The translations under genes were made by a program, and so were the position numbers. A stretch of 33,618 bases of DNA, taken from contig CAZHOF010000002.1 in assembly GCA_964534105.1 (NCBI GenBank), forward strand, positions 1-33,618, read 5' to 3'. This stretch comes from an uncultured Candidatus Saccharibacteria bacterium. Lineage in GTDB: Bacteria > Patescibacteriota > Minisyncoccia > UBA6257 > GWB1-50-10. Of the stretch, positions 1 to 33,618 are shown piece by piece. Below the pieces are notes generated by a model. The model saw only the letters and a program-made list of their open reading frames with translations. It ran no database searches and was not told the DNA's origin. Numbering within the stretch: the first letter of the stretch is position 1; the number at the start of each line of letters is the position of its first letter.

Positions 1-108
1 TACGGCGAGGATGGCGAGGATGGCTATTACGACGAGGAGTTCGATGAGGGTGAAGGAAGCATTCCTTATATTAGAGTGAGACGTAGGTGAGAAGAGAGAA
101 GGAATCAT
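1..108 (-). CDS. type IV pilin-like protein, N-terminal fragment (runs off the left edge)
   Basis: Reverse-complement translation from the ATG at 108 gives MIPSLFSPTSHSNIRNAS-FTLIELLVVIAILAILAV. This is a prepilin-type leader followed by the FTLIE hydrophobic helix with Glu at +5. It is absent from the ORF track because it is truncated to 36 codons. Position -1 is Ser rather than the usual Gly. Confidence 0.8.
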   Translation of the reverse strand, partial: MIPSLFSPTSHSNIRNASFTLIELLVVIAILAILAV

Positions 109-118
109 ACTTGTATTT

Positions 119-127
119 AGTATAGCA
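119..127 (-). promoter_or_regulatory. extended -10 promoter (TGCTATACT) for the pilin gene, leaderless-style
   Basis: The minus strand reads TGCTATACT, then 10 nt, then ATG(108). There is no SD in between. Confidence 0.4.
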
Positions 128-142
128 AAAAAGGGGGTCCTC

Positions 143-1363
143 TTACTGCATCTTATCCCTTATCTTTCTATGATAATTGACTGCAAATCGATGCGCCTCG
201 TTGCGGACGCGGATAAGCGTCTTTTCGGATATGCCCTCGGGAACAGATCCGAAAAACTCGTTTTTTCTGCGCTTCGGCCCCTTTGCAATACCGACAACGG
301 GAATGCGTAAACCAGACTCCTCAAGCACCTGATTCGCAATAGCTACCTGCTGGGAACCGCCGTCAACAAGAATACAGTGCGGTAAAGGCCACGCCTCACC
401 CGATTTTCTCCGAAAACGTCTCCGCAATACCTCCTCCATCATGCCAACATCATTTTGTCCCTGAATGGTTTTAATGCGGAAACGCCGATATGATTTTTTA
501 TCCGGATTGTCACCTTGAAAAACAACCATTGCACCGACTGCCCCCGTCCCGGAAATGTTGGAGATATCAAACCCCTCAATCCTCTTTTTTCGCTCCCCCC
601 TCTCGGAAAACGTCGGTTCATCAAGCAGGGCAACGTCCTGAACATGCTCCAGTGCGGAGATCTGCCGCCGGAACTGCGCAGCACGCTCAAAATCAAGTCG
701 GTCAGCCGCCTGCTTCATATTCCGTGTAAGCCGGCGCAAAAGGTCCTGCGTTCCCCCTGAAAAAACCTTTTTTAGATTTCTAATATTTCGACGATACTCG
801 CGCTTGTCCGCCTTACCCACGCACACACCGGGACATAAACCGACCTCCGCATTGAAACACGGTCGGGAAGCCGCACCGACAACCTCGGGCGAATGGGTGC
901 TCCACGGGAAAATTCTGCGAAGAATGCGCAATGCCTCACGAATACTCGAAGCGGAAACAAAAGGACCGAACCGCTCTCCATGCTTCTCTTTTACGTCTGA
1001 CGAATGCATTCTTCCACGCACAAGAAGGACCCTCGGCCATTCCTCATCAGTAACCTCGACAAAAAGAAAGCTCTTGTCGTCTTTCTCCCGGATATTAAAA
1101 GGTGGGGCGTACTGCTTAATCAGGTTTGCCTCAAGCATTAATGCCTCAAGCGCCGTTCTTGTTTCTTTTACATCAATGTTCCTGATCTGTGAAACCAGCT
1201 TCTCAATCCGGGCATCTGCGGGGCGTAAAAAATAACTTGAGACGCGGCGGCGTAAATTACCCGCTTTCCCGATGTACAACAATTTCTTCCCCGTACCGCG
1301 CATTAAATAAACGCCTGGTGTTTCGGGAAGACGCTGATATAAATGCCGCGCATTATTCTTCAT
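143..1363 (-). CDS. uvrC: excinuclease ABC subunit C, short form lacking the C-terminal (HhH)2 domain
   Basis: GIY-YIG motif (PGVYLM..LLYIGKAGNLRRRVSSYF), UVR motif (FERAAQFRRQISALE) and RNase H-like endonuclease motifs (IEGFDISN, ILVDGG, NEAHRFA). ATG at 1363 is chosen; the track start at 1369 is a GTG overlapping the uvrA stop. Confidence 0.9.
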   Translation of the reverse strand: MKNNARHLYQRLPETPGVYLMRGTGKKLLYIGKAGNLRRRVSSYFLRPADARIEKLVSQIRNIDVKETRTALEALMLEANLIKQYAPPFNIREKDDKSFLFVEVTDEEWPRVLLVRGRMHSSDVKEKHGERFGPFVSASSIREALRILRRIFPWSTHSPEVVGAASRPCFNAEVGLCPGVCVGKADKREYRRNIRNLKKVFSGGTQDLLRRLTRNMKQAADRLDFERAAQFRRQISALEHVQDVALLDEPTFSERGERKKRIEGFDISNISGTGAVGAMVVFQGDNPDKKSYRRFRIKTIQGQNDVGMMEEVLRRRFRRKSGEAWPLPHCILVDGGSQQVAIANQVLEESGLRIPVVGIAKGPKRRKNEFFGSVPEGISEKTLIRVRNEAHRFAVNYHRKIRDKMQ

Positions 1364-1365
1364 GG

Positions 1366-3879
1366 TCACAAAACCTTCTTGAGATACGAACCGGTGAAAT
1401 TCTTGGCCTTCCGTGCAATATCCTCGGGCGTCCCCTCGGCAACCACCCTACCGCCAAGCTCTCCCCCTTCGGGCCCTAAGTCAATCACCCAATCAGCGCT
1501 TTTGATAACATCAAGGTTATGTTCAATGACCACAACGGAATTTCCGCGGCTAACCAAACGATTCAAGACGTTCAAGAGTTGAGCAACGTCATCAAAGTGT
1601 AATCCCGTTGTCGGCTCGTCAAGTAAATAGAGTGTGCGCCGCGTGTCCGGCTTCCCAAGCTCGGCACCTAATTTCACCCGCTGCGCCTCGCCACCCGAGA
1701 GCGTTGTCGCGGATTGTCCAAGTTCGATATACCCGAGCCCAACGTCGTTTAAAATGCGCAAACGGTCATAGAGCCACGGGATATCCTTGAAAAACGTGGC
1801 CGCTTCCTCAACCGTCATCTCTAGAATGTCATGGATGTTCTTCTCTTTATACTCCACCTCAAGCGTCTCGCGGTCGAACCGTTTTCCTTTGCATACATCA
1901 CACTGCACATACACCGTTGGAAGAAAATGCATCTCAATCGCAATTACGCCATGCCCCTCGCAATTCTCGCACCTGCCGCCACGCACGTTGAAACTAAAAC
2001 GCCCGGGACGATACCCACGTACACGCGCGTCCTCTGTTGATGCGAAGAGCTCGCGGATATGCGTCCACGCACCGACATAGGTAGCCGGGTTAGAGCGCGG
2101 CGTTCTCCCGATTGCGGACTGGTCAATGTTAATAACACGATTGATGTATTCGGTGCCGGTTATGGACTTGTGAACCCCGGGTGTGTGATTTGCCCCATGC
2201 AGTTTGTTCGCAAGAGTTTTATAGAGCACGTCATAGACAAGCGAGCTTTTTCCCGACCCGGAAACACCTGTTACGGCAACAAGTCGTCGCAACGGTATGG
2301 AAACATCGAGGTTTTGCAAGTTATTCTCGCTCACTCCCCTAAGCTTCAAAGCATCATGATTCGCTTTCACGGAACGTCTCTTCTCGGGAAGGGGTATCTT
2401 CTTTTCCCCGCGAAGATAATCAAGTGTAAGCGAGTTCTGGTTTCTCTCCTTTAAAATTCCGGGAATAGGACCGTGTGCAACAATTTCACCGCCGTGCACC
2501 CCAGCACCGGGCCCGATATCAACCAGATAATCGGAGGAATGGATTGTTTCCTCATCGTGCTCAACGACAATCACGGTATTCCCTAAATCGCGCAGTTCCT
2601 GAAGTGTTTTAATAAGTTTCGCATTGTCCCGCTGGTGTAAACCGATTGTCGGCTCATCAAGCACGTAAAGTGTTCCTACAAGCCGCGAACCGATCTGCGA
2701 GGCAAGTCGGATACGCTGCGCCTCGCCGCCCGAGAGCGTTCCCGCCTTCCGATCAAGCGTAAGATATTCCAATCCCACATCAACTAAAAACTGGAGACGG
2801 CTCTTGATCTCGCGGAGCGGAACCTCGGCAATCTCGGAAAAGGAACCCTTCGCGGTCCCGGAAAGCTTTTGGAAAAACCGGAGAGAATCGTTGATGGGAA
2901 GCGCAACCACGCCGGCAATATTCTTACCGTCAATCAAAACGTTCAATGCCTCTTCCTTAAGGCGATTTCCCCGGCAAGCGGGACAAAGTTTCTCAGACCA
3001 GATACTTTCCGTGCCCAACCCATGACACTCGGGACAGGCACCGAAAGGGCTGTTGAACGAAAATAATCGCGGTTCAATCTCAGGAAACGAAAAACCGTCC
3101 TCCGGGCAGGTGAACTTTGCCGAGAGCGAGGTTTCCTGATCGGTAATAAGCGTTACCACGTCATTCCCGTATTTCAACCCGGATTCGATCGCCTCGGAAA
3201 GCCGCAGGCGGTTATCTTTCACGCGGTAATCCAAAGTCGCCGGAATACGGTCAATCACAAGCTCGATGGTATGCCGTTTATAACGCGAAAGCTCAACACG
3301 ATCACGAAGTGAAACAAACTTCCCGTCAATCCGCGCCTCCGAATATCCGGCATTCAAAAAATCGTAGAGCATCTGGTAATACTCCCCCTTCCTACCGCGT
3401 ACCACAGGAGCAAGAACGACAAGATTCTTCCCGCTCTTGTCGTTCTTGGAAATCTGCACGGCGACATCAACGATTTCCTCCGTCGTCATTTTTTTAATCT
3501 GCTTACCGCACCGGGGACAATACGGCTTTCCCGCGCGCGCGAAAAGAACACGCAGATAATCATAGATTTCCGTAATGGTCGCAACCGTCGAGCGCGGATT
3601 CCCGGAGTGGCTCTTCTGATCAATAGAAATAGCCGGCGAGAGTCCCTCGATCTCGTCCACGTCCGGCTTATCAAGTCGGCCCAAGAACTGACGTGCATAA
3701 GCGGAAAGCGACTCAATATAACGGCGCTGTCCCTCCGCGAAAATCGTATCAAACGCCAAACTCGACTTTCCCGAGCCCGAAAGCCCGGTAAACACGATCA
3801 TCTTCCCACGCGGCAGATCTAAAGAAACATTTTTCAGATTGTGCTCTCGAGCTCCTTTAATACGAATGAGGTCTTTCAT
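1366..3879 (-). CDS. uvrA: excinuclease ABC subunit A (837 aa, insertion domain apparently absent)
   Basis: Two Walker A sites ([18 protein letters not shown]), two ABC signatures (LSGGEAQR), paired Cys zinc modules, and end-to-end resemblance to E. coli UvrA from memory. Confidence 0.95.
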
Positions 3880-3887
3880 GGATGTTT

Positions 3888-5903
3888 TTATCGTTGTTTC
3901 CGCGCCTTGAGCTTCTTTGAAAGCTCCTTTATTTCGTCGCGCAAAATTGCCGCAAGCTCGAAGTTCAACTCCCCCGCCGCCTCCCGCATCTCACTCTCTT
4001 TCTCGCGGATCAACCGCTCAATCACTTTCTGCGACGAGGGCGCTGCCTTCATCTCAAGTGAAGTAACATTTTCTACGGGGAGAATGTCAACAATCTCGCG
4101 GATAATAGTTTTTGGCGTAATACCATGCTTCTTATTATAAGCAAGCTGCAACTTTCGCCGCCGCTCCGTCTCACGAACCGCCCGCTCAATTGAACCGGTT
4201 CTGAAATCGGCATAGAGCAATACCGCTCCGTTTACATTCCGCGCCGCGCGCCCGATCGTCTGGATAAGCGCGGTTTCACTCCGTAAAAATCCTTCCTTAT
4301 CGGCGTCAAGAATGGCAACGAGTGAAACCTCGGGTAAATCAAGGCCTTCACGCAAAAGATTTACGCCAACAAGCACGTCGAACACACCCTTCCGGAAATC
4401 AGTGAGAATACGGATACGATCCAGTGTTTTTACATCGCTGTGCAGATACGTCACCTTAATGCCAAGTTCCTCAAGATATCGGCTCAAATCCTCCGCCATC
4501 CGCTTGGTGAGCGTAGTTACCAAAATCCTCTCCTTGTCCTTCGTCTCCTTGCCGTCTAGCCGACTTTGAATGCACTTCAAGAGATCCTGAACCTGGCCGC
4601 GAGCCGGGAAAATACTTACCTTTGGGTCAACGAGCCCTGTGGGACGAATGATCTGTTCTACGATTTGGGCGCTTTTCTTACGCTCGTACTCGCTTGGCGT
4701 AGCAGAGGTGAAAATAACCTGACCGATACGCTCCTCAAACTCTTTTGCCATGAGAGGCCTGTTATCAGCAGCTGAAGGGAGCCGGAAACCATATTCAATG
4801 AGCGTTCGCTTCCGCGAAGCATCGCCTTCATACATCCCGTAGATCTGCGGCACAGAAACATGCGATTCATCAATAATGGTCAAAAAATCCGCTTGCCCCG
4901 AGCTTGCCGAAGGGGGGAAATAATCCAAGAGCGTCGCAGGCGGATCGCCCGGGGCACGCCCCGAGAGGTGGCGGGAATAGTTCTCAATACCGTGGCAATA
5001 CCCCACCTCTTTCATCATCGCGATGTCAGCTTTTGTTCTGCGCTCAAGCCGTTCCGCCTCAAGATACTTCCCTGTTTTCTCAAATTCTTTGAGCCGCGCT
5101 GCTAATTCTTTCTTAATTGCGGCAAGTGCTCGCTTTCGTTTATCAACAGGTGTAATGAAGTGCTTCGCTGGAGCGAACACGACATTCTTCAATTTTGGCG
5201 TCTTTCCGAGAATGAACCCCTGAACAGGATCAATCTCATAAATAGAAACAATAACGCCTCCCTGCACCTCAAGGTTGTAGATAACTTCGCGATCCGGCGG
5301 CATGATCTCCCAATTGTCCCCGCGCAGACGGAATGTACCGCGCTTCAAATCAGCCGTCGTCCGCGAAAACTGAAGCGCAACAAGCCGACGCACAAATTCC
5401 GATCGATGGACTGCGTCCCCAACTGAAAGATCGAAGAGGTTCTCCCGATATTCATCGGGAGAACCAAGTCCGTAGATACACGAAACTGATGCAACCACGA
5501 TTACATCACGGCGCGTAAGAAGTGCTGTCGTTGCGGCATGCCGCAACTTATCAATCTCGTCGTTTACCATCGCTTCCTTGCCGATGTACGTATCGCTCGC
5601 CGGCATGTACGCCTCGGGCTGATAATAATCGTAGTAAGAAACAAAGTAATTTACGGAGTTTTTTGGAAAGAGCGTACGAAACTCGTTGCACAGCTGCGCC
5701 GCAAGCGTCTTATTGTGAGCGATCACGAGTGTGGGCCGCTGCATCTCGGCAATCACATTTGCAACGGTAAATGTCTTTCCCGAACCGGTAACGCCGAGAA
5801 GCGTCTGATGCGTAAAATCATCCCGAAGACCACGAACAAGCGCCTTGATTGCTTCAGGTTGGTCGCCCGCCGGTTTATGTTTTGAAACAAGTTCGAATTC
5901 CAT
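3888..5903 (-). CDS. uvrB: excinuclease ABC subunit B
   Basis: Helicase motif I (GVTGSGKT), DESH box and a C-terminal UVR motif ([13 protein letters not shown]). ATG at 5903 ([19 protein letters not shown]) is preferred over the 16-codon upstream extension in the track. Confidence 0.95.
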
Positions 5904-6158
5904 AATATGCAACACACAAATCCCCCGGATTAAGACATATGGGGGTGGCAAGAAAACTCTACCGGAAAAGAAGGGAAAAGTGAAGCTCCATACTTATGGA
6001 GCGGAACCCCTCACCGAGAGCCCTGGAAACCTTCACTTCGCGTTCAAAAATAATATATGGATAAGTAATAGATGCAAGGAAAAAACGGCAACCGGGGCTT
6101 TCCAGTGTGCGGGTGAACCCCGTATCTCTAACAACCAGCCATCAGTTATGTTGCTCTA

Positions 6159-6186
6159 TTGACATTTACTGATAATATGATATAAT
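6159..6186 (+). promoter_or_regulatory. consensus sigma70 promoter TTGACA-N16-TATAAT
   Basis: TTGACA at 6159-6164 and TATAAT at 6181-6186. A perfect match to both hexamers is unlikely by chance in 33 kb. The track's ATG at 6185 sits inside the -10 box, so the real start is downstream. Confidence 0.75.
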
Positions 6187-6227
6187 GAGCAAGCACATTA
6201 AGAAACTGGGAAATAAGCGCAAGCGTC

Positions 6228-6243
6228 TTCCTGATATCAGGAA
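6228..6243 (+). promoter_or_regulatory. 16-nt perfect palindrome TTCCTGATATCAGGAA in the 5' UTR, overlapping the SD region
   Basis: Read directly. It lies between the predicted TSS (about 6193) and the AGGAAAGGAAGG SD. It could be an operator or an SD-sequestering hairpin. Confidence 0.4.
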
Positions 6244-6256
6244 AGGAAGGTACGAG

Positions 6257-6658
6257 ATGTTCAAGAAAGCATGGGCGTATCTGGTGCTGGTGAATCGTAA
6301 GTACAACAACTCGCTGTTCGCCGGGCTGGTCGTCGGGCTGCTCATCGGGCTGGGCGCCGGGCTGGCCATCGGGTTGACCTACGGGCTGGCCTACGGGCTT
6401 GTCAACGTGCTGATCCTCGGGCTGTGCACCGGGCTTGTCGCCATACTGGCCGTCGGGCTGGGTGCTGGGTTGAGCGTCGGGCTGGGCGCCGGGCTGGGCA
6501 TCTGGCTGGGCGCCGGGCTGGGCACAGTAACCTCAATAGGCGTCCTGTATCTCGCCCAGGTTATCGGCTGGATGCCAATCGTCGCAATCGTCCTTGTCTC
6601 CACTCTCACCGTGTGGTACCACCGCCGGAAGAAGAGTGTAGCGATGACGTCGGGCTGA
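6257..6658 (+). CDS. glycine-zipper repeat membrane protein (133 aa), unknown family
   Basis: Start is ATG at 6257, preceded by GGAAAGGAAGG-tacgag. The protein is MFKKAWAYLV.., then 17 consecutive G-L-x-x tetrads, then a hydrophobic segment, then HRRKKSVAMTSG. It has its own promoter and terminator. Confidence 0.7.
   Translation: MFKKAWAYLVLVNRKYNNSLFAGLVVGLLIGLGAGLAIGLTYGLAYGLVNVLILGLCTGLVAILAVGLGAGLSVGLGAGLGIWLGAGLGTVTSIGVLYLAQVIGWMPIVAIVLVSTLTVWYHRRKKSVAMTSG
6323..6523 (+). repeat. about 17 tandem 12-nt units (consensus nnnnnnGGGCTG) encoding (G-L-x-x)n
   Basis: GGGCTG/GGGCTT/GGGTTG recurs every 12 nt. Leu is invariant in all 17 units and Gly is present in 14 of 17. Confidence 0.85.
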
Positions 6659-6664
6659 CCATCA

Positions 6665-6700
6665 AGAGCCCTTAGCAATATCATGCTGAGGGCTTTTTCT
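6665..6700 (+). terminator. intrinsic terminator after the glycine-zipper gene
   Basis: AGAGCCCT..(AGCA-loop-TGCT)..AGGGCTTT followed by TTCTTTG. Confidence 0.6.
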
Positions 6701-6744
6701 TTGATCTCGCTTTAAGCATATATTACCAGTTACCATTCTCTACT

Positions 6745-6778
6745 TAAAAAAGAGGGGCAGTCATAACGACAGCCCCTC
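6745..6778 (-). terminator. intrinsic terminator for the 175-aa orphan gene
   Basis: The minus strand reads GAGGGGCTGTCGTTATGACTGCCCCTC followed by TTTTTT, 12 nt after the stop codon. Confidence 0.7.
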
Positions 6779-6789
6779 AAAGATGGAAA

Positions 6790-7317
6790 TTATGGGTGGA
6801 GAAGAAGACGCTCCGAGTACCGCTGGCGACGGCGCCTTTTCGCGCTGCCGTCTCCGTGCCGGCGCCTCTTGCGATCTTCCGAGCTCGGCGGTCCTCCACG
6901 AATCACCCAGACGGCGACAATCTGACAAGCGGCGCTCCGTATACCGGCACCGCTCAACGCGCTTGGAATACGCAACACAGGGGGGCTTTCCCGAACAGGT
7001 CTCATGGAAACACCCCGCGAGCCGTTCCGATGGGCAACATCTTCCAGAAAAATCCCTTCCCGGACCCCGATCTTGAGGACAAGAGGAATTTCTCGTCCCC
7101 CGTCCATGACCCAGCCCAAGCGATGCTCTACCCCGGGCGTATCCCGTTGCCACTCCGAGGCAAAAATCCTGGGGTGTCTCAGTACGCCCTCCTGACGCGC
7201 CCCCCCGCTGCTGTCACCACCGGAATTTATTTTCTCCCGTTCCGATGATGCAATCTCGCGGAGCACTGCTTCCGCCCTCCCTCCGGGCATAGCGGAAATG
7301 ACCCGTACCACATCCAT
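6790..7317 (-). CDS. hypothetical protein, 175 aa, GC-rich, Arg/Lys-rich C-terminal tail
   Basis: Start context is TTTCAAGGAGGGttgaagcATG, with a dedicated terminator downstream. The protein ends ..SSEDRKRRRHGDGSAKRRRRQRYSERLLLHP. Long ORFs on both strands make the frame choice less certain. No family recognised. Confidence 0.5.
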   Translation of the reverse strand: MDVVRVISAMPGGRAEAVLREIASSEREKINSGGDSSGGARQEGVLRHPRIFASEWQRDTPGVEHRLGWVMDGGREIPLVLKIGVREGIFLEDVAHRNGSRGVSMRPVRESPPVLRIPSALSGAGIRSAACQIVAVWVIRGGPPSSEDRKRRRHGDGSAKRRRRQRYSERLLLHP

Positions 7318-7484
7318 GCTTCAACCCTCCTTGAAACTTTTCGCGTTGATCCCGGCGACAAAAAGGAAACTCAGGTAAAATAACACCTCCTTTCCTGCGT
7401 ATGCATTTTATGTTAAAGAACTCTGACCGGATTTCCGGCCTGGAGATTATCAGCCGAAAGCGGACAATCTTCAACCCGGAAATG

Positions 7485-7512
7485 AAACCTCCCGTTTGAA
7501 ACGGGAGGTTTT
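7485..7512. terminator. 13-bp-arm hairpin AAACCTCCCGTTT-g-AAACGGGAGGTTT with flanking A/T tracts (bidirectional)
   Basis: Read directly. On the minus strand it follows the 28-aa ORF by about 25 nt and is followed by TTTCATTTCC. Confidence 0.65.
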
Positions 7513-7535
7513 GGTATTTCTTTCTCTTTTCTAAA

Positions 7536-7622
7536 CTAACACTTACCACAACCTCCCCCACTGTACGGAATAAGGACGACGGTAACGGAGAAAAGAACGT
7601 GGGAAAATAGTTTCATTTTCAT
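7536..7622 (-). CDS. 28-aa hydrophobic micro-protein MKMKLFSHVLFSVTVVLIPYSGGGCGKC (C-terminal CxxC)
   Basis: ATG at 7622 lies 4 nt downstream of a TATATT -10 box (leaderless geometry). The stop is TAG at 7536-7538, followed by a hairpin terminator. It is below the ORF-track cutoff. Confidence 0.5.
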   Translation of the reverse strand: MKMKLFSHVLFSVTVVLIPYSGGGCGKC

Positions 7623-7626
7623 TTCT

Positions 7627-7655
7627 AATATAGGAAGATTTCGGAAAAAGGTCAA
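7627..7655 (-). promoter_or_regulatory. near-consensus promoter TTGACC-N17-TATATT driving the 28-aa ORF / short RNA
   Basis: On the plus strand, ggtcaa is at 7650-7655 and aatata at 7627-7632, with a 17-nt spacer. Confidence 0.65.
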
Positions 7656-7687
7656 GGGCGTGTCTATGAAAAAGAGGTAGAACCTTG

Positions 7688-7713
7688 AAATGACTCAACC
7701 GGTTGAGTCATTT
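7688..7713 (-). terminator. 26-nt perfect palindrome AAATGACTCAACC/GGTTGAGTCATTT downstream of the DUF5671 gene
   Basis: Read directly. It begins about 20 nt after the stop at 7734. The A/T tracts are part of the arms. Confidence 0.5.
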
Positions 7714-7733
7714 CCAATATCCCTAAATAAGCT

Positions 7734-8693
7734 CTATCGTACCGCAGGCGACCCCTCAAGCGCCGGCTTCGGGAAAAAATCCTCGTCAATAGTGCGATCA
7801 AAGCAGGTCTCGCCCGCTTCATGTTCCCACGACATCACGCTGCCGTATTCGTACCGTGCGGGAGTTGTGTCCACCTTAAGTGAAGGCAACGAAAACGTCG
7901 TGCAGAGAGAAAATTCCTGATCTCCCGTCACCTCATAGCCGTATGCCTCCGAAGTTTTGGGATCAACGGGCACCGAAACACTGCGGAGCGGATCCTCCAG
8001 GTTGGAAAGATCTTGGGGTAATACCTCCTTCTGCTGCCAGTAATAAACTATCTGATTCTGAAGATACTGCAGATCACTCACGCGCCGCTCATCGGATTGC
8101 CGCAAACGTTCCTGTTGGGGCGAACCGGCAACGAAAAATCCGGCGATGACAGCAATAAGAACTCCGGCGATGACAGCAAAGAAAAAGGGACGCACCCAAG
8201 TGGCGTGATCATGGTACGATCTTCGTAAACTCCAGATGTAGTACGCGAAAACAGAACCAGCCACCACAAAGATGGAAAGTACCTTCAGAAGGAAACGGAC
8301 AGTCAGCTCACCGTTCAAAAACTTATAGATAAGCGTGATCAAATCACCCCCGATCAGAAGCGCAACGACAAGAAGTGTGAAATAGACCAGCCATTTTCGT
8401 ACCCGAAGCTCTCGTTTCTCCGGAGAAGAGGAATAAAGACGCTCCAAAAAACGGGTAATCCAGATATAGACCGGAAAAGCGACGATGAGAGAGGCGAGAG
8501 CGCCGCGGATCAAGCGTCGCGCCTCAAGTGTTGCATAGTACCCGCCTTCAAGAGGGTCCTGAAAACCGAGATTAATGTATTGGAATAAAAGGATGAGCAG
8601 TGCCGTTGCACTTGCGTACAAACCGACCATAGCAAGGATATGGAAGAAAACATCGCGGGCTCCGCTCTCACTGTGTGATAAAGATGACGGCAT
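7734..8693 (-). CDS. DUF5671-like multi-pass membrane protein with a pilin-like C-terminal globular domain
   Basis: N-terminus ..ARDVFFHILAMVGLYASATALLILLFQYINLGFQDPL matches my memory of DUF5671. The C-terminus RRVSDLQYLQNQIVYYWQQKEVLPQDL..PVDPKT..YGYEV..FSLC follows the pseudopilin/pilin head pattern. ATG at 8693 avoids overlap with hpf; ATG 8753 and TTG 8768 are alternatives. Confidence 0.7.
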   Translation of the reverse strand: MPSSLSHSESGARDVFFHILAMVGLYASATALLILLFQYINLGFQDPLEGGYYATLEARRLIRGALASLIVAFPVYIWITRFLERLYSSSPEKRELRVRKWLVYFTLLVVALLIGGDLITLIYKFLNGELTVRFLLKVLSIFVVAGSVFAYYIWSLRRSYHDHATWVRPFFFAVIAGVLIAVIAGFFVAGSPQQERLRQSDERRVSDLQYLQNQIVYYWQQKEVLPQDLSNLEDPLRSVSVPVDPKTSEAYGYEVTGDQEFSLCTTFSLPSLKVDTTPARYEYGSVMSWEHEAGETCFDRTIDEDFFPKPALEGSPAVR

Positions 8694-8709
8694 AAAAAGG
8701 TTTTTTAAT

Positions 8710-9054
8710 TTATTTGTTACGGGTTCGACGTTGGGTTCGATTAGTTGCCTCATTTTTGTACGAGGCAATATTGTTTTTTAAAATGTCACGGATTCGGTCA
8801 ATAGCGGATCGGATATCCTCGTCTTTGTGTTCCGCGCGCAGAATGGTACCCGGCAGCTCAAGCGTTGCCTCGGCGTAAAAAACATCGCCCGATTTATGAT
8901 GCCTGGTTGAGCGGGCAAGTTCGACAAACACCGTCCGCTCTCCCTCTTTTTCAAAACGCCTCAAAAATCGCTCCAAGGTACCGATCTTTTCCTCTGCGTA
9001 TTGCCGAACAGAAGGCGTAAGATCCAATCGTGTTCCCTGGATATCAATCTTCAT
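8710..9054 (-). CDS. hpf: ribosome hibernation promoting factor / RaiA family (short form)
   Basis: 114 aa, MKIDIQGTRLDLTPSVRQYAEEKIGTLERF.., typical of the S30AE/sigma-54 modulation protein family. It has no long C-terminal dimerisation domain. Confidence 0.85.
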   Translation of the reverse strand: MKIDIQGTRLDLTPSVRQYAEEKIGTLERFLRRFEKEGERTVFVELARSTRHHKSGDVFYAEATLELPGTILRAEHKDEDIRSAIDRIRDILKNNIASYKNEATNRTQRRTRNK

Positions 9055-9069
9055 ACGTACCCGTTTATA

Positions 9070-9480
9070 TTATAACCAAAGAAAAGCAATGATAAAAATA
9101 GCAATCGAAATAAGAGCGGAGCCGAAACACCAGGTACACCTGCTGTGCAACACGAAAAATTGGATTCCGGAAAGAATACACGCGGCAACTGCCGAGGCAA
9201 GCGATGCAAAAAAGAACACGAGCCCGAGCGGAGAAAAGAAAGTATCGGGAAAGAGAAGAAAAGCAGCGGAAACCAAAACCACAAAGAGGTAGTACGACAT
9301 TCCGTATATCTCAAGAGGAATTCCCAGAAAACGAGAGTAGCGGCTCCGCATCACCTCATCGCAGTTTCCATCCAAGGGGCAGACAAGCGAAACGTCATCG
9401 TGCTTACTCCACCAAATGGAAAGCGCTAGCGCGAGCCCTAAGACCCCGAGGGCTATTTCAAATACGAGCGCTATGGTCAT
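9070..9480 (-). CDS. vitamin K epoxide reductase (VKOR) family protein
   Basis: Four predicted TM segments, a loop Cys pair (CPLDGNC) and an active-site CxxC (CTWC). Confidence 0.8.
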   Translation of the reverse strand: MTIALVFEIALGVLGLALALSIWWSKHDDVSLVCPLDGNCDEVMRSRYSRFLGIPLEIYGMSYYLFVVLVSAAFLLFPDTFFSPLGLVFFFASLASAVAACILSGIQFFVLHSRCTWCFGSALISIAIFIIAFLWL

Positions 9481-9483
9481 CGT

Positions 9484-9702
9484 CTATTCGGGACGCGGCG
9501 ATTTTTTCTTCCGTTCACTCCAAATGAAAATATAAAGAATTTCAAGAACCGCCGCGGTGTTGACAACAAGAAGGGCAAGAAACCACCAACGGTCACGCAG
9601 GCGCGCGGCTTTCCATAACGCATACCCCTTCCATGGCAACGTCCACAATAAAAGCACGAACAACGTCCACGTCCACTGTTCCTGCGTTAAAAACTGCTCC
9701 AT
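9484..9702 (-). CDS. DUF5652-like small membrane protein
   Basis: ..LLLWTLPWKGYALWKAARLRDRWWFLALLVVNTAAVLEILYIF matches the family as I remember it. ATG at 9702 is 6 nt downstream of TGTTATACT (-10 at 9709-9714), suggesting a leaderless start. The track start at 9720 is TTG. Confidence 0.7.
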   Translation of the reverse strand: MEQFLTQEQWTWTLFVLLLWTLPWKGYALWKAARLRDRWWFLALLVVNTAAVLEILYIFIWSERKKKSPRPE

Positions 9703-9850
9703 AGACATAGTATAACACAAAAATGGGAGAACCTATCCCGAGACAACAGAAACATTCTCGATTATTTCCAATTTCTATCTTCCACTGATTAACATCTTAC
9801 TGTCCTAGCCAGGATTCCAAATCCTTCACGCTTTTCACCTCAACGGAAAA

Positions 9851-10753
9851 TCATGAAGCAAGAAAGTCCTCGAAAAGGGGTTGTGCTTCGCCTCCGCGGC
9901 TCACCTCCAAAATGAGCTGGAAAAAAGGGGGCGTCTTTACTTCCTCCTGCTGGAACAGCTTCTCAAACGCCGCAAGCGAATGAGATCCTTCACTTGTAAA
10001 TGAGAGCGTCCCCGTTGCTCCAATACTCTCTCCCGCCATTCTGTTGCGAGAGTGGGGGCTAAAACAGGTTGCGATGAAATCACCGGCACCGGCAACACCG
10101 AGCGCAGTAGAGCGTTTTCCCCCGAGTTTCGAGACAAGCGCCGCCATTTCTCCTAAAGCACAAGACACGAGAACACCTTTGGCATTATTCCCTAATCGAA
10201 TCCCGTCGGCTATCCCGATACCGAAAGAATAAACGTTCTTCAAAACCCCGGAGAGCGCAACACCGTGCGCATCAGCTGAATACGAAAGCGAAAGCGGAGT
10301 GCCGCGAAAAACTTTACGAAGTATGCGCAGAGCCTCTCTGCTCCGGGAAGCCACAACTCCGCCTCCCGGGAGCCCCTCGGAGAGCTCCCGCGCAAGCATC
10401 GGGCCGCTCAAGAGCGCCCACAGTACCCGCGGTGGCAACGTCTCATCACAAACAATGTCCATGGTTTTCGAAGAGTTCTCTTCCAGTCCCTTTGAAAGCA
10501 CGACGGCAAGTGTCCCGTCGGCAAAAAACTCACCGGCTTCCTGAAGCGCCTTCCGCACTGCCCAAGAAGGAACGCAGAAAAAGACAACCGGAGCCCCGGC
10601 AACGGTCTCGTGAAGGGATCCCTGATCGGGAACTTTGGTCGCGTCTTTATCGTAAAGTGAGCACCGAACCGATTTTTTTTCGCGAAGCACGTGAGCAACA
10701 GCCTGCCCCAAGGCACCTGCACCAACAATTGCAATATGCGTCGAGCGACTCAT
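9851..10753 (-). CDS. gpsA: NAD(P)H-dependent glycerol-3-phosphate dehydrogenase
   Basis: N-terminal Rossmann motif IAIVGAGALGQA, and length and layout typical of GpsA. Confidence 0.8.
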   Translation of the reverse strand: MSRSTHIAIVGAGALGQAVAHVLREKKSVRCSLYDKDATKVPDQGSLHETVAGAPVVFFCVPSWAVRKALQEAGEFFADGTLAVVLSKGLEENSSKTMDIVCDETLPPRVLWALLSGPMLARELSEGLPGGGVVASRSREALRILRKVFRGTPLSLSYSADAHGVALSGVLKNVYSFGIGIADGIRLGNNAKGVLVSCALGEMAALVSKLGGKRSTALGVAGAGDFIATCFSPHSRNRMAGESIGATGTLSFTSEGSHSLAAFEKLFQQEEVKTPPFFQLILEVSRGGEAQPLFEDFLAS

Positions 10754-10758
10754 GTAGT

Positions 10759-11964
10759 TTATTCGTAAAGCCGGATAAGTTCGTTGAACTTGCTCATTCG
10801 TTCGCGTACGGGTGCGCCGATCTTCACGCCGAAAACATTCCCGGCTTTTGCAAGATGAATGATAAAAGGATCATCCGTTTCGCCGGATCGGTGCGAAACA
10901 ATCGCGCGCAGACCCGAGGAGTGGGCCGCAAGAATGGATGCACACGCCTCGCTCACCGTACCAACCTGGTTTGGCTTGATAATAACTCCCGAGATCGCGT
11001 TCTGTTTCGCAACCTCACGAATAGTATCGCAGTGCGTCGTGGTAAGATCATCGCCTATAATAAGTTTCTCGGGGAATGTGTTTTGAAGGGTACGGAAATG
11101 CTCCGCGTCGTCTTCATGGAAGGGATCCTCTATGGAGAAAAGTAATTTCGATTTCCCGAAGGCATTTGCATACCAATCAGCAAGCCATTGGGCATTCCTC
11201 TTCTTTCCTTCCCATGCGTATGTTTTATGGTCCGAGTCCCAGAAAGCGGAAGCAGCGACATCCAAACCGATAAGAAGTTCGTCCTCGAGACCAAGAGCGT
11301 TGATGGCAAATTCAAGATGAGTAACCGGATCAAAGTTATGTCTGAAATCAAGCGCGTAACCGCCCTCATCACCGATAGGAAGGATGCTTTTTTTTGTCTT
11401 TTTAAAAAGCGCCGCACCCAAATCGCGATACAACGCGAGCAGTGTTTTTATTTCCTTCGCAACCGCTCTACCGCCCGTTATAACAAGATACTCCTGGATA
11501 TTAAGATTCGTCCTGGCGTGCTTCCCTCCGTTAATCAGGTTTGAAAAAATGCGCGGCGGGGACGTTTCCTCCTTCTTCATCTCCGAAAAAAACTCCTCCC
11601 GAAGCAGCTCCCAAACCGCGACGCCGCGTTCTGCGGAAAGCGCACGGGTAAACGCAACGGAAAGTCCGAGCGCTACGTTGCCCCCGATGCGCTCCTTGCG
11701 CGACGTATCGTCGTGCGCAAAAAGCTCGTGATCAAAAGCGGAAACGGAGGAGAACTCTTTCTTGCAGATATCAGAACGTAACGAATCAAGTGCCGTTTTT
11801 GCTTCCCCGAAAAGGAAGCTTGTTGCTTCGCGGGATCCCCTACTCGCTCCCGCGGGGAGTGAAGCGCGATACTCTTTCTCTCTCACATCAAAAAGAGAAA
11901 CCTCAATCGTTGGATTGCCGCGCGAGTCGAAGATTTCCCGAAGCGCAACATCTCGGATACGCAT
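10759..11964 (-). CDS. eno: enolase (compact, 401 aa)
   Basis: DSRGNPTIEV, GDEGGYA, LDVAASAF, SIEDPF, IGDDL, IIKPNQVGT and SHRSGETDD. The catalytic and metal-binding positions are conserved. Confidence 0.9.
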   Translation of the reverse strand: MRIRDVALREIFDSRGNPTIEVSLFDVREKEYRASLPAGASRGSREATSFLFGEAKTALDSLRSDICKKEFSSVSAFDHELFAHDDTSRKERIGGNVALGLSVAFTRALSAERGVAVWELLREEFFSEMKKEETSPPRIFSNLINGGKHARTNLNIQEYLVITGGRAVAKEIKTLLALYRDLGAALFKKTKKSILPIGDEGGYALDFRHNFDPVTHLEFAINALGLEDELLIGLDVAASAFWDSDHKTYAWEGKKRNAQWLADWYANAFGKSKLLFSIEDPFHEDDAEHFRTLQNTFPEKLIIGDDLTTTHCDTIREVAKQNAISGVIIKPNQVGTVSEACASILAAHSSGLRAIVSHRSGETDDPFIIHLAKAGNVFGVKIGAPVRERMSKFNELIRLYE

Positions 11965-11968
11965 ACGT

Positions 11969-12976
11969 TTACTCGTCCGGAATGACGTTTAAAGGCGATC
12001 CTTTGAGAAAACCGCGGATATTCTCAAGCGTGGTGTCTAAAATCCGCTCAAGCGCCTCCTTGGTATTGAAAGCATTATGGGGCGTAATCAAAACATTCGG
12101 CATATGCATCAACTCGTGATTCTGTAGTACCGTCCTCATGGATTCCGCATCGAGGTCGGGGGGTAAAAAATCATGTTCGGTTTTTGTAGCACGCTCTTCC
12201 TCGAGTACATCAAGACCTGCGCCCGCAAGAATTCCCTCCTTGAGGGCCTGCACCAACGCCTGCGTTTCAACAACTCCGCCCCGCGAGGTATTCACCAAAA
12301 AAGCACCCCGCTTGATCTGACGAATTGTTTCCCGGTTGATAAGATGATGCGTACTTTTATTGTATGGAACATGGAGCGTGATAACGTCCGCCGCTCCTAA
12401 AACCTCCTCCAAGGGCGCATAGGAAAAACCAACCTCCTGCGCCGCTTTTTCATTCGGGTAAAGATCGAAGGCAACTACAGTCATGCCGAAACCCTTTGCA
12501 ATACGCGCAACCCAAAGCCCGATCCTTCCGGTGCCGACAAGTCCGAGCGTCTTATTGTTCAAATCAATACCGCGCAGATGCTTCAGATCAAACGACTCCG
12601 CCTCTTTAATCTGGTCAACGGCAAGATATACCCTTCGTGTGAGATTTAAAATCAAACCGAAGGTAAACTCGGCAACGGTATTCATCCCGTAATTCGGGAC
12701 ATAGGAAACGGTAATACCGCGCTCCTTACAAAGCGGGGCATTGATGTGATCGAAACCTGTTGAGCGCGTAGTAATGAAGCGGAGCTTCGGCAAAGCATCG
12801 AGAACAGCTGTATCAATCTTCGATTCAACGAATACCGAGAGAACCTCGATTTCGCGCGATTCAGGAAGGTGATCCGCATTCAGTTTTTCCCGTGAAAGCG
12901 TAAGTTCTGCATCAGGAAAAGCATCTCGAATAAGTTTTTCCTCCCACCCTTCCAGCTCAAAGAATGCTACGTTCAT
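11969..12976 (-). CDS. D-isomer-specific 2-hydroxyacid dehydrogenase (D-lactate / glycerate dehydrogenase-like)
   Basis: NAD-binding motif GLVGTGRIGLWVA, and catalytic-region motifs LVNTSRG and ITPHNAF. The start shares one nucleotide with the ppsA stop (TAATG). Confidence 0.8.
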   Translation of the reverse strand: MNVAFFELEGWEEKLIRDAFPDAELTLSREKLNADHLPESREIEVLSVFVESKIDTAVLDALPKLRFITTRSTGFDHINAPLCKERGITVSYVPNYGMNTVAEFTFGLILNLTRRVYLAVDQIKEAESFDLKHLRGIDLNNKTLGLVGTGRIGLWVARIAKGFGMTVVAFDLYPNEKAAQEVGFSYAPLEEVLGAADVITLHVPYNKSTHHLINRETIRQIKRGAFLVNTSRGGVVETQALVQALKEGILAGAGLDVLEEERATKTEHDFLPPDLDAESMRTVLQNHELMHMPNVLITPHNAFNTKEALERILDTTLENIRGFLKGSPLNVIPDE

Positions 12977-15417
12977 TATGTTTTCATGTTTCTTCTGCGG
13001 CCCGACTTCGACCGCTCACTTTTCGCAATGCGCATAATGGTCTTCACTACAACATCGGGATTCAAAGAAATGCTCTCGATCCCCTCCTTTACCAAAAATT
13101 CCGAAAAGCCGGGGATGTCCGAGGGCGCCTGTCCGCAAATACCGATGTACTTTCCGCGTCTCCTCGCCGCGCGAATTGCCTGGGCAATAAGTTCCCGAAC
13201 CGCCGGATCGTCCTCATTCGCAATGCCGCGCACAAGCTCGCTCGCATCGCGGTCAATACCAACCGTAAGTTGTGTAAGATCATTCGACCCGATACTCATC
13301 CCGTCAAAAATATCCAGGAAAGCATCAGCCAGTACTACATTCGACGGTATCTCGCACATAACATACACCTTGAGCGTCTTATCCCGCTTCCTGCTTAAAC
13401 CGTGTTTCTCCATCGTCTTCAATACCCGCCTGCCCTCCTCGGGCGTGCGACAGAACGGAATCATGGGAATTACATTGGTAAGCCCCATCTCCTCGCGTAC
13501 CTTCTTCAACGCCTGTACCTCAAGCGCGAATGCCGGCGCGAAAGCGGGATGATAATAACGCGAAGCGCCGCGCCACCCGATCATGGGATTTTCCTCCGAC
13601 GGTTCATATAAATCCCCGCCGATTAGCGTCCGATACTCATTGGTCTTAAAATCGGAAAAGCGCACGATAACGGGCTTCGGATAGAAAGCCGCGGCGATCA
13701 TCGCAATGCCGAAGGAAAGCTTGTCTACATAGTACTCCTTTCCATTTTTCCATCCCCGGATTCGCTCCCGGATACGTTTCTGCAGCCGGGCGTCGTCTGC
13801 CCCCTTCTTACCATCCCCGAGAAGCGCCATTGGATGAATACCGATACTTGAAGCGATAATGAACTCCTCCCGGGCAAGTCCGACTCCCGCATTCGGGAGA
13901 AACGATTTTTCGAAAGCGGTTTCTGGTGTCGCGATATTCATCATCACCTTCGTTTTAGTTTTCGGAATACGCTTTACATTATGTTCTTCAACACGAAATT
14001 GAAGTGCCCCGCGAAAGACCAGCCCATCACTCCCTGAGGTATCCACCGTAAGCGTCTCCCCGGTCTTAATAGCCCGGGTTGCCCGTTCCGTACCCACGAC
14101 ACAAGGAATACCGAGTTCACGCGAAACAATCGCAGCATGCGAAGTTCTCCCCCCCTTATCAGTAACAATAGCCGAAGCGATTTTCATAATCGGCTCCCAG
14201 TCGGGATCCGTCATGTCGGTAACGAGCACCTCCCCCTTCTTGAACTGTTTAATATCCTTCGCATCCATAATAACGCGGGCCTTGCCGACGGCAATCGTGC
14301 TTCCCACAGCGGCTCCGCGAAGCAATGCCTGTTTTTTCTCCGTAAGTTCATATTCGCGCACTTTTGAAAAATCACGGAGCGAGTGAACGGTTTCCGGACG
14401 GGCTTGCACAATGAAAAGCTCTCCCGTCTTGCCATCCTTCGCCCATTCGATATCCATCGGAGTCCAGCGCTTATGCAGCTTTGTGTAATGCTCCTCGATA
14501 GCAACGCCCCAACGCGCAAGCTGAAGCACTTCGTCGTCAGAAAGCACGAACGACGACCGCTCCCGTTCTGAAGTACTTACAATCTTCGTACGCTTGATCC
14601 CCTTCCCTTTGCTGTAGATCATCTTCCGGCTCTTCGTGCCAAGTTGCTTTCCAATAAGAGGACGGTGATTCTTGAGCGTCCCCTTGAACACTTTGAACTC
14701 GTCTGGCGTCACCTCCCCCTGAACCACAAGCTCGCCCAAACCCCAGGCACCGTCCATAAAAACAACGTCTTTAAACCCGGACTCGGTATCAAGAGTAAAA
14801 AGTACGCCGGAAACACCGAGATCGGAACGCACCATCTTCTGCACGCCAACCGAAAGGGCTACCTTAAAATGATCAAAACCCTTGTCCACGCGGTATGAAA
14901 TGGCGCGATTCGTGAAAAGCGATGCCATTGCAGCGCGTATCGCCTCCGAAACGCCGGCAACGCCCTGAATATTCAAAAACGTCTCATGCTGTCCGGCGAA
15001 ACTTGCTCCGGGCAGATCCTCTGCGGTAGCGCTCGAACGCACGGCAACGTCAACGCCCCTGCCGTAACGTTTCTCAAGTGCCGAATACCCCCGCGCAATC
15101 TCTTCACGAAGAACGTTCGGGAATTCCGCCTTCTTGATCGCCGTGCGCACGGCCGATCCCCGCCGCGCAAGATCCGAAAGATTGCGCGTATCAAGTCCCC
15201 GAAGGGTTTTTTTGATGAACGCGGTGAGTCCCGCCTCTTTGAGAAAGAAACGATACGCTGCCGCAGTCACCACAAACCCGTCGGGAATATTGATGCCCTT
15301 CGGCTCCAGAAACTGGATCATCTCGCCCAATGAGGCGTTTTTGCCGCCAACATGGGCAACATCGCCCATGGCAACTTTGCGGAAAGGAAGGATGAATGAT
15401 TCGTTACGATGTGTCAT
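12976..15417 (-). CDS. ppsA: phosphoenolpyruvate synthase (pyruvate, water dikinase)
   Basis: VGGKNASLGEM, phosphohistidine motif GGRTSHAAIVSRELGIPCVVG, and a PEP-utilising C-terminal domain. ATG at 15417; the track start at 15426 is TTG. Confidence 0.92.
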   Translation of the reverse strand: MTHRNESFILPFRKVAMGDVAHVGGKNASLGEMIQFLEPKGINIPDGFVVTAAAYRFFLKEAGLTAFIKKTLRGLDTRNLSDLARRGSAVRTAIKKAEFPNVLREEIARGYSALEKRYGRGVDVAVRSSATAEDLPGASFAGQHETFLNIQGVAGVSEAIRAAMASLFTNRAISYRVDKGFDHFKVALSVGVQKMVRSDLGVSGVLFTLDTESGFKDVVFMDGAWGLGELVVQGEVTPDEFKVFKGTLKNHRPLIGKQLGTKSRKMIYSKGKGIKRTKIVSTSERERSSFVLSDDEVLQLARWGVAIEEHYTKLHKRWTPMDIEWAKDGKTGELFIVQARPETVHSLRDFSKVREYELTEKKQALLRGAAVGSTIAVGKARVIMDAKDIKQFKKGEVLVTDMTDPDWEPIMKIASAIVTDKGGRTSHAAIVSRELGIPCVVGTERATRAIKTGETLTVDTSGSDGLVFRGALQFRVEEHNVKRIPKTKTKVMMNIATPETAFEKSFLPNAGVGLAREEFIIASSIGIHPMALLGDGKKGADDARLQKRIRERIRGWKNGKEYYVDKLSFGIAMIAAAFYPKPVIVRFSDFKTNEYRTLIGGDLYEPSEENPMIGWRGASRYYHPAFAPAFALEVQALKKVREEMGLTNVIPMIPFCRTPEEGRRVLKTMEKHGLSRKRDKTLKVYVMCEIPSNVVLADAFLDIFDGMSIGSNDLTQLTVGIDRDASELVRGIANEDDPAVRELIAQAIRAARRRGKYIGICGQAPSDIPGFSEFLVKEGIESISLNPDVVVKTIMRIAKSERSKSGRRRNMKT

Positions 15418-16702
15418 GAAAAGCAATGATTAAGTCGGAAATGTTCGAGCCGGTCTCTCCCGTCACGATAAAATCGCCGACTCGTGAAAAGAATGAATAC
15501 GCATCGTTGTGCTCAAGAAAATGAGCCGGGTCGAGATGCAGCGCGCTCGCTTTTTGCGCTGTTATTATATCACAGATCGCACCGGCAAAGTCGGTATTAT
15601 CTCTCCCATCCGAAGCAAGAGAAAGAAAAACCTCGCCCGCGTGGATCTCTCGGAGCGCCGACAAAGCACATTCCTGATTTCTTCCCCCCTTCCCGGGAAG
15701 ACGCACGGTAACCGTGGTTTCACCCCCATAAAGCAGGACGGATTTCTCCGGAGTACTGCGCAACTCTTCCAAAATAGTAAGCGCAACGTCACGCGCCTCG
15801 CCGTGAAGCTCGTGCGTCTTAATAACCGACGCAAAACCAAGTTCTTTCGCTCGGTCGCGCATAGCGTGAAGTGCGGTTATATTCGAAACAATAAGAATAT
15901 TATGAACATCGGTGAAAAAACGTTCTTCTTTCGGGGTTTCAAGAAGTGATTCCTTGGGAAGTGCGCAACTCGTGCGCACCTCGTAGCGATCAAGGATGGC
16001 TTCCGCATCGGCAACCGTAGTCGTATCGCGCACCGTAGGACCCGAGGCGATGAATGAGAGATCGTCCCCGGGAACATCGGAAAAAATAAGGGAGATAATC
16101 CGGGCCGGAAAAGCGTGCTTCGCAAGCTGACCGCCGCGGGCAAGGGAAAGATGTTTGCGAATAGTATTGATTTCACGGATATCGGCGCCGGCGCGGAAAA
16201 GACACTTCAGGACATCGGCCTCAAGATTGCAGTGCATGCCTTGGGGAGAACAGAGAAGCGTAGATCCTCCGCCGGAGATTACGGCAAGTACGAGATCGCG
16301 CTCTGAAAGATGGGATAAAAGATCGATGAGCTCACCGGTTGCGGAGACATTCCGTTCCGTAGGAAAGGGGTGATCCCCGGTGTACGTCTTGATCCGCTTA
16401 AGAGAACCGGCATGTACGTCAATCACCATGCCGCCTGAAACGTGATCCCCGAGAATCTCCTCAAGGGCCCCCGCGGCTTCAAGCGAGCATTTTCCCACGC
16501 CGACAACGAAAATACGGTCGATATCTTCAAGGGGAAAAGCTTCCCCGCGAACAACGAGTTCCTTCTCGTTAAGCGCAACTTCACGACGGATAACGGAGCG
16601 GGTATCAATCGCCTGAAGCCCCGCTTCGGCGATATCCAAGACCGCCTTGCGCGCAGGCGTACTACCCAACTCCGCACTATTCTGAATCTTCCGATTTCCC
16701 AT
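15404..16702 (-). CDS. glycerate 2-kinase / hydroxypyruvate reductase-like (DUF4147 + MOFRL family)
   Basis: 432 aa with the layout of the TtuD/GckA family (..VVGVGKCS.., ..ISGGGSTLL.., ..LYGGETTV.., ..LASDGRDN..). Confidence 0.75.
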   Translation of the reverse strand: MGNRKIQNSAELGSTPARKAVLDIAEAGLQAIDTRSVIRREVALNEKELVVRGEAFPLEDIDRIFVVGVGKCSLEAAGALEEILGDHVSGGMVIDVHAGSLKRIKTYTGDHPFPTERNVSATGELIDLLSHLSERDLVLAVISGGGSTLLCSPQGMHCNLEADVLKCLFRAGADIREINTIRKHLSLARGGQLAKHAFPARIISLIFSDVPGDDLSFIASGPTVRDTTTVADAEAILDRYEVRTSCALPKESLLETPKEERFFTDVHNILIVSNITALHAMRDRAKELGFASVIKTHELHGEARDVALTILEELRSTPEKSVLLYGGETTVTVRLPGKGGRNQECALSALREIHAGEVFLSLASDGRDNTDFAGAICDIITAQKASALHLDPAHFLEHNDAYSFFSRVGDFIVTGETGSNISDLIIAFHDTS

Positions 16703-16763
16703 TCCTTATTATTGTAGCGGGAAAGAAGAACACAGAACAGAGCAGGTGCAAACGCGAAGAAAA

Positions 16764-17132
16764 CTAATTTGGAAGAGAACAGCCCGTCTCTGCCGCAAGA
16801 GCTTCAAAACTTTGAAGACCGATCGCCTTCTTCTCATTGGGGAAAAGCCAGATGGGGGTCACATCAATACCGTCGGCAACGCAGCGGTCCGGTTCCTGCG
16901 TACACTCCACATAAGAAATGAAGCGAAACGAATCGCCGAAAAGCTGTTTCTGCTTCCGGCAAAATGAGCAGGAATACGTGCCGTACATTACCGCGCCGCG
17001 GTCGGAAAGACACTGCGCAAAAGCATCAAGCGAAATATTATTCCCCTCTGTGTTCACCTCTTGAAACGCAAGAATGACAACAATAAAAAGAATGGCGATA
17101 ACAACGCCAAGTGTAATATGAGTTTTACTCAT
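16764..17132 (-). CDS. membrane-anchored thioredoxin-fold protein (CxxC = CSFC)
   Basis: An N-terminal TM helix followed by ..GAVMYGTYSCSFCRKQKQLFG... ATG at 17132 overlaps the upstream gene by 8 nt. Confidence 0.7.
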   Translation of the reverse strand: MSKTHITLGVVIAILFIVVILAFQEVNTEGNNISLDAFAQCLSDRGAVMYGTYSCSFCRKQKQLFGDSFRFISYVECTQEPDRCVADGIDVTPIWLFPNEKKAIGLQSFEALAAETGCSLPN

Positions 17133-17646
17133 CGCAGCAATCAACAAGTTTTTCTACAATGTCCTCGAACGTCCACGGCTTTTGAGAACCGTTATCGTGA
17201 CGGTTAAGTTGATCATCCCGTATCTTCTTGAGACCGGAGGTATCTAAAAGCTTCAGACGAATAGCCCAGAAAAGCGAATAGATGCGGTAGGCATGGGAAA
17301 ACATTTCTTTTGCTTCCTTCTTTTTTCCCTCACCCTGAAACTTCGTACCAACCTCGAGAACACGCATTGAAGCGGCGAGAAGGTGTTTCGTAATGCACCA
17401 CGTTTCTCCCTCATGCTGATCAATAAGGCGCCCGAGAAGATCCTTGCGGATTTCCCTAATCTCCTTTAAAAAATCAAGATACTTTTCCTTTCCGGTTTTC
17501 TCAGCGGTAAAGAAAAAATGTTCTTCCAAACTCACAAGATTCATCACGGCAATCGAAAGATCCTCTTCCATGGAAAGATCGATTTTCCCCTCCTTCTTGA
17601 GCTCTTCCACTTTTTTGACTATCTTCCTGAATTGGTCCTCATGCAT
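17125..17646 (-). CDS. hypothetical cytoplasmic helical protein, 173 aa, ending ..VDCCDE
   Basis: Clean ATG-initiated ORF with no TM segment, sandwiched between the CcdA-like and Trx-like genes and coupled to them. No family recognised. Confidence 0.7.
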   Translation of the reverse strand: MHEDQFRKIVKKVEELKKEGKIDLSMEEDLSIAVMNLVSLEEHFFFTAEKTGKEKYLDFLKEIREIRKDLLGRLIDQHEGETWCITKHLLAASMRVLEVGTKFQGEGKKKEAKEMFSHAYRIYSLFWAIRLKLLDTSGLKKIRDDQLNRHDNGSQKPWTFEDIVEKLVDCCDE

Positions 17647-17661
17647 AATATCGTTTCAAGT

Positions 17662-18477
17662 TTAGTACACAAAAAGGAGAATGGCGAGTCCGAGGAGAAC
17701 AAGAAGTGCGCCTTCCCATACACGTGACCTGCCAAGGTGCTCACGTCGCCATGTACGCACCCGCTCAACAAGCGCCGGACTACTTACCACAAAAAGGGTT
17801 GCCACAAGCGGAGTTACAAAAAGCACATTATAGAACACCAGATACCAGAAACCCTGGACGAAGCTGCGGGAATTATGTAACAGACTCAAGATGACAAGGT
17901 AGGGACCCCCTGTGCAGGGAAACTCTGAAACACCGACCAGCATACCAACGACAAAAAGGGCCGGGAGTGATCGTTTCTGCATAAGAAGAGCGATGAAACG
18001 GTGCGCCCAATCGGGAATCTTGAATCGGAATGGGAAACGCGGGATAAAAGCACTTCCAAGCTGCAACGCTCCAATTCCAACCAAAATCACAGCCGTGATC
18101 TTTGCGATGAAATTGGGAATGTTGAAAAAAGCAAAAGCCTGCAGAATGCCAATGCCGATAAGAATATAGGCCGTGAAGATGCCGGCAATGTAGACCCCTC
18201 CAAAAAGGAAAATCCGGGATCGTGATTGATTGAAACCGAACAGAAACGCAATAGTGATAAGAAGAACAGAAAAAGCGCAGGGGTTTATACTGTCAACAAG
18301 CGCCGCGACAACGACAAGTATGACGAAGAGCTGGCTCTGTCCCTTAAGTGCGGTGATTCCCTCCTCACCGAGGGGGGTAAAGCGCAACAACAAAAGAACC
18401 GCGAAAAACGTGAGGATGACACCGAGAAAAATGATTTCTTTTTTATTCATACTAGAAGATGGCATGCTGAAACCCAC
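17662..18477 (-). CDS. cytochrome c biogenesis CcdA / DsbD-type thiol-disulfide transporter
   Basis: Conserved membrane-embedded cysteines in SINPCAF and EFPCTGGPY, with 6 or more TM segments. The start is uncertain: GTG 18477, ATG 18465 or ATG 18450. Confidence 0.8.
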   Translation of the reverse strand: MGFSMPSSSMNKKEIIFLGVILTFFAVLLLLRFTPLGEEGITALKGQSQLFVILVVVAALVDSINPCAFSVLLITIAFLFGFNQSRSRIFLFGGVYIAGIFTAYILIGIGILQAFAFFNIPNFIAKITAVILVGIGALQLGSAFIPRFPFRFKIPDWAHRFIALLMQKRSLPALFVVGMLVGVSEFPCTGGPYLVILSLLHNSRSFVQGFWYLVFYNVLFVTPLVATLFVVSSPALVERVRTWRREHLGRSRVWEGALLVLLGLAILLFVY

Positions 18478-18562
18478 AAATGAGGTTCATGATTCCAAAA
18501 CCTCAAAATCGACAGAAACTTATCTTATATATTCTATTTTCTCATACTACCTTACTCCTATC

Positions 18563-18604
18563 AACAAAGAAAATACGCCATCTAGATAGCGTATTTTCTT
18601 TGTT
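18563..18604 (-). terminator. 42-nt near-perfect palindrome (16-bp arms AACAAAGAAAATACGC) after DUF378
   Basis: Read directly. The A-rich and T-rich arm ends give bidirectional terminator geometry. Confidence 0.5.
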
Positions 18605-18616
18605 CTGGGATAAAAA

Positions 18617-18859
18617 CTATTGCTGCGGCATTTGCGGTGCCTGCGGCATTTTGGGAGCTTCGCATGTCCTGCAGTTCTTCGCATAGAACACAATCTCGAA
18701 AATCGCGGCAAGACCAACCACAATATAAATAATGCGAGAAACGAGAGCGGTCATCCCTCCGAAAAGCGCGCCGATATCCCACCCGGAAACACCTACAGCG
18801 AGCCAGTTCAAACCACCAATCGCAAGAACTATAAAAGCAATATAATGGAGTGTTTTCAT
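18617..18859 (-). CDS. DUF378 membrane protein with C-terminal CRTC and PQMPQ tail
   Basis: MKTLHYIAFIVLAIGGLNWLAVGV.. is the DUF378 signature. ATG at 18859 is preferred over the 19-codon extension in the track. Confidence 0.8.
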   Translation of the reverse strand: MKTLHYIAFIVLAIGGLNWLAVGVSGWDIGALFGGMTALVSRIIYIVVGLAAIFEIVFYAKNCRTCEAPKMPQAPQMPQQ

Positions 18860-18935
18860 GGTAGTAAAAAAATAAAGTTGCCGACCTTTTTCATCTTCCC
18901 TTCCATAATACCACATTACAAAGCAAAAACCTTTT

Positions 18936-20078
18936 TTAAGTTATAGCTTTGGCAATGCGCTCCGCTATCCCTTTTTCAAAAACATCCGGCAAAATAAGAT
19001 CTGGTTGAGGATCCGGAATTATCGCGGCAAGCGCCTCAGCCGCGCGTATCAACATCACATCAGTGATATCACGAACCCTGTGATCAAGAGCGCCACGGAA
19101 AATACCGGGAAACGCGAGTACGTTATTCACCTGGTTGGGAAAATCAGAACGTCCTGTTGCGATAACACCGGCCCCGGCGGCGCTGGCCTCCTCGGGCATA
19201 ATCTCCGGAACGGGGTTTGCAAGAGCGAAAATGACGGGACTCTGGTTCATGGAAGCAACCATGTCCCGCGTAAGAATACCGCCCTTACTCACGCCGATAA
19301 ATACATCGGCTCCCGGAAGTGCCTCCGCAAGTCCTCCCCCTTTCCGGGAATGAGTAGCGTGAGCGATTTCTTCCTTGTACGGCCCGAGATCGGAACGCCC
19401 TTCATGAATGATTCCCTTGCTGTCGAGAACAACGATATGCTCAAATCCGTATTGCAGGAGAAGTTTCGTAACCGCAATACCCGCAGCACCTGCACCGCTC
19501 ATCACGATTTTCACCGACTCCTTATCCAGCCCTTGAACCCGAAGAGTATTCAAGAGCCCCGCGAGAACGACAACGGCGGTACCGTGCTGATCATCATGCA
19601 TCACGGGAATATCAAGTTTCCCCTTAAGCCGCTCCTCAATTTCGAAACAGCGGGGGGCGGAAATGTCCTCCAGATTAATGCCCCCGAAAACAGGAGCGAT
19701 GTTTTCCACTGTTTTCACGATCTCATCGGTATCCTGAGTTGCGAGACAAATCGGGAATGCATCGATGCCGCCAAATTCCTTGAACAGAACCGCCTTCCCT
19801 TCCATCACGGGAAGCGCCGCCTCGGGACCGAGATTGCCCAAACCTAAAATTGCCGAACCGTCAGAAACAATAGCAACGGAATTCGCCTTAATGGTGTATT
19901 CACGAACGCGCTCCTTGTCCTTACCGACAACGGAGCTCACGTGCCCGACACCGGGAGTGTACGCCAGAGAAAGATCCTCTCGATTCTCAAGCGGCACCGT
20001 GCTTTGAATCGAAATCTTGCCGGGATACTTCCGATGCAACGCAAGGGCTTTTTCATTCAACTCGTCGCGCTTATCCAT
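18936..20078 (-). CDS. NAD(P)-dependent malic enzyme (short, catalytic domains only)
   Basis: LSLAYTPGVG, the FEIEERL region and the Rossmann motif MSGAGAAGIA. ATG at 20078; the track start at 20099 is TTG. Confidence 0.88.
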   Translation of the reverse strand: MDKRDELNEKALALHRKYPGKISIQSTVPLENREDLSLAYTPGVGHVSSVVGKDKERVREYTIKANSVAIVSDGSAILGLGNLGPEAALPVMEGKAVLFKEFGGIDAFPICLATQDTDEIVKTVENIAPVFGGINLEDISAPRCFEIEERLKGKLDIPVMHDDQHGTAVVVLAGLLNTLRVQGLDKESVKIVMSGAGAAGIAVTKLLLQYGFEHIVVLDSKGIIHEGRSDLGPYKEEIAHATHSRKGGGLAEALPGADVFIGVSKGGILTRDMVASMNQSPVIFALANPVPEIMPEEASAAGAGVIATGRSDFPNQVNNVLAFPGIFRGALDHRVRDITDVMLIRAAEALAAIIPDPQPDLILPDVFEKGIAERIAKAIT

Positions 20079-20145
20079 ATCTTTCCCATTATCATACAAT
20101 AACGTGGCTCACGAAGCATCATTTGATCACGGATTCCCACACCGC

Positions 20146-20187
20146 ACATCCTCAAAATATCCACATATGTGGATATTTTGAGGATGT
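20146..20187. repeat. 42-nt perfect palindrome ACATCCTCAAAATATCCACAT/ATGTGGATATTTTGAGGATGT
   Basis: Read directly. It is intergenic between the hydrolase stop (20215) and the malic enzyme start. It could be a bidirectional terminator and/or an operator. Confidence 0.8.
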
Positions 20188-20214
20188 AAAAAATTAATGG
20201 GAAGGAACTCGAAC

Positions 20215-20766
20215 CTAAGAATGGGAACGACTTCTTCCCATAAGAAACGGCAGATACACGGCAAAAAGAGTGACGTAATTGATAAAAATAAACCATGGAT
20301 GTCCCCAGGAAAAACCATCGAATTTCCAATCCGAGAGAGGCCACAAAAATGGCGTCGGATAAAACTCATAGGAGTGGGTTGGAATATCGATAAGGATATG
20401 AAGAAACCAGCCGCCTATTTCCCAAGGAATACGGCGGAAAATCTTCAACCGATAGAGAAGGAAAAGAACTCCGCATACGAGGATAAAAACAAAGAAGCTG
20501 TGGCTGATGCTATAAAGTCCCTGGGTAATCTGGAAAAGCATTCCATCGTGAGGAGGCGGCTCGGCCGCATCAGGCCGTGCGATGAGCGAAGAAACCTCGC
20601 CCGTGAAAAGAAGCTGGATAATAAGCCAGACAAAAAGCGGAGCAAAAGCAAAAAAATCGGGAAAGACGCCCCAGAGAGCCGCTCGCCACGCCGAAATACG
20701 CAAACCCTTGCGCGTTGCAGCTTTCGCCGCGGCCCCAGCCCAAAGTCCGTGGGCAAAAATATCCAT
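20215..20766 (-). CDS. membrane-bound metal-dependent hydrolase-like protein (YdjM/DUF457-like)
   Basis: Multi-TM protein with His-rich motifs (MDIFAHGLW.., ..HILIDIPTH). The assignment is from memory only. Confidence 0.55.
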   Translation of the reverse strand: MDIFAHGLWAGAAAKAATRKGLRISAWRAALWGVFPDFFAFAPLFVWLIIQLLFTGEVSSLIARPDAAEPPPHDGMLFQITQGLYSISHSFFVFILVCGVLFLLYRLKIFRRIPWEIGGWFLHILIDIPTHSYEFYPTPFLWPLSDWKFDGFSWGHPWFIFINYVTLFAVYLPFLMGRSRSHS

Positions 20767-20924
20767 AGAAAACTAGGATTGCTGAGCAAACTGCAATCCC
20801 CAATAAATAAGCAGGGCGGCCCCGATAAAGAAAACCCAAAACTCCATTCGTCTAAACACTTTGAATAAAAACAGACAAATAAAAAGCGCTCGCAAGCGCT
20901 CGCAAAGCAAGCGTAGCATATCGC

Positions 20925-20966
20925 CAAAAACAAGACAAACCCGCCTGCAGATTATCGCAGGCGGGT
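20925..20966 (-). terminator. intrinsic terminator of the 126-aa orphan gene
   Basis: The minus strand reads ACCCGCCTGC-gataatct-GCAGGCGGGT followed by TTGTCTTGTTTTT. Confidence 0.75.
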
Positions 20967-20971
20967 CATAG

Positions 20972-21352
20972 TCATGATTGGCTGTGTGGCAGCTCATCGA
21001 CGTAGCGATGAAGGAAATACAAACAGCGTCGGTCTCCGGAATTCTCCACAACCGACCGCAGTTGGAAAACAATCCTCTCCTCGCCTTCCCGAAATGGCGT
21101 GAGGAAAAGCAAGGTGCGGTATGCCCACCACGCCTGCTCCCCCGCGCACACCACGTCTGAAAGCCGTTCCACGAAATCGGGCACATCACGAACCTCGGGA
21201 ACGGTAAGTGCCAGACATGCCGCCCGGGAAAAACCGCTGTCACAAATACCGCGAACAAGCATGCCTGGAACGCTGGAAGAGAACTGCCCGTCGCGAAGCA
21301 CCCTCCATGCCTGCTCGGCCTCCTCTACAGTAAGGGGTTTTCCTTCCGCCAT
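20972..21352 (-). CDS. hypothetical protein, 126 aa, GC-rich orphan
   Basis: Start context is TTTCAAGGAGGtgtaagATG at 21352. It has its own promoter and terminator. The sequence is MAEGKPLTVEEAEQAWRVLRDGQ... No family recognised. Confidence 0.6.
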   Translation of the reverse strand: MAEGKPLTVEEAEQAWRVLRDGQFSSSVPGMLVRGICDSGFSRAACLALTVPEVRDVPDFVERLSDVVCAGEQAWWAYRTLLFLTPFREGEERIVFQLRSVVENSGDRRCLYFLHRYVDELPHSQS

Positions 21353-21389
21353 CTTACACCTCCTTGAAAAAGAACGGGAAACTACCTTC

Positions 21390-21418
21390 GTATTACATCT
21401 TTTCAGATAAAAAGTCAA
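21390..21418 (-). promoter_or_regulatory. promoter TTGACT-N17-TAATAC for the 126-aa orphan
   Basis: On the plus strand, agtcaa is at 21413-21418 and gtatta at 21390-21395. Confidence 0.5.
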
Positions 21419-21424
21419 ATAATA

Positions 21425-22432
21425 TTAGGAGCGCGATTCAGCAAACGCAACGAGTTCCATTCCCGGAAAAGCCGCCGAAGAATCGGCGCATCCGAGCACA
21501 AGAGCGTCCCCTTTCGCGCGAAGCGTCTCTTCAAGCTTTCCAAAAACGTCATAAATACGGGCGATAGGATCCCCATGTTTCACCACGGCTCCAGGCCGCA
21601 CAAGAAAACGTACGATGCCGCTCGTTGATGCAGTCGGTTGATGCGAATACCGCAAAATTTTTCCGCGGAATAAAGGCGGAATACTGAACGAAACAGGATA
21701 ATCGGAATCATTCTTTTTCACCATACTAAGCGAAGACATTATTCTGAAAATTGCGTTCACGCCATCATTTACGTGCTGTTCGTCAACAATGTTTGCACCC
21801 CCAAGTTCCAATGTAACCGAAGGGATTCCGTTCAGAAGTAAGCTCCCGGAAAGCGTCTTGCGAAGTTCCAAAGTATCTTCCGCATCCTCGCGCTCGTTTA
21901 CCATGAGAAACCCGGAAAATTCTGCAAAATGCTTTGTGTTTTCATATGCTGACTTTTGCTTCTGGCCAGGATAGGGGTCAAGCAAAGCGTAAGGGATGGA
22001 CTGGAGCCAATCATTATGGAGATCAAGGACAAGCGTAGGCTTCGTCTTTATGATAGTGCTGAAAATTTTATGGGCAATGCGTTCCGCAAGTGTCCCCTGT
22101 TGGCCTCCGGGAAAAGAACGATTCAGGTCTTCTTTACTCAACACGGTCCCGCGGGAGACGGTTTCAAACCCAATCGGGTTCATCACGGGAAAGGCGAAGA
22201 GCGATCCTTTCTGCAGCGGAGTTTTCCGGAGCAGCTTCAAAACTTCCTGAATGACAACCACTCCACCAACCTCATCGCCGTGTACGCAGGCCGTAAGCCA
22301 CAACACAGGACCGGGTATCCCGCTTCTTACCTCAACAAATGGTAATCTTCGCGAAGAAAGATCGGATCCCGTAAGGATCCGTAAGAAGGAATGGCGCGGT
22401 TTGCGCGGACGTTTTAAAAACAAAGGAATCAT
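21425..22432 (-). CDS. succinylglutamate desuccinylase / aspartoacylase (AstE/AspA, M14-like) family protein
   Basis: Zn-ligand motifs ACVHGDEVGG and VLDLHND. ATG at 22432 is chosen. The alternative TTG at 22498 overlaps the DUF763 stop (TTGA). Confidence 0.7.
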   Translation of the reverse strand: MIPLFLKRPRKPRHSFLRILTGSDLSSRRLPFVEVRSGIPGPVLWLTACVHGDEVGGVVVIQEVLKLLRKTPLQKGSLFAFPVMNPIGFETVSRGTVLSKEDLNRSFPGGQQGTLAERIAHKIFSTIIKTKPTLVLDLHNDWLQSIPYALLDPYPGQKQKSAYENTKHFAEFSGFLMVNEREDAEDTLELRKTLSGSLLLNGIPSVTLELGGANIVDEQHVNDGVNAIFRIMSSLSMVKKNDSDYPVSFSIPPLFRGKILRYSHQPTASTSGIVRFLVRPGAVVKHGDPIARIYDVFGKLEETLRAKGDALVLGCADSSAAFPGMELVAFAESRS

Positions 22433-22494
22433 AGGTAGAGGAATAATACCATAAAAAGAGAGAGCTGACAAATGACCGGATTCGGGGATAAAAA

Positions 22495-23655
22495 TCAATT
22501 CGAACGCAAACGCGAATGAATTTTTCGTTTCTCAAAAGGGCTGATTCGGGTCTTTTCCACAAATCTGCGCATCGTCTCAATGGACTGGTCGAAGGTTATG
22601 CGGTCGACGGGATACGGCGTCTCGTCCTTACCGCCATGTGCAAAGGAATAGCGTGCCGGGTCCTCGTACGATGGTTTTGCCCCATAAATCACCTCTGCCA
22701 CAAGCGCAAGAGCGCGCATCGTCTTCGGGCCCACGCCCCGCGTGGCAAGCAGTTTTTCATACGTCTCCGGTTTCTCATCGCAAACTTTCCAAAGAATTTT
22801 CTGCAGGTACTTACTCTTTGAAAAATCTTCAGCGAGAACAGGATGCGTACGAAACTCCCGCCGCTCCAAATTTAATAACTTCAACTGCTCATTGTTCGGG
22901 CAACCGACGGAAACCATCTGCGAAAGCGCGGAAGAGTGCCGCGCAAGCAGACGGAAATCCTTCATAAGCGTCTGGAATCCTTCCTGCGAAACAAGTGAGG
23001 TGCTTACCGACCGGGTTGCATCACTCGCGCCCGCAGTGAGATTTAAAACAGTCCGTGCGCGCACCTGACTTGCAATACCCGAATGCGGCTCCCGCACAAG
23101 ATCCTTCACGCGCAAGGAATGCCAATGATACCGGCGAGCGGTTTGATTTGCGGTATTCATCCCCTGCTGCACCACCGTCCATGCCCCGCCTCGCGTAAAG
23201 AAAAAACTATGGTGATAAATCTGAAACTCGTCTTGAATAAGTGAACTGTCAACTTTCGCTGCCATCCTGGAATTGTAAGAAAGCGCTCTCGCCCGGTCTT
23301 CGGGCAAAGCAAGACGATTGCTCCATAGAGCAATCTCGTCGGGTGTCTTCAAAGACGTCTTCCCTTTCCCGCCACAGATAAAAATACCAAGATCACGTTC
23401 CTCGCCACGGATCGCTTCTTTTAGGGCAGCCGTGAGAATCGTAGTAAGTCCCGAGGCGTTCCAGTCGAAGGCAAGAACAGTGCCAAGTGACTGAAACCAC
23501 GCCGGATCTCCTATCCTTCGGACAAACGCCTCCGGCCCTTCTTCGGCAACAATCACGCGGATCATCTCGCGCCCCAGTTTCACCATGCGCTCGAAAAGCC
23601 ACCGCGGGCATTTCCCGTAATCGAGCGTGAATGTGGCAACACCACGCTTGATCAT
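22495..23655 (-). CDS. DUF763 protein
   Basis: The N-terminus MIKRGVATFTLDYGKCPRWLFERMVKLG is typical of DUF763. There is a C-terminal HhH-like GVGPKTMRALALVAE. The start overlaps the DUF167 stop (ATGA). Confidence 0.75.
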   Translation of the reverse strand: MIKRGVATFTLDYGKCPRWLFERMVKLGREMIRVIVAEEGPEAFVRRIGDPAWFQSLGTVLAFDWNASGLTTILTAALKEAIRGEERDLGIFICGGKGKTSLKTPDEIALWSNRLALPEDRARALSYNSRMAAKVDSSLIQDEFQIYHHSFFFTRGGAWTVVQQGMNTANQTARRYHWHSLRVKDLVREPHSGIASQVRARTVLNLTAGASDATRSVSTSLVSQEGFQTLMKDFRLLARHSSALSQMVSVGCPNNEQLKLLNLERREFRTHPVLAEDFSKSKYLQKILWKVCDEKPETYEKLLATRGVGPKTMRALALVAEVIYGAKPSYEDPARYSFAHGGKDETPYPVDRITFDQSIETMRRFVEKTRISPFEKRKIHSRLRSN

Positions 23656-23873
23656 AACGCGATATCAAGAAGTTTTTCGCGGCTCGACGCACCTGAAACG
23701 ATCGCAACGCGCGAAGGGGAAATATTGAAATAACCGGCAACCGCCGAAAGAACCGCCTTATTCGCCCGTCCTTCAAGTGGACGCTCCCGCACGGAAACCG
23801 TAAGGTGCGTCTCATCGATTTTTTCTATTTTCTCCGCCCGGGCTCCCGTTTTTACCTTCACAAAAATTCGCAT
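23652..23873 (-). CDS. DUF167 (YggU-like) protein
   Basis: 73 aa with ..PLEGRANKAVLSAVAGYFNISPSRVAIVSGASSREKLLDI, the family signature. Confidence 0.85.
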   Translation of the reverse strand: MRIFVKVKTGARAEKIEKIDETHLTVSVRERPLEGRANKAVLSAVAGYFNISPSRVAIVSGASSREKLLDIAL

Positions 23874-23931
23874 AAACCGCCTTCATCTTCATTTTACCAC
23901 GGCAAGGAATATTATCAGTAACACAATCACC

Positions 23932-23971
23932 GTCCTCAAAAATCTTCCCGATCGGGAAGATTTTTGAGGAC
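23932..23971. terminator. 40-nt perfect palindrome GTCCTCAAAAATCTTCCCGA/TCGGGAAGATTTTTGAGGAC (bidirectional terminator geometry)
   Basis: The inner GC stem CTTCCCGATCGGGAAG is flanked by AAAAAT/ATTTTT. It lies between the queA stop and the DUF167 start. Confidence 0.6.
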
Positions 23972-24012
23972 ACGTCTCGAACTAAATGGAGACAGGTAAA
24001 GTAATGGGGAGA

Positions 24013-25044
24013 TTATAGAAGCAGCATCCCGTCGCCGAAGGAGAAAAGATGGAAATCCTCCAGAATTGCCTGCCGGTAAAGAGAAAGGATCTCCTTTCTT
24101 CCGGCAAAAGCGGAAACCAGCATCAGCAAGCTGGATCGGGGAACGTGGAAATTAGTCACCATACTATCCACAAAAGAGAAGTGGTGCCCCTCGCGTATAA
24201 AAAGCTCGGTTTCTCCGGAAAGCCGGGAAAGTCGCTTCTTGCCGCATACCGCTGATTCAAGCGTTCGCACAACAGTGGTACCAACGGCAACAATCGGCCT
24301 GCCTGACCGCTTCGCGCGATTCAAAAAATCCGCCGTCCGCTGATCAATCGTGAAATGCTCGCGATGAAGCTTGCCGAGCCGAAGCTGCTCGTCACGTACC
24401 GGAGCGAATGTCCCCAAACCCACATGAAGCGTTATATATTGAAGATCGATTCCGGAACGCTTTAACTTCTTCAACAAACGATCAGTAAAATGAAGCGATG
24501 CCGTAGGAGCCGCGACCGAACCATCTGATCGGGCAAAAACGGACTGATAGGCATTGCGAAGCTTCCTACCGGAAAGCGGTGAATGTTTTATGTAGGGAGG
24601 AAGCGGGGTTTCCCCAAAGCGGTTTAAAATCTTCCTAAAATCAGAAATGGGAAACGACGGAGAAAGGACGTACGTCTCCCCTTCCTTGCCAAGAACGATG
24701 AAGAATCGTCGCGAAGAAAGGAAAAGGCGGGAACCGGGAGAAAGGCGCCGATCCGCAAGCGCGATAATACACTTCGCTTCATTCCGGAGATAGAGTAGAC
24801 GCACAACACCACCCGTTTCCTTGCGCACGGTAAGACGCGCGGGCAAAACCTTTGTCTGATTCAGCACGAGAACACTCCCTTCGGGAAGATAATTCCCAAT
24901 ATTGCGAAATACGTCGAAAGAAACGCTGCCGGAAACCCGGTTGAAAACAAGAAGACGCGCACCGTCTCGGGGACTGGCCGGGGTTTGTGCTATACGGTCT
25001 TTTGGAAACGGAAAATCGTATCGGGAAAACGACGGAACACTCAT
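24013..25044 (-). CDS. queA: S-adenosylmethionine:tRNA ribosyltransferase-isomerase
   Basis: Length, TLHVGLGTF, VAVGTTVVRTLES and the C-terminal FSFGDGMLL are typical of QueA. Confidence 0.9.
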   Translation of the reverse strand: MSVPSFSRYDFPFPKDRIAQTPASPRDGARLLVFNRVSGSVSFDVFRNIGNYLPEGSVLVLNQTKVLPARLTVRKETGGVVRLLYLRNEAKCIIALADRRLSPGSRLFLSSRRFFIVLGKEGETYVLSPSFPISDFRKILNRFGETPLPPYIKHSPLSGRKLRNAYQSVFARSDGSVAAPTASLHFTDRLLKKLKRSGIDLQYITLHVGLGTFAPVRDEQLRLGKLHREHFTIDQRTADFLNRAKRSGRPIVAVGTTVVRTLESAVCGKKRLSRLSGETELFIREGHHFSFVDSMVTNFHVPRSSLLMLVSAFAGRKEILSLYRQAILEDFHLFSFGDGMLLL

Positions 25045-25047
25045 ATA

Positions 25048-26403
25048 CTAACGGTCCCATGACGAATCCAGTACTTCCCTCGGTAAGGGAACAATAACTC
25101 TGCTGAGATGCGATCCGTCCTCTTCTCCCTGAACCGGAAAGATAAAAGACGGTACCAACAACTCCTCCATAGTTCCTTCCCTGTCTCGCATGGATTTCAC
25201 ATAACCGCGGAAGGGTGTGTCTAAGTACAGAACGGATGACGCATCAGACCTCTGGGAAGGTAAGCCGGTAGGAAAGGCGCTAAACCACCCGCCCTGCTCC
25301 GCAATTGAAATAAGACGATCCGTATCCCGCTCTGCGGGATATAAGGAACCCTCATAGCTTTGCGCGGCAAGACCCCACAAACTCAACACGCGGAGATCGC
25401 GAAGACGAATCAAAACCGAAAGCCCTGCCTGTTCCCCACTGCTCTCAAACACGGGATTGTCCGTAATCATCGCCGGATACGACACGCGCAACGCATCGGG
25501 CATGAAATCAGGATCATTCTGAAAAACGCGCCAATCATGGGAAACAAGGGGGGTATCGTAGATATCTCGGTCAATTCCGTACACGGCAAGAAAACCATCC
25601 GCAACGCCGATCAATACGCCGTCCTCCGGAATAGCATTTGGCATCCCTACCTGTTCCTCTTCTCCCTGCCAGGAAACCCAGGACTGGTTGATGGTAATGT
25701 TGCCCTCCGCAAGATTTACATGAATCTCATAACCATAAGGCCGATCCTCGATAAGGGAAAATGACTGCAGAAGCGGATTTCCGAGACGCGAAAGATCAAA
25801 AATGCCGAGCTCTGTCTTTCGAAGACGGTCCGCAAATGCTTTGCTTGCGTAGTCACCCTTAATCCGGCGCAACACGCGAACCGACTGAGGAACAGAGATT
25901 GGAACGCCGCGATACTCGAAACGATAAGAAGGCGCAACAAAGAGCCCGGAAGGAGCGGAGATCGCGGGAGAACCACCGGCACCGCCGAAACCGAGAACCT
26001 CGCCGGCAGGCACTCCCTCCTCGCGTGAAGAAAGATCGCCGAACATCTTCTCGTGAACCGCAACTACCGAAGGTTTACCCGGCAAGAGGGCTTCTCCACC
26101 CCAGAGATAAACGGCGCCGACAAGAAGAACAAGTGATGCAAGAGCTCCGGCAAGAAGATAATTGAATCTCGGCAGCGCAAATCTATGGTGCGTCTCGCGT
26201 TCCCGTAGAGAAAGCTCGCGGGCTCGGGCGACAAGTGAATCTCGTAACTCCGCGCGGAACCGATCGCTTATCTCCGCCCGAGGTCGCAATAAAAGCAACG
26301 CGTCAAGAAGTTCTCGAAGCTCTTCCCTTTGGGAAGCAAGGTCCTTATGCAAAGCACAGATGTCCTCGATAATCTTGTTTTTCTCTTCTTCGCTTATCCG
26401 CAT
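25048..26403 (-). CDS. single-pass membrane protein downstream of the ECF sigma (putative anti-sigma factor / sensor)
   Basis: ATG at 26403 (MRISEEEKNKII..), 5 nt after the sigma stop. One TM segment (LLAGALASLVLLVGAVYLW) and a 330-aa extracytoplasmic domain. No ZAS HxxxCxxC motif. The role is inferred from position only. Confidence 0.55.
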   Translation of the reverse strand: MRISEEEKNKIIEDICALHKDLASQREELRELLDALLLLRPRAEISDRFRAELRDSLVARARELSLRERETHHRFALPRFNYLLAGALASLVLLVGAVYLWGGEALLPGKPSVVAVHEKMFGDLSSREEGVPAGEVLGFGGAGGSPAISAPSGLFVAPSYRFEYRGVPISVPQSVRVLRRIKGDYASKAFADRLRKTELGIFDLSRLGNPLLQSFSLIEDRPYGYEIHVNLAEGNITINQSWVSWQGEEEQVGMPNAIPEDGVLIGVADGFLAVYGIDRDIYDTPLVSHDWRVFQNDPDFMPDALRVSYPAMITDNPVFESSGEQAGLSVLIRLRDLRVLSLWGLAAQSYEGSLYPAERDTDRLISIAEQGGWFSAFPTGLPSQRSDASSVLYLDTPFRGYVKSMRDREGTMEELLVPSFIFPVQGEEDGSHLSRVIVPLPREVLDSSWDR

Positions 26404-26408
26404 AGTAG

Positions 26409-26981
26409 TTATGAAAATGAATAGAAGGAAAGGATCGCAAGAGCAAGAGGCATCTCTTCCTTGATCCTTGCAATCGTGCGCGAGAACATCACCTTGCAAC
26501 TCCCCTCGCTTTTCCCAAGAATTTCCGCAATCTCACGATACGAAAGTCCGTCCCAAACCCTCATAAGAACAACGTTTCGCTGCTCATTTGGTAACGCCTG
26601 GAGATAATCCCAAACCCTGCGAAGCTTCTCCTTCGCGTCCGCCCGTTCCGATAAACGATCTTCCTCGCCGAGAGAAAAAAGTTCTTCAATATCAACCGTG
26701 GAACGTTCCGCCCGGTAATGGTCGACAAAAACATTCCGGGCAATCCGATAGAGCCACGCTCCGAAGGCGCCCTTCCTTGCATCATATGAATGAATATTTT
26801 CCAACGCCTTCAAAAACGTCTTACTCGTCAGATCCTCTGCGATCTCACGGGAAAAAGCTCGATAGAAAAGAAAGCGATAGATCCTGTCCGCGTATGCTTC
26901 ATAAAGCGCTCCGAAGGCCTCCCGGTTACCCGCCTTACACTTATGGAGTGCTTCCTGTTCGTGTTCAAGAGAAAACGTCAT
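26409..26981 (-). CDS. ECF-type RNA polymerase sigma-70 family factor
   Basis: Region 2 (DRIYRFLFYRAFSREIAEDLTSKTFLKA) and region 4 HTH (LSYREIAEILGKSEGSCKVMFSRTIARIKE). Confidence 0.9.
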   Translation of the reverse strand: MTFSLEHEQEALHKCKAGNREAFGALYEAYADRIYRFLFYRAFSREIAEDLTSKTFLKALENIHSYDARKGAFGAWLYRIARNVFVDHYRAERSTVDIEELFSLGEEDRLSERADAKEKLRRVWDYLQALPNEQRNVVLMRVWDGLSYREIAEILGKSEGSCKVMFSRTIARIKEEMPLALAILSFYSFS

Positions 26982-26982
26982 A

Positions 26983-27012
26983 AAAAGAGAAGGCCTCTGT
27001 CAGCCTTCTCTT
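26983..27012 (-). terminator. hairpin + T5 ending directly at the sigma start codon
   Basis: The minus strand reads AAGAGAAGGC-tgacagag-GCCTTCTCTT, then TTT, then ATG(26981). Confidence 0.55.
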
Positions 27013-27042
27013 ATCATACCGGGCGAAAAAAACGGGAGCAAG

Positions 27043-27261
27043 CTACCATTGTGATGCAACGGTTCGGCCAACCTGGTTCTCCTGAACAATGATATTCTGC
27101 TCCTCCTGGAATTGATCAGCACGATACGACTCCACGGATTGTTGAACCACAAAGACACCGCCTACGACAAGGAGTGCGAAGAGCGCGGAAAGAATGCCGA
27201 GCGCCGTACCGATGCGTCGCTCCTCTTTCCCAAGCATGTAATATTCGAAATATCGCTGCAT
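27043..27261 (-). CDS. hypothetical 72-aa single-TM protein
   Basis: ATG-initiated ORF with one TM segment (GTALGILSALFALLVVGGVFVV), divergent from tig. Confidence 0.5.
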   Translation of the reverse strand: MQRYFEYYMLGKEERRIGTALGILSALFALLVVGGVFVVQQSVESYRADQFQEEQNIIVQENQVGRTVASQW

Positions 27262-27326
27262 AATCTGGGTGCTTCATAAGATATAACGAAGAAAGACGGG
27301 AAAAGTAACACATCGGAGGAATCGGG

Positions 27327-27355
27327 TTGCGTTCACGTGAAACCTGTTCTATGGT
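27327..27355 (+). promoter_or_regulatory. candidate tig promoter TTGCGT-N17-TATGGT
   Basis: The -10 box ends 12 nt before the ATG at 27368, with no SD. Confidence 0.4.
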
Positions 27356-27367
27356 GAAACGGTTCAT

Positions 27368-28420
27368 ATGGAAAACGCAAAAACATACCGCATCGTCGCA
27401 AAAAATCGGAAGAAAGACGGTACGGCGGAAATTCAGGCGGAGATCAACCCGGAAGAGCTGGACCGTCACCGCGCAGCGGCGATCTGCGAACTCTCCAGCG
27501 ATCTCAAACTTCCCGGATTCCGCAAAGGACATATTCCGGAATCAGTAGCCCTCCAACACCTTCCTTCGGAAGAAGTTCTTGAACGGACTGCGCGTAAAAC
27601 GCTCGCCGCCGCTTATTCGCACGTCATCCGGGAACTTGAGTGGAAACCCCTCTCGTCTCCGCGCATCACCATCACGAAACTCGCATTTGGAAACCCGCTT
27701 GCCTTCACTATAAATATTGCCGTCGCACCCGACGTCAAACTTCCGAATTACAAAGTGATTGCAAAAAAAATAATGAGCGGGCAGGAAAATGAGGAAGTGA
27801 GCGAAAAAGAGGTTGACGATGTCATCAATGAATTCCTGAAAATCATGCAGAAGAGAAAAGTTGAGGAGAGTAAAGAAAAAAGCAAGGAAACAGAAATGCC
27901 GCAATTGACGGACGAACTGGCAAAAGAACTCGGTCCCTTTAAGACGGCTGACGAGGTAAGAACGCGGATCCGTGAGGATTTGAAACGGCAAAAAGAAACT
28001 GCGATGAAAAAGCAGAAGCGCGAAGAGCTCGCGAAGGCGCTCGCGGAAACCACGCACATGGATGTTCCGGACCTGGCAATCGAGGAAGAAATGGATCGCG
28101 CCCGGAATGCGCTACAGGAACACCTTGAAAAACAAAACCTCCCTAGAGAAGAGTTTATGAAGAAAACGGGAAAAACCGAGGAAGAGCTCTGGGGAGAAGA
28201 GCGGCAATCAATTGAGCGACAACTGAAGACCAGATTGATTCTTGAAGGAATCGCCGAAGCCGAACACATCGCCGCGACTCCGGAAGAAATCGAACAGGAA
28301 CTGCAGGTATTCAAGAAGCAGAATCCCGAGGCAAACGAAGAAGAAACACGGGCATATCTCTCGCTCATCATACGGAACGAAAAAACAATCAGGTTTCTGG
28401 AAGAAAAAGGCAAAAAGTAA
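27368..28420 (+). CDS. tig: trigger factor lacking the FKBP/PPIase domain (350 aa)
   Basis: Ribosome-binding signature LKLPGFRKGHIPESV and a C-terminal arm domain (PQLTDELAKELG.., ..LILEGIAEAE..). No PPIase segment lies between them. Confidence 0.85.
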   Translation: MENAKTYRIVAKNRKKDGTAEIQAEINPEELDRHRAAAICELSSDLKLPGFRKGHIPESVALQHLPSEEVLERTARKTLAAAYSHVIRELEWKPLSSPRITITKLAFGNPLAFTINIAVAPDVKLPNYKVIAKKIMSGQENEEVSEKEVDDVINEFLKIMQKRKVEESKEKSKETEMPQLTDELAKELGPFKTADEVRTRIREDLKRQKETAMKKQKREELAKALAETTHMDVPDLAIEEEMDRARNALQEHLEKQNLPREEFMKKTGKTEEELWGEERQSIERQLKTRLILEGIAEAEHIAATPEEIEQELQVFKKQNPEANEEETRAYLSLIIRNEKTIRFLEEKGKK

Positions 28421-28449
28421 ACCTCAAGGCGCATCCCTTCTTGCCCACA

Positions 28450-28487
28450 CGCCTCACTTTACTCGCATATGCGAGTAAAGTGAGGCG
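28450..28487 (+). repeat. 38-nt perfect palindrome CGCCTCACTTTACTCGCAT/ATGCGAGTAAAGTGAGGCG after tig
   Basis: Read directly, 30 nt after the tig stop. No T-tract follows, so a terminator role is uncertain. Confidence 0.8.
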
Positions 28488-28653
28488 CTGGTACGCTGCA
28501 GAACACAACGACAAAATCACTCTTGAGCGTAAACAAAGCAAGAAACGTTATCCACAAAATCACTTGCCCGCAAAAACATGTATGTTAACCTAAAAGTGGC
28601 ACCACGCGTCATCAGTTTTTCACACCTCACACGGTAACAGAGGGAGGCTCATC

Positions 28654-28764
28654 ATGATCGCGGAACGCGCACCGACCACCGGCCACACGGAGAACGCGCA
28701 CCACCGTCGTGGCGAAGCGAACGTTCCCGGCGCAATCGAGAAGGTCGTGGAGAACACCTCGTAA
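28654..28764 (+). CDS. 36-aa micro-protein MIAERAPTTGHTENAHHRRGEANVPGAIEKVVENTS
   Basis: Start context is AGAGGGAGGctcatcATG. About 30 of 36 codons end in G/C. A strong terminator lies 28 nt downstream. It is below the ORF-track cutoff. Confidence 0.55.
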   Translation: MIAERAPTTGHTENAHHRRGEANVPGAIEKVVENTS

Positions 28765-28791
28765 CCGATCCGGTCACGAGGACCATCCGAA

Positions 28792-28826
28792 AAGGGGGTA
28801 ACAATCGTTACCCCCTTTGTTTTTTT
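28792..28826. terminator. bidirectional intrinsic terminator AAGGGGGTAAC-aatc-GTTACCCCCTT + TGTTTTTTT
   Basis: 11-bp GC-rich stem. The T7 tract is on the plus strand and the A-tract gives U's on the minus strand. It is shared by the convergent micro-ORF and DUF192. Confidence 0.85.
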
Positions 28827-29160
28827 ACGGAGAAACGACCTCCAACTGATCCCCAACCTCTGTCCCGCTCTTCTCAAGCACTCCCGCAGGCAATTCAAAA
28901 ACCCGTAAGTATTTCGGATTCCAGAAGAAGAAAGAGAAACGCCCCATATTGCGGCGAACCGCCTTCACGCGCAACACATCGTCGCAGACAAGAACATCAA
29001 TGGGAAATTGCATCCCAAATGTATGAATCCCCCATCGTGTCTGAAGCGCAAGCGCACGAGGATGGGAATTACCAATAAGCCCTCTTGCCTTCTCTTTTAA
29101 TGTCTTCGTAAAAAAAAGTTCGCGCGCCAAAATAGTGTCTCTTGTTGTATTCCTTAGCAT
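28825..29160 (-). CDS. DUF192 protein
   Basis: ..WGIHTFGMQFPIDVLVCDD.. is the core motif of DUF192 (COG1430). Confidence 0.8.
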   Translation of the reverse strand: MLRNTTRDTILARELFFTKTLKEKARGLIGNSHPRALALQTRWGIHTFGMQFPIDVLVCDDVLRVKAVRRNMGRFSFFFWNPKYLRVFELPAGVLEKSGTEVGDQLEVVSP

Positions 29161-29171
29161 CTTGCCTCCAA

Positions 29172-29222
29172 ATTATAGCGCACTGCACATTCATTGACAA
29201 AAATACAGAAAAGTGATAGGTT
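29172..29222. promoter_or_regulatory. back-to-back divergent promoters sharing the -35 region
   Basis: Plus strand: TTGACA(29194-29199)-N17-TGaTAGGTT. Minus strand: TTGTCA(29200-29195)-N17-TATAAT(29177-29172). Confidence 0.5.
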
Positions 29223-29271
29223 CGAACCAGTCCATTTTTTTCTCTTTCATCTTCCTAAAAGGAGGTGGGTC

Positions 29272-29754
29272 ATGGAATTTCCATGGATCAACGAAGCAAT
29301 CGCCGCGGTTCCCGGGGGCTATGCGCCGGAGTTGCCGCCCGTGGGCGAAGACGAGGTCGTGGGCACGGTACCGGAACACCTTCGGCCGCTCTTCCTCGCT
29401 TTCGTTCACATCGGCGACACGGTGCGTGAGAAACACGATGCGCATTGCGCCGAGAAGGGAGAGCACAACGAGGAGAAGCGTGCATCGCACGGCCGCGAGA
29501 TGCTCGATCTCATCCTGCAACGCGACGTTCTGAAGAGCCTCTTCTTCAGAACGCTCGAGACCGAGCTCGATCTCGACCCGGAGGCAAACCACGGTGTCTG
29601 CGAGAACTGGCAGGTCGTCTCCATCAAGAAGGTGGAGAAACCGGTGAGCGGGCCGGACATCATCATCATCGGAGCGTTCGGCGGTCCCAACTCCGGGAGC
29701 GACGGCGAACCCGGAACTCTCGCCGAACACCTCGACAGGGTATTCGGCGGCTAA
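29272..29754 (+). CDS. hypothetical protein, 160 aa, very GC3-rich orphan
   Basis: Start context is AAAAGGAGGtgggtcATG. The great majority of codons end in G/C in this frame. A strong terminator follows. The 196-aa antisense ORF is a shadow. No family recognised. Confidence 0.7.
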   Translation: MEFPWINEAIAAVPGGYAPELPPVGEDEVVGTVPEHLRPLFLAFVHIGDTVREKHDAHCAEKGEHNEEKRASHGREMLDLILQRDVLKSLFFRTLETELDLDPEANHGVCENWQVVSIKKVEKPVSGPDIIIIGAFGGPNSGSDGEPGTLAEHLDRVFGG

Positions 29755-29762
29755 CCCGCCAA

Positions 29763-29797
29763 AGCCAGGAATGTACATCATTCCTGGCTCTTTTTTT
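29763..29797 (+). terminator. intrinsic terminator AGCCAGGAATG-tacat-CATTCCTGGCT + CTTTTTTT
   Basis: 11-bp stem, 5-nt loop and a T7 tract, 9 nt after the stop. Confidence 0.85.
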
Positions 29798-29815
29798 CAT
29801 TCCAATTAGGAAGGG

Positions 29816-30265
29816 TTACTGTATAGAAAAACTCTTGCTAATACCGTTCACGTCAACCGAATAAGCACCCGGTGCAAGCGCTGTGGCGTTTTCAAGAGGA
29901 ACGACTTCTTCAAAAGGAACGATCATCTGAGAGCAAATCGCGCCCTCGGGTCGGGCGGAGAGAATCGTAATGTAAAACTGCTTCCCGTCGCGATCCTGCA
30001 TAATGTCGTTTACCTTCGTGCAGGCATCGGAAAGAATACCGTGCGCAACCACAGCCACGCCCCCATTTGAAACACCCACATTGACCTCGTGCACATAAGC
30101 ATCGCGGTACACTAGAACCTGCGCCCTAGCCTCGTTTGATGTAACTTCCGGGTCATCACCGCCACACCTCCAAAGCACTAATACGCCTACTACAACGACA
30201 ACACAGGCTGTAAAGATACAGACCAATTTTGTTGCACCTCTTTCACCGCACATACTATCTTTCAT
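29816..30265 (-). CDS. hypothetical membrane-anchored / secreted protein, 149 aa
   Basis: N-terminal hydrophobic segment (LVCIFTACVVVVVGVLVLW) followed by a soluble domain. It starts 6 nt after the transporter stop. Confidence 0.55.
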   Translation of the reverse strand: MKDSMCGERGATKLVCIFTACVVVVVGVLVLWRCGGDDPEVTSNEARAQVLVYRDAYVHEVNVGVSNGGVAVVAHGILSDACTKVNDIMQDRDGKQFYITILSARPEGAICSQMIVPFEEVVPLENATALAPGAYSVDVNGISKSFSIQ

Positions 30266-30271
30266 TATACA

Positions 30272-31675
30272 CTATTGGAAAAAGTGGAAATCGATAATTT
30301 TGACGGCAAAAAAGAGGAAAAAGAGCGAGATAATACCGAGAATAATTGAAGTGGCAATGCTCGGCCGAAGTTCTCGAGGCAACCTCGTATTATTGAGATA
30401 GATGAGGAAAGGAGTGTAAATCGCCATGGAAAGCCCGCCAAGCACTGCCGAAATCGTGAGAAGCGTGAGCGGCTGTTTAAAAGGAATAAGGAACGCCCCG
30501 ATAAGCACAACGAGCACGATCGTGATGTAATACAGGTGACTTACGGAAACTGATCGTAAGGGACGCAGGAAACGTGAAAAGGGACCTACGCGGGAATTCA
30601 CGTAGAGAATATCGCTCGTAATCCGCGTAAGCGCGTCAAGCACTGTCCACATTACCGAGAAAAGCATGAGAAACGCCATCACGAGAAAAAGTTTGAAACC
30701 GAATAATCCCCACTGTTCGCCAAAAATATGGGCCTGCACAACGGCAACCTGGAGCCCTTCCGGAACAAGACCGCGAGGAGTGAGTACCACGTATGCATTC
30801 ACGCTTAACAAGAACAGGGTAATGAAACCAAGAAGAAGGAAGATGACTCCCTGATCAATGCGCACAAAGCGCATCCATCCCTTCCACCGCTTCATGTTCT
30901 CCGGAGTCGGTTCAAAAACATAACCGGTCGTAGCAACCGCCTCGGGCTTTCCGGTAATCGGGTTGGTAATCCTACCACTCCACGCCCCCATCCCCGCCTG
31001 TTTATCGCGATACCAGAGCGAAACACAAAGATTCAACATGCCGCCTGCGCCCGCAAACACGATTGCACCCAAGAGCACGTTAATATCGATCCCCGCGGGG
31101 ATGCCGCCGAAGTTCAAAAGTCCCGCGAAGGCCTCACGAAGATTTTCCGCGCTCAAATTAAAAAAACTGATCGCAAGCAGCATCAGGAAAAAAACGGGAA
31201 CGATAATTTTAAGCGTTCGCTCAAGAACAACGTACGCAACCCGGCCGCTGAAAGTAAAAAGCAAAACCAATCCGAGTGTTGCAAACGACCAGGCATAATG
31301 ACCGCCAAAACCGAAAAGTTCTTTGAGTGTTGTGCCAATCGCACTTGCCCACCCCGGCCAAATATAAAGAAGAATGGCGCCGAAAAACCAAAATGGCGCG
31401 AACCAGGAAAAAACCCGGGCGGAGCTTGTAAAAAACCCTTCGCCCGTAGCAAGTGCGTGGCGCGCAACTTCCTGATTGATAAAATATTGGAAAAGAATAC
31501 CGAGAAGCGCGAGCCACAACAAGCCCAAACCGAACTTGGTAATGAGATGCGGCCAAAGAATCAGCTCGCCAGTGCCGATGGCAAGTCCCATCACCACGAC
31601 ACCGACACCCAGTGCTTTCCGCCATGAAGGAGGTTGGGGTAAATCCCGCCGTTCTAAGGGAGGGTAGGAGGACAT
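30272..31675 (-). CDS. Nramp-related (LeuT-fold) membrane transporter with non-canonical TM1/TM6 motifs
   Basis: The TM1-TM2 region GLAIGTGELILWPHLITKFGLGLLWLALLGILFQYFINQEVARHALATGEGF aligns by eye to MntH ..GYIDPGNFAT..FGYQLLW..Q..A.LG..TG... ATG at 31675 is 1 nt after the DUF456 stop. Confidence 0.65.
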   Translation of the reverse strand: MSSYPPLERRDLPQPPSWRKALGVGVVVMGLAIGTGELILWPHLITKFGLGLLWLALLGILFQYFINQEVARHALATGEGFFTSSARVFSWFAPFWFFGAILLYIWPGWASAIGTTLKELFGFGGHYAWSFATLGLVLLFTFSGRVAYVVLERTLKIIVPVFFLMLLAISFFNLSAENLREAFAGLLNFGGIPAGIDINVLLGAIVFAGAGGMLNLCVSLWYRDKQAGMGAWSGRITNPITGKPEAVATTGYVFEPTPENMKRWKGWMRFVRIDQGVIFLLLGFITLFLLSVNAYVVLTPRGLVPEGLQVAVVQAHIFGEQWGLFGFKLFLVMAFLMLFSVMWTVLDALTRITSDILYVNSRVGPFSRFLRPLRSVSVSHLYYITIVLVVLIGAFLIPFKQPLTLLTISAVLGGLSMAIYTPFLIYLNNTRLPRELRPSIATSIILGIISLFFLFFAVKIIDFHFFQ

Positions 31676-31676
31676 G

Positions 31677-32165
31677 CTATATCCAAAGCGCAAGAAGGAA
31701 AACAATAAGCATTGCTAAAAGCACAAGAAACTTGACGATAGAACTGGCAAGAATGCCCAATGCGGCCCCTATCGAAGTCCGCAAGGCGTCCCGGGACTCT
31801 CGCCCCGCAAAGAGTTCGCCGAGAAAAGCCCCGAGAAGCGGGCCGATAAGAAATCCGACCGGGCCAAGCACGACAACGCCACATACAATTCCCAGAACCA
31901 CTCCAAGAACTCCATATCGCGTCGCCTTTCGCCGTCTTGCTCCGAGAAGCGGGCCGAAAACGTCCAAAACAAGCGTAAGCGCAGTAAGCCCGAGAAAAAT
32001 AAGAACTGTAGAGAGAGAAACGGTAAGAAAATCGGTGAAATAGGCGTAGAGAAAAAGACCAAACCATGCAAGAGGAACTCCGGGCAAGAAAGGTAAAATA
32101 ATCCCGAGGAAACTAATAAGAAAAATAACGATTCCTAAGAAAACAAGAAAAAATTCCAAGCCCAT
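31677..32165 (-). CDS. DUF456 membrane protein
   Basis: FLISFLGIILPFLPGVPLAWFGLFLYAYF.. and a Gly-rich C-terminal half are typical of DUF456. TGTTACAAT lies 9 nt upstream of the ATG. Confidence 0.75.
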   Translation of the reverse strand: MGLEFFLVFLGIVIFLISFLGIILPFLPGVPLAWFGLFLYAYFTDFLTVSLSTVLIFLGLTALTLVLDVFGPLLGARRRKATRYGVLGVVLGIVCGVVVLGPVGFLIGPLLGAFLGELFAGRESRDALRTSIGAALGILASSIVKFLVLLAMLIVFLLALWI

Positions 32166-32207
32166 AGTACGCTTATTGTAACATTACAAACGTAAAACCT
32201 CCACGAT

Positions 32208-32247
32208 ACAAAAGAGAATATCCCTGCAGTCCTTGAACTGCAGGGAT
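32208..32247 (-). terminator. intrinsic terminator after the 56-aa ORF
   Basis: The minus strand reads ATCCCTGCAG-ttcaagga-CTGCAGGGAT followed by ATTCTCTTTTG. Confidence 0.65.
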
Positions 32248-32277
32248 AGATGAGAAATCAACCGGGCGGCGGAAAAA

Positions 32278-32448
32278 TCACCGGTGACGCTTCTTCCTCT
32301 TCTTCGGCTCCGGTTCGCTGATACCGACCGGCATTGATCCTTGGGGTCTCTGCGCGTTGGCGCGGGCGGCCTGAACGGCAAGCTGGTCGGAAGGACACAG
32401 TCCTGGCACACGATTGTGTCCCTTGTTGTTTCCCCTCTGACGATTCAT
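32278..32448 (-). CDS. 56-aa basic micro-protein MNRQRGNNKGHNRVPGLCPSDQLAVQAARANAQRPQGSMPVGISEPEPKKRKKRHR
   Basis: Start context is CTAAGGAGGAGGGAGttATG at 32448. The stop is TGA at 32278-32280. It has its own promoter and terminator and is below the ORF-track cutoff; the listed 75-aa ORF is in another frame. Confidence 0.55.
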   Translation of the reverse strand: MNRQRGNNKGHNRVPGLCPSDQLAVQAARANAQRPQGSMPVGISEPEPKKRKKRHR

Positions 32449-32495
32449 AACTCCCTCCTCCTTAGAAAAAGATGGGGAAATAGAGAACTAAAAGC

Positions 32496-32524
32496 ACTAT
32501 AAAAAATACTTGCGCGAAATGCAA
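32496..32524 (-). promoter_or_regulatory. promoter TTGCAT-N17-TATAGT for the 56-aa ORF
   Basis: On the plus strand, atgcaa is at 32519-32524 and actata at 32496-32501. Confidence 0.5.
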
Positions 32525-32654
32525 ACCAGGCAGTAGAAATGCGATTTAGTGTCACGGAGCACAAACATCTCGATTATTTATTAACAACTTGTCGAATCTG
32601 GTTCTTACTCGACGGTCCCTTTCTCCGAAGGTGAAAGATCACATTTTCACTGCC

Positions 32655-32693
32655 TGGCAAACAAAAGCCGCTACAAATAATTGCAGCGGCTTT
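32655..32693 (-). terminator. intrinsic terminator after the 205-aa secreted protein gene
   Basis: The minus strand reads AAAGCCGCT-gcaattatttgt-AGCGGCTTT followed by TGTTTGCC. Confidence 0.6.
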
Positions 32694-32702
32694 GATGTCG
32701 TG

Positions 32703-33320
32703 TCAGAAGCTGAGACACCATTCGTCGGGAAGAAAACCGATACCGACGAAAAACTTCTTGTCCCACGAATTCTTCGGGTCAACCGTCCCCCACGCCTTCA
32801 CGTAGAAATAGGACGCGGGGAGAATCTTCACCACGGGACCAACGTCCACCAGGAGCGGTATACCGGACTCCTTATACACCTGCCCGTCGATGCCGAGCGC
32901 GAGACGCGGGTTGGGATGCCAAAGCGCATCCACCCAATGGTAGATGAAATCGGCATGACCTTCTCCGATCCCGCGGCTGTACTGGTTCATCACGAACACG
33001 GTGTAGACATCGAACCCCGCGAACGCGTTGATCTGGGTGGAGATGCCGTCGTAGTCACCGACCAGAGCGCCGGCGTACGGCATGACCGAAACGCCGCGGA
33101 CTTCGAAAGCCCGGCCGACGAAAGCACCTGCCGTCTTCTGCTGATCGAAATTGTACCGCGCATCGACGAGCAAGGACGAGCCGTTGTACACGTACCACGG
33201 AATCACAGTTACGTCGCTCTGGTCCACCTTCGACCACACAGCGAAATCGTGCTGGGCGAACACGGAAGCGGGAACCACCAGCACCAACGCTACCAGAATG
33301 ACACGAATTGCGCGTTTCAT
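32703..33320 (-). CDS. secreted beta-rich protein, 205 aa, outer-membrane beta-barrel-like C-terminus
   Basis: Start context is CACAGGAGGagagaacgATG at 33320. Signal peptide MKRAIRVILVALVLVVPASVFA-QHD. Alternating hydrophobic pattern, ending ..FFVGIGFLPDEWCLSF (terminal Phe). GC about 60%. Confidence 0.7.
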   Translation of the reverse strand: MKRAIRVILVALVLVVPASVFAQHDFAVWSKVDQSDVTVIPWYVYNGSSLLVDARYNFDQQKTAGAFVGRAFEVRGVSVMPYAGALVGDYDGISTQINAFAGFDVYTVFVMNQYSRGIGEGHADFIYHWVDALWHPNPRLALGIDGQVYKESGIPLLVDVGPVVKILPASYFYVKAWGTVDPKNSWDKKFFVGIGFLPDEWCLSF

Positions 33321-33377
33321 CGTTCTCTCCTCCTGTGAGTGAAACAAACCACGCACGCTTTCAAATATCTATCTTTA

Positions 33378-33406
33378 ATTATATCACAATAAATAAAGAA
33401 TGTCAA
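33378..33406 (-). promoter_or_regulatory. consensus sigma70 promoter TTGACA-N17-TATAAT
   Basis: On the plus strand, tgtcaa is at 33401-33406 and attata at 33378-33383. Both hexamers are perfect. Confidence 0.75.
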
Positions 33407-33410
33407 ATTA

Positions 33411-33442
33411 AAAACAAAAGCCGCCTCGATAGCAAGACGGCT
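33411..33442 (-). terminator. intrinsic terminator for the right-edge gene
   Basis: The minus strand reads AGCCGTCT-tgctatc-GAGGCGGCT followed by TTTGTTTTT. The G-U pairs work only in the minus-strand RNA. Confidence 0.45.
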
Positions 33443-33450
33443 CGTGATAC

Positions 33451-33618
33451 TCACTGTGGCCAATGGTCAATCGCCCCCTGGGTTTCTTCGGAAGGCCCGG
33501 TGTGGCGTAACCGCTCTTCGCATCCGCGGCGATTCAAGCGGAACGGATGGCCGGTCCATCTGCTACGGAAAACGGCAACCCATTCCCAAAGAGGGCGCTC
33601 AAATCCGGAAAAGACGAT
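33451..33618 (-). CDS. C-terminal 55 codons of an unidentified GC-rich gene (runs off the right edge)
   Basis: Open frame from the window edge to TGA at 33451-33453: ..IVFSGFERPLWEWVAVFRSRWTGHPFRLNRRGCEERLRHTGPSEETQGAIDHWPQ. A terminator follows. Confidence 0.4.
   Translation of the reverse strand: MVFSGFERPLWEWVAVFRSRWTGHPFRLNRRGCEERLRHTGPSEETQGAIDHWPQ

Follow-up and report, generated by a model that had tools for sequence, protein, structure and literature searches.

The interval between positions 5904 and 7733 of the window (the whole 33,618-nt stretch of DNA that was analysed, from an uncultured Candidatus Saccharibacteria bacterium) most probably holds two unrelated units, a reading to which we assign a probability of about 65%: an inserted Gly-zipper gene on the plus strand and, on the minus strand, an attenuator leader plus the gene for a 175-aa protein, controlled by ribosome-mediated attenuation. 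The original prediction had placed three independent transcription units here. Its three ORFs and their signals are all present, and none of the three products belongs to a recognisable family (0 matches in Pfam, NCBIfam, PADLOC and PHROGs), as had been foreseen; the claim of independence fails because the second and the third appear to belong to a single regulatory unit. Along the minus strand this unit comprises the following features.

7627–7655, minus strand: leader promoter, TTGACC, 17-nt spacer, TATATT; 10/12 matches
7536–7622, minus strand: leader ORF (uORF) of 28 codons, MKMKLFSHVLFSVTVVLIPYSGGGCGKC, near-leaderless, ending in CGKC
7544–7559, minus strand: region 2, antiterminator strand GGGGGAGGTTGTGGTA, within the uORF; its end lies 8 nt short of the last nucleotide of the stop codon
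7502–7515, minus strand: region 3, ACCAAAACCTCCCG, terminator 5' arm with an upstream extension; pairs with region 2 or region 4
7486–7510, minus strand: attenuator terminator, AACCTCCCG-TTTCAAA-CGGGAGGTT, then TTCATTTCC; -15.7 kcal/mol, T-rich tail
7442–7472, minus strand: hairpin P-a, conserved; overlaps a promoter-like site earlier assigned to the 175-aa gene
7425–7440, minus strand: hairpin P-b, GGCCGGAAATCCGGTC in motif CCAGGCCGGAAA, conserved (helices 4 and 5)
7326–7332, minus strand: Shine-Dalgarno sequence AAGGAGG of the 175-aa gene, 8 nt upstream of its ATG
6790–7317, minus strand: gene for the 175-aa protein with a basic C-terminal tail, supported by homologues and dN/dS
6746–6778, minus strand: intrinsic terminator of the 175-aa gene, GAGGGGCTGTCGTTATGACTGCCCCTC then TTTTTT; strong, kept in loci L009, L012 and L014

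We propose that leader and 175-aa gene act as one regulatory unit (7655–6746, minus strand). A sigma-70-type promoter would start a transcript that opens almost immediately with the leader ORF of 28 codons. Region 2, which makes up the last third of this ORF, is complementary to region 3 of the terminator about 25 nt downstream. A ribosome reading the leader ORF to its stop codon would cover region 2, regions 3 and 4 would form the terminator, and most transcripts would stop short of the 175-aa gene. Were the ribosome to lag or stall at the upstream hydrophobic codons (rich in Leu, Val, Phe and Ile), region 2 would be free to pair with region 3, the terminator would be blocked, and transcription would pass two conserved hairpins into the 175-aa gene. 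Since stalling would free region 2 for antitermination, the 175-aa gene would turn on when translation slows, and the trigger might be ribosome inhibition or a scarcity of tRNAs charged with hydrophobic amino acids. Termination and read-through, as well as the signal sensed, are what we infer from the anatomy of the leader, its conservation and the complementarity statistics.

For the antiterminator, duplex and shuffle tests on each lineage replaced column-based covariation, which is uninformative here because the alignment register shifts between groups. The region 2:region 3 duplex of the window has an energy of -20.9 kcal/mol, and none of 300 dinucleotide shuffles was as good. The count was likewise 0/300 for L009, L012, L014, L017 and L023, and rose to 1/300 for L022, 2/300 for L029, 4/300 for L026 and 9/300 for L024; the complementarity is weak in the L018 group, where 7–36 of 300 shuffles were as good (32–36 for L018 and L019). 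Fisher combination over the seven lineages gave p = about 6e-8. In every lineage the best partner of the terminator 5' arm lies inside the uORF, 1–20 nt before the end of its stop codon, and in L014, where the uORF is frameshifted, the partner begins right at the premature stop. The terminator is present in all leader-bearing loci examined, with imperfect T-runs as tails at several of them (TTCATTTCC in the window, GTTATATGG in L029), and compensatory changes are seen in it among the eight leaders compared. The leader is 92% identical between the window and L009, and the synonymous sites of the 175-aa gene differ at 35%. Pairing of region 1 with region 2, as in the classical four-segment trp form, was no better than in shuffles in most lineages; the support covers a three-segment switch only, a form that needs no 1:2 pairing.

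The same order of elements (promoter, short hydrophobic uORF with the antiterminator strand, terminator, gene) was found in seven independent Patescibacteria lineages, which differ both in primary sequence and in neighbouring genes. Small ORF, terminator and gene stay together throughout the window group, and the layout is shared by distant homologues with about 30% protein identity (L017/L023, L018/L019/L027, L022, L024/L025, L026 and L029), which lie on Saccharibacteria, Patescibacteria and Paceibacterota contigs among unrelated neighbours. Upstream sequence was sufficient at 15 loci, and 14 of these show the layout; L028, the exception, is without the leader. The genes that surround the interval in the window are uvrABC, DUF5671, an hpf-like gene and VKOR.

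The small ORF had been described as a leaderless gene for a 28-aa membrane peptide ending in CGKC. The ORF is present (7622–7536), and "near-leaderless" describes it better, as its first ATG lies 4 nt and its second 10 nt past the TTGACC-N17-TATATT promoter; at every related locus an equivalent promoter is found 6–14 nt upstream of the uORF ATG. A uORF of 25–35 codons with a hydrophobic middle occupies the same place in all seven lineages (the frameshifted one of L014 has 18 codons). The leader peptides consist of 41–59% LIVFMWY, against a background of 33%, contain nearly no Asp or Glu, and show neither a run of any one codon nor a repeated single amino acid. Their sequences are unrelated between lineages, and what persists is the position over the RNA switch. 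In L014 a 1-nt frameshift truncates the peptide and the downstream RNA GGGGGAGGTTGTGG is nevertheless kept; the constraint therefore acts on the RNA and on the position of the ORF, not on the peptide. Two sub-threshold matches point to known leaders, Rfam Phe_leader (RF01859) over exactly 7478–7623 (E 0.22; 25.1 bits against a gathering threshold of 55) and Pfam IlvGEDA_leader (PF08046; E 0.087; 12.9 bits against a cut-off of 25). The 28-aa "peptide" is best read as a near-leaderless leader ORF, leaderless translation being assumed. As a side point, the hydrophobicity of the leader peptides could in part be a by-product of pyrimidine-rich RNA. A RiPP precursor with a modifying enzyme, which the Cys-rich C-terminus had brought to mind, was rejected because the Cys residues occur in the window group only.

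It appears quite unlikely that the small ORF is instead a free-standing gene for a hydrophobic membrane peptide (type-I-toxin-like, holin-like or a partner of the basic protein) with its own promoter and terminator, the 175-aa gene being transcribed from a promoter of its own. The hydrophobic stretch resembles a membrane helix, a promoter and a terminator are present, a short hydrophobic ORF recurs beside the family in all lineages, and the size of the peptide matches that of type I toxins. Such a gene is, however, hard to reconcile with peptides that are unrelated between lineages and, in L014, are frameshifted while the RNA is preserved, and the conserved trait, the overlap of the 3' part of the ORF with the terminator-complementary strand, is needless for a free-standing gene. 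Moreover, there is no sign of an antisense-RNA partner, and the PADLOC scan was negative.

The separate promoter that this alternative calls for, and that the original prediction had assigned to the 175-aa gene, corresponds to a promoter-like site at 7474–7446, between terminator and gene in the window and in L009. It matches only 9 of 12 positions, and its -35 and -10 letters are not kept in L012 or in the L018 group. The site overlaps hairpin P-a, in which bases co-vary as a hairpin: P-a (helix 3) has 13 pairs, five of them changed on both sides, and 89% of its cells are paired. When terminator, P-a and P-b were taken together across eight leaders, 89.8% of cells were paired, compared with at most 53% when slid, eight pairs were changed on both sides, and none of 500 shuffles did as well. 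A motif related to P-b occurs in the L018, L019 and L027 leaders, and in L022 as CAGGCCGAA. In the window and L009 the 9/12 site could permit transcription independent of the attenuator. A hairpin with the Shine-Dalgarno sequence in its loop, directly before the ATG of the 175-aa gene, was considered and dropped; it is found in the window and L009 only and is not conserved.

The two hairpins also bear on whether the switch, real as it may be, is set by a trans-acting factor that binds the leader (a small ligand or a protein, perhaps the basic 175-aa product), with the short ORF being incidental. We regard this as unlikely. The additional conserved hairpins between terminator and gene in three lineages, the basic tail of the product, which suits RNA binding, and the lack of a run of regulatory codons are consistent with such a factor. 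Nevertheless, an ATG 6–14 nt after the -10 element opens a frame of 25–35 codons across region 2 in seven lineages, and we infer that such frames are unlikely by chance in the AT-rich ones. Furthermore, four of the seven lineages lack P-a and P-b yet retain the uORF and the switch. Ribosome-mediated attenuation remains the reading that we prefer.

With regard to the gene under control, the convergent, GC-rich ORF with its Arg/Lys-rich tail was found as predicted (7317–6790, in a stretch of 56–62% GC), and judged from its sequence it is a real gene. Its dN/dS is 0.13–0.30 with third-position changes dominant, homologues keep the frame down to 46% identity, and indels come in whole codons. We consider it extremely improbable that 6790–7317 is a structured non-coding RNA. 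The GC content stands out against about 48–50% nearby, ORFs of 97–150 aa are found in other frames, and the single-sequence folding z-score is -3.1; long ORFs in several frames would, on the non-coding reading, arise since GC-rich sequence contains few stop codons. Against these points stand the coding selection just described, a good Shine-Dalgarno sequence 8 nt before the ATG, a confident fold and 97 protein representatives found by profile, and the region gave no Rfam match at gathering or at E<=10 and no tRNA or tmRNA with ARAGORN.

The 97 cluster representatives were obtained at E<=1e-3 in a library clustered at 50% identity; some are short and carry basic tails, others are long, at about 390–530 aa (mostly 445–504). 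Neither short nor long members matched anything in Pfam, NCBIfam, PADLOC or PHROGs, and a sequence search of the PDB with family profiles and one protein gave chance-level matches only. The AF2 model of the 175-aa protein depended on alignment depth, with a pLDDT of 38 from 4 sequences, and of 86.7 (pTM 0.77) from 53 sequences. Foldseek found no structural relative in PDB or BFVD (best E 0.013–0.019, TM<0.35). The family is uncharacterised and apparently Patescibacteria-specific, its taxonomic spread being based on few named records, all of them Patescibacteria. Binding of nucleic acid (RNA or ribosome) would be the most likely of its possible activities, a guess from the Arg/Lys-rich tail. 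A more specific version of the attenuation reading, which we put forward tentatively and hold to be rather doubtful, is that uORF and switch form a dedicated ribosome-speed sensor, responding to host-derived hydrophobic amino acids or to translation inhibitors, that switches on a previously undescribed, Patescibacteria-specific family of RNA- or ribosome-binding proteins with a new fold; in some lineages P-a and P-b would then add a second layer, perhaps an autoregulatory one.

The plus-strand unit has the following features.

6159–6186, plus strand: Gly-zipper promoter, TTGACA, 16-nt spacer with TG extension, TATAAT; 12/12 matches
6228–6243, plus strand: palindrome TTCCTGATATCAGGAA in the 5' UTR, perfect, 16 nt, directly upstream of GGAAGG; a candidate operator or hairpin masking the SD
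from 6245, plus strand: GGAAGG, purine-rich and SD-like, preceding ATG 6257
6257–6658, plus strand: Gly-zipper membrane-protein gene, 133 aa, start ATG 6257; lineage-specific insertion
6319–6523, plus strand: 17 tandem 12-nt repeats encoding (G-L-x-x)n; 17.1 copies
6664–6697, plus strand: Gly-zipper intrinsic terminator, 14-pair stem followed by a T-rich tail

The perfect promoter, the leader palindrome and the seventeen-fold repeat all agree with what had been described for the first gene. A 157-aa reading of this gene from ATG 6185 was rejected; that ATG lies within the -10 hexamer, and the longer reading is therefore impossible from this promoter. The usable start is ATG 6257, which gives 133 aa, the length also annotated in other assemblies. 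We propose that this unit (6159–6697, plus strand) is a self-contained membrane-protein gene gained by the present lineage, with a repeat number that varies among strains and probably without functional tie to the neighbouring genes. L015 shows a 60-nt in-frame change in repeat number, the DNA being otherwise identical. The only closely related entry is this gene as it occurs in another strain, and the remaining database matches share GLxx repeats only, with different N-termini (E 2e-4 to 2e-3). Among the latter are Parcubacteria proteins, which have in common an N-terminal SRWWDIP region that is lacking in the window protein; comparable arrays, long and with Gly at each fourth position of hydrophobic segments, are thus seen in other Patescibacteria proteins. 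The GxxxG-type periodicity is present, and a Pfam scan of the 157-aa reading gave 0 families at E<=1, hence no glycine-zipper family. No target-site duplication or mobile-element signature was seen at the insertion boundaries in the alignment with L009 and L014.

Three related lineages (L009, L012/L021 and L014) lack the Gly-zipper gene at the corresponding place, between DUF5671 and uvrB, where they retain the small ORF and the 175-aa gene; it is missing from all distant loci of the 175-aa family as well. The term accessory island is thus apt for the Gly-zipper gene and not for a three-gene module, and the co-occurrence expected of the three genes is seen, widely, for the small ORF with the 175-aa gene only. 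The original suggestion, offered as speculative, of a toxin/immunity, holin-like or small defence module, in which the Gly-zipper protein would form pores and be accompanied by the small peptide and a basic binder, is in our view very improbable. The general look of the proteins is its only support, and it is at odds with the distribution of the Gly-zipper gene and with the neighbours of family members, which are ordinary housekeeping genes, different in every lineage. In addition, for all three products and for the family members scanned, short and long, PADLOC gave 0 matches and PHROGs none of significance, and the viral contigs scanned contained no relative that would link the locus to phages.

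Knowledge of gene regulation in Patescibacteria (CPR) is very limited, and a full-text literature search for leader-peptide attenuation in this group yielded no paper. An attenuator kept in at least seven lineages indicates that a classical mechanism of transcription-translation coupling is probably used in these bacteria. It also marks the orphan 175-aa family as important enough for tight control, apparently governed by translation status, and the attenuator offers an entry to the function of the family as well as a compact element for reporter systems. If true, the ribosome-speed-sensor reading would give these reduced, host-dependent bacteria their first described circuit for nutrient or translation stress. 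The locus also advises caution in annotation, in that what looks like a small "membrane peptide" gene beside an orphan gene may turn out to be a regulatory leader, and neighbouring orphan genes need not constitute a module.

Among known systems, the trpL, pheL, ilvL, hisL and leuL attenuators resemble this leader in having a promoter-proximal short ORF, an intrinsic terminator and a structural gene downstream, and in that the terminator 5' arm alternatively pairs with a segment covered by the ribosome; as in IlvL, the peptide is rich in Val, Leu, Ile and Phe. Here, however, there is no tandem run of regulatory codons, a 1:2 pause hairpin is unsupported and the uORF is (near-)leaderless. The classical attenuators also control biosynthetic operons, whereas an uncharacterised protein gene lies downstream here; Patescibacteria-type organisms are generally held to lack most amino-acid biosynthesis. 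Type I toxin peptides (Hok, TisB, Fst and Ibs) are about 25–35 aa long with a single hydrophobic stretch of helix length, and the leader peptide is alike in both respects. It differs from them in lacking any evident antisense RNA partner, in being unconserved in sequence and frameshifted in one lineage, and in that its ORF always lies co-oriented directly upstream of the same protein family, the 3' end of the ORF being overlapped by an RNA switch.

Bacillus bmrB-bmrCD and the vmlR leader are examples of uORFs that sense stress or antibiotics. A further uORF, upstream of E. coli topAI-yjhQ, is outlined in PMC12121999 as sensing translation stress and ribosome-targeting antibiotics. Our proposal is similar to that account in that stalling in the uORF would induce the downstream gene with no amino-acid-specific codon run; the downstream gene here is not among the known resistance or toxin-antitoxin genes, and a plain pair of intrinsic terminator and antiterminator would serve as the switch. 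In mycobacteria, leaderless polycysteine short ORFs are presented as cysteine-responsive attenuators (bioRxiv 10.1101/834739). These belong to a different phylum, and as outlined in that source they carry runs of Cys codons, compared with the mixed hydrophobic codons found here; the attenuator proposed here is like them in that a leaderless short ORF, placed as the first cistron, would control the gene or genes downstream.

The interval between uvrB and the DUF5671 gene (5904-7733) lies in a Patescibacteria-type locus, whose minus strand carries uvrA, uvrB and the genes for the DUF5671 protein, an S30AE/HPF-like protein, VKOR and DUF5652. The closest public relatives are metagenome contigs and MAGs, and the contigs that carry distant relatives of the 175-aa gene are titled Saccharibacteria, Patescibacteria group or Paceibacterota. 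All promoter, repeat, palindrome, terminator and ORF signals of the original prediction were found in the interval, which contains the following features:

5904-7733, the interval, between the ATG of uvrB (5906-5904, minus strand) and the stop codon of DUF5671 (7734)
6159-6186, plus strand, promoter of the Gly-zipper gene, TTGACA-N16-TATAAT (12/12)
6228-6243, palindrome of 16 nt
6319-6523, plus strand, 17 copies of a 12-nt repeat encoding Gly-Leu-x-x
6664-6697, plus strand, terminator
6778-6746, minus strand, terminator
7317-6790, minus strand, 175-aa ORF with a basic tail
7440-7425, minus strand, conserved leader hairpin P-b
7472-7442, minus strand, conserved leader hairpin P-a
7510-7486, minus strand, terminator
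7622-7536, minus strand, 28-codon ORF, located 3' of a 10/12 promoter

The interval had been interpreted as an island of three independent transcription units with, speculatively, a toxin/immunity, holin-like or defence role. We found no support for such a role, and the units are not independent: the 28-codon ORF, the terminator following it and the 175-aa gene are conserved together as a single unit. As judged from comparative sequence data, this unit is most likely controlled by an attenuator, and the gene induced when translation slows down. The Gly-zipper gene, on the other hand, is a separate, lineage-specific and strain-variable insertion that is unrelated to its neighbours.

With regard to the Gly-zipper gene, the proposed co-occurrence of the three genes breaks down in the related loci L009, L012/L021 and L014, from all of which it is missing. 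Among the other species-level relatives, L009 is the closest (74% identity in the 175-aa protein); there, about 70 nt separate the terminator of the 175-aa gene from the conserved sequence 5' of uvrB, and the approximately 600 nt with the Gly-zipper gene are lacking. In L012/L021, uvrB begins 79 nt past the homologous gene. The strain-level variant L015/L020 has a Gly-zipper gene that is exactly 60 nt (five repeats) shorter, the remaining DNA being identical. This sole difference in the gene is an in-frame deletion between CCGGGCT repeats (L015 1959-2300 versus window 6257-6658), and it represents either a genuine polymorphism in repeat number or repeats that were collapsed during assembly. 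Since the ATG at 6185 falls within the -10 hexamer, the real start is the ATG at 6257, which is preceded by a purine-rich, SD-like GGAAGG and gives a product of 133 aa; this version is annotated in several assemblies. The product had no curated family match in Pfam, NCBIfam, PADLOC or PHROGs. Its only other database matches were GLxx-repeat proteins from Parcubacteria, which have a common N-terminal region unlike that of the window protein and match it through the repeats only. A multi-helix membrane protein is plausible.

The DNA at both ends of the interval shows further features. Directly 5' of uvrB (5907-6125, minus strand), about 220 nt of non-coding DNA are strongly conserved in L009; the core is also present in L014, about 150 nt farther from the uvrB ATG, and the sequence is missing in L012. 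It contains a hairpin, GCTCC-loop-GGAGC, followed by TTCACTTTTC (6002-5985), and a second hairpin, CCCCC...GGGGG (~5945-5922). The loop length of the former varies, which breaks the frame of an overlapping 25-codon ORF. The region had no Rfam match and may encode a small RNA or act as a leader/attenuator of uvrB. At the other end, a perfect 22-nt palindrome, ATGACTCAACCGGTTGAGTCAT (7690-7711), is found directly past the DUF5671 stop and 5' of the leader promoter. It is missing from L009 and may serve as a protein-binding site or, though lacking a clear T-run, as a terminator-like hairpin. L014 carries an insertion between DUF5671 and the leader ORF (473-1833) that encodes an 88-aa HTH protein (MarR/HTH_24-like) and a 335-aa acidic protein without Pfam match; it is a further indel, independent of the first, at this intergenic hotspot.

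A structured RNA was first suspected in 6790-7317, which has 56-62% GC, several open frames and a folding z-score of -3.1. This idea was ruled out as Rfam and ARAGORN found nothing in the region, the frame is kept in homologues down to 46% identity with indels of whole codons, and dN/dS is 0.13-0.30, differences falling mostly at third positions. The 175-aa ORF is a genuine gene and belongs to a wider family that is uncharacterised. A profile of four close homologues retrieved 97 cluster representatives at E≤1e-3, 31 of them at 1e-10. Short forms of the family (~145-220 aa) usually have an Arg/Lys-rich tail, and long forms (mostly 445-504 aa, range ~390-530) have an extra conserved C-terminal region of about 300 aa. 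The motifs GQWNRP, LHEF, SPFxFHxHAT, ERFYRLID, RLVLDSHFY, SGxEMxRYL and RNERLF occur in this region (e.g. L017 5965-7371 and the homologues P0010 and P0014), which had no match in Pfam, NCBIfam or the PDB; a catalytic or effector function of the family may reside there. Family members had no match in Pfam, NCBIfam, PADLOC or PHROGs, nor in the PDB by sequence, and the few with a source name are listed as "hypothetical protein" from Patescibacteria or Paceibacterota. A confident AlphaFold model built with a 53-sequence alignment (pLDDT 86.7, pTM 0.77) shows a core of mixed alpha/beta structure and then a long basic helix; searches of PDB and BFVD with Foldseek gave nothing convincing (best E 0.013-0.019, TM below 0.35). 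A well-conserved G-W-x-D-R-x-G...P-Y-G segment, present in the homologues P0003 and P0004, is missing in the window protein and that of L009. Despite this, the substitution pattern indicates that the window gene is under purifying selection. From the basic tail one might guess, weakly, that the protein binds nucleic acid.

The 28-aa membrane peptide had been taken as an independent gene, but its ORF is best read as a leader ORF co-conserved with the terminator and the 175-aa gene, the same arrangement being found 5' of the homologous gene in L009, L012/L021 and L014. Between window and L009, the DNA that spans the small ORF and extends to the main ATG is 92% identical, while 35% of the synonymous sites in the gene differ; conservation is thus stronger in the leader DNA than in the gene. 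Within the small ORF, the 3' segment GGGGGAGGTTGTGGTA (7559-7544; region 2) repeats the terminator 3' arm (region 4) and hence is complementary to the terminator 5' arm plus the sequence extending it upstream, ACCAAAACCTCCCG (7515-7502; region 3). This duplex has a predicted energy of -20.9 kcal/mol, a value that all 300 dinucleotide shuffles of the upstream sequence failed to reach. On the opposite strand of the leader, window and L009 also share a conserved ORF of 29-32 codons (window 7401-7499, plus strand; L009 3299-3388, minus strand). Conservation of the leader DNA is the simplest explanation for this ORF, and no evidence points to a gene.

Distant family members, with about 30% protein identity and unrelated neighbours, have the same leader logic with entirely different sequences. 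These are L017/L023 (Saccharibacteria), L022 and L024/L025, all long forms; L018/L019/L027 and L029 (Paceibacterota), both short forms; and L026, whose gene is truncated at the contig end. In each leader, a sigma-70-like promoter is followed, 6-14 nt past the -10, by the ATG of an ORF that is leaderless or almost leaderless. This ORF has 25-35 codons and a hydrophobic middle, and an intrinsic terminator lies 20-30 nt past its stop codon. In every lineage the terminator 5' arm pairs best with a segment within the ORF, at 1-20 nt from the stop-codon end on the 5' side (Fisher p = 6e-8, one representative per lineage). Only L028 is without a leader, its gene lying directly 3' of another ORF. The leader peptides of different lineages are unrelated in sequence. 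Moreover, a 1-nt insertion in the T-run of L014 (leader ORF 1942-2025) ends the peptide at 18 residues, with the stop at codon 19, just 5' of the complementary strand. The nucleotides past the frameshift are kept, and the shifted frame would read GGGCGAC / ...FIPHSGGGCGAC, resembling the window peptide; as seen on a single contig, the insertion may be genuine or reflect a sequencing error. Taken together, the unrelated peptides and this frameshift argue that conservation concerns the position of an ORF over an RNA switch rather than a peptide.

This anatomy is that of ribosome-mediated transcription attenuation, from which we infer termination and read-through as follows. A ribosome at the stop codon would cover region 2, and regions 3 and 4 would then pair as the terminator. 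If the ribosome were instead held up in the hydrophobic codons (5-18 in the window), region 2 would be available for pairing with region 3, and termination would not occur. The leader peptides contain 41-59% LIVFMWY, compared to 33% in neighbouring proteins, and almost no acidic residues. The model is weakened by several observations: a pairing of regions 1 and 2 like that of the trp leader had no statistical support, the peptides contain no run of a single regulatory codon, complementarity in the L018 group is marginal, some terminator tails are imperfect, and a 9/12 promoter-like site lies between the terminator and the 175-aa gene in the window and L009.

The latter site coincides with hairpin P-a, and its promoter-like letters are not conserved. 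Over eight leaders, the terminator, P-a and P-b show 89.8% pairing, versus at most 53% with slid partners, and eight pairs are changed on both sides, which was matched by 0 of 500 shuffles. P-a and P-b are present in the window group and the L018 group and missing from short AT-rich leaders; the L022 leader has a related CAGGCCGAA motif. The motif CCAGG(C/T)C(C/G)GAA(A/G) occurs 3' of the attenuator terminator in three otherwise divergent lineages (window 7425-7445; L018 ~5910-5940 and L019 ~5913-5940; L022 ~1105-1120). The two hairpins may constitute a second regulatory layer, possibly bound by the basic product.

A full-text literature search gave no paper joining leader peptides, attenuation and Patescibacteria. 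The closest known kind of element is the leader-peptide attenuator of amino-acid operons. Cmscan placed Phe_leader over exactly 7478-7623 (E 0.22) and hmmscan gave IlvGEDA_leader (E 0.087), both sub-threshold, and the leader is thus not a member of either family. Functional analogues are outlined in reports on leaderless regulatory short ORFs in mycobacteria (10.1101/834739) and on uORFs that sense general ribosome stalling (PMC12121999). The kind of regulatory element is therefore already known, and it is attached here to an uncharacterised protein family.

Follow-up and report, generated by a model that had tools for sequence, protein, structure and literature searches.

Why does a genome poor in Shine-Dalgarno (SD) sequences carry GC-rich, SD-led reading frames dispersed among its housekeeping genes? 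The window, the 33,618-nt stretch of DNA that was analysed, is from the genome of a small, uncultured, groundwater-type member of the Patescibacteria (Parcubacteria-type), and an earlier note described seven such reading frames (c1 to c7) as self-contained cassettes. The best explanation, to which a probability of roughly 60% is assigned, is that two gene expression modes exist in one genome and that the cassettes are old, lineage-restricted accessory genes that are autonomous, leadered and SD-dependent. The features are as follows (energies in kcal/mol).

143..32165, minus strand except tig: host gene set (Pfam), the contrast class, comprising uvrCAB; DUF5671-hpf-VKOR-DUF5652; gpsA-eno-2HADH-PPDK-glycerate kinase; DUF378-malic; YdjM; AstE-DUF763-DUF167; queA-...-ECF sigma; DUF192; and ORF11_beta-Nramp-DUF456 on the minus strand.
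27368-28420, plus strand: tig, the sole plus-strand host gene.
6159..6697, plus strand: c1 unit, with perfect promoter 6159-6186 (TTGACA-16-TGnTATAAT), ~65-nt leader, weak SD AGGAAAGGAAGG 6239-6250 (dG -9.1), CDS 6257-6658 (133 aa, GC3 0.83) and terminator 6664-6697.
6752..7474, minus strand: c2 unit, coding status doubtful, with weak promoter-like site 7474-7446, hairpin 7440-7425, SD AAGGAGGG 7332-7325 (dG -11.9), ORF 7317-6790 (175 codons, GC 0.61) and terminator 6778-6752 (-19).
20938..21418, minus strand: c3 unit, with promoter-like TTGACT 21418-21413 and TAATAC 21395-21390, SD AAGGAGG 21365-21359 (dG -12.7), CDS 21352-20972 (126 aa, GC 0.575, GC3 0.60) and terminator 20967-20938 (-23.3).
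28564..28818, plus strand: c4 unit, with extended -10-like TGTTAACCT 28583-28591, SD GGGAGG 28642-28647 (dG -11.4), CDS 28654-28764 (His/Arg-rich peptide of 36 aa, GC3 0.78) and terminator 28791-28818.
29194..29789, plus strand: c5 unit, with -35 TTGACA 29194-29199 (back-to-back with the -35 of the DUF192 promoter), extended -10 TGATAGGTT 29214-29222, T-rich leader of ~45 nt, SD AAGGAGG 29259-29265 (dG -12.9), CDS 29272-29754 (160 aa, acidic, GC3 0.78) and terminator 29763-29789.
32219..32524, minus strand: c6 unit, with promoter TTGCAT 32524-32519, 17-nt spacer and TATAGT 32501-32496, SD AAGGAGGAGGGAG 32463-32451 (dG -12.6), CDS 32448-32278 (56 aa, very basic) and terminator 32248-32219.
32664..33406, minus strand: c7 unit, with perfect promoter 33406-33378, leader of ~50 nt, SD AGGAGGAG 33334-33327 (dG -10.3), CDS 33320-32703 (205 aa, GC3 0.75) and terminator 32693-32664.

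A per-gene calculation bears out the two gene populations of the earlier note. The seven cassette ORFs are fully separated from 29 host genes of the window in GC (0.575-0.640 against 0.437-0.549) and in GC3 (0.598-0.828 against 0.448-0.584), with Mann-Whitney U=203/203 and p=1.2e-7 (7 vs 29 genes), so GC3 is not uniform. In an unbiased 151-bp scan, c1, c2, c5 and c7 are the four longest stretches with GC above 0.58. The excess is limited to the ORFs and ends at their boundaries: GC is 0.31-0.46 over the 100 nt that precede each cassette, similar to the 0.43 of host intergenic DNA. c1, c4, c5 and c7 have a pronounced GC3 periodicity, and NNC codons are favoured over NNT (TTC 0.78 against 0.43, TAC 0.73 against 0.38, AAC 0.73 against 0.39), with little codon bias in c2 and c3.

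Scored as the energy of a duplex with ACCUCCUUA, the putative anti-SD, the seven cassette starts range from -9.1 (c1, also the weakest in the earlier note) to -12.9 kcal/mol, compared with approximately +1 to -6 kcal/mol at the host starts of uvrA/B/C, hpf, VKOR, gpsA, eno, PPDK, glycerate kinase, malic enzyme, queA, sigma, tig, DUF378, DUF456 and Nramp. The claim that conserved host genes lack an SD thus holds for most starts but not for DUF192, where GGAGG (-9.3) is located between the gene's own -10 box and ATG, and not fully for DUF167 (intermediate, -7.9). The two perfect-consensus promoters, before c1 and c7, prove to be the only 12/12 matches to TTGACA-N16/17-TGnTATAAT in the window, for which the chance expectation is approximately 0.01 by our own estimate. 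Hairpins of -19 to -25 kcal/mol (z -3.3 to -6.5) with a U-tract follow 7/7 cassettes, as had been claimed, and the description of the cassettes as self-contained transcription units with their own promoter, SD and terminator is upheld. Additionally, the cassette start regions are more structured than those of the host (-12.8 vs -8.3 kcal/mol, p=0.004), which suggests that their translation needs SD/anti-SD pairing.

The host genes present a different arrangement. The -10 box ends 8-14 nt 5' of the ATG in hpf, glyK, malic, AstE, DUF192, ORF11_beta, DUF456 and tig, so these operon-first genes look leaderless. Within operons, stops and starts overlap or are separated by a few nucleotides, and no SD was found at the starts of internal genes. 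The region previously called a CcdA neighbourhood has no detectable CcdA domain and contains VKOR, DUF5652 and DUF5671 instead. Housekeeping operons would thus begin at a -10 box that lies ~8-14 nt ahead of the first ATG and yield leaderless or near-leaderless mRNAs, whose tightly packed downstream genes are probably translated by coupling, with no part played by the SD. The cassettes would be monocistronic autonomous units placed between these operons, each reading from a sigma-70 promoter through a T-rich leader of ~45-125 nt to a GGAGG SD 5-9 nt before the ATG, a GC3-rich ORF and, after it, a strong intrinsic terminator. Judged from sequence, leaderless transcription of host genes would therewith coexist with SD-dependent translation of cassettes.

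A comparable mixture is described for 'group C' of GeneMarkS-2, which comprises bacteria with frequent leaderless transcription, e.g. Actinobacteria and Deinococcus-Thermus (PMC6028130). The likeness extends to a Pribnow box ~10 nt away from the start in genes that come first in an operon, to leaderless and SD-led starts in one genome and to a minority of genes deviant in composition, the 'atypical genes' (PMC6028130). However, the internal operon genes of this window also lack an SD, SD use corresponds approximately one-to-one to compositionally atypical monocistronic orphan genes, and the phylum is Patescibacteria, Parcubacteria not being mentioned in the text of PMC6028130.

That the cassettes are an artefact, created either by chimeric joins in the assembly or by spurious reading frames in non-coding, GC-rich DNA, is extremely improbable, although two of them lend it some substance. 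The c2 ORF shows no codon periodicity in any frame, several frames are open and the codon-model score is negative in 6/6 frames; as a structured RNA it has no Rfam match and a fold z of -1.5, and its 90% cluster contains this strain alone. It may be non-coding, so the claim of seven protein genes does not extend to c2; for c3, the coding score is approximately zero. Against an artefact stand the strong GC3 periodicity noted above, the homologues of c4-c7, whose invariant residues are distributed along the whole protein, and the recurrence of the identical arrangement in 20 or more contigs, obtained with different assemblers from ENA, Logan and JGI samples, which disposes of the chimeric assembly raised earlier. 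For c4-c7, conserved homologues and independent assemblies refute this reading. The c1 product is predicted from its sequence to be a membrane protein made of ~20 G-L-x-x repeats (glycine-zipper repeat); its GC richness comes largely from a 12-nt GGGCTGnnCnnC tandem repeat, and a strain contig (L099) contains a 36-bp in-frame indel.

The age of the cassettes can be estimated from related loci. In L108/L109 and L111/L112, c4 and c5 occupy the same slots, as do c5, c6 and c7 in L011, a GC-richer relative in which the neighbours DUF456, Nramp and ORF11_beta are 64%, 79% and 65% identical. The flanking host orthologues in these loci have saturated dS (1.4-2.0) and dN/dS of 0.07-0.20, compared with dS of 0.31-0.95 and dN/dS of 0.36-0.73 for the cassettes. 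Conservation of c4 is 51% in L108/L109 and 64% in L111/L112, with SD and terminator kept and dS of 0.31 vs 1.4-1.9 in neighbour genes. For c5 (dS 0.47-0.95, dN/dS 0.36-0.73), identity is 68% in L108/L109, 57% in L111/L112 and 42% in L011; TTGACA and GGAGGT are invariant, the terminator stems covary through compensatory changes, and the overlap of its promoter with that of DUF192 is conserved. L011 contains two c6-like SD-led units in tandem, each with TTGACC-N17/18-TATAGT (42% identity, E 4e-9), and a syntenic c7 homologue (57% identity, SD -11.6, GC3 0.76); a further c7 homologue in L012 has GC3 of 0.85. In three relatives, c5 GC3 is 0.71, 0.74 and 0.865 vs host GC3 of 0.36-0.46, 0.49-0.61 and 0.53-0.71, and the cassette SDs are -10.6 to -12.9 with none at neighbour genes. 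c4-c7, at least, have been at the same loci since before the divergence of three related lineages, purifying selection acts on their promoter, SD and terminator, and the proteins evolve fast and the synonymous sites slowly, C/G-ending codons being kept. Persistence at the same loci is thus found for c4-c7, but not native composition; GC3 excess and SD are retained, so that the dichotomy is both real and old.

These observations bear on the reading that the cassettes were recently acquired, by horizontal transfer or in the manner of morons, from a bacterium, plasmid or phage of high GC that uses SDs, and that they retain the promoter, SD, codon usage and terminator of this donor; we regard it as unlikely. 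The atypical composition and autonomous expression of the cassettes are what it predicts, no relatives of c1-c3 turned up in 2.2 Mb of related loci, which is compatible with a recent origin for these three, and two terminator ends form a 13-nt direct repeat on either side of c7, contrary to the earlier statement that flanking repeats are absent. Slot content also varies among relatives: an SD-led, GC-richer carbamoyltransferase occupies the tig-c4 slot in L111, and an MscS gene lies in an inter-operon slot of L108. The former indicates that known-family genes bearing the cassette signature can be gained or lost, in keeping with an origin of the class by import. Other Parcubacteria have evident GC-rich SD-led genes, e.g. 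an AIR-synthase-like gene that reaches GC 0.55 where its locus has 0.34. However, c4-c7 are syntenic where flanking dS is saturated; a donor signature would be expected to have faded by then, yet the GC3 excess is still 0.15-0.3; unlike that of GeneMarkS-2 'atypical genes', this composition is thus no marker of recent transfer. The excess stops at ORF boundaries, the conserved c5 promoter overlaps a host promoter, and the homologues of c5 and c7 form just two clusters each in a set of 5.8e9 proteins and come without exception from one narrow lineage, which leaves no visible donor. In agreement with the earlier note, no integrase or transposase was found, nor a tRNA, PHROG, PADLOC or viral-contig link for the cassettes. 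Phage morons are likewise single ORFs of deviant GC with their own promoter and terminator between unrelated transcription units, but the cassettes are conserved in position and flanked by uvrABC, eno, tig and similar chromosomal housekeeping genes rather than phage genes.

Highly expressed genes, as in E. coli, have translationally selected codon usage, described by Sharp-type NNC/NNT indices. The cassettes could accordingly be the most highly expressed genes of the genome, with signals and codons due to translational selection, a reading that we consider rather unlikely. It accommodates the perfect promoters, the strong SDs, the GC shift restricted to ORFs, the marked preference for NNC over NNT in Phe, Tyr, Asn, Ile, Asp and His codons, and the lowered dS, which is expected under codon-choice selection. 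However, the classical high expressers eno, tig and hpf are here unbiased and without SD, and it is fast-evolving orphans that carry the bias; in c2 and c3 the bias is slight, and the NNC excess of c1, c4 and c5 is partly strand skew, since the plus-strand host gene tig also has C/(C+T) of 0.63. Of the dedicated, highly translated accessory class proposed earlier, the accessory part fits best, whereas high translation sits poorly with eno, tig and hpf. EF-Tu, GroEL and DnaK in other Parcubacteria loci also carry neither signature (GC3 z 0-1). In favour of the two-mode reading, among 67 such loci, SD-poor overall, GC3-high outliers are SD-enriched (20/84 vs 46/1048, OR 6.8, p=7.5e-9), control motifs show no enrichment in them, and 7/10 checked GC3-high SD-led ORFs have no Pfam family; a second set, which comprised 38 loci, shows no significant association (OR 1.8, p=0.23).

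The low cassette dS could also result from homologous recombination through conserved flanks, by which co-occurring related lineages would exchange cassette alleles, with repeated import from GC-richer relatives and possibly GC-biased gene conversion. Cassette composition would then reflect gene flow, not codon selection. A 177-bp tract inside c5 of strain contig L004, ~20% divergent in otherwise identical sequence, encodes the protein of the L108/L109 allele, L109 being from the same sample series; cassette dS is below neighbour dS, and the cassettes of L011 are nearer to host composition. This account is nevertheless improbable: cassette protein divergence exceeds that of the neighbours, the GC excess stops at ORF edges, which conversion tracts should ignore, and the SD dichotomy is present in L011 too.

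The predicted products vary. The c7 protein is predicted to have a signal peptide and a 12-stranded porin-like beta-barrel, in a model with pLDDT 72 built on a 3-sequence alignment, and the top Foldseek matches are the small outer-membrane porins KdgM/NanC (TM 0.60-0.72; 4pr7, 4fqe, 2wjq). The predicted fold resembles these porins in its signal peptide, 12 antiparallel strands, ~180 residues and C-terminal Phe, but c7 has no sequence-family match (Pfam, NCBIfam). According to most descriptions, members of the host phylum have no outer membrane. The c5 model, a helical hairpin with a small sheet, matches no PDB structure.

The two-mode reading would thus make the cassette products lineage-restricted orphan proteins: a barrel (c7), a glycine zipper (c1), an acidic helical protein (c5) and small basic or His-rich peptides (c4/c6). 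The codon usage of their genes appears to be maintained by some force that acts on the coding sequences themselves rather than to be a fading donor signature. The cassettes would represent a separately controlled accessory class, plausibly with functions in the envelope or in host interaction.

A comparison of the seven Shine-Dalgarno (SD)-led cassettes with 29 other genes of the window (the host genes, including uvrCAB, hpf, eno, PPDK, and tig) reveals a complete separation in base composition. The cassettes, designated c1 to c7, are located as follows.

6257-6658, plus strand, c1 coding sequence
7317-6790, minus strand, c2 ORF
21352-20972, minus strand, c3 coding sequence
28654-28764, plus strand, c4 coding sequence
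29272-29754, plus strand, c5 coding sequence
32448-32278, minus strand, c6 coding sequence
33320-32703, minus strand, c7 coding sequence

Over the ORF boundaries proposed in the earlier note, the cassettes (n = 7) have a GC content of 0.575-0.640 and a third-codon-position GC (GC3) of 0.598-0.828, and the host genes (n = 29) have values of 0.437-0.549 and 0.448-0.584, respectively, such that each cassette exceeds each host gene in both measures (U = 203/203, p = 1.2e-7). Of the stretches above 0.58 in a 151-bp sliding GC scan that was blind to this finding, the four longest correspond to c1, c2, c5, and c7. The codon shift is chiefly at third positions and chiefly from T to C, as observed in the use of TTC (0.78 in the cassettes and 0.43 in the host genes), TAC (0.73 and 0.38), AAC (0.73 and 0.39), GAC (0.60 and 0.36), and CTG (0.36 and 0.09). 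The preference for C over T in c1, c4, and c5 partly tracks the strand skew and is shared by the plus-strand host gene tig. The GC excess ends with the ORFs: the GC content of the 100 nt 5' of each cassette is 0.31-0.46, compared with 0.43 for the host intergenic regions.

The window has a GC content of 0.507, and the minus strand carries nearly all genes. The host genes assigned by Pfam are the following.

Minus strand: uvrC (143-1369), uvrA (1366-3879), uvrB
Minus strand: DUF5671 (7734-8768), hpf, VKOR, DUF5652
Minus strand: gpsA, eno, 2-hydroxyacid dehydrogenase, PPDK, glycerate kinase
Minus strand: DUF378, malic enzyme, YdjM-like protein
Minus strand: AstE/AspA-like, DUF763, DUF167
Minus strand: queA, ECF sigma factor
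Plus strand: trigger factor (tig, 27368-28420) without a PPIase domain
Minus strand: DUF192, ORF11_beta, DUF456

An Nramp transporter of 467 aa lies between ORF11_beta and DUF456 and has approximately 70% identity to proteins named from Patescibacteria, Harrisonbacteria, Colwellbacteria, and Jorgensenbacteria. The best genome matches of the trigger factor in an alignment-based scan are distant Parcubacteria/Paceibacteria MAGs (at most 38% identity), and tig as a single-protein query against the GTDB genomes retrieves no close relatives. These matches indicate that the host belongs to the CPR/Patescibacteria and is without a close representative among the GTDB species genomes. No synteny with the window is observed for three long contigs that carry well-conserved Nramp homologues, and neither tRNA or tmRNA genes (ARAGORN) nor Rfam families (gathering threshold) are detected in the whole window. 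Several conserved proteins are reduced: UvrC has approximately 406 aa, with nothing matched past the RNase H-like domain; UvrA, with 837 aa, is counted among the reduced versions; and the trigger factor has 350 aa, with the PPIase domain missing. The strand asymmetry is strong, with A>T and C>G on the plus strand throughout and a cumulative GC skew of -5.4, and tig, the sole host gene not on the minus strand, mirrors this skew in its third positions.

The SD duplex energies range from -9.1 to -12.9 kcal/mol at the cassette starts and from about +1 to -6 at the host starts, with the exceptions of DUF192 (-9.3) and DUF167 (-7.9), all scored against a canonical 16S tail that may not be that of the host; the 16S 3' end is absent from every fetched locus. 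The two gene populations described in the earlier note are thereby borne out, and its statement that conserved genes lack an SD holds for most host starts, with DUF192 and DUF167 standing out. Its description of the cassettes as autonomous units is likewise upheld. The only two 12/12 matches to the sigma-70 promoter in the window lie 5' of c1 and c7, both with an extended -10 TG, and all seven cassettes are followed by hairpins of -19 to -25 kcal/mol and U-tracts. These hairpins have 11-14-bp stems and the form of intrinsic terminators, unlike integron attC sites, and the units also differ from integron cassettes in being dispersed, in having their own promoters, and in the lack of an integrase in the window. 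Additionally, the cassette start regions are more stably folded than those of the host (-12.8 versus -8.3 kcal/mol, p = 0.004), which fits a need for the SD.

In the operon-first genes hpf, glycerate kinase, malic enzyme, AstE, DUF192, ORF11_beta, DUF456, and tig, the -10 hexamer ends 8-14 nt before the ATG. A -10 box about 6-14 nt before first-in-operon starts is the leaderless transcription arrangement of GeneMarkS-2 'group C' genomes (PMC6028130), and the spacing observed here suggests, from sequence, that the operon-first host genes are leaderless-type. If so, the GGAGG of DUF192 would fall between the -10 box and the transcription start and would not be an SD. Within this one 33.6-kb window of the genome, the internal host operon genes lack an SD, and the presumably leadered cassettes have one. 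A leaderless-type genome with 'atypical' genes is the closest known framework.

The same arrangement was recovered by exact-protein look-ups in at least 20 independent contigs from different samples and assemblers with 98.8-100% identity (ENA ERZ272489xx, Logan SRR8437xxx, JGI 3300028193, 3300005645, and 3300028161), which excludes the chimeric assembly that the earlier note had wished to check. Third-position GC periodicity is strong in c1, c4, c5, and c7. In a leave-one-out cassette codon model, c5 and c7 are positive in the annotated frame, c3 scores approximately zero, and c2 is negative in all six frames; c2 has multiple long open frames and no periodicity. The 90% clusters of c2, c3, and c6 contain this strain only. 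RNA genes were rejected as an explanation for the GC-rich islands, as nothing credible was obtained from Rfam or ARAGORN, c2 has no Rfam match over 6000-7800 even at E <= 5, and c2 folds only marginally better than shuffles (z = -1.54). c2 is a real unit bounded by a promoter, an SD, and a terminator, and it may not be protein-coding. Approximately 415 nt without a called gene (7318-7733) lie between DUF5671 and c2 and contain, 5' of the c2 SD, a hairpin with a 14-bp stem (7483-7513), a promoter-like site (7474-7446), and a second hairpin (7440-7425). This region is a candidate long structured leader or attenuator; Rfam returns only sub-threshold terminator look-alikes there.

The cassette proteins match no entry in Pfam, NCBIfam, PHROGs, or PADLOC, in agreement with the earlier impression that they belong to no recognised family. 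c1 is a membrane protein of approximately 20 tandem G-L-x-x units (6290-6545) encoded by the 12-nt unit GGGCTGnnCnnC, and a strain contig (L099) is shorter by 36 bp (three units), so that c1 would be a length-variable glycine-zipper membrane protein. c4 (36 aa) and c6 (56 aa) are small peptides rich in His/Arg or Lys/Arg, and c5 is an acidic protein with a predicted long helical hairpin and small sheet, the model of which has no structural match. For c7, a signal peptide and a 12-stranded beta-barrel are predicted (pLDDT 72, pTM 0.68), and the model is best matched in Foldseek by KdgM and NanC, two small porins of the outer membrane (E 7e-5 to 3e-4, TM 0.60-0.72; top 0.62/0.72), although neither Pfam nor NCBIfam relates c7 to this porin family by sequence. 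An outer membrane is usually not attributed to this phylum, which makes a porin-like barrel unexpected.

The single ORF of deviant composition with its own promoter and terminator resembles a phage moron, as the earlier note had proposed. However, the cassettes are flanked by housekeeping genes such as uvrABC, eno, tig, and queA, no PHROG is matched, and no viral-contig relatives were found for c1, c2, c3, c5, and c7, which argues against this origin. No integrase or transposase domains are found, as had been noted, but the reported absence of direct repeats does not extend to c7: an exact 13-nt repeat, AAACAAAAGCCGC, flanks its promoter-ORF-terminator unit (32659-32671 and 33412-33424). Each copy forms the 3' half of an intrinsic terminator, and the repeat could reflect a chance similarity of terminators or be the scar of an insertion or duplication of the unit.

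The age of the cassettes was assessed with contigs of related genomes, each of which keeps the gene order and orientation of the window over the segment covered.

Gene content of the relative loci
L011: c7 homologue, two tandem c6-like SD-led units, DUF456, Nramp, ORF11_beta, c5 homologue on the opposite strand
L111/L112: tig, extra carbamoyltransferase, c4 homologue, DUF192, c5 homologue, ORF11_beta
L108/L109: c4 homologue, DUF192, c5 homologue, extra MscS gene, ORF11_beta

GC3 of c5 and of the neighbouring host genes
Window: c5 0.78; neighbours about 0.52
L108: c5 0.71; neighbours 0.36-0.46
L111: c5 0.74; neighbours 0.49-0.61
L011: c5 0.865; neighbours 0.53-0.71

Substitution rates (Nei-Gojobori estimates)
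Host genes, window versus L111 or L011: dS 1.4-2.0; dN/dS 0.07-0.18
c5, all pairs: dS 0.47-0.95; dN/dS 0.36-0.73
c7, window versus L011: dS 0.75; dN/dS 0.38
c4, window versus L111: dS 0.31; dN/dS 0.66

Among these loci, c4-c7 are found at the same slots as in the window. The cassette homologues retain a strong SD (-10.6 to -12.9), with none on the neighbours, and the GC3 of the c7 homologue is 0.76 in L011 and 0.85 in a further relative, L012, where that of the adjoining tyrS is 0.565. In an alignment of the c5 unit from four lineages, the -35 TTGACA, the extended -10, and the GGAGGT are invariant, and the terminator stem is preserved through compensatory substitutions. The promoters of DUF192 (TTGTCA-17-TATAAT, minus) and c5 (TTGACA-17-TAGGTT, plus) diverge within 29172-29222, with back-to-back, overlapping -35 hexamers, and their TTGACAA core is invariant in the four lineages.

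The atypical GC content and codon usage relative to the host resemble those of a recently acquired islet, and recent transfer from a high-GC donor had been suggested in the earlier note. For c4-c7, this reading is not supported, given the shared loci in relatives with saturated flanking dS; the c1-c3 loci are covered by none of the relatives. Since the synonymous sites of the neighbours are saturated, leftover donor composition should have decayed, and the GC3 excess must therefore be maintained or else resupplied. Neither integrase or transposase Pfam domains, nor a tRNA, nor flanking repeats other than that of c7 accompany the units, and donor-clade homologues are lacking: among 5.8 billion proteins, only two homologue clusters each were found for c5 (68% and 57% identity) and c7 (57% and 40% identity), and the contigs bearing them are all syntenic or related CPR-type. 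A metagenome scan via PPDK retrieved only relatives at 57-69% identity, and these contain no c1-c3 homologues. The earlier note had also considered the same cassettes at the same loci in native composition throughout the lineage; the shared loci are found for c4-c7, and native composition is not, as the GC3 excess and the SD are retained. What is new is that atypical codon usage and orphan status coincide with autonomous transcription and an apparent SD dependence, and that this combination has persisted over a long divergence at fixed loci in a CPR lineage.

Gene content turns over in the inter-operon slots. In L011, two tandem c6-like cassettes (6199-6950), both absent as gene calls from the public record, each have their own TTGACC-N17/18-TATAGT promoter, AAGGAG(G) SD, small basic ORF, and terminator, which indicates that whole units can duplicate. 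In L108, a relative with the assembly accession GCA_964568635.1, an AT-rich MscS channel gene without an SD (1275-2138) lies between c5 and ORF11_beta. In L111, an SD-led, GC-richer aspartate/ornithine carbamoyltransferase-like gene (2262-3290) is present between tig and c4; its SD is -11.6, its GC3 is 0.67, and its slot is empty in the window. As this gene demonstrates, the signature is also carried by genes that are gained or lost, in line with the plausible view that the class was imported and then retained for a long time.

Selection on the coding sequence fits the maintained GC3 excess, given that the shift is bounded by the ORF, NNC codons are preferred, and dS is reduced. Ordinary translational selection is disfavoured, as eno, tig, and hpf in the window have neither the codon bias nor an SD, and the same holds for EF-Tu, GroEL, and DnaK at loci of other Parcubacteria; of the dedicated, highly translated accessory class suggested earlier, the accessory class is supported and the high translation is not. 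Alternatively, allele exchange between lineages, which does occur, could reduce dS and bring in alleles of higher GC content. In the strain contig L004, which is identical elsewhere, a 177-bp tract of c5 (29395-29571) contains 34 substitutions (approximately 20% divergence) distributed evenly across codon positions, and its protein sequence is the allele of the co-occurring relative L108/L109, which indicates recombination import rather than local hypermutation. A diversity-generating retroelement was rejected for this tract because the substitutions are not adenine-specific and reproduce that allele. However, exchange accounts neither for the greater divergence of the cassette proteins relative to their neighbours nor for the halt of the GC shift at the ORF ends.

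Clustered variation between strains is also observed elsewhere. Compared with the nearly identical contig L006, 26931-27338 contains approximately 40 substitutions per 400 bp, spanning the N-terminus of the ECF sigma factor with its upstream region and a 72-aa ORF (27043-27261). The DUF5671 gene is called as 237, 259, 306, or 339 aa among strain contigs (L094, L098, and L100), and clustered differences at about 8500-8590 and 9300-9480 (VKOR) suggest further strain-variable tracts.

When a simple ORF heuristic is applied to 67 further Parcubacteria loci, which total about 1.1 Mb, nearly all prove to be SD-poor, with 0-18% of large ORFs having an SD of -9 kcal/mol or stronger. An SD precedes 20 of 84 GC3-outlier ORFs (at least 3 robust standard deviations over the locus median) and 46 of 1048 others (OR 6.8, p = 7.5e-9), no enrichment is observed for control pentamers of comparable composition (OR 1.3-1.75, not significant), and 7 of the 10 SD-led outliers checked lack a Pfam family. 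A second set of 38 loci obtained via PPDK points in the same direction without significance (5/27 versus 60/528, OR 1.8, p = 0.23), which makes a general association in Parcubacteria suggestive, not established. The association is also compatible with ordinary recent transfer.

A bolder and rather unlikely reading, with a probability of roughly 0.15, is that this Parcubacteria lineage has two-tier translation, in which housekeeping genes would be leaderless or coupled and SD-independent, and a small, conserved, autonomous, SD-dependent set with its own codon dialect would encode envelope or host-interaction products, including the porin-like barrel. Anti-SD availability or the state of the ribosome might switch such a set on or off all at once; in the extreme version, the bacterial-consensus signals and foreign-looking codons would exist because the products or genes act in or on a diderm host cell.

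Patescibacteria constitute a large share of bacterial diversity, and to our knowledge the control of their gene expression is almost unstudied. With the combination of an SD and a GC3 excess, candidate genes for symbiosis or the envelope can be singled out from CPR 'hypotheticals' by a simple rule based on sequence. Atypical composition is routinely taken as recent horizontal transfer, and the cassettes, in which it has outlasted saturated synonymous divergence, call for caution in annotation. Codon selection is expected to be weak in tiny-genome organisms, and the cassettes are a testable case of selection, or another gene-specific force, on synonymous sites. The predicted porin-like barrel of c7 in a presumed monoderm would be a concrete experimental target.

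Follow-up and report, generated by a model that had tools for sequence, protein, structure and literature searches.

A candidate leaderless leader-peptide attenuator upstream of an orphan gene in a Patescibacteria-type genome

The analysed window is a 33,618-nt stretch (contig C2) of a Patescibacteria/CPR-type genome of 633 kb in 68 contigs, ~90% complete and derived from lake-water metagenomes. On the minus strand, gpsA and the genes for DUF5652, VKOR, a ribosome hibernation factor and a DUF5671 membrane protein lie upstream of a compact unit made of a promoter, a short ORF and a hairpin; a 175-aa ORF (7317-6790, minus strand) starts 167 nt past the hairpin. All parts that the sequence-only reading had listed for this unit (promoter, ATG 4 nt on, 28-codon ORF, GC hairpin and T-rich tail) are present on the minus strand. 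The -35 box TTGACC (7650-7655), read from the sequence and found by a consensus scan, is separated by a 17-nt spacer from the -10 box TATATT (7627-7632). TTGACC-N17-TATATT matches the consensus at 10 of 12 positions and is the top promoter-like site within 6500-9000. The ATG at 7622-7620 lies 4 nt past the -10 box, and a second in-frame ATG follows at 7616 (ATG AAA ATG AAA). The leader ORF (7536-7622, minus strand) comprises 28 codons plus TAG (7538-7536) and encodes the peptide MKMKLFSHVLFSVTVVLIPYSGGGCGKC. The start codon of relatives aligns with the second ATG, and initiation there would yield a 26-aa peptide.

The intrinsic terminator occupies 7478-7512 on the minus strand, with a stem formed by 7512-7502 and 7494-7485, a loop at 7501-7495 and the tail TTTCATTTCC. 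Its arms read AAACCTCCCG (7511-7502) and CGGGAGGTTT (7494-7485) around the loop TTTCAAA, and CATTTCC follows. The terminator scan assigned this hairpin to the plus strand only because it lengthens the stem through A-U pairs; when the stem is taken to end at CGGGAGG, six of eight positions in the minus-strand tail TTTCATTT are T, and the U-tract in the window is interrupted. Promoter-like sites numbered 3 versus 1.6 +/- 1.5 in shuffled sequence and terminator-like sites 3 versus 3.2. Since neither motif class exceeds chance by itself, motif scores alone do not establish function, and the case that the unit is real is made by sequence conservation among relatives. Rfam returned no family at gathering scores over the whole window, and no tRNA or tmRNA was detected. 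A look through RNA sequencing runs yielded none that contains the stretch. A permissive Rfam scan of 6600-7800 gave sub-threshold matches only, the best over the unit being Phe_leader (RF01859) at 25.1 bits against a threshold of 55. Extension of the ORF by stop-codon read-through or an alternative genetic code was rejected, as the downstream frames differ between the window and its relative L014.

Two other features of the neighbourhood were recorded. A perfect palindrome, AATGACTCA-N6-TGAGTCATT, occurs in five copies in the 633-kb genome (window 7687-7714; C1:43459, C11:8675, C30:3533 and C47:4024), and its 6-nt centre differs between copies yet remains palindromic. The window copy sits between the DUF5671 stop codon and the leader -35 box and has no counterpart in the congener L026; the palindrome could be a repeated site for protein binding, or a mobile hairpin. 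Further along, the window and the near-identical contig L013 differ by a 60-nt in-frame indel (6436-6495) within a Gly-Leu tetrad repeat protein gene (6185-6658, plus strand), so that the repeat number varies among strains.

Direct searches did not lead to the unit in other genomes. A nucleotide search of 40 related genomes with the unit gave chance matches only, and a peptide search of 95 genomes of the family gave three weak matches. Two of these (L011 and L012) were dismissed as chance, lying inside larger ORFs on the opposite strand; the third (L010) falls in a 229-aa frame. Relatives were then located by anchoring on neighbouring genes. Contig L013, related at the level of the same strain, is identical over the unit and hence uninformative. 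The congener L026 has the same synteny and a downstream protein 74% identical to that of the window. Promoter, ORF, untranslated spacer, terminator and post-terminator region are each 92-96% identical between L026 and the window, compared with 80% for the regulated gene and only 36% for the DNA upstream of the -35 box. A contig from a groundwater strain aligns to the window at 93% identity without gaps between 7660, just upstream of the -35 box, and its own end at 7377; on the upstream side of 7660 it is unrelated to the window. The unit is also retained in L014/L031 (DUF5671 protein 76% identical) and in L029/L030 (downstream protein 50% identical). In one relative (L014:560-1000 and L031:473-1833), DUF5671 and the leader are separated by two inserted genes, one for an ArsR/MarR-type HTH protein and one for an acidic protein of 319-335 aa, and the inserted HTH gene is bordered by copies of AATATTCTCAAGAATGTTGGAATGT-like repeats.

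We assembled 14 regions upstream of homologues of the 175-aa gene, representing ~11 independent lineages. A promoter, a short ORF and a terminator precede every homologue retrieved. A TTGAC -35 box was found in 12 of 13 testable leaders at 33-43 nt before the ORF ATG, a spacing that implies a 5' UTR of 0 to ~8 nt and a leaderless or nearly leaderless message. The leader ORFs span 18-46 codons, and outside the genus their peptides can no longer be aligned. All 14 leaders carry a GC hairpin with a T-rich tail, and the gap between the stop codon and the terminator 5' arm is 17-31 nt in 13 of them; in the remaining one, L031, whose ORF is truncated, it is 47 nt. Terminator variants in the relatives sit in the loop or preserve pairing: C7503 is U in the groundwater strain and still paired as G-U, and the innermost G-C pair is C-G in L014. 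In L038, the terminator and its flank (AAATAAAGTTAATTGGGCC...TTTTTGTTTG) occur in tandem duplicate upstream of the gene (1-60 and 180-230), which looks like a duplicated leader.

The distance from the terminator to the Shine-Dalgarno (SD) sequence of the gene varies between 38 and 170 nt. In two genomes (G260 and G183), the ATG of the gene comes just 38 nt after the terminator, which leaves no room for a promoter, so that the gene there would be transcribed only by read-through of the terminator. For the ORF itself, we required an ATG within 17 nt of the -10 box, at least 18 codons and closure before the terminator arm. Such an ORF was found in 10 of 10 testable lineages, against 0.03-0.12 per lineage in dinucleotide shuffles (joint probability ~4e-13, a value somewhat inflated because the -10 boxes, like the terminator arms, were chosen by eye ahead of the tests). 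The proposal of a ~150-nt promoter-to-terminator unit with a leaderless or near-leaderless short ORF for a hydrophobic peptide is thereby upheld. Its framing as a stand-alone gene or sRNA overlooks the unit's constant place directly upstream of one gene family.

That gene (6790-7317, minus strand; SD GGAGG at 7330-7326) encodes the 175-aa orphan protein, in which two motifs, ISAMPGG..E.ILREIA and LKxGVREGxF, are accompanied by an Arg-rich tail. Homologues are sparse and comprise forms of 146 aa (G084 and G088), 173-201 aa (metagenomes) and 450-500 aa; the 175-aa protein corresponds to the N-terminal domain of the 450-500-aa forms of other lineages. Neither it nor the long form belongs to a Pfam, NCBIfam, PADLOC or PHROG family, and no sequence match was found in the PDB. 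An AlphaFold2 model of the long form (pLDDT 83.8) had no significant fold match in a Foldseek search of the PDB (best E = 0.015, TM ~0.12). A Peptidase_S9 or alpha/beta-hydrolase gene follows the long-form gene in L032, L034, L036 and L038.

Comparison of the leader peptides separated two parts of the ORF. In L026 the peptide, MKMKLFSHILFSVTVVLIPYSGGGCGK-stop, differs by three synonymous changes, V9I and a change of the last Cys codon from TGT to TGA, and so ends in GGGCGK. The 93% identical groundwater strain carries one synonymous change together with S21R and G22R, by which RRGG replaces SGGG. Within the genus, codons 1-20 have accumulated four synonymous changes and V9I, and codons 21-28 S21R, G22R and C28stop. 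The L029 peptide, MYPFISLFLAVAAVLIPQRTGGFCQ, ends in GGFCQ with one Cys, and the L031 peptide, MKRFSRYLLAAVAVFISA, contains none, a 1-nt indel having created a stop 2 nt ahead of the conserved GGGGGAGGTTGTGG; in L031/L014 the ORF closes 2 nt short of the GGGGGAGG segment. Cysteine is also rarer than expected in peptides of the family (5 observed versus 14 expected). The hinge-encoding GGGGGAGGTTGTGG is conserved as RNA, being the strand that pairs with the terminator 5' arm, and GGGGGAGGUUGUGG translates as Gly-Gly-Gly-Cys-Gly. These patterns indicate that the hydrophobic N-terminal part behaves as a constrained peptide and that the Gly3 hinge with CGKC does not. The earlier suggestion of a functional CxxC pair and Gly3 hinge in a redox or metal micro-protein is contradicted by the CGK-stop of L026, by S21R/G22R, by the tail-less L031 peptide and by the depletion of Cys.

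The hydrophobic character of the peptides extends across the family. The most hydrophobic 11-residue window of the peptides exceeded that of composition-matched, stop-free shuffles (Fisher 1e-6). Residues in excess are Phe (31 versus 20, P = 0.005), Ala and Met, and those in deficit are Asp/Glu, Pro and Cys. Ile, Leu and Val together stand at the expectation from composition (z = 0.03), on which ground branched-chain amino-acid sensing was discarded as a specific claim, and the leader ORFs contain no run of one regulatory codon. The window peptide matched no known small-protein family, and Pfam IlvGEDA_leader (PF08046) scored it at 14.1 bits against a cutoff of 25. This match and the one to Phe_leader, each sub-threshold, were the sole database matches and speak faintly for an attenuator.

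The RNA-level role of the ORF's 3' end became evident from its complementarity to the terminator. Segment B (GGGAGGUU-G-UGGUA, 7544-7557, minus strand), within the 3' end of the ORF, is the candidate antiterminator strand; segment C (UACCA-A-AACCUCCC, 7503-7516, minus strand) consists of the terminator 5' arm plus 4 nt and is common to antiterminator and terminator. In the minimum-energy fold of the window transcript ended before the terminator 3' arm (segment D), B pairs with 7516-7503. The window B:C duplex has an energy of -15.6 kcal/mol versus -8.3 +/- 1.9 in shuffles (p = 0.005). For each lineage we took the strongest duplex that the ORF region can form with the terminator 5' arm. Its energy roughly equals that of C:D. 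In 8 of 11 lineages it outperformed 1000 dinucleotide shuffles (p <= 0.011; Fisher 2e-12 over the lineages), and it was weak in G084/G088 (p 0.29-0.49), G055 (0.086) and L034 (0.099). Across the leaders, B lies inside the ORF or just past it, within the ribosome footprint of the stop codon.

The sequence of B tracks that of the terminator. B reads GGGAGG in leaders with the arms CCUCCCG/CGGGAGG, UCGGGGGCU in those with GCCCCCG/CGGGGGC, GGAAAGUUGGC in those with AGCCGACUUUCC/GGGAGGUCGGCU, and GGCCGGUUUU in those with GUCGGUCU/AGACCGGUUUU. When the transcripts of the window, L029 and L031 stop short of the 3' arm, their computed fold is the B:C helix, and the full-length RNA folds into the terminator (z = -2.65 versus shuffles). 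Segment B is identical in L026 and the groundwater strain. From the ATG to the end of the terminator stem, the pairs of B, C and D are broken by none of the five changes in L026 and none of the six in the groundwater strain; within-genus changes sit in loops or yield G-U pairs. A fourth segment forming an anti-antiterminator A:B helix was no better than shuffles (Fisher 0.81), so that the pairing which a four-segment trp-type model needs lacks statistical support. RNAalifold on the window and L014 identified two compensatory pairs at the base of the A:B (P1) hairpin. When the 95 terminator-like hairpins of the window genome are compared for an upstream decoy arm, that of the unit comes only 7th, or 2nd if absolute energy is the measure. 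Other terminator-like hairpins with a strong upstream copy of the 3' arm are C8:14348-14374 (plus), C19:4190-4212 (minus) and C20:2937-2966 (minus), which may be further attenuators.

Beyond the terminator, read-through would produce a structured 5' UTR. Hairpin P4 (7441-7474, minus strand) was identified by RNAalifold on 10 leaders and has several pairs with 3-5 pair types. A weak promoter-like match, TTGAAG-N17-GATAAT at 7474-7446, overlaps the covarying P4, and its -10 box is not conserved. Hairpin P5 (GGCCGGAAAUCCGGUC, 7425-7440, minus strand), detected by scan and RNAalifold, has equivalents of different sequence in L029, G055, G084 and L033. The motif GTTCTTTAA (7413-7421, minus strand) was read directly from the leader sequences, in most of which it takes the form GTTCTTTR; it is kept in nearly all lineages, even where the terminator-to-gene gap is only 38-61 nt. 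The whole P4/P5/motif region (window 7413-7474) has equivalents in L026, L031, L029, L021, L033 and L032, and the three elements may constitute a second regulatory layer. An SD-like AAAGGAGGTG (7386-7395, minus strand) has no usable start codon and is followed by a pyrimidine tract, UCCUUUUU, able to pair with it. A second upstream ORF (7386-7321) behind the SD-like AAAGGAGG was rejected, since its GTG abuts the SD and the frame differs among the window, L026 and L031.

The comparisons above show the anatomy of the leader, its conservation, that of its ORF and the B:C complementarity. On this basis we propose, with a probability of about 60%, that the unit forms the first part of a transcription attenuator that depends on the ribosome and a leader peptide and controls the 175-aa orphan gene. 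We infer the direction of the switch, its dependence on the ribosome and the nature of its signal as follows. Transcription would start at the ATG or a few nucleotides before it, so that ribosomes would translate the ORF from a message with no leader or almost none. Segment B (GGGAGGUUGUGGUA), a near copy of the terminator 3' arm, lies in the final third of the ORF. A ribosome at the end of the ORF would mask B, whereupon the terminator C:D could form, transcription would stop and an RNA of ~140 nt would be released. If B were left free, either by failure of initiation or by a stall in the hydrophobic codons, B:C would form once C is made; this would block the terminator, and RNA polymerase would continue through the structured 5' UTR into the gene. 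What is sensed could be overall translation capacity or the supply of charged tRNA for hydrophobic residues, Phe among them. Because the A:B segment lacks statistical support, the behaviour of the switch without leader translation is uncertain. The absence of a single-codon run, the weak B:C pairing in G084/G088, G055 and L034, the interrupted U-tract and the hairpin's modest rank within its genome also count against the model. The hydrophobicity of the peptide goes beyond what an attenuator needs, which hints at a role for the peptide itself; it may additionally act as a small membrane protein.

A stand-alone gene for a small membrane protein, with no CxxC function, would make the ORF the first of two cistrons, followed by an ordinary leaky terminator, with the peptide as its functional product and B:C as an element of mRNA stability or an incidental pairing. 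Selection of the hydrophobic core past nucleotide composition, the depletion of acidic residues and Pro, and the four synonymous changes plus V9I in codons 1-20 within the genus all suit such a gene; so does a 45-aa homologue in L033 that was predicted by the gene caller, and the linkage to one family would be natural for a peptide partner of that protein. We nevertheless regard it as unlikely. The peptide cannot be aligned beyond the genus and varies in length between 18 and 46 aa, conservation of the untranslated spacer and of the post-terminator RNA equals that of the ORF, and the peptide has no match among known small-protein families. The distance from the stop codon to the terminator stays within narrow limits, and B:C changes along with the terminator across lineages, a pairing that a simple terminator does not need. 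If the unit were instead a non-coding cis-regulatory RNA or sRNA, the 140-nt transcript, or a 300-nt leader including P4, P5 and GTTCTTTR, would bind a protein or ligand and the ORF would be incidental. RNA-level conservation of the whole leader, covariation in the post-terminator P4, the compensatory P1 pairs between the window and L014 and the stable full-length fold are what such an RNA would display. An ATG ORF of at least 18 codons at the predicted start in every testable lineage is hard to reconcile with an incidental ORF, hydrophobic bias is a property of translation and not of RNA, and all Rfam families fell below threshold; we therefore hold the non-coding account to be improbable.

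The suggestion of a type I toxin, in which a membrane-damaging hydrophobic peptide is held in check by mRNA structure and an antisense RNA, draws on the short, hydrophobic peptide, its basic N-terminus and the structured mRNA. In a simple consensus scan, no promoter-like site occurs on the opposite strand over 7480-7660, the sole plus-strand match in 6500-9000 being at 6655, and the genome contains no paralogue of the peptide. The unit has a fixed place before one gene family, is inherited vertically in the genus in synteny with DUF5671, and the neighbouring protein has no PADLOC match. With neither an antisense promoter nor paralogues, a toxin is highly improbable.

The proposed attenuator has counterparts in better-studied bacteria. 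Leaderless leader-peptide attenuators have been described in Actinobacteria, at ilvBNC of C. glutamicum (PMC11857589) and in amino-acid operon leaders (PMC1262725), and polycysteine leaderless short ORFs are known from mycobacteria (bioRxiv 10.1101/834739). Like the actinobacterial attenuators, the window unit has a short ORF at or near the transcription start with no Shine-Dalgarno sequence, competing hairpins and a terminator before the regulated gene, and presumably a readout of ribosome position. In contrast to them, it precedes an orphan gene and not a biosynthetic enzyme, lacks a run of a single regulatory codon and resides in a 0.63-Mb Patescibacteria-type genome.

Hydrophobic leader peptides are a classic feature of the ilv and leu operons. 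The unit resembles enterobacterial ilvL of ilvGMEDA (PF08046), ivbL and leuL in its ~30-aa hydrophobic peptide, in an ORF that extends into the antiterminator strand and in a terminator ~20-30 nt past the stop; VLFSVTVVLIPYSGGGCG resembles the ilvL pattern of a hydrophobic run followed by IPPCG. It departs from them in that Ile/Leu/Val stand at expectation across its family, in having three supported segments and not four, and in being leaderless rather than SD-led. A further parallel is rnTrpL/peTrpL of Sinorhizobium meliloti, where an attenuator yields a small RNA and a functional leader peptide (PMC6614838, PMC7298713). As in that system, one short transcript could serve as a cis attenuator, a released sRNA and a peptide mRNA, and a peptide function of this kind would fit the extra selection for hydrophobicity. 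The window peptide and RNA are unrelated to rnTrpL/peTrpL in sequence, and no function in trans is indicated for them.

Most likely, then, the attenuator is a known kind of switch that here forms an undescribed family in a Patescibacteria-type lineage; a full-text literature search found no paper on attenuators in Patescibacteria. We can offer as a speculation of low probability that, in ultra-small Patescibacteria auxotrophic for amino acids, a leaderless hydrophobic leader gauges translation or the supply of hydrophobic aminoacyl-tRNA and switches on the orphan protein, which is restricted to certain lineages and has no significant structural match in the PDB, with the peptide doubling as a small membrane protein. 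On this reading, the S9-family peptidase or hydrolase gene that follows the orphan gene in many lineages would suggest a starvation or scavenging response. The double use of the peptide would explain why hydrophobicity has been selected past the needs of an attenuator.

For small-protein mining, the locus holds a caution, in that a striking short-ORF motif such as CxxC can stem from an RNA pairing strand. To our knowledge, almost nothing is known of gene regulation in Patescibacteria (CPR). The leader, as judged by comparative sequence evidence, appears to mark the orphan protein family, in its short and long forms, as conditionally expressed. If the attenuator model is true, reduced Patescibacteria genomes would retain coupled transcription-translation sensing and would apply it beyond genes for amino-acid biosynthesis.
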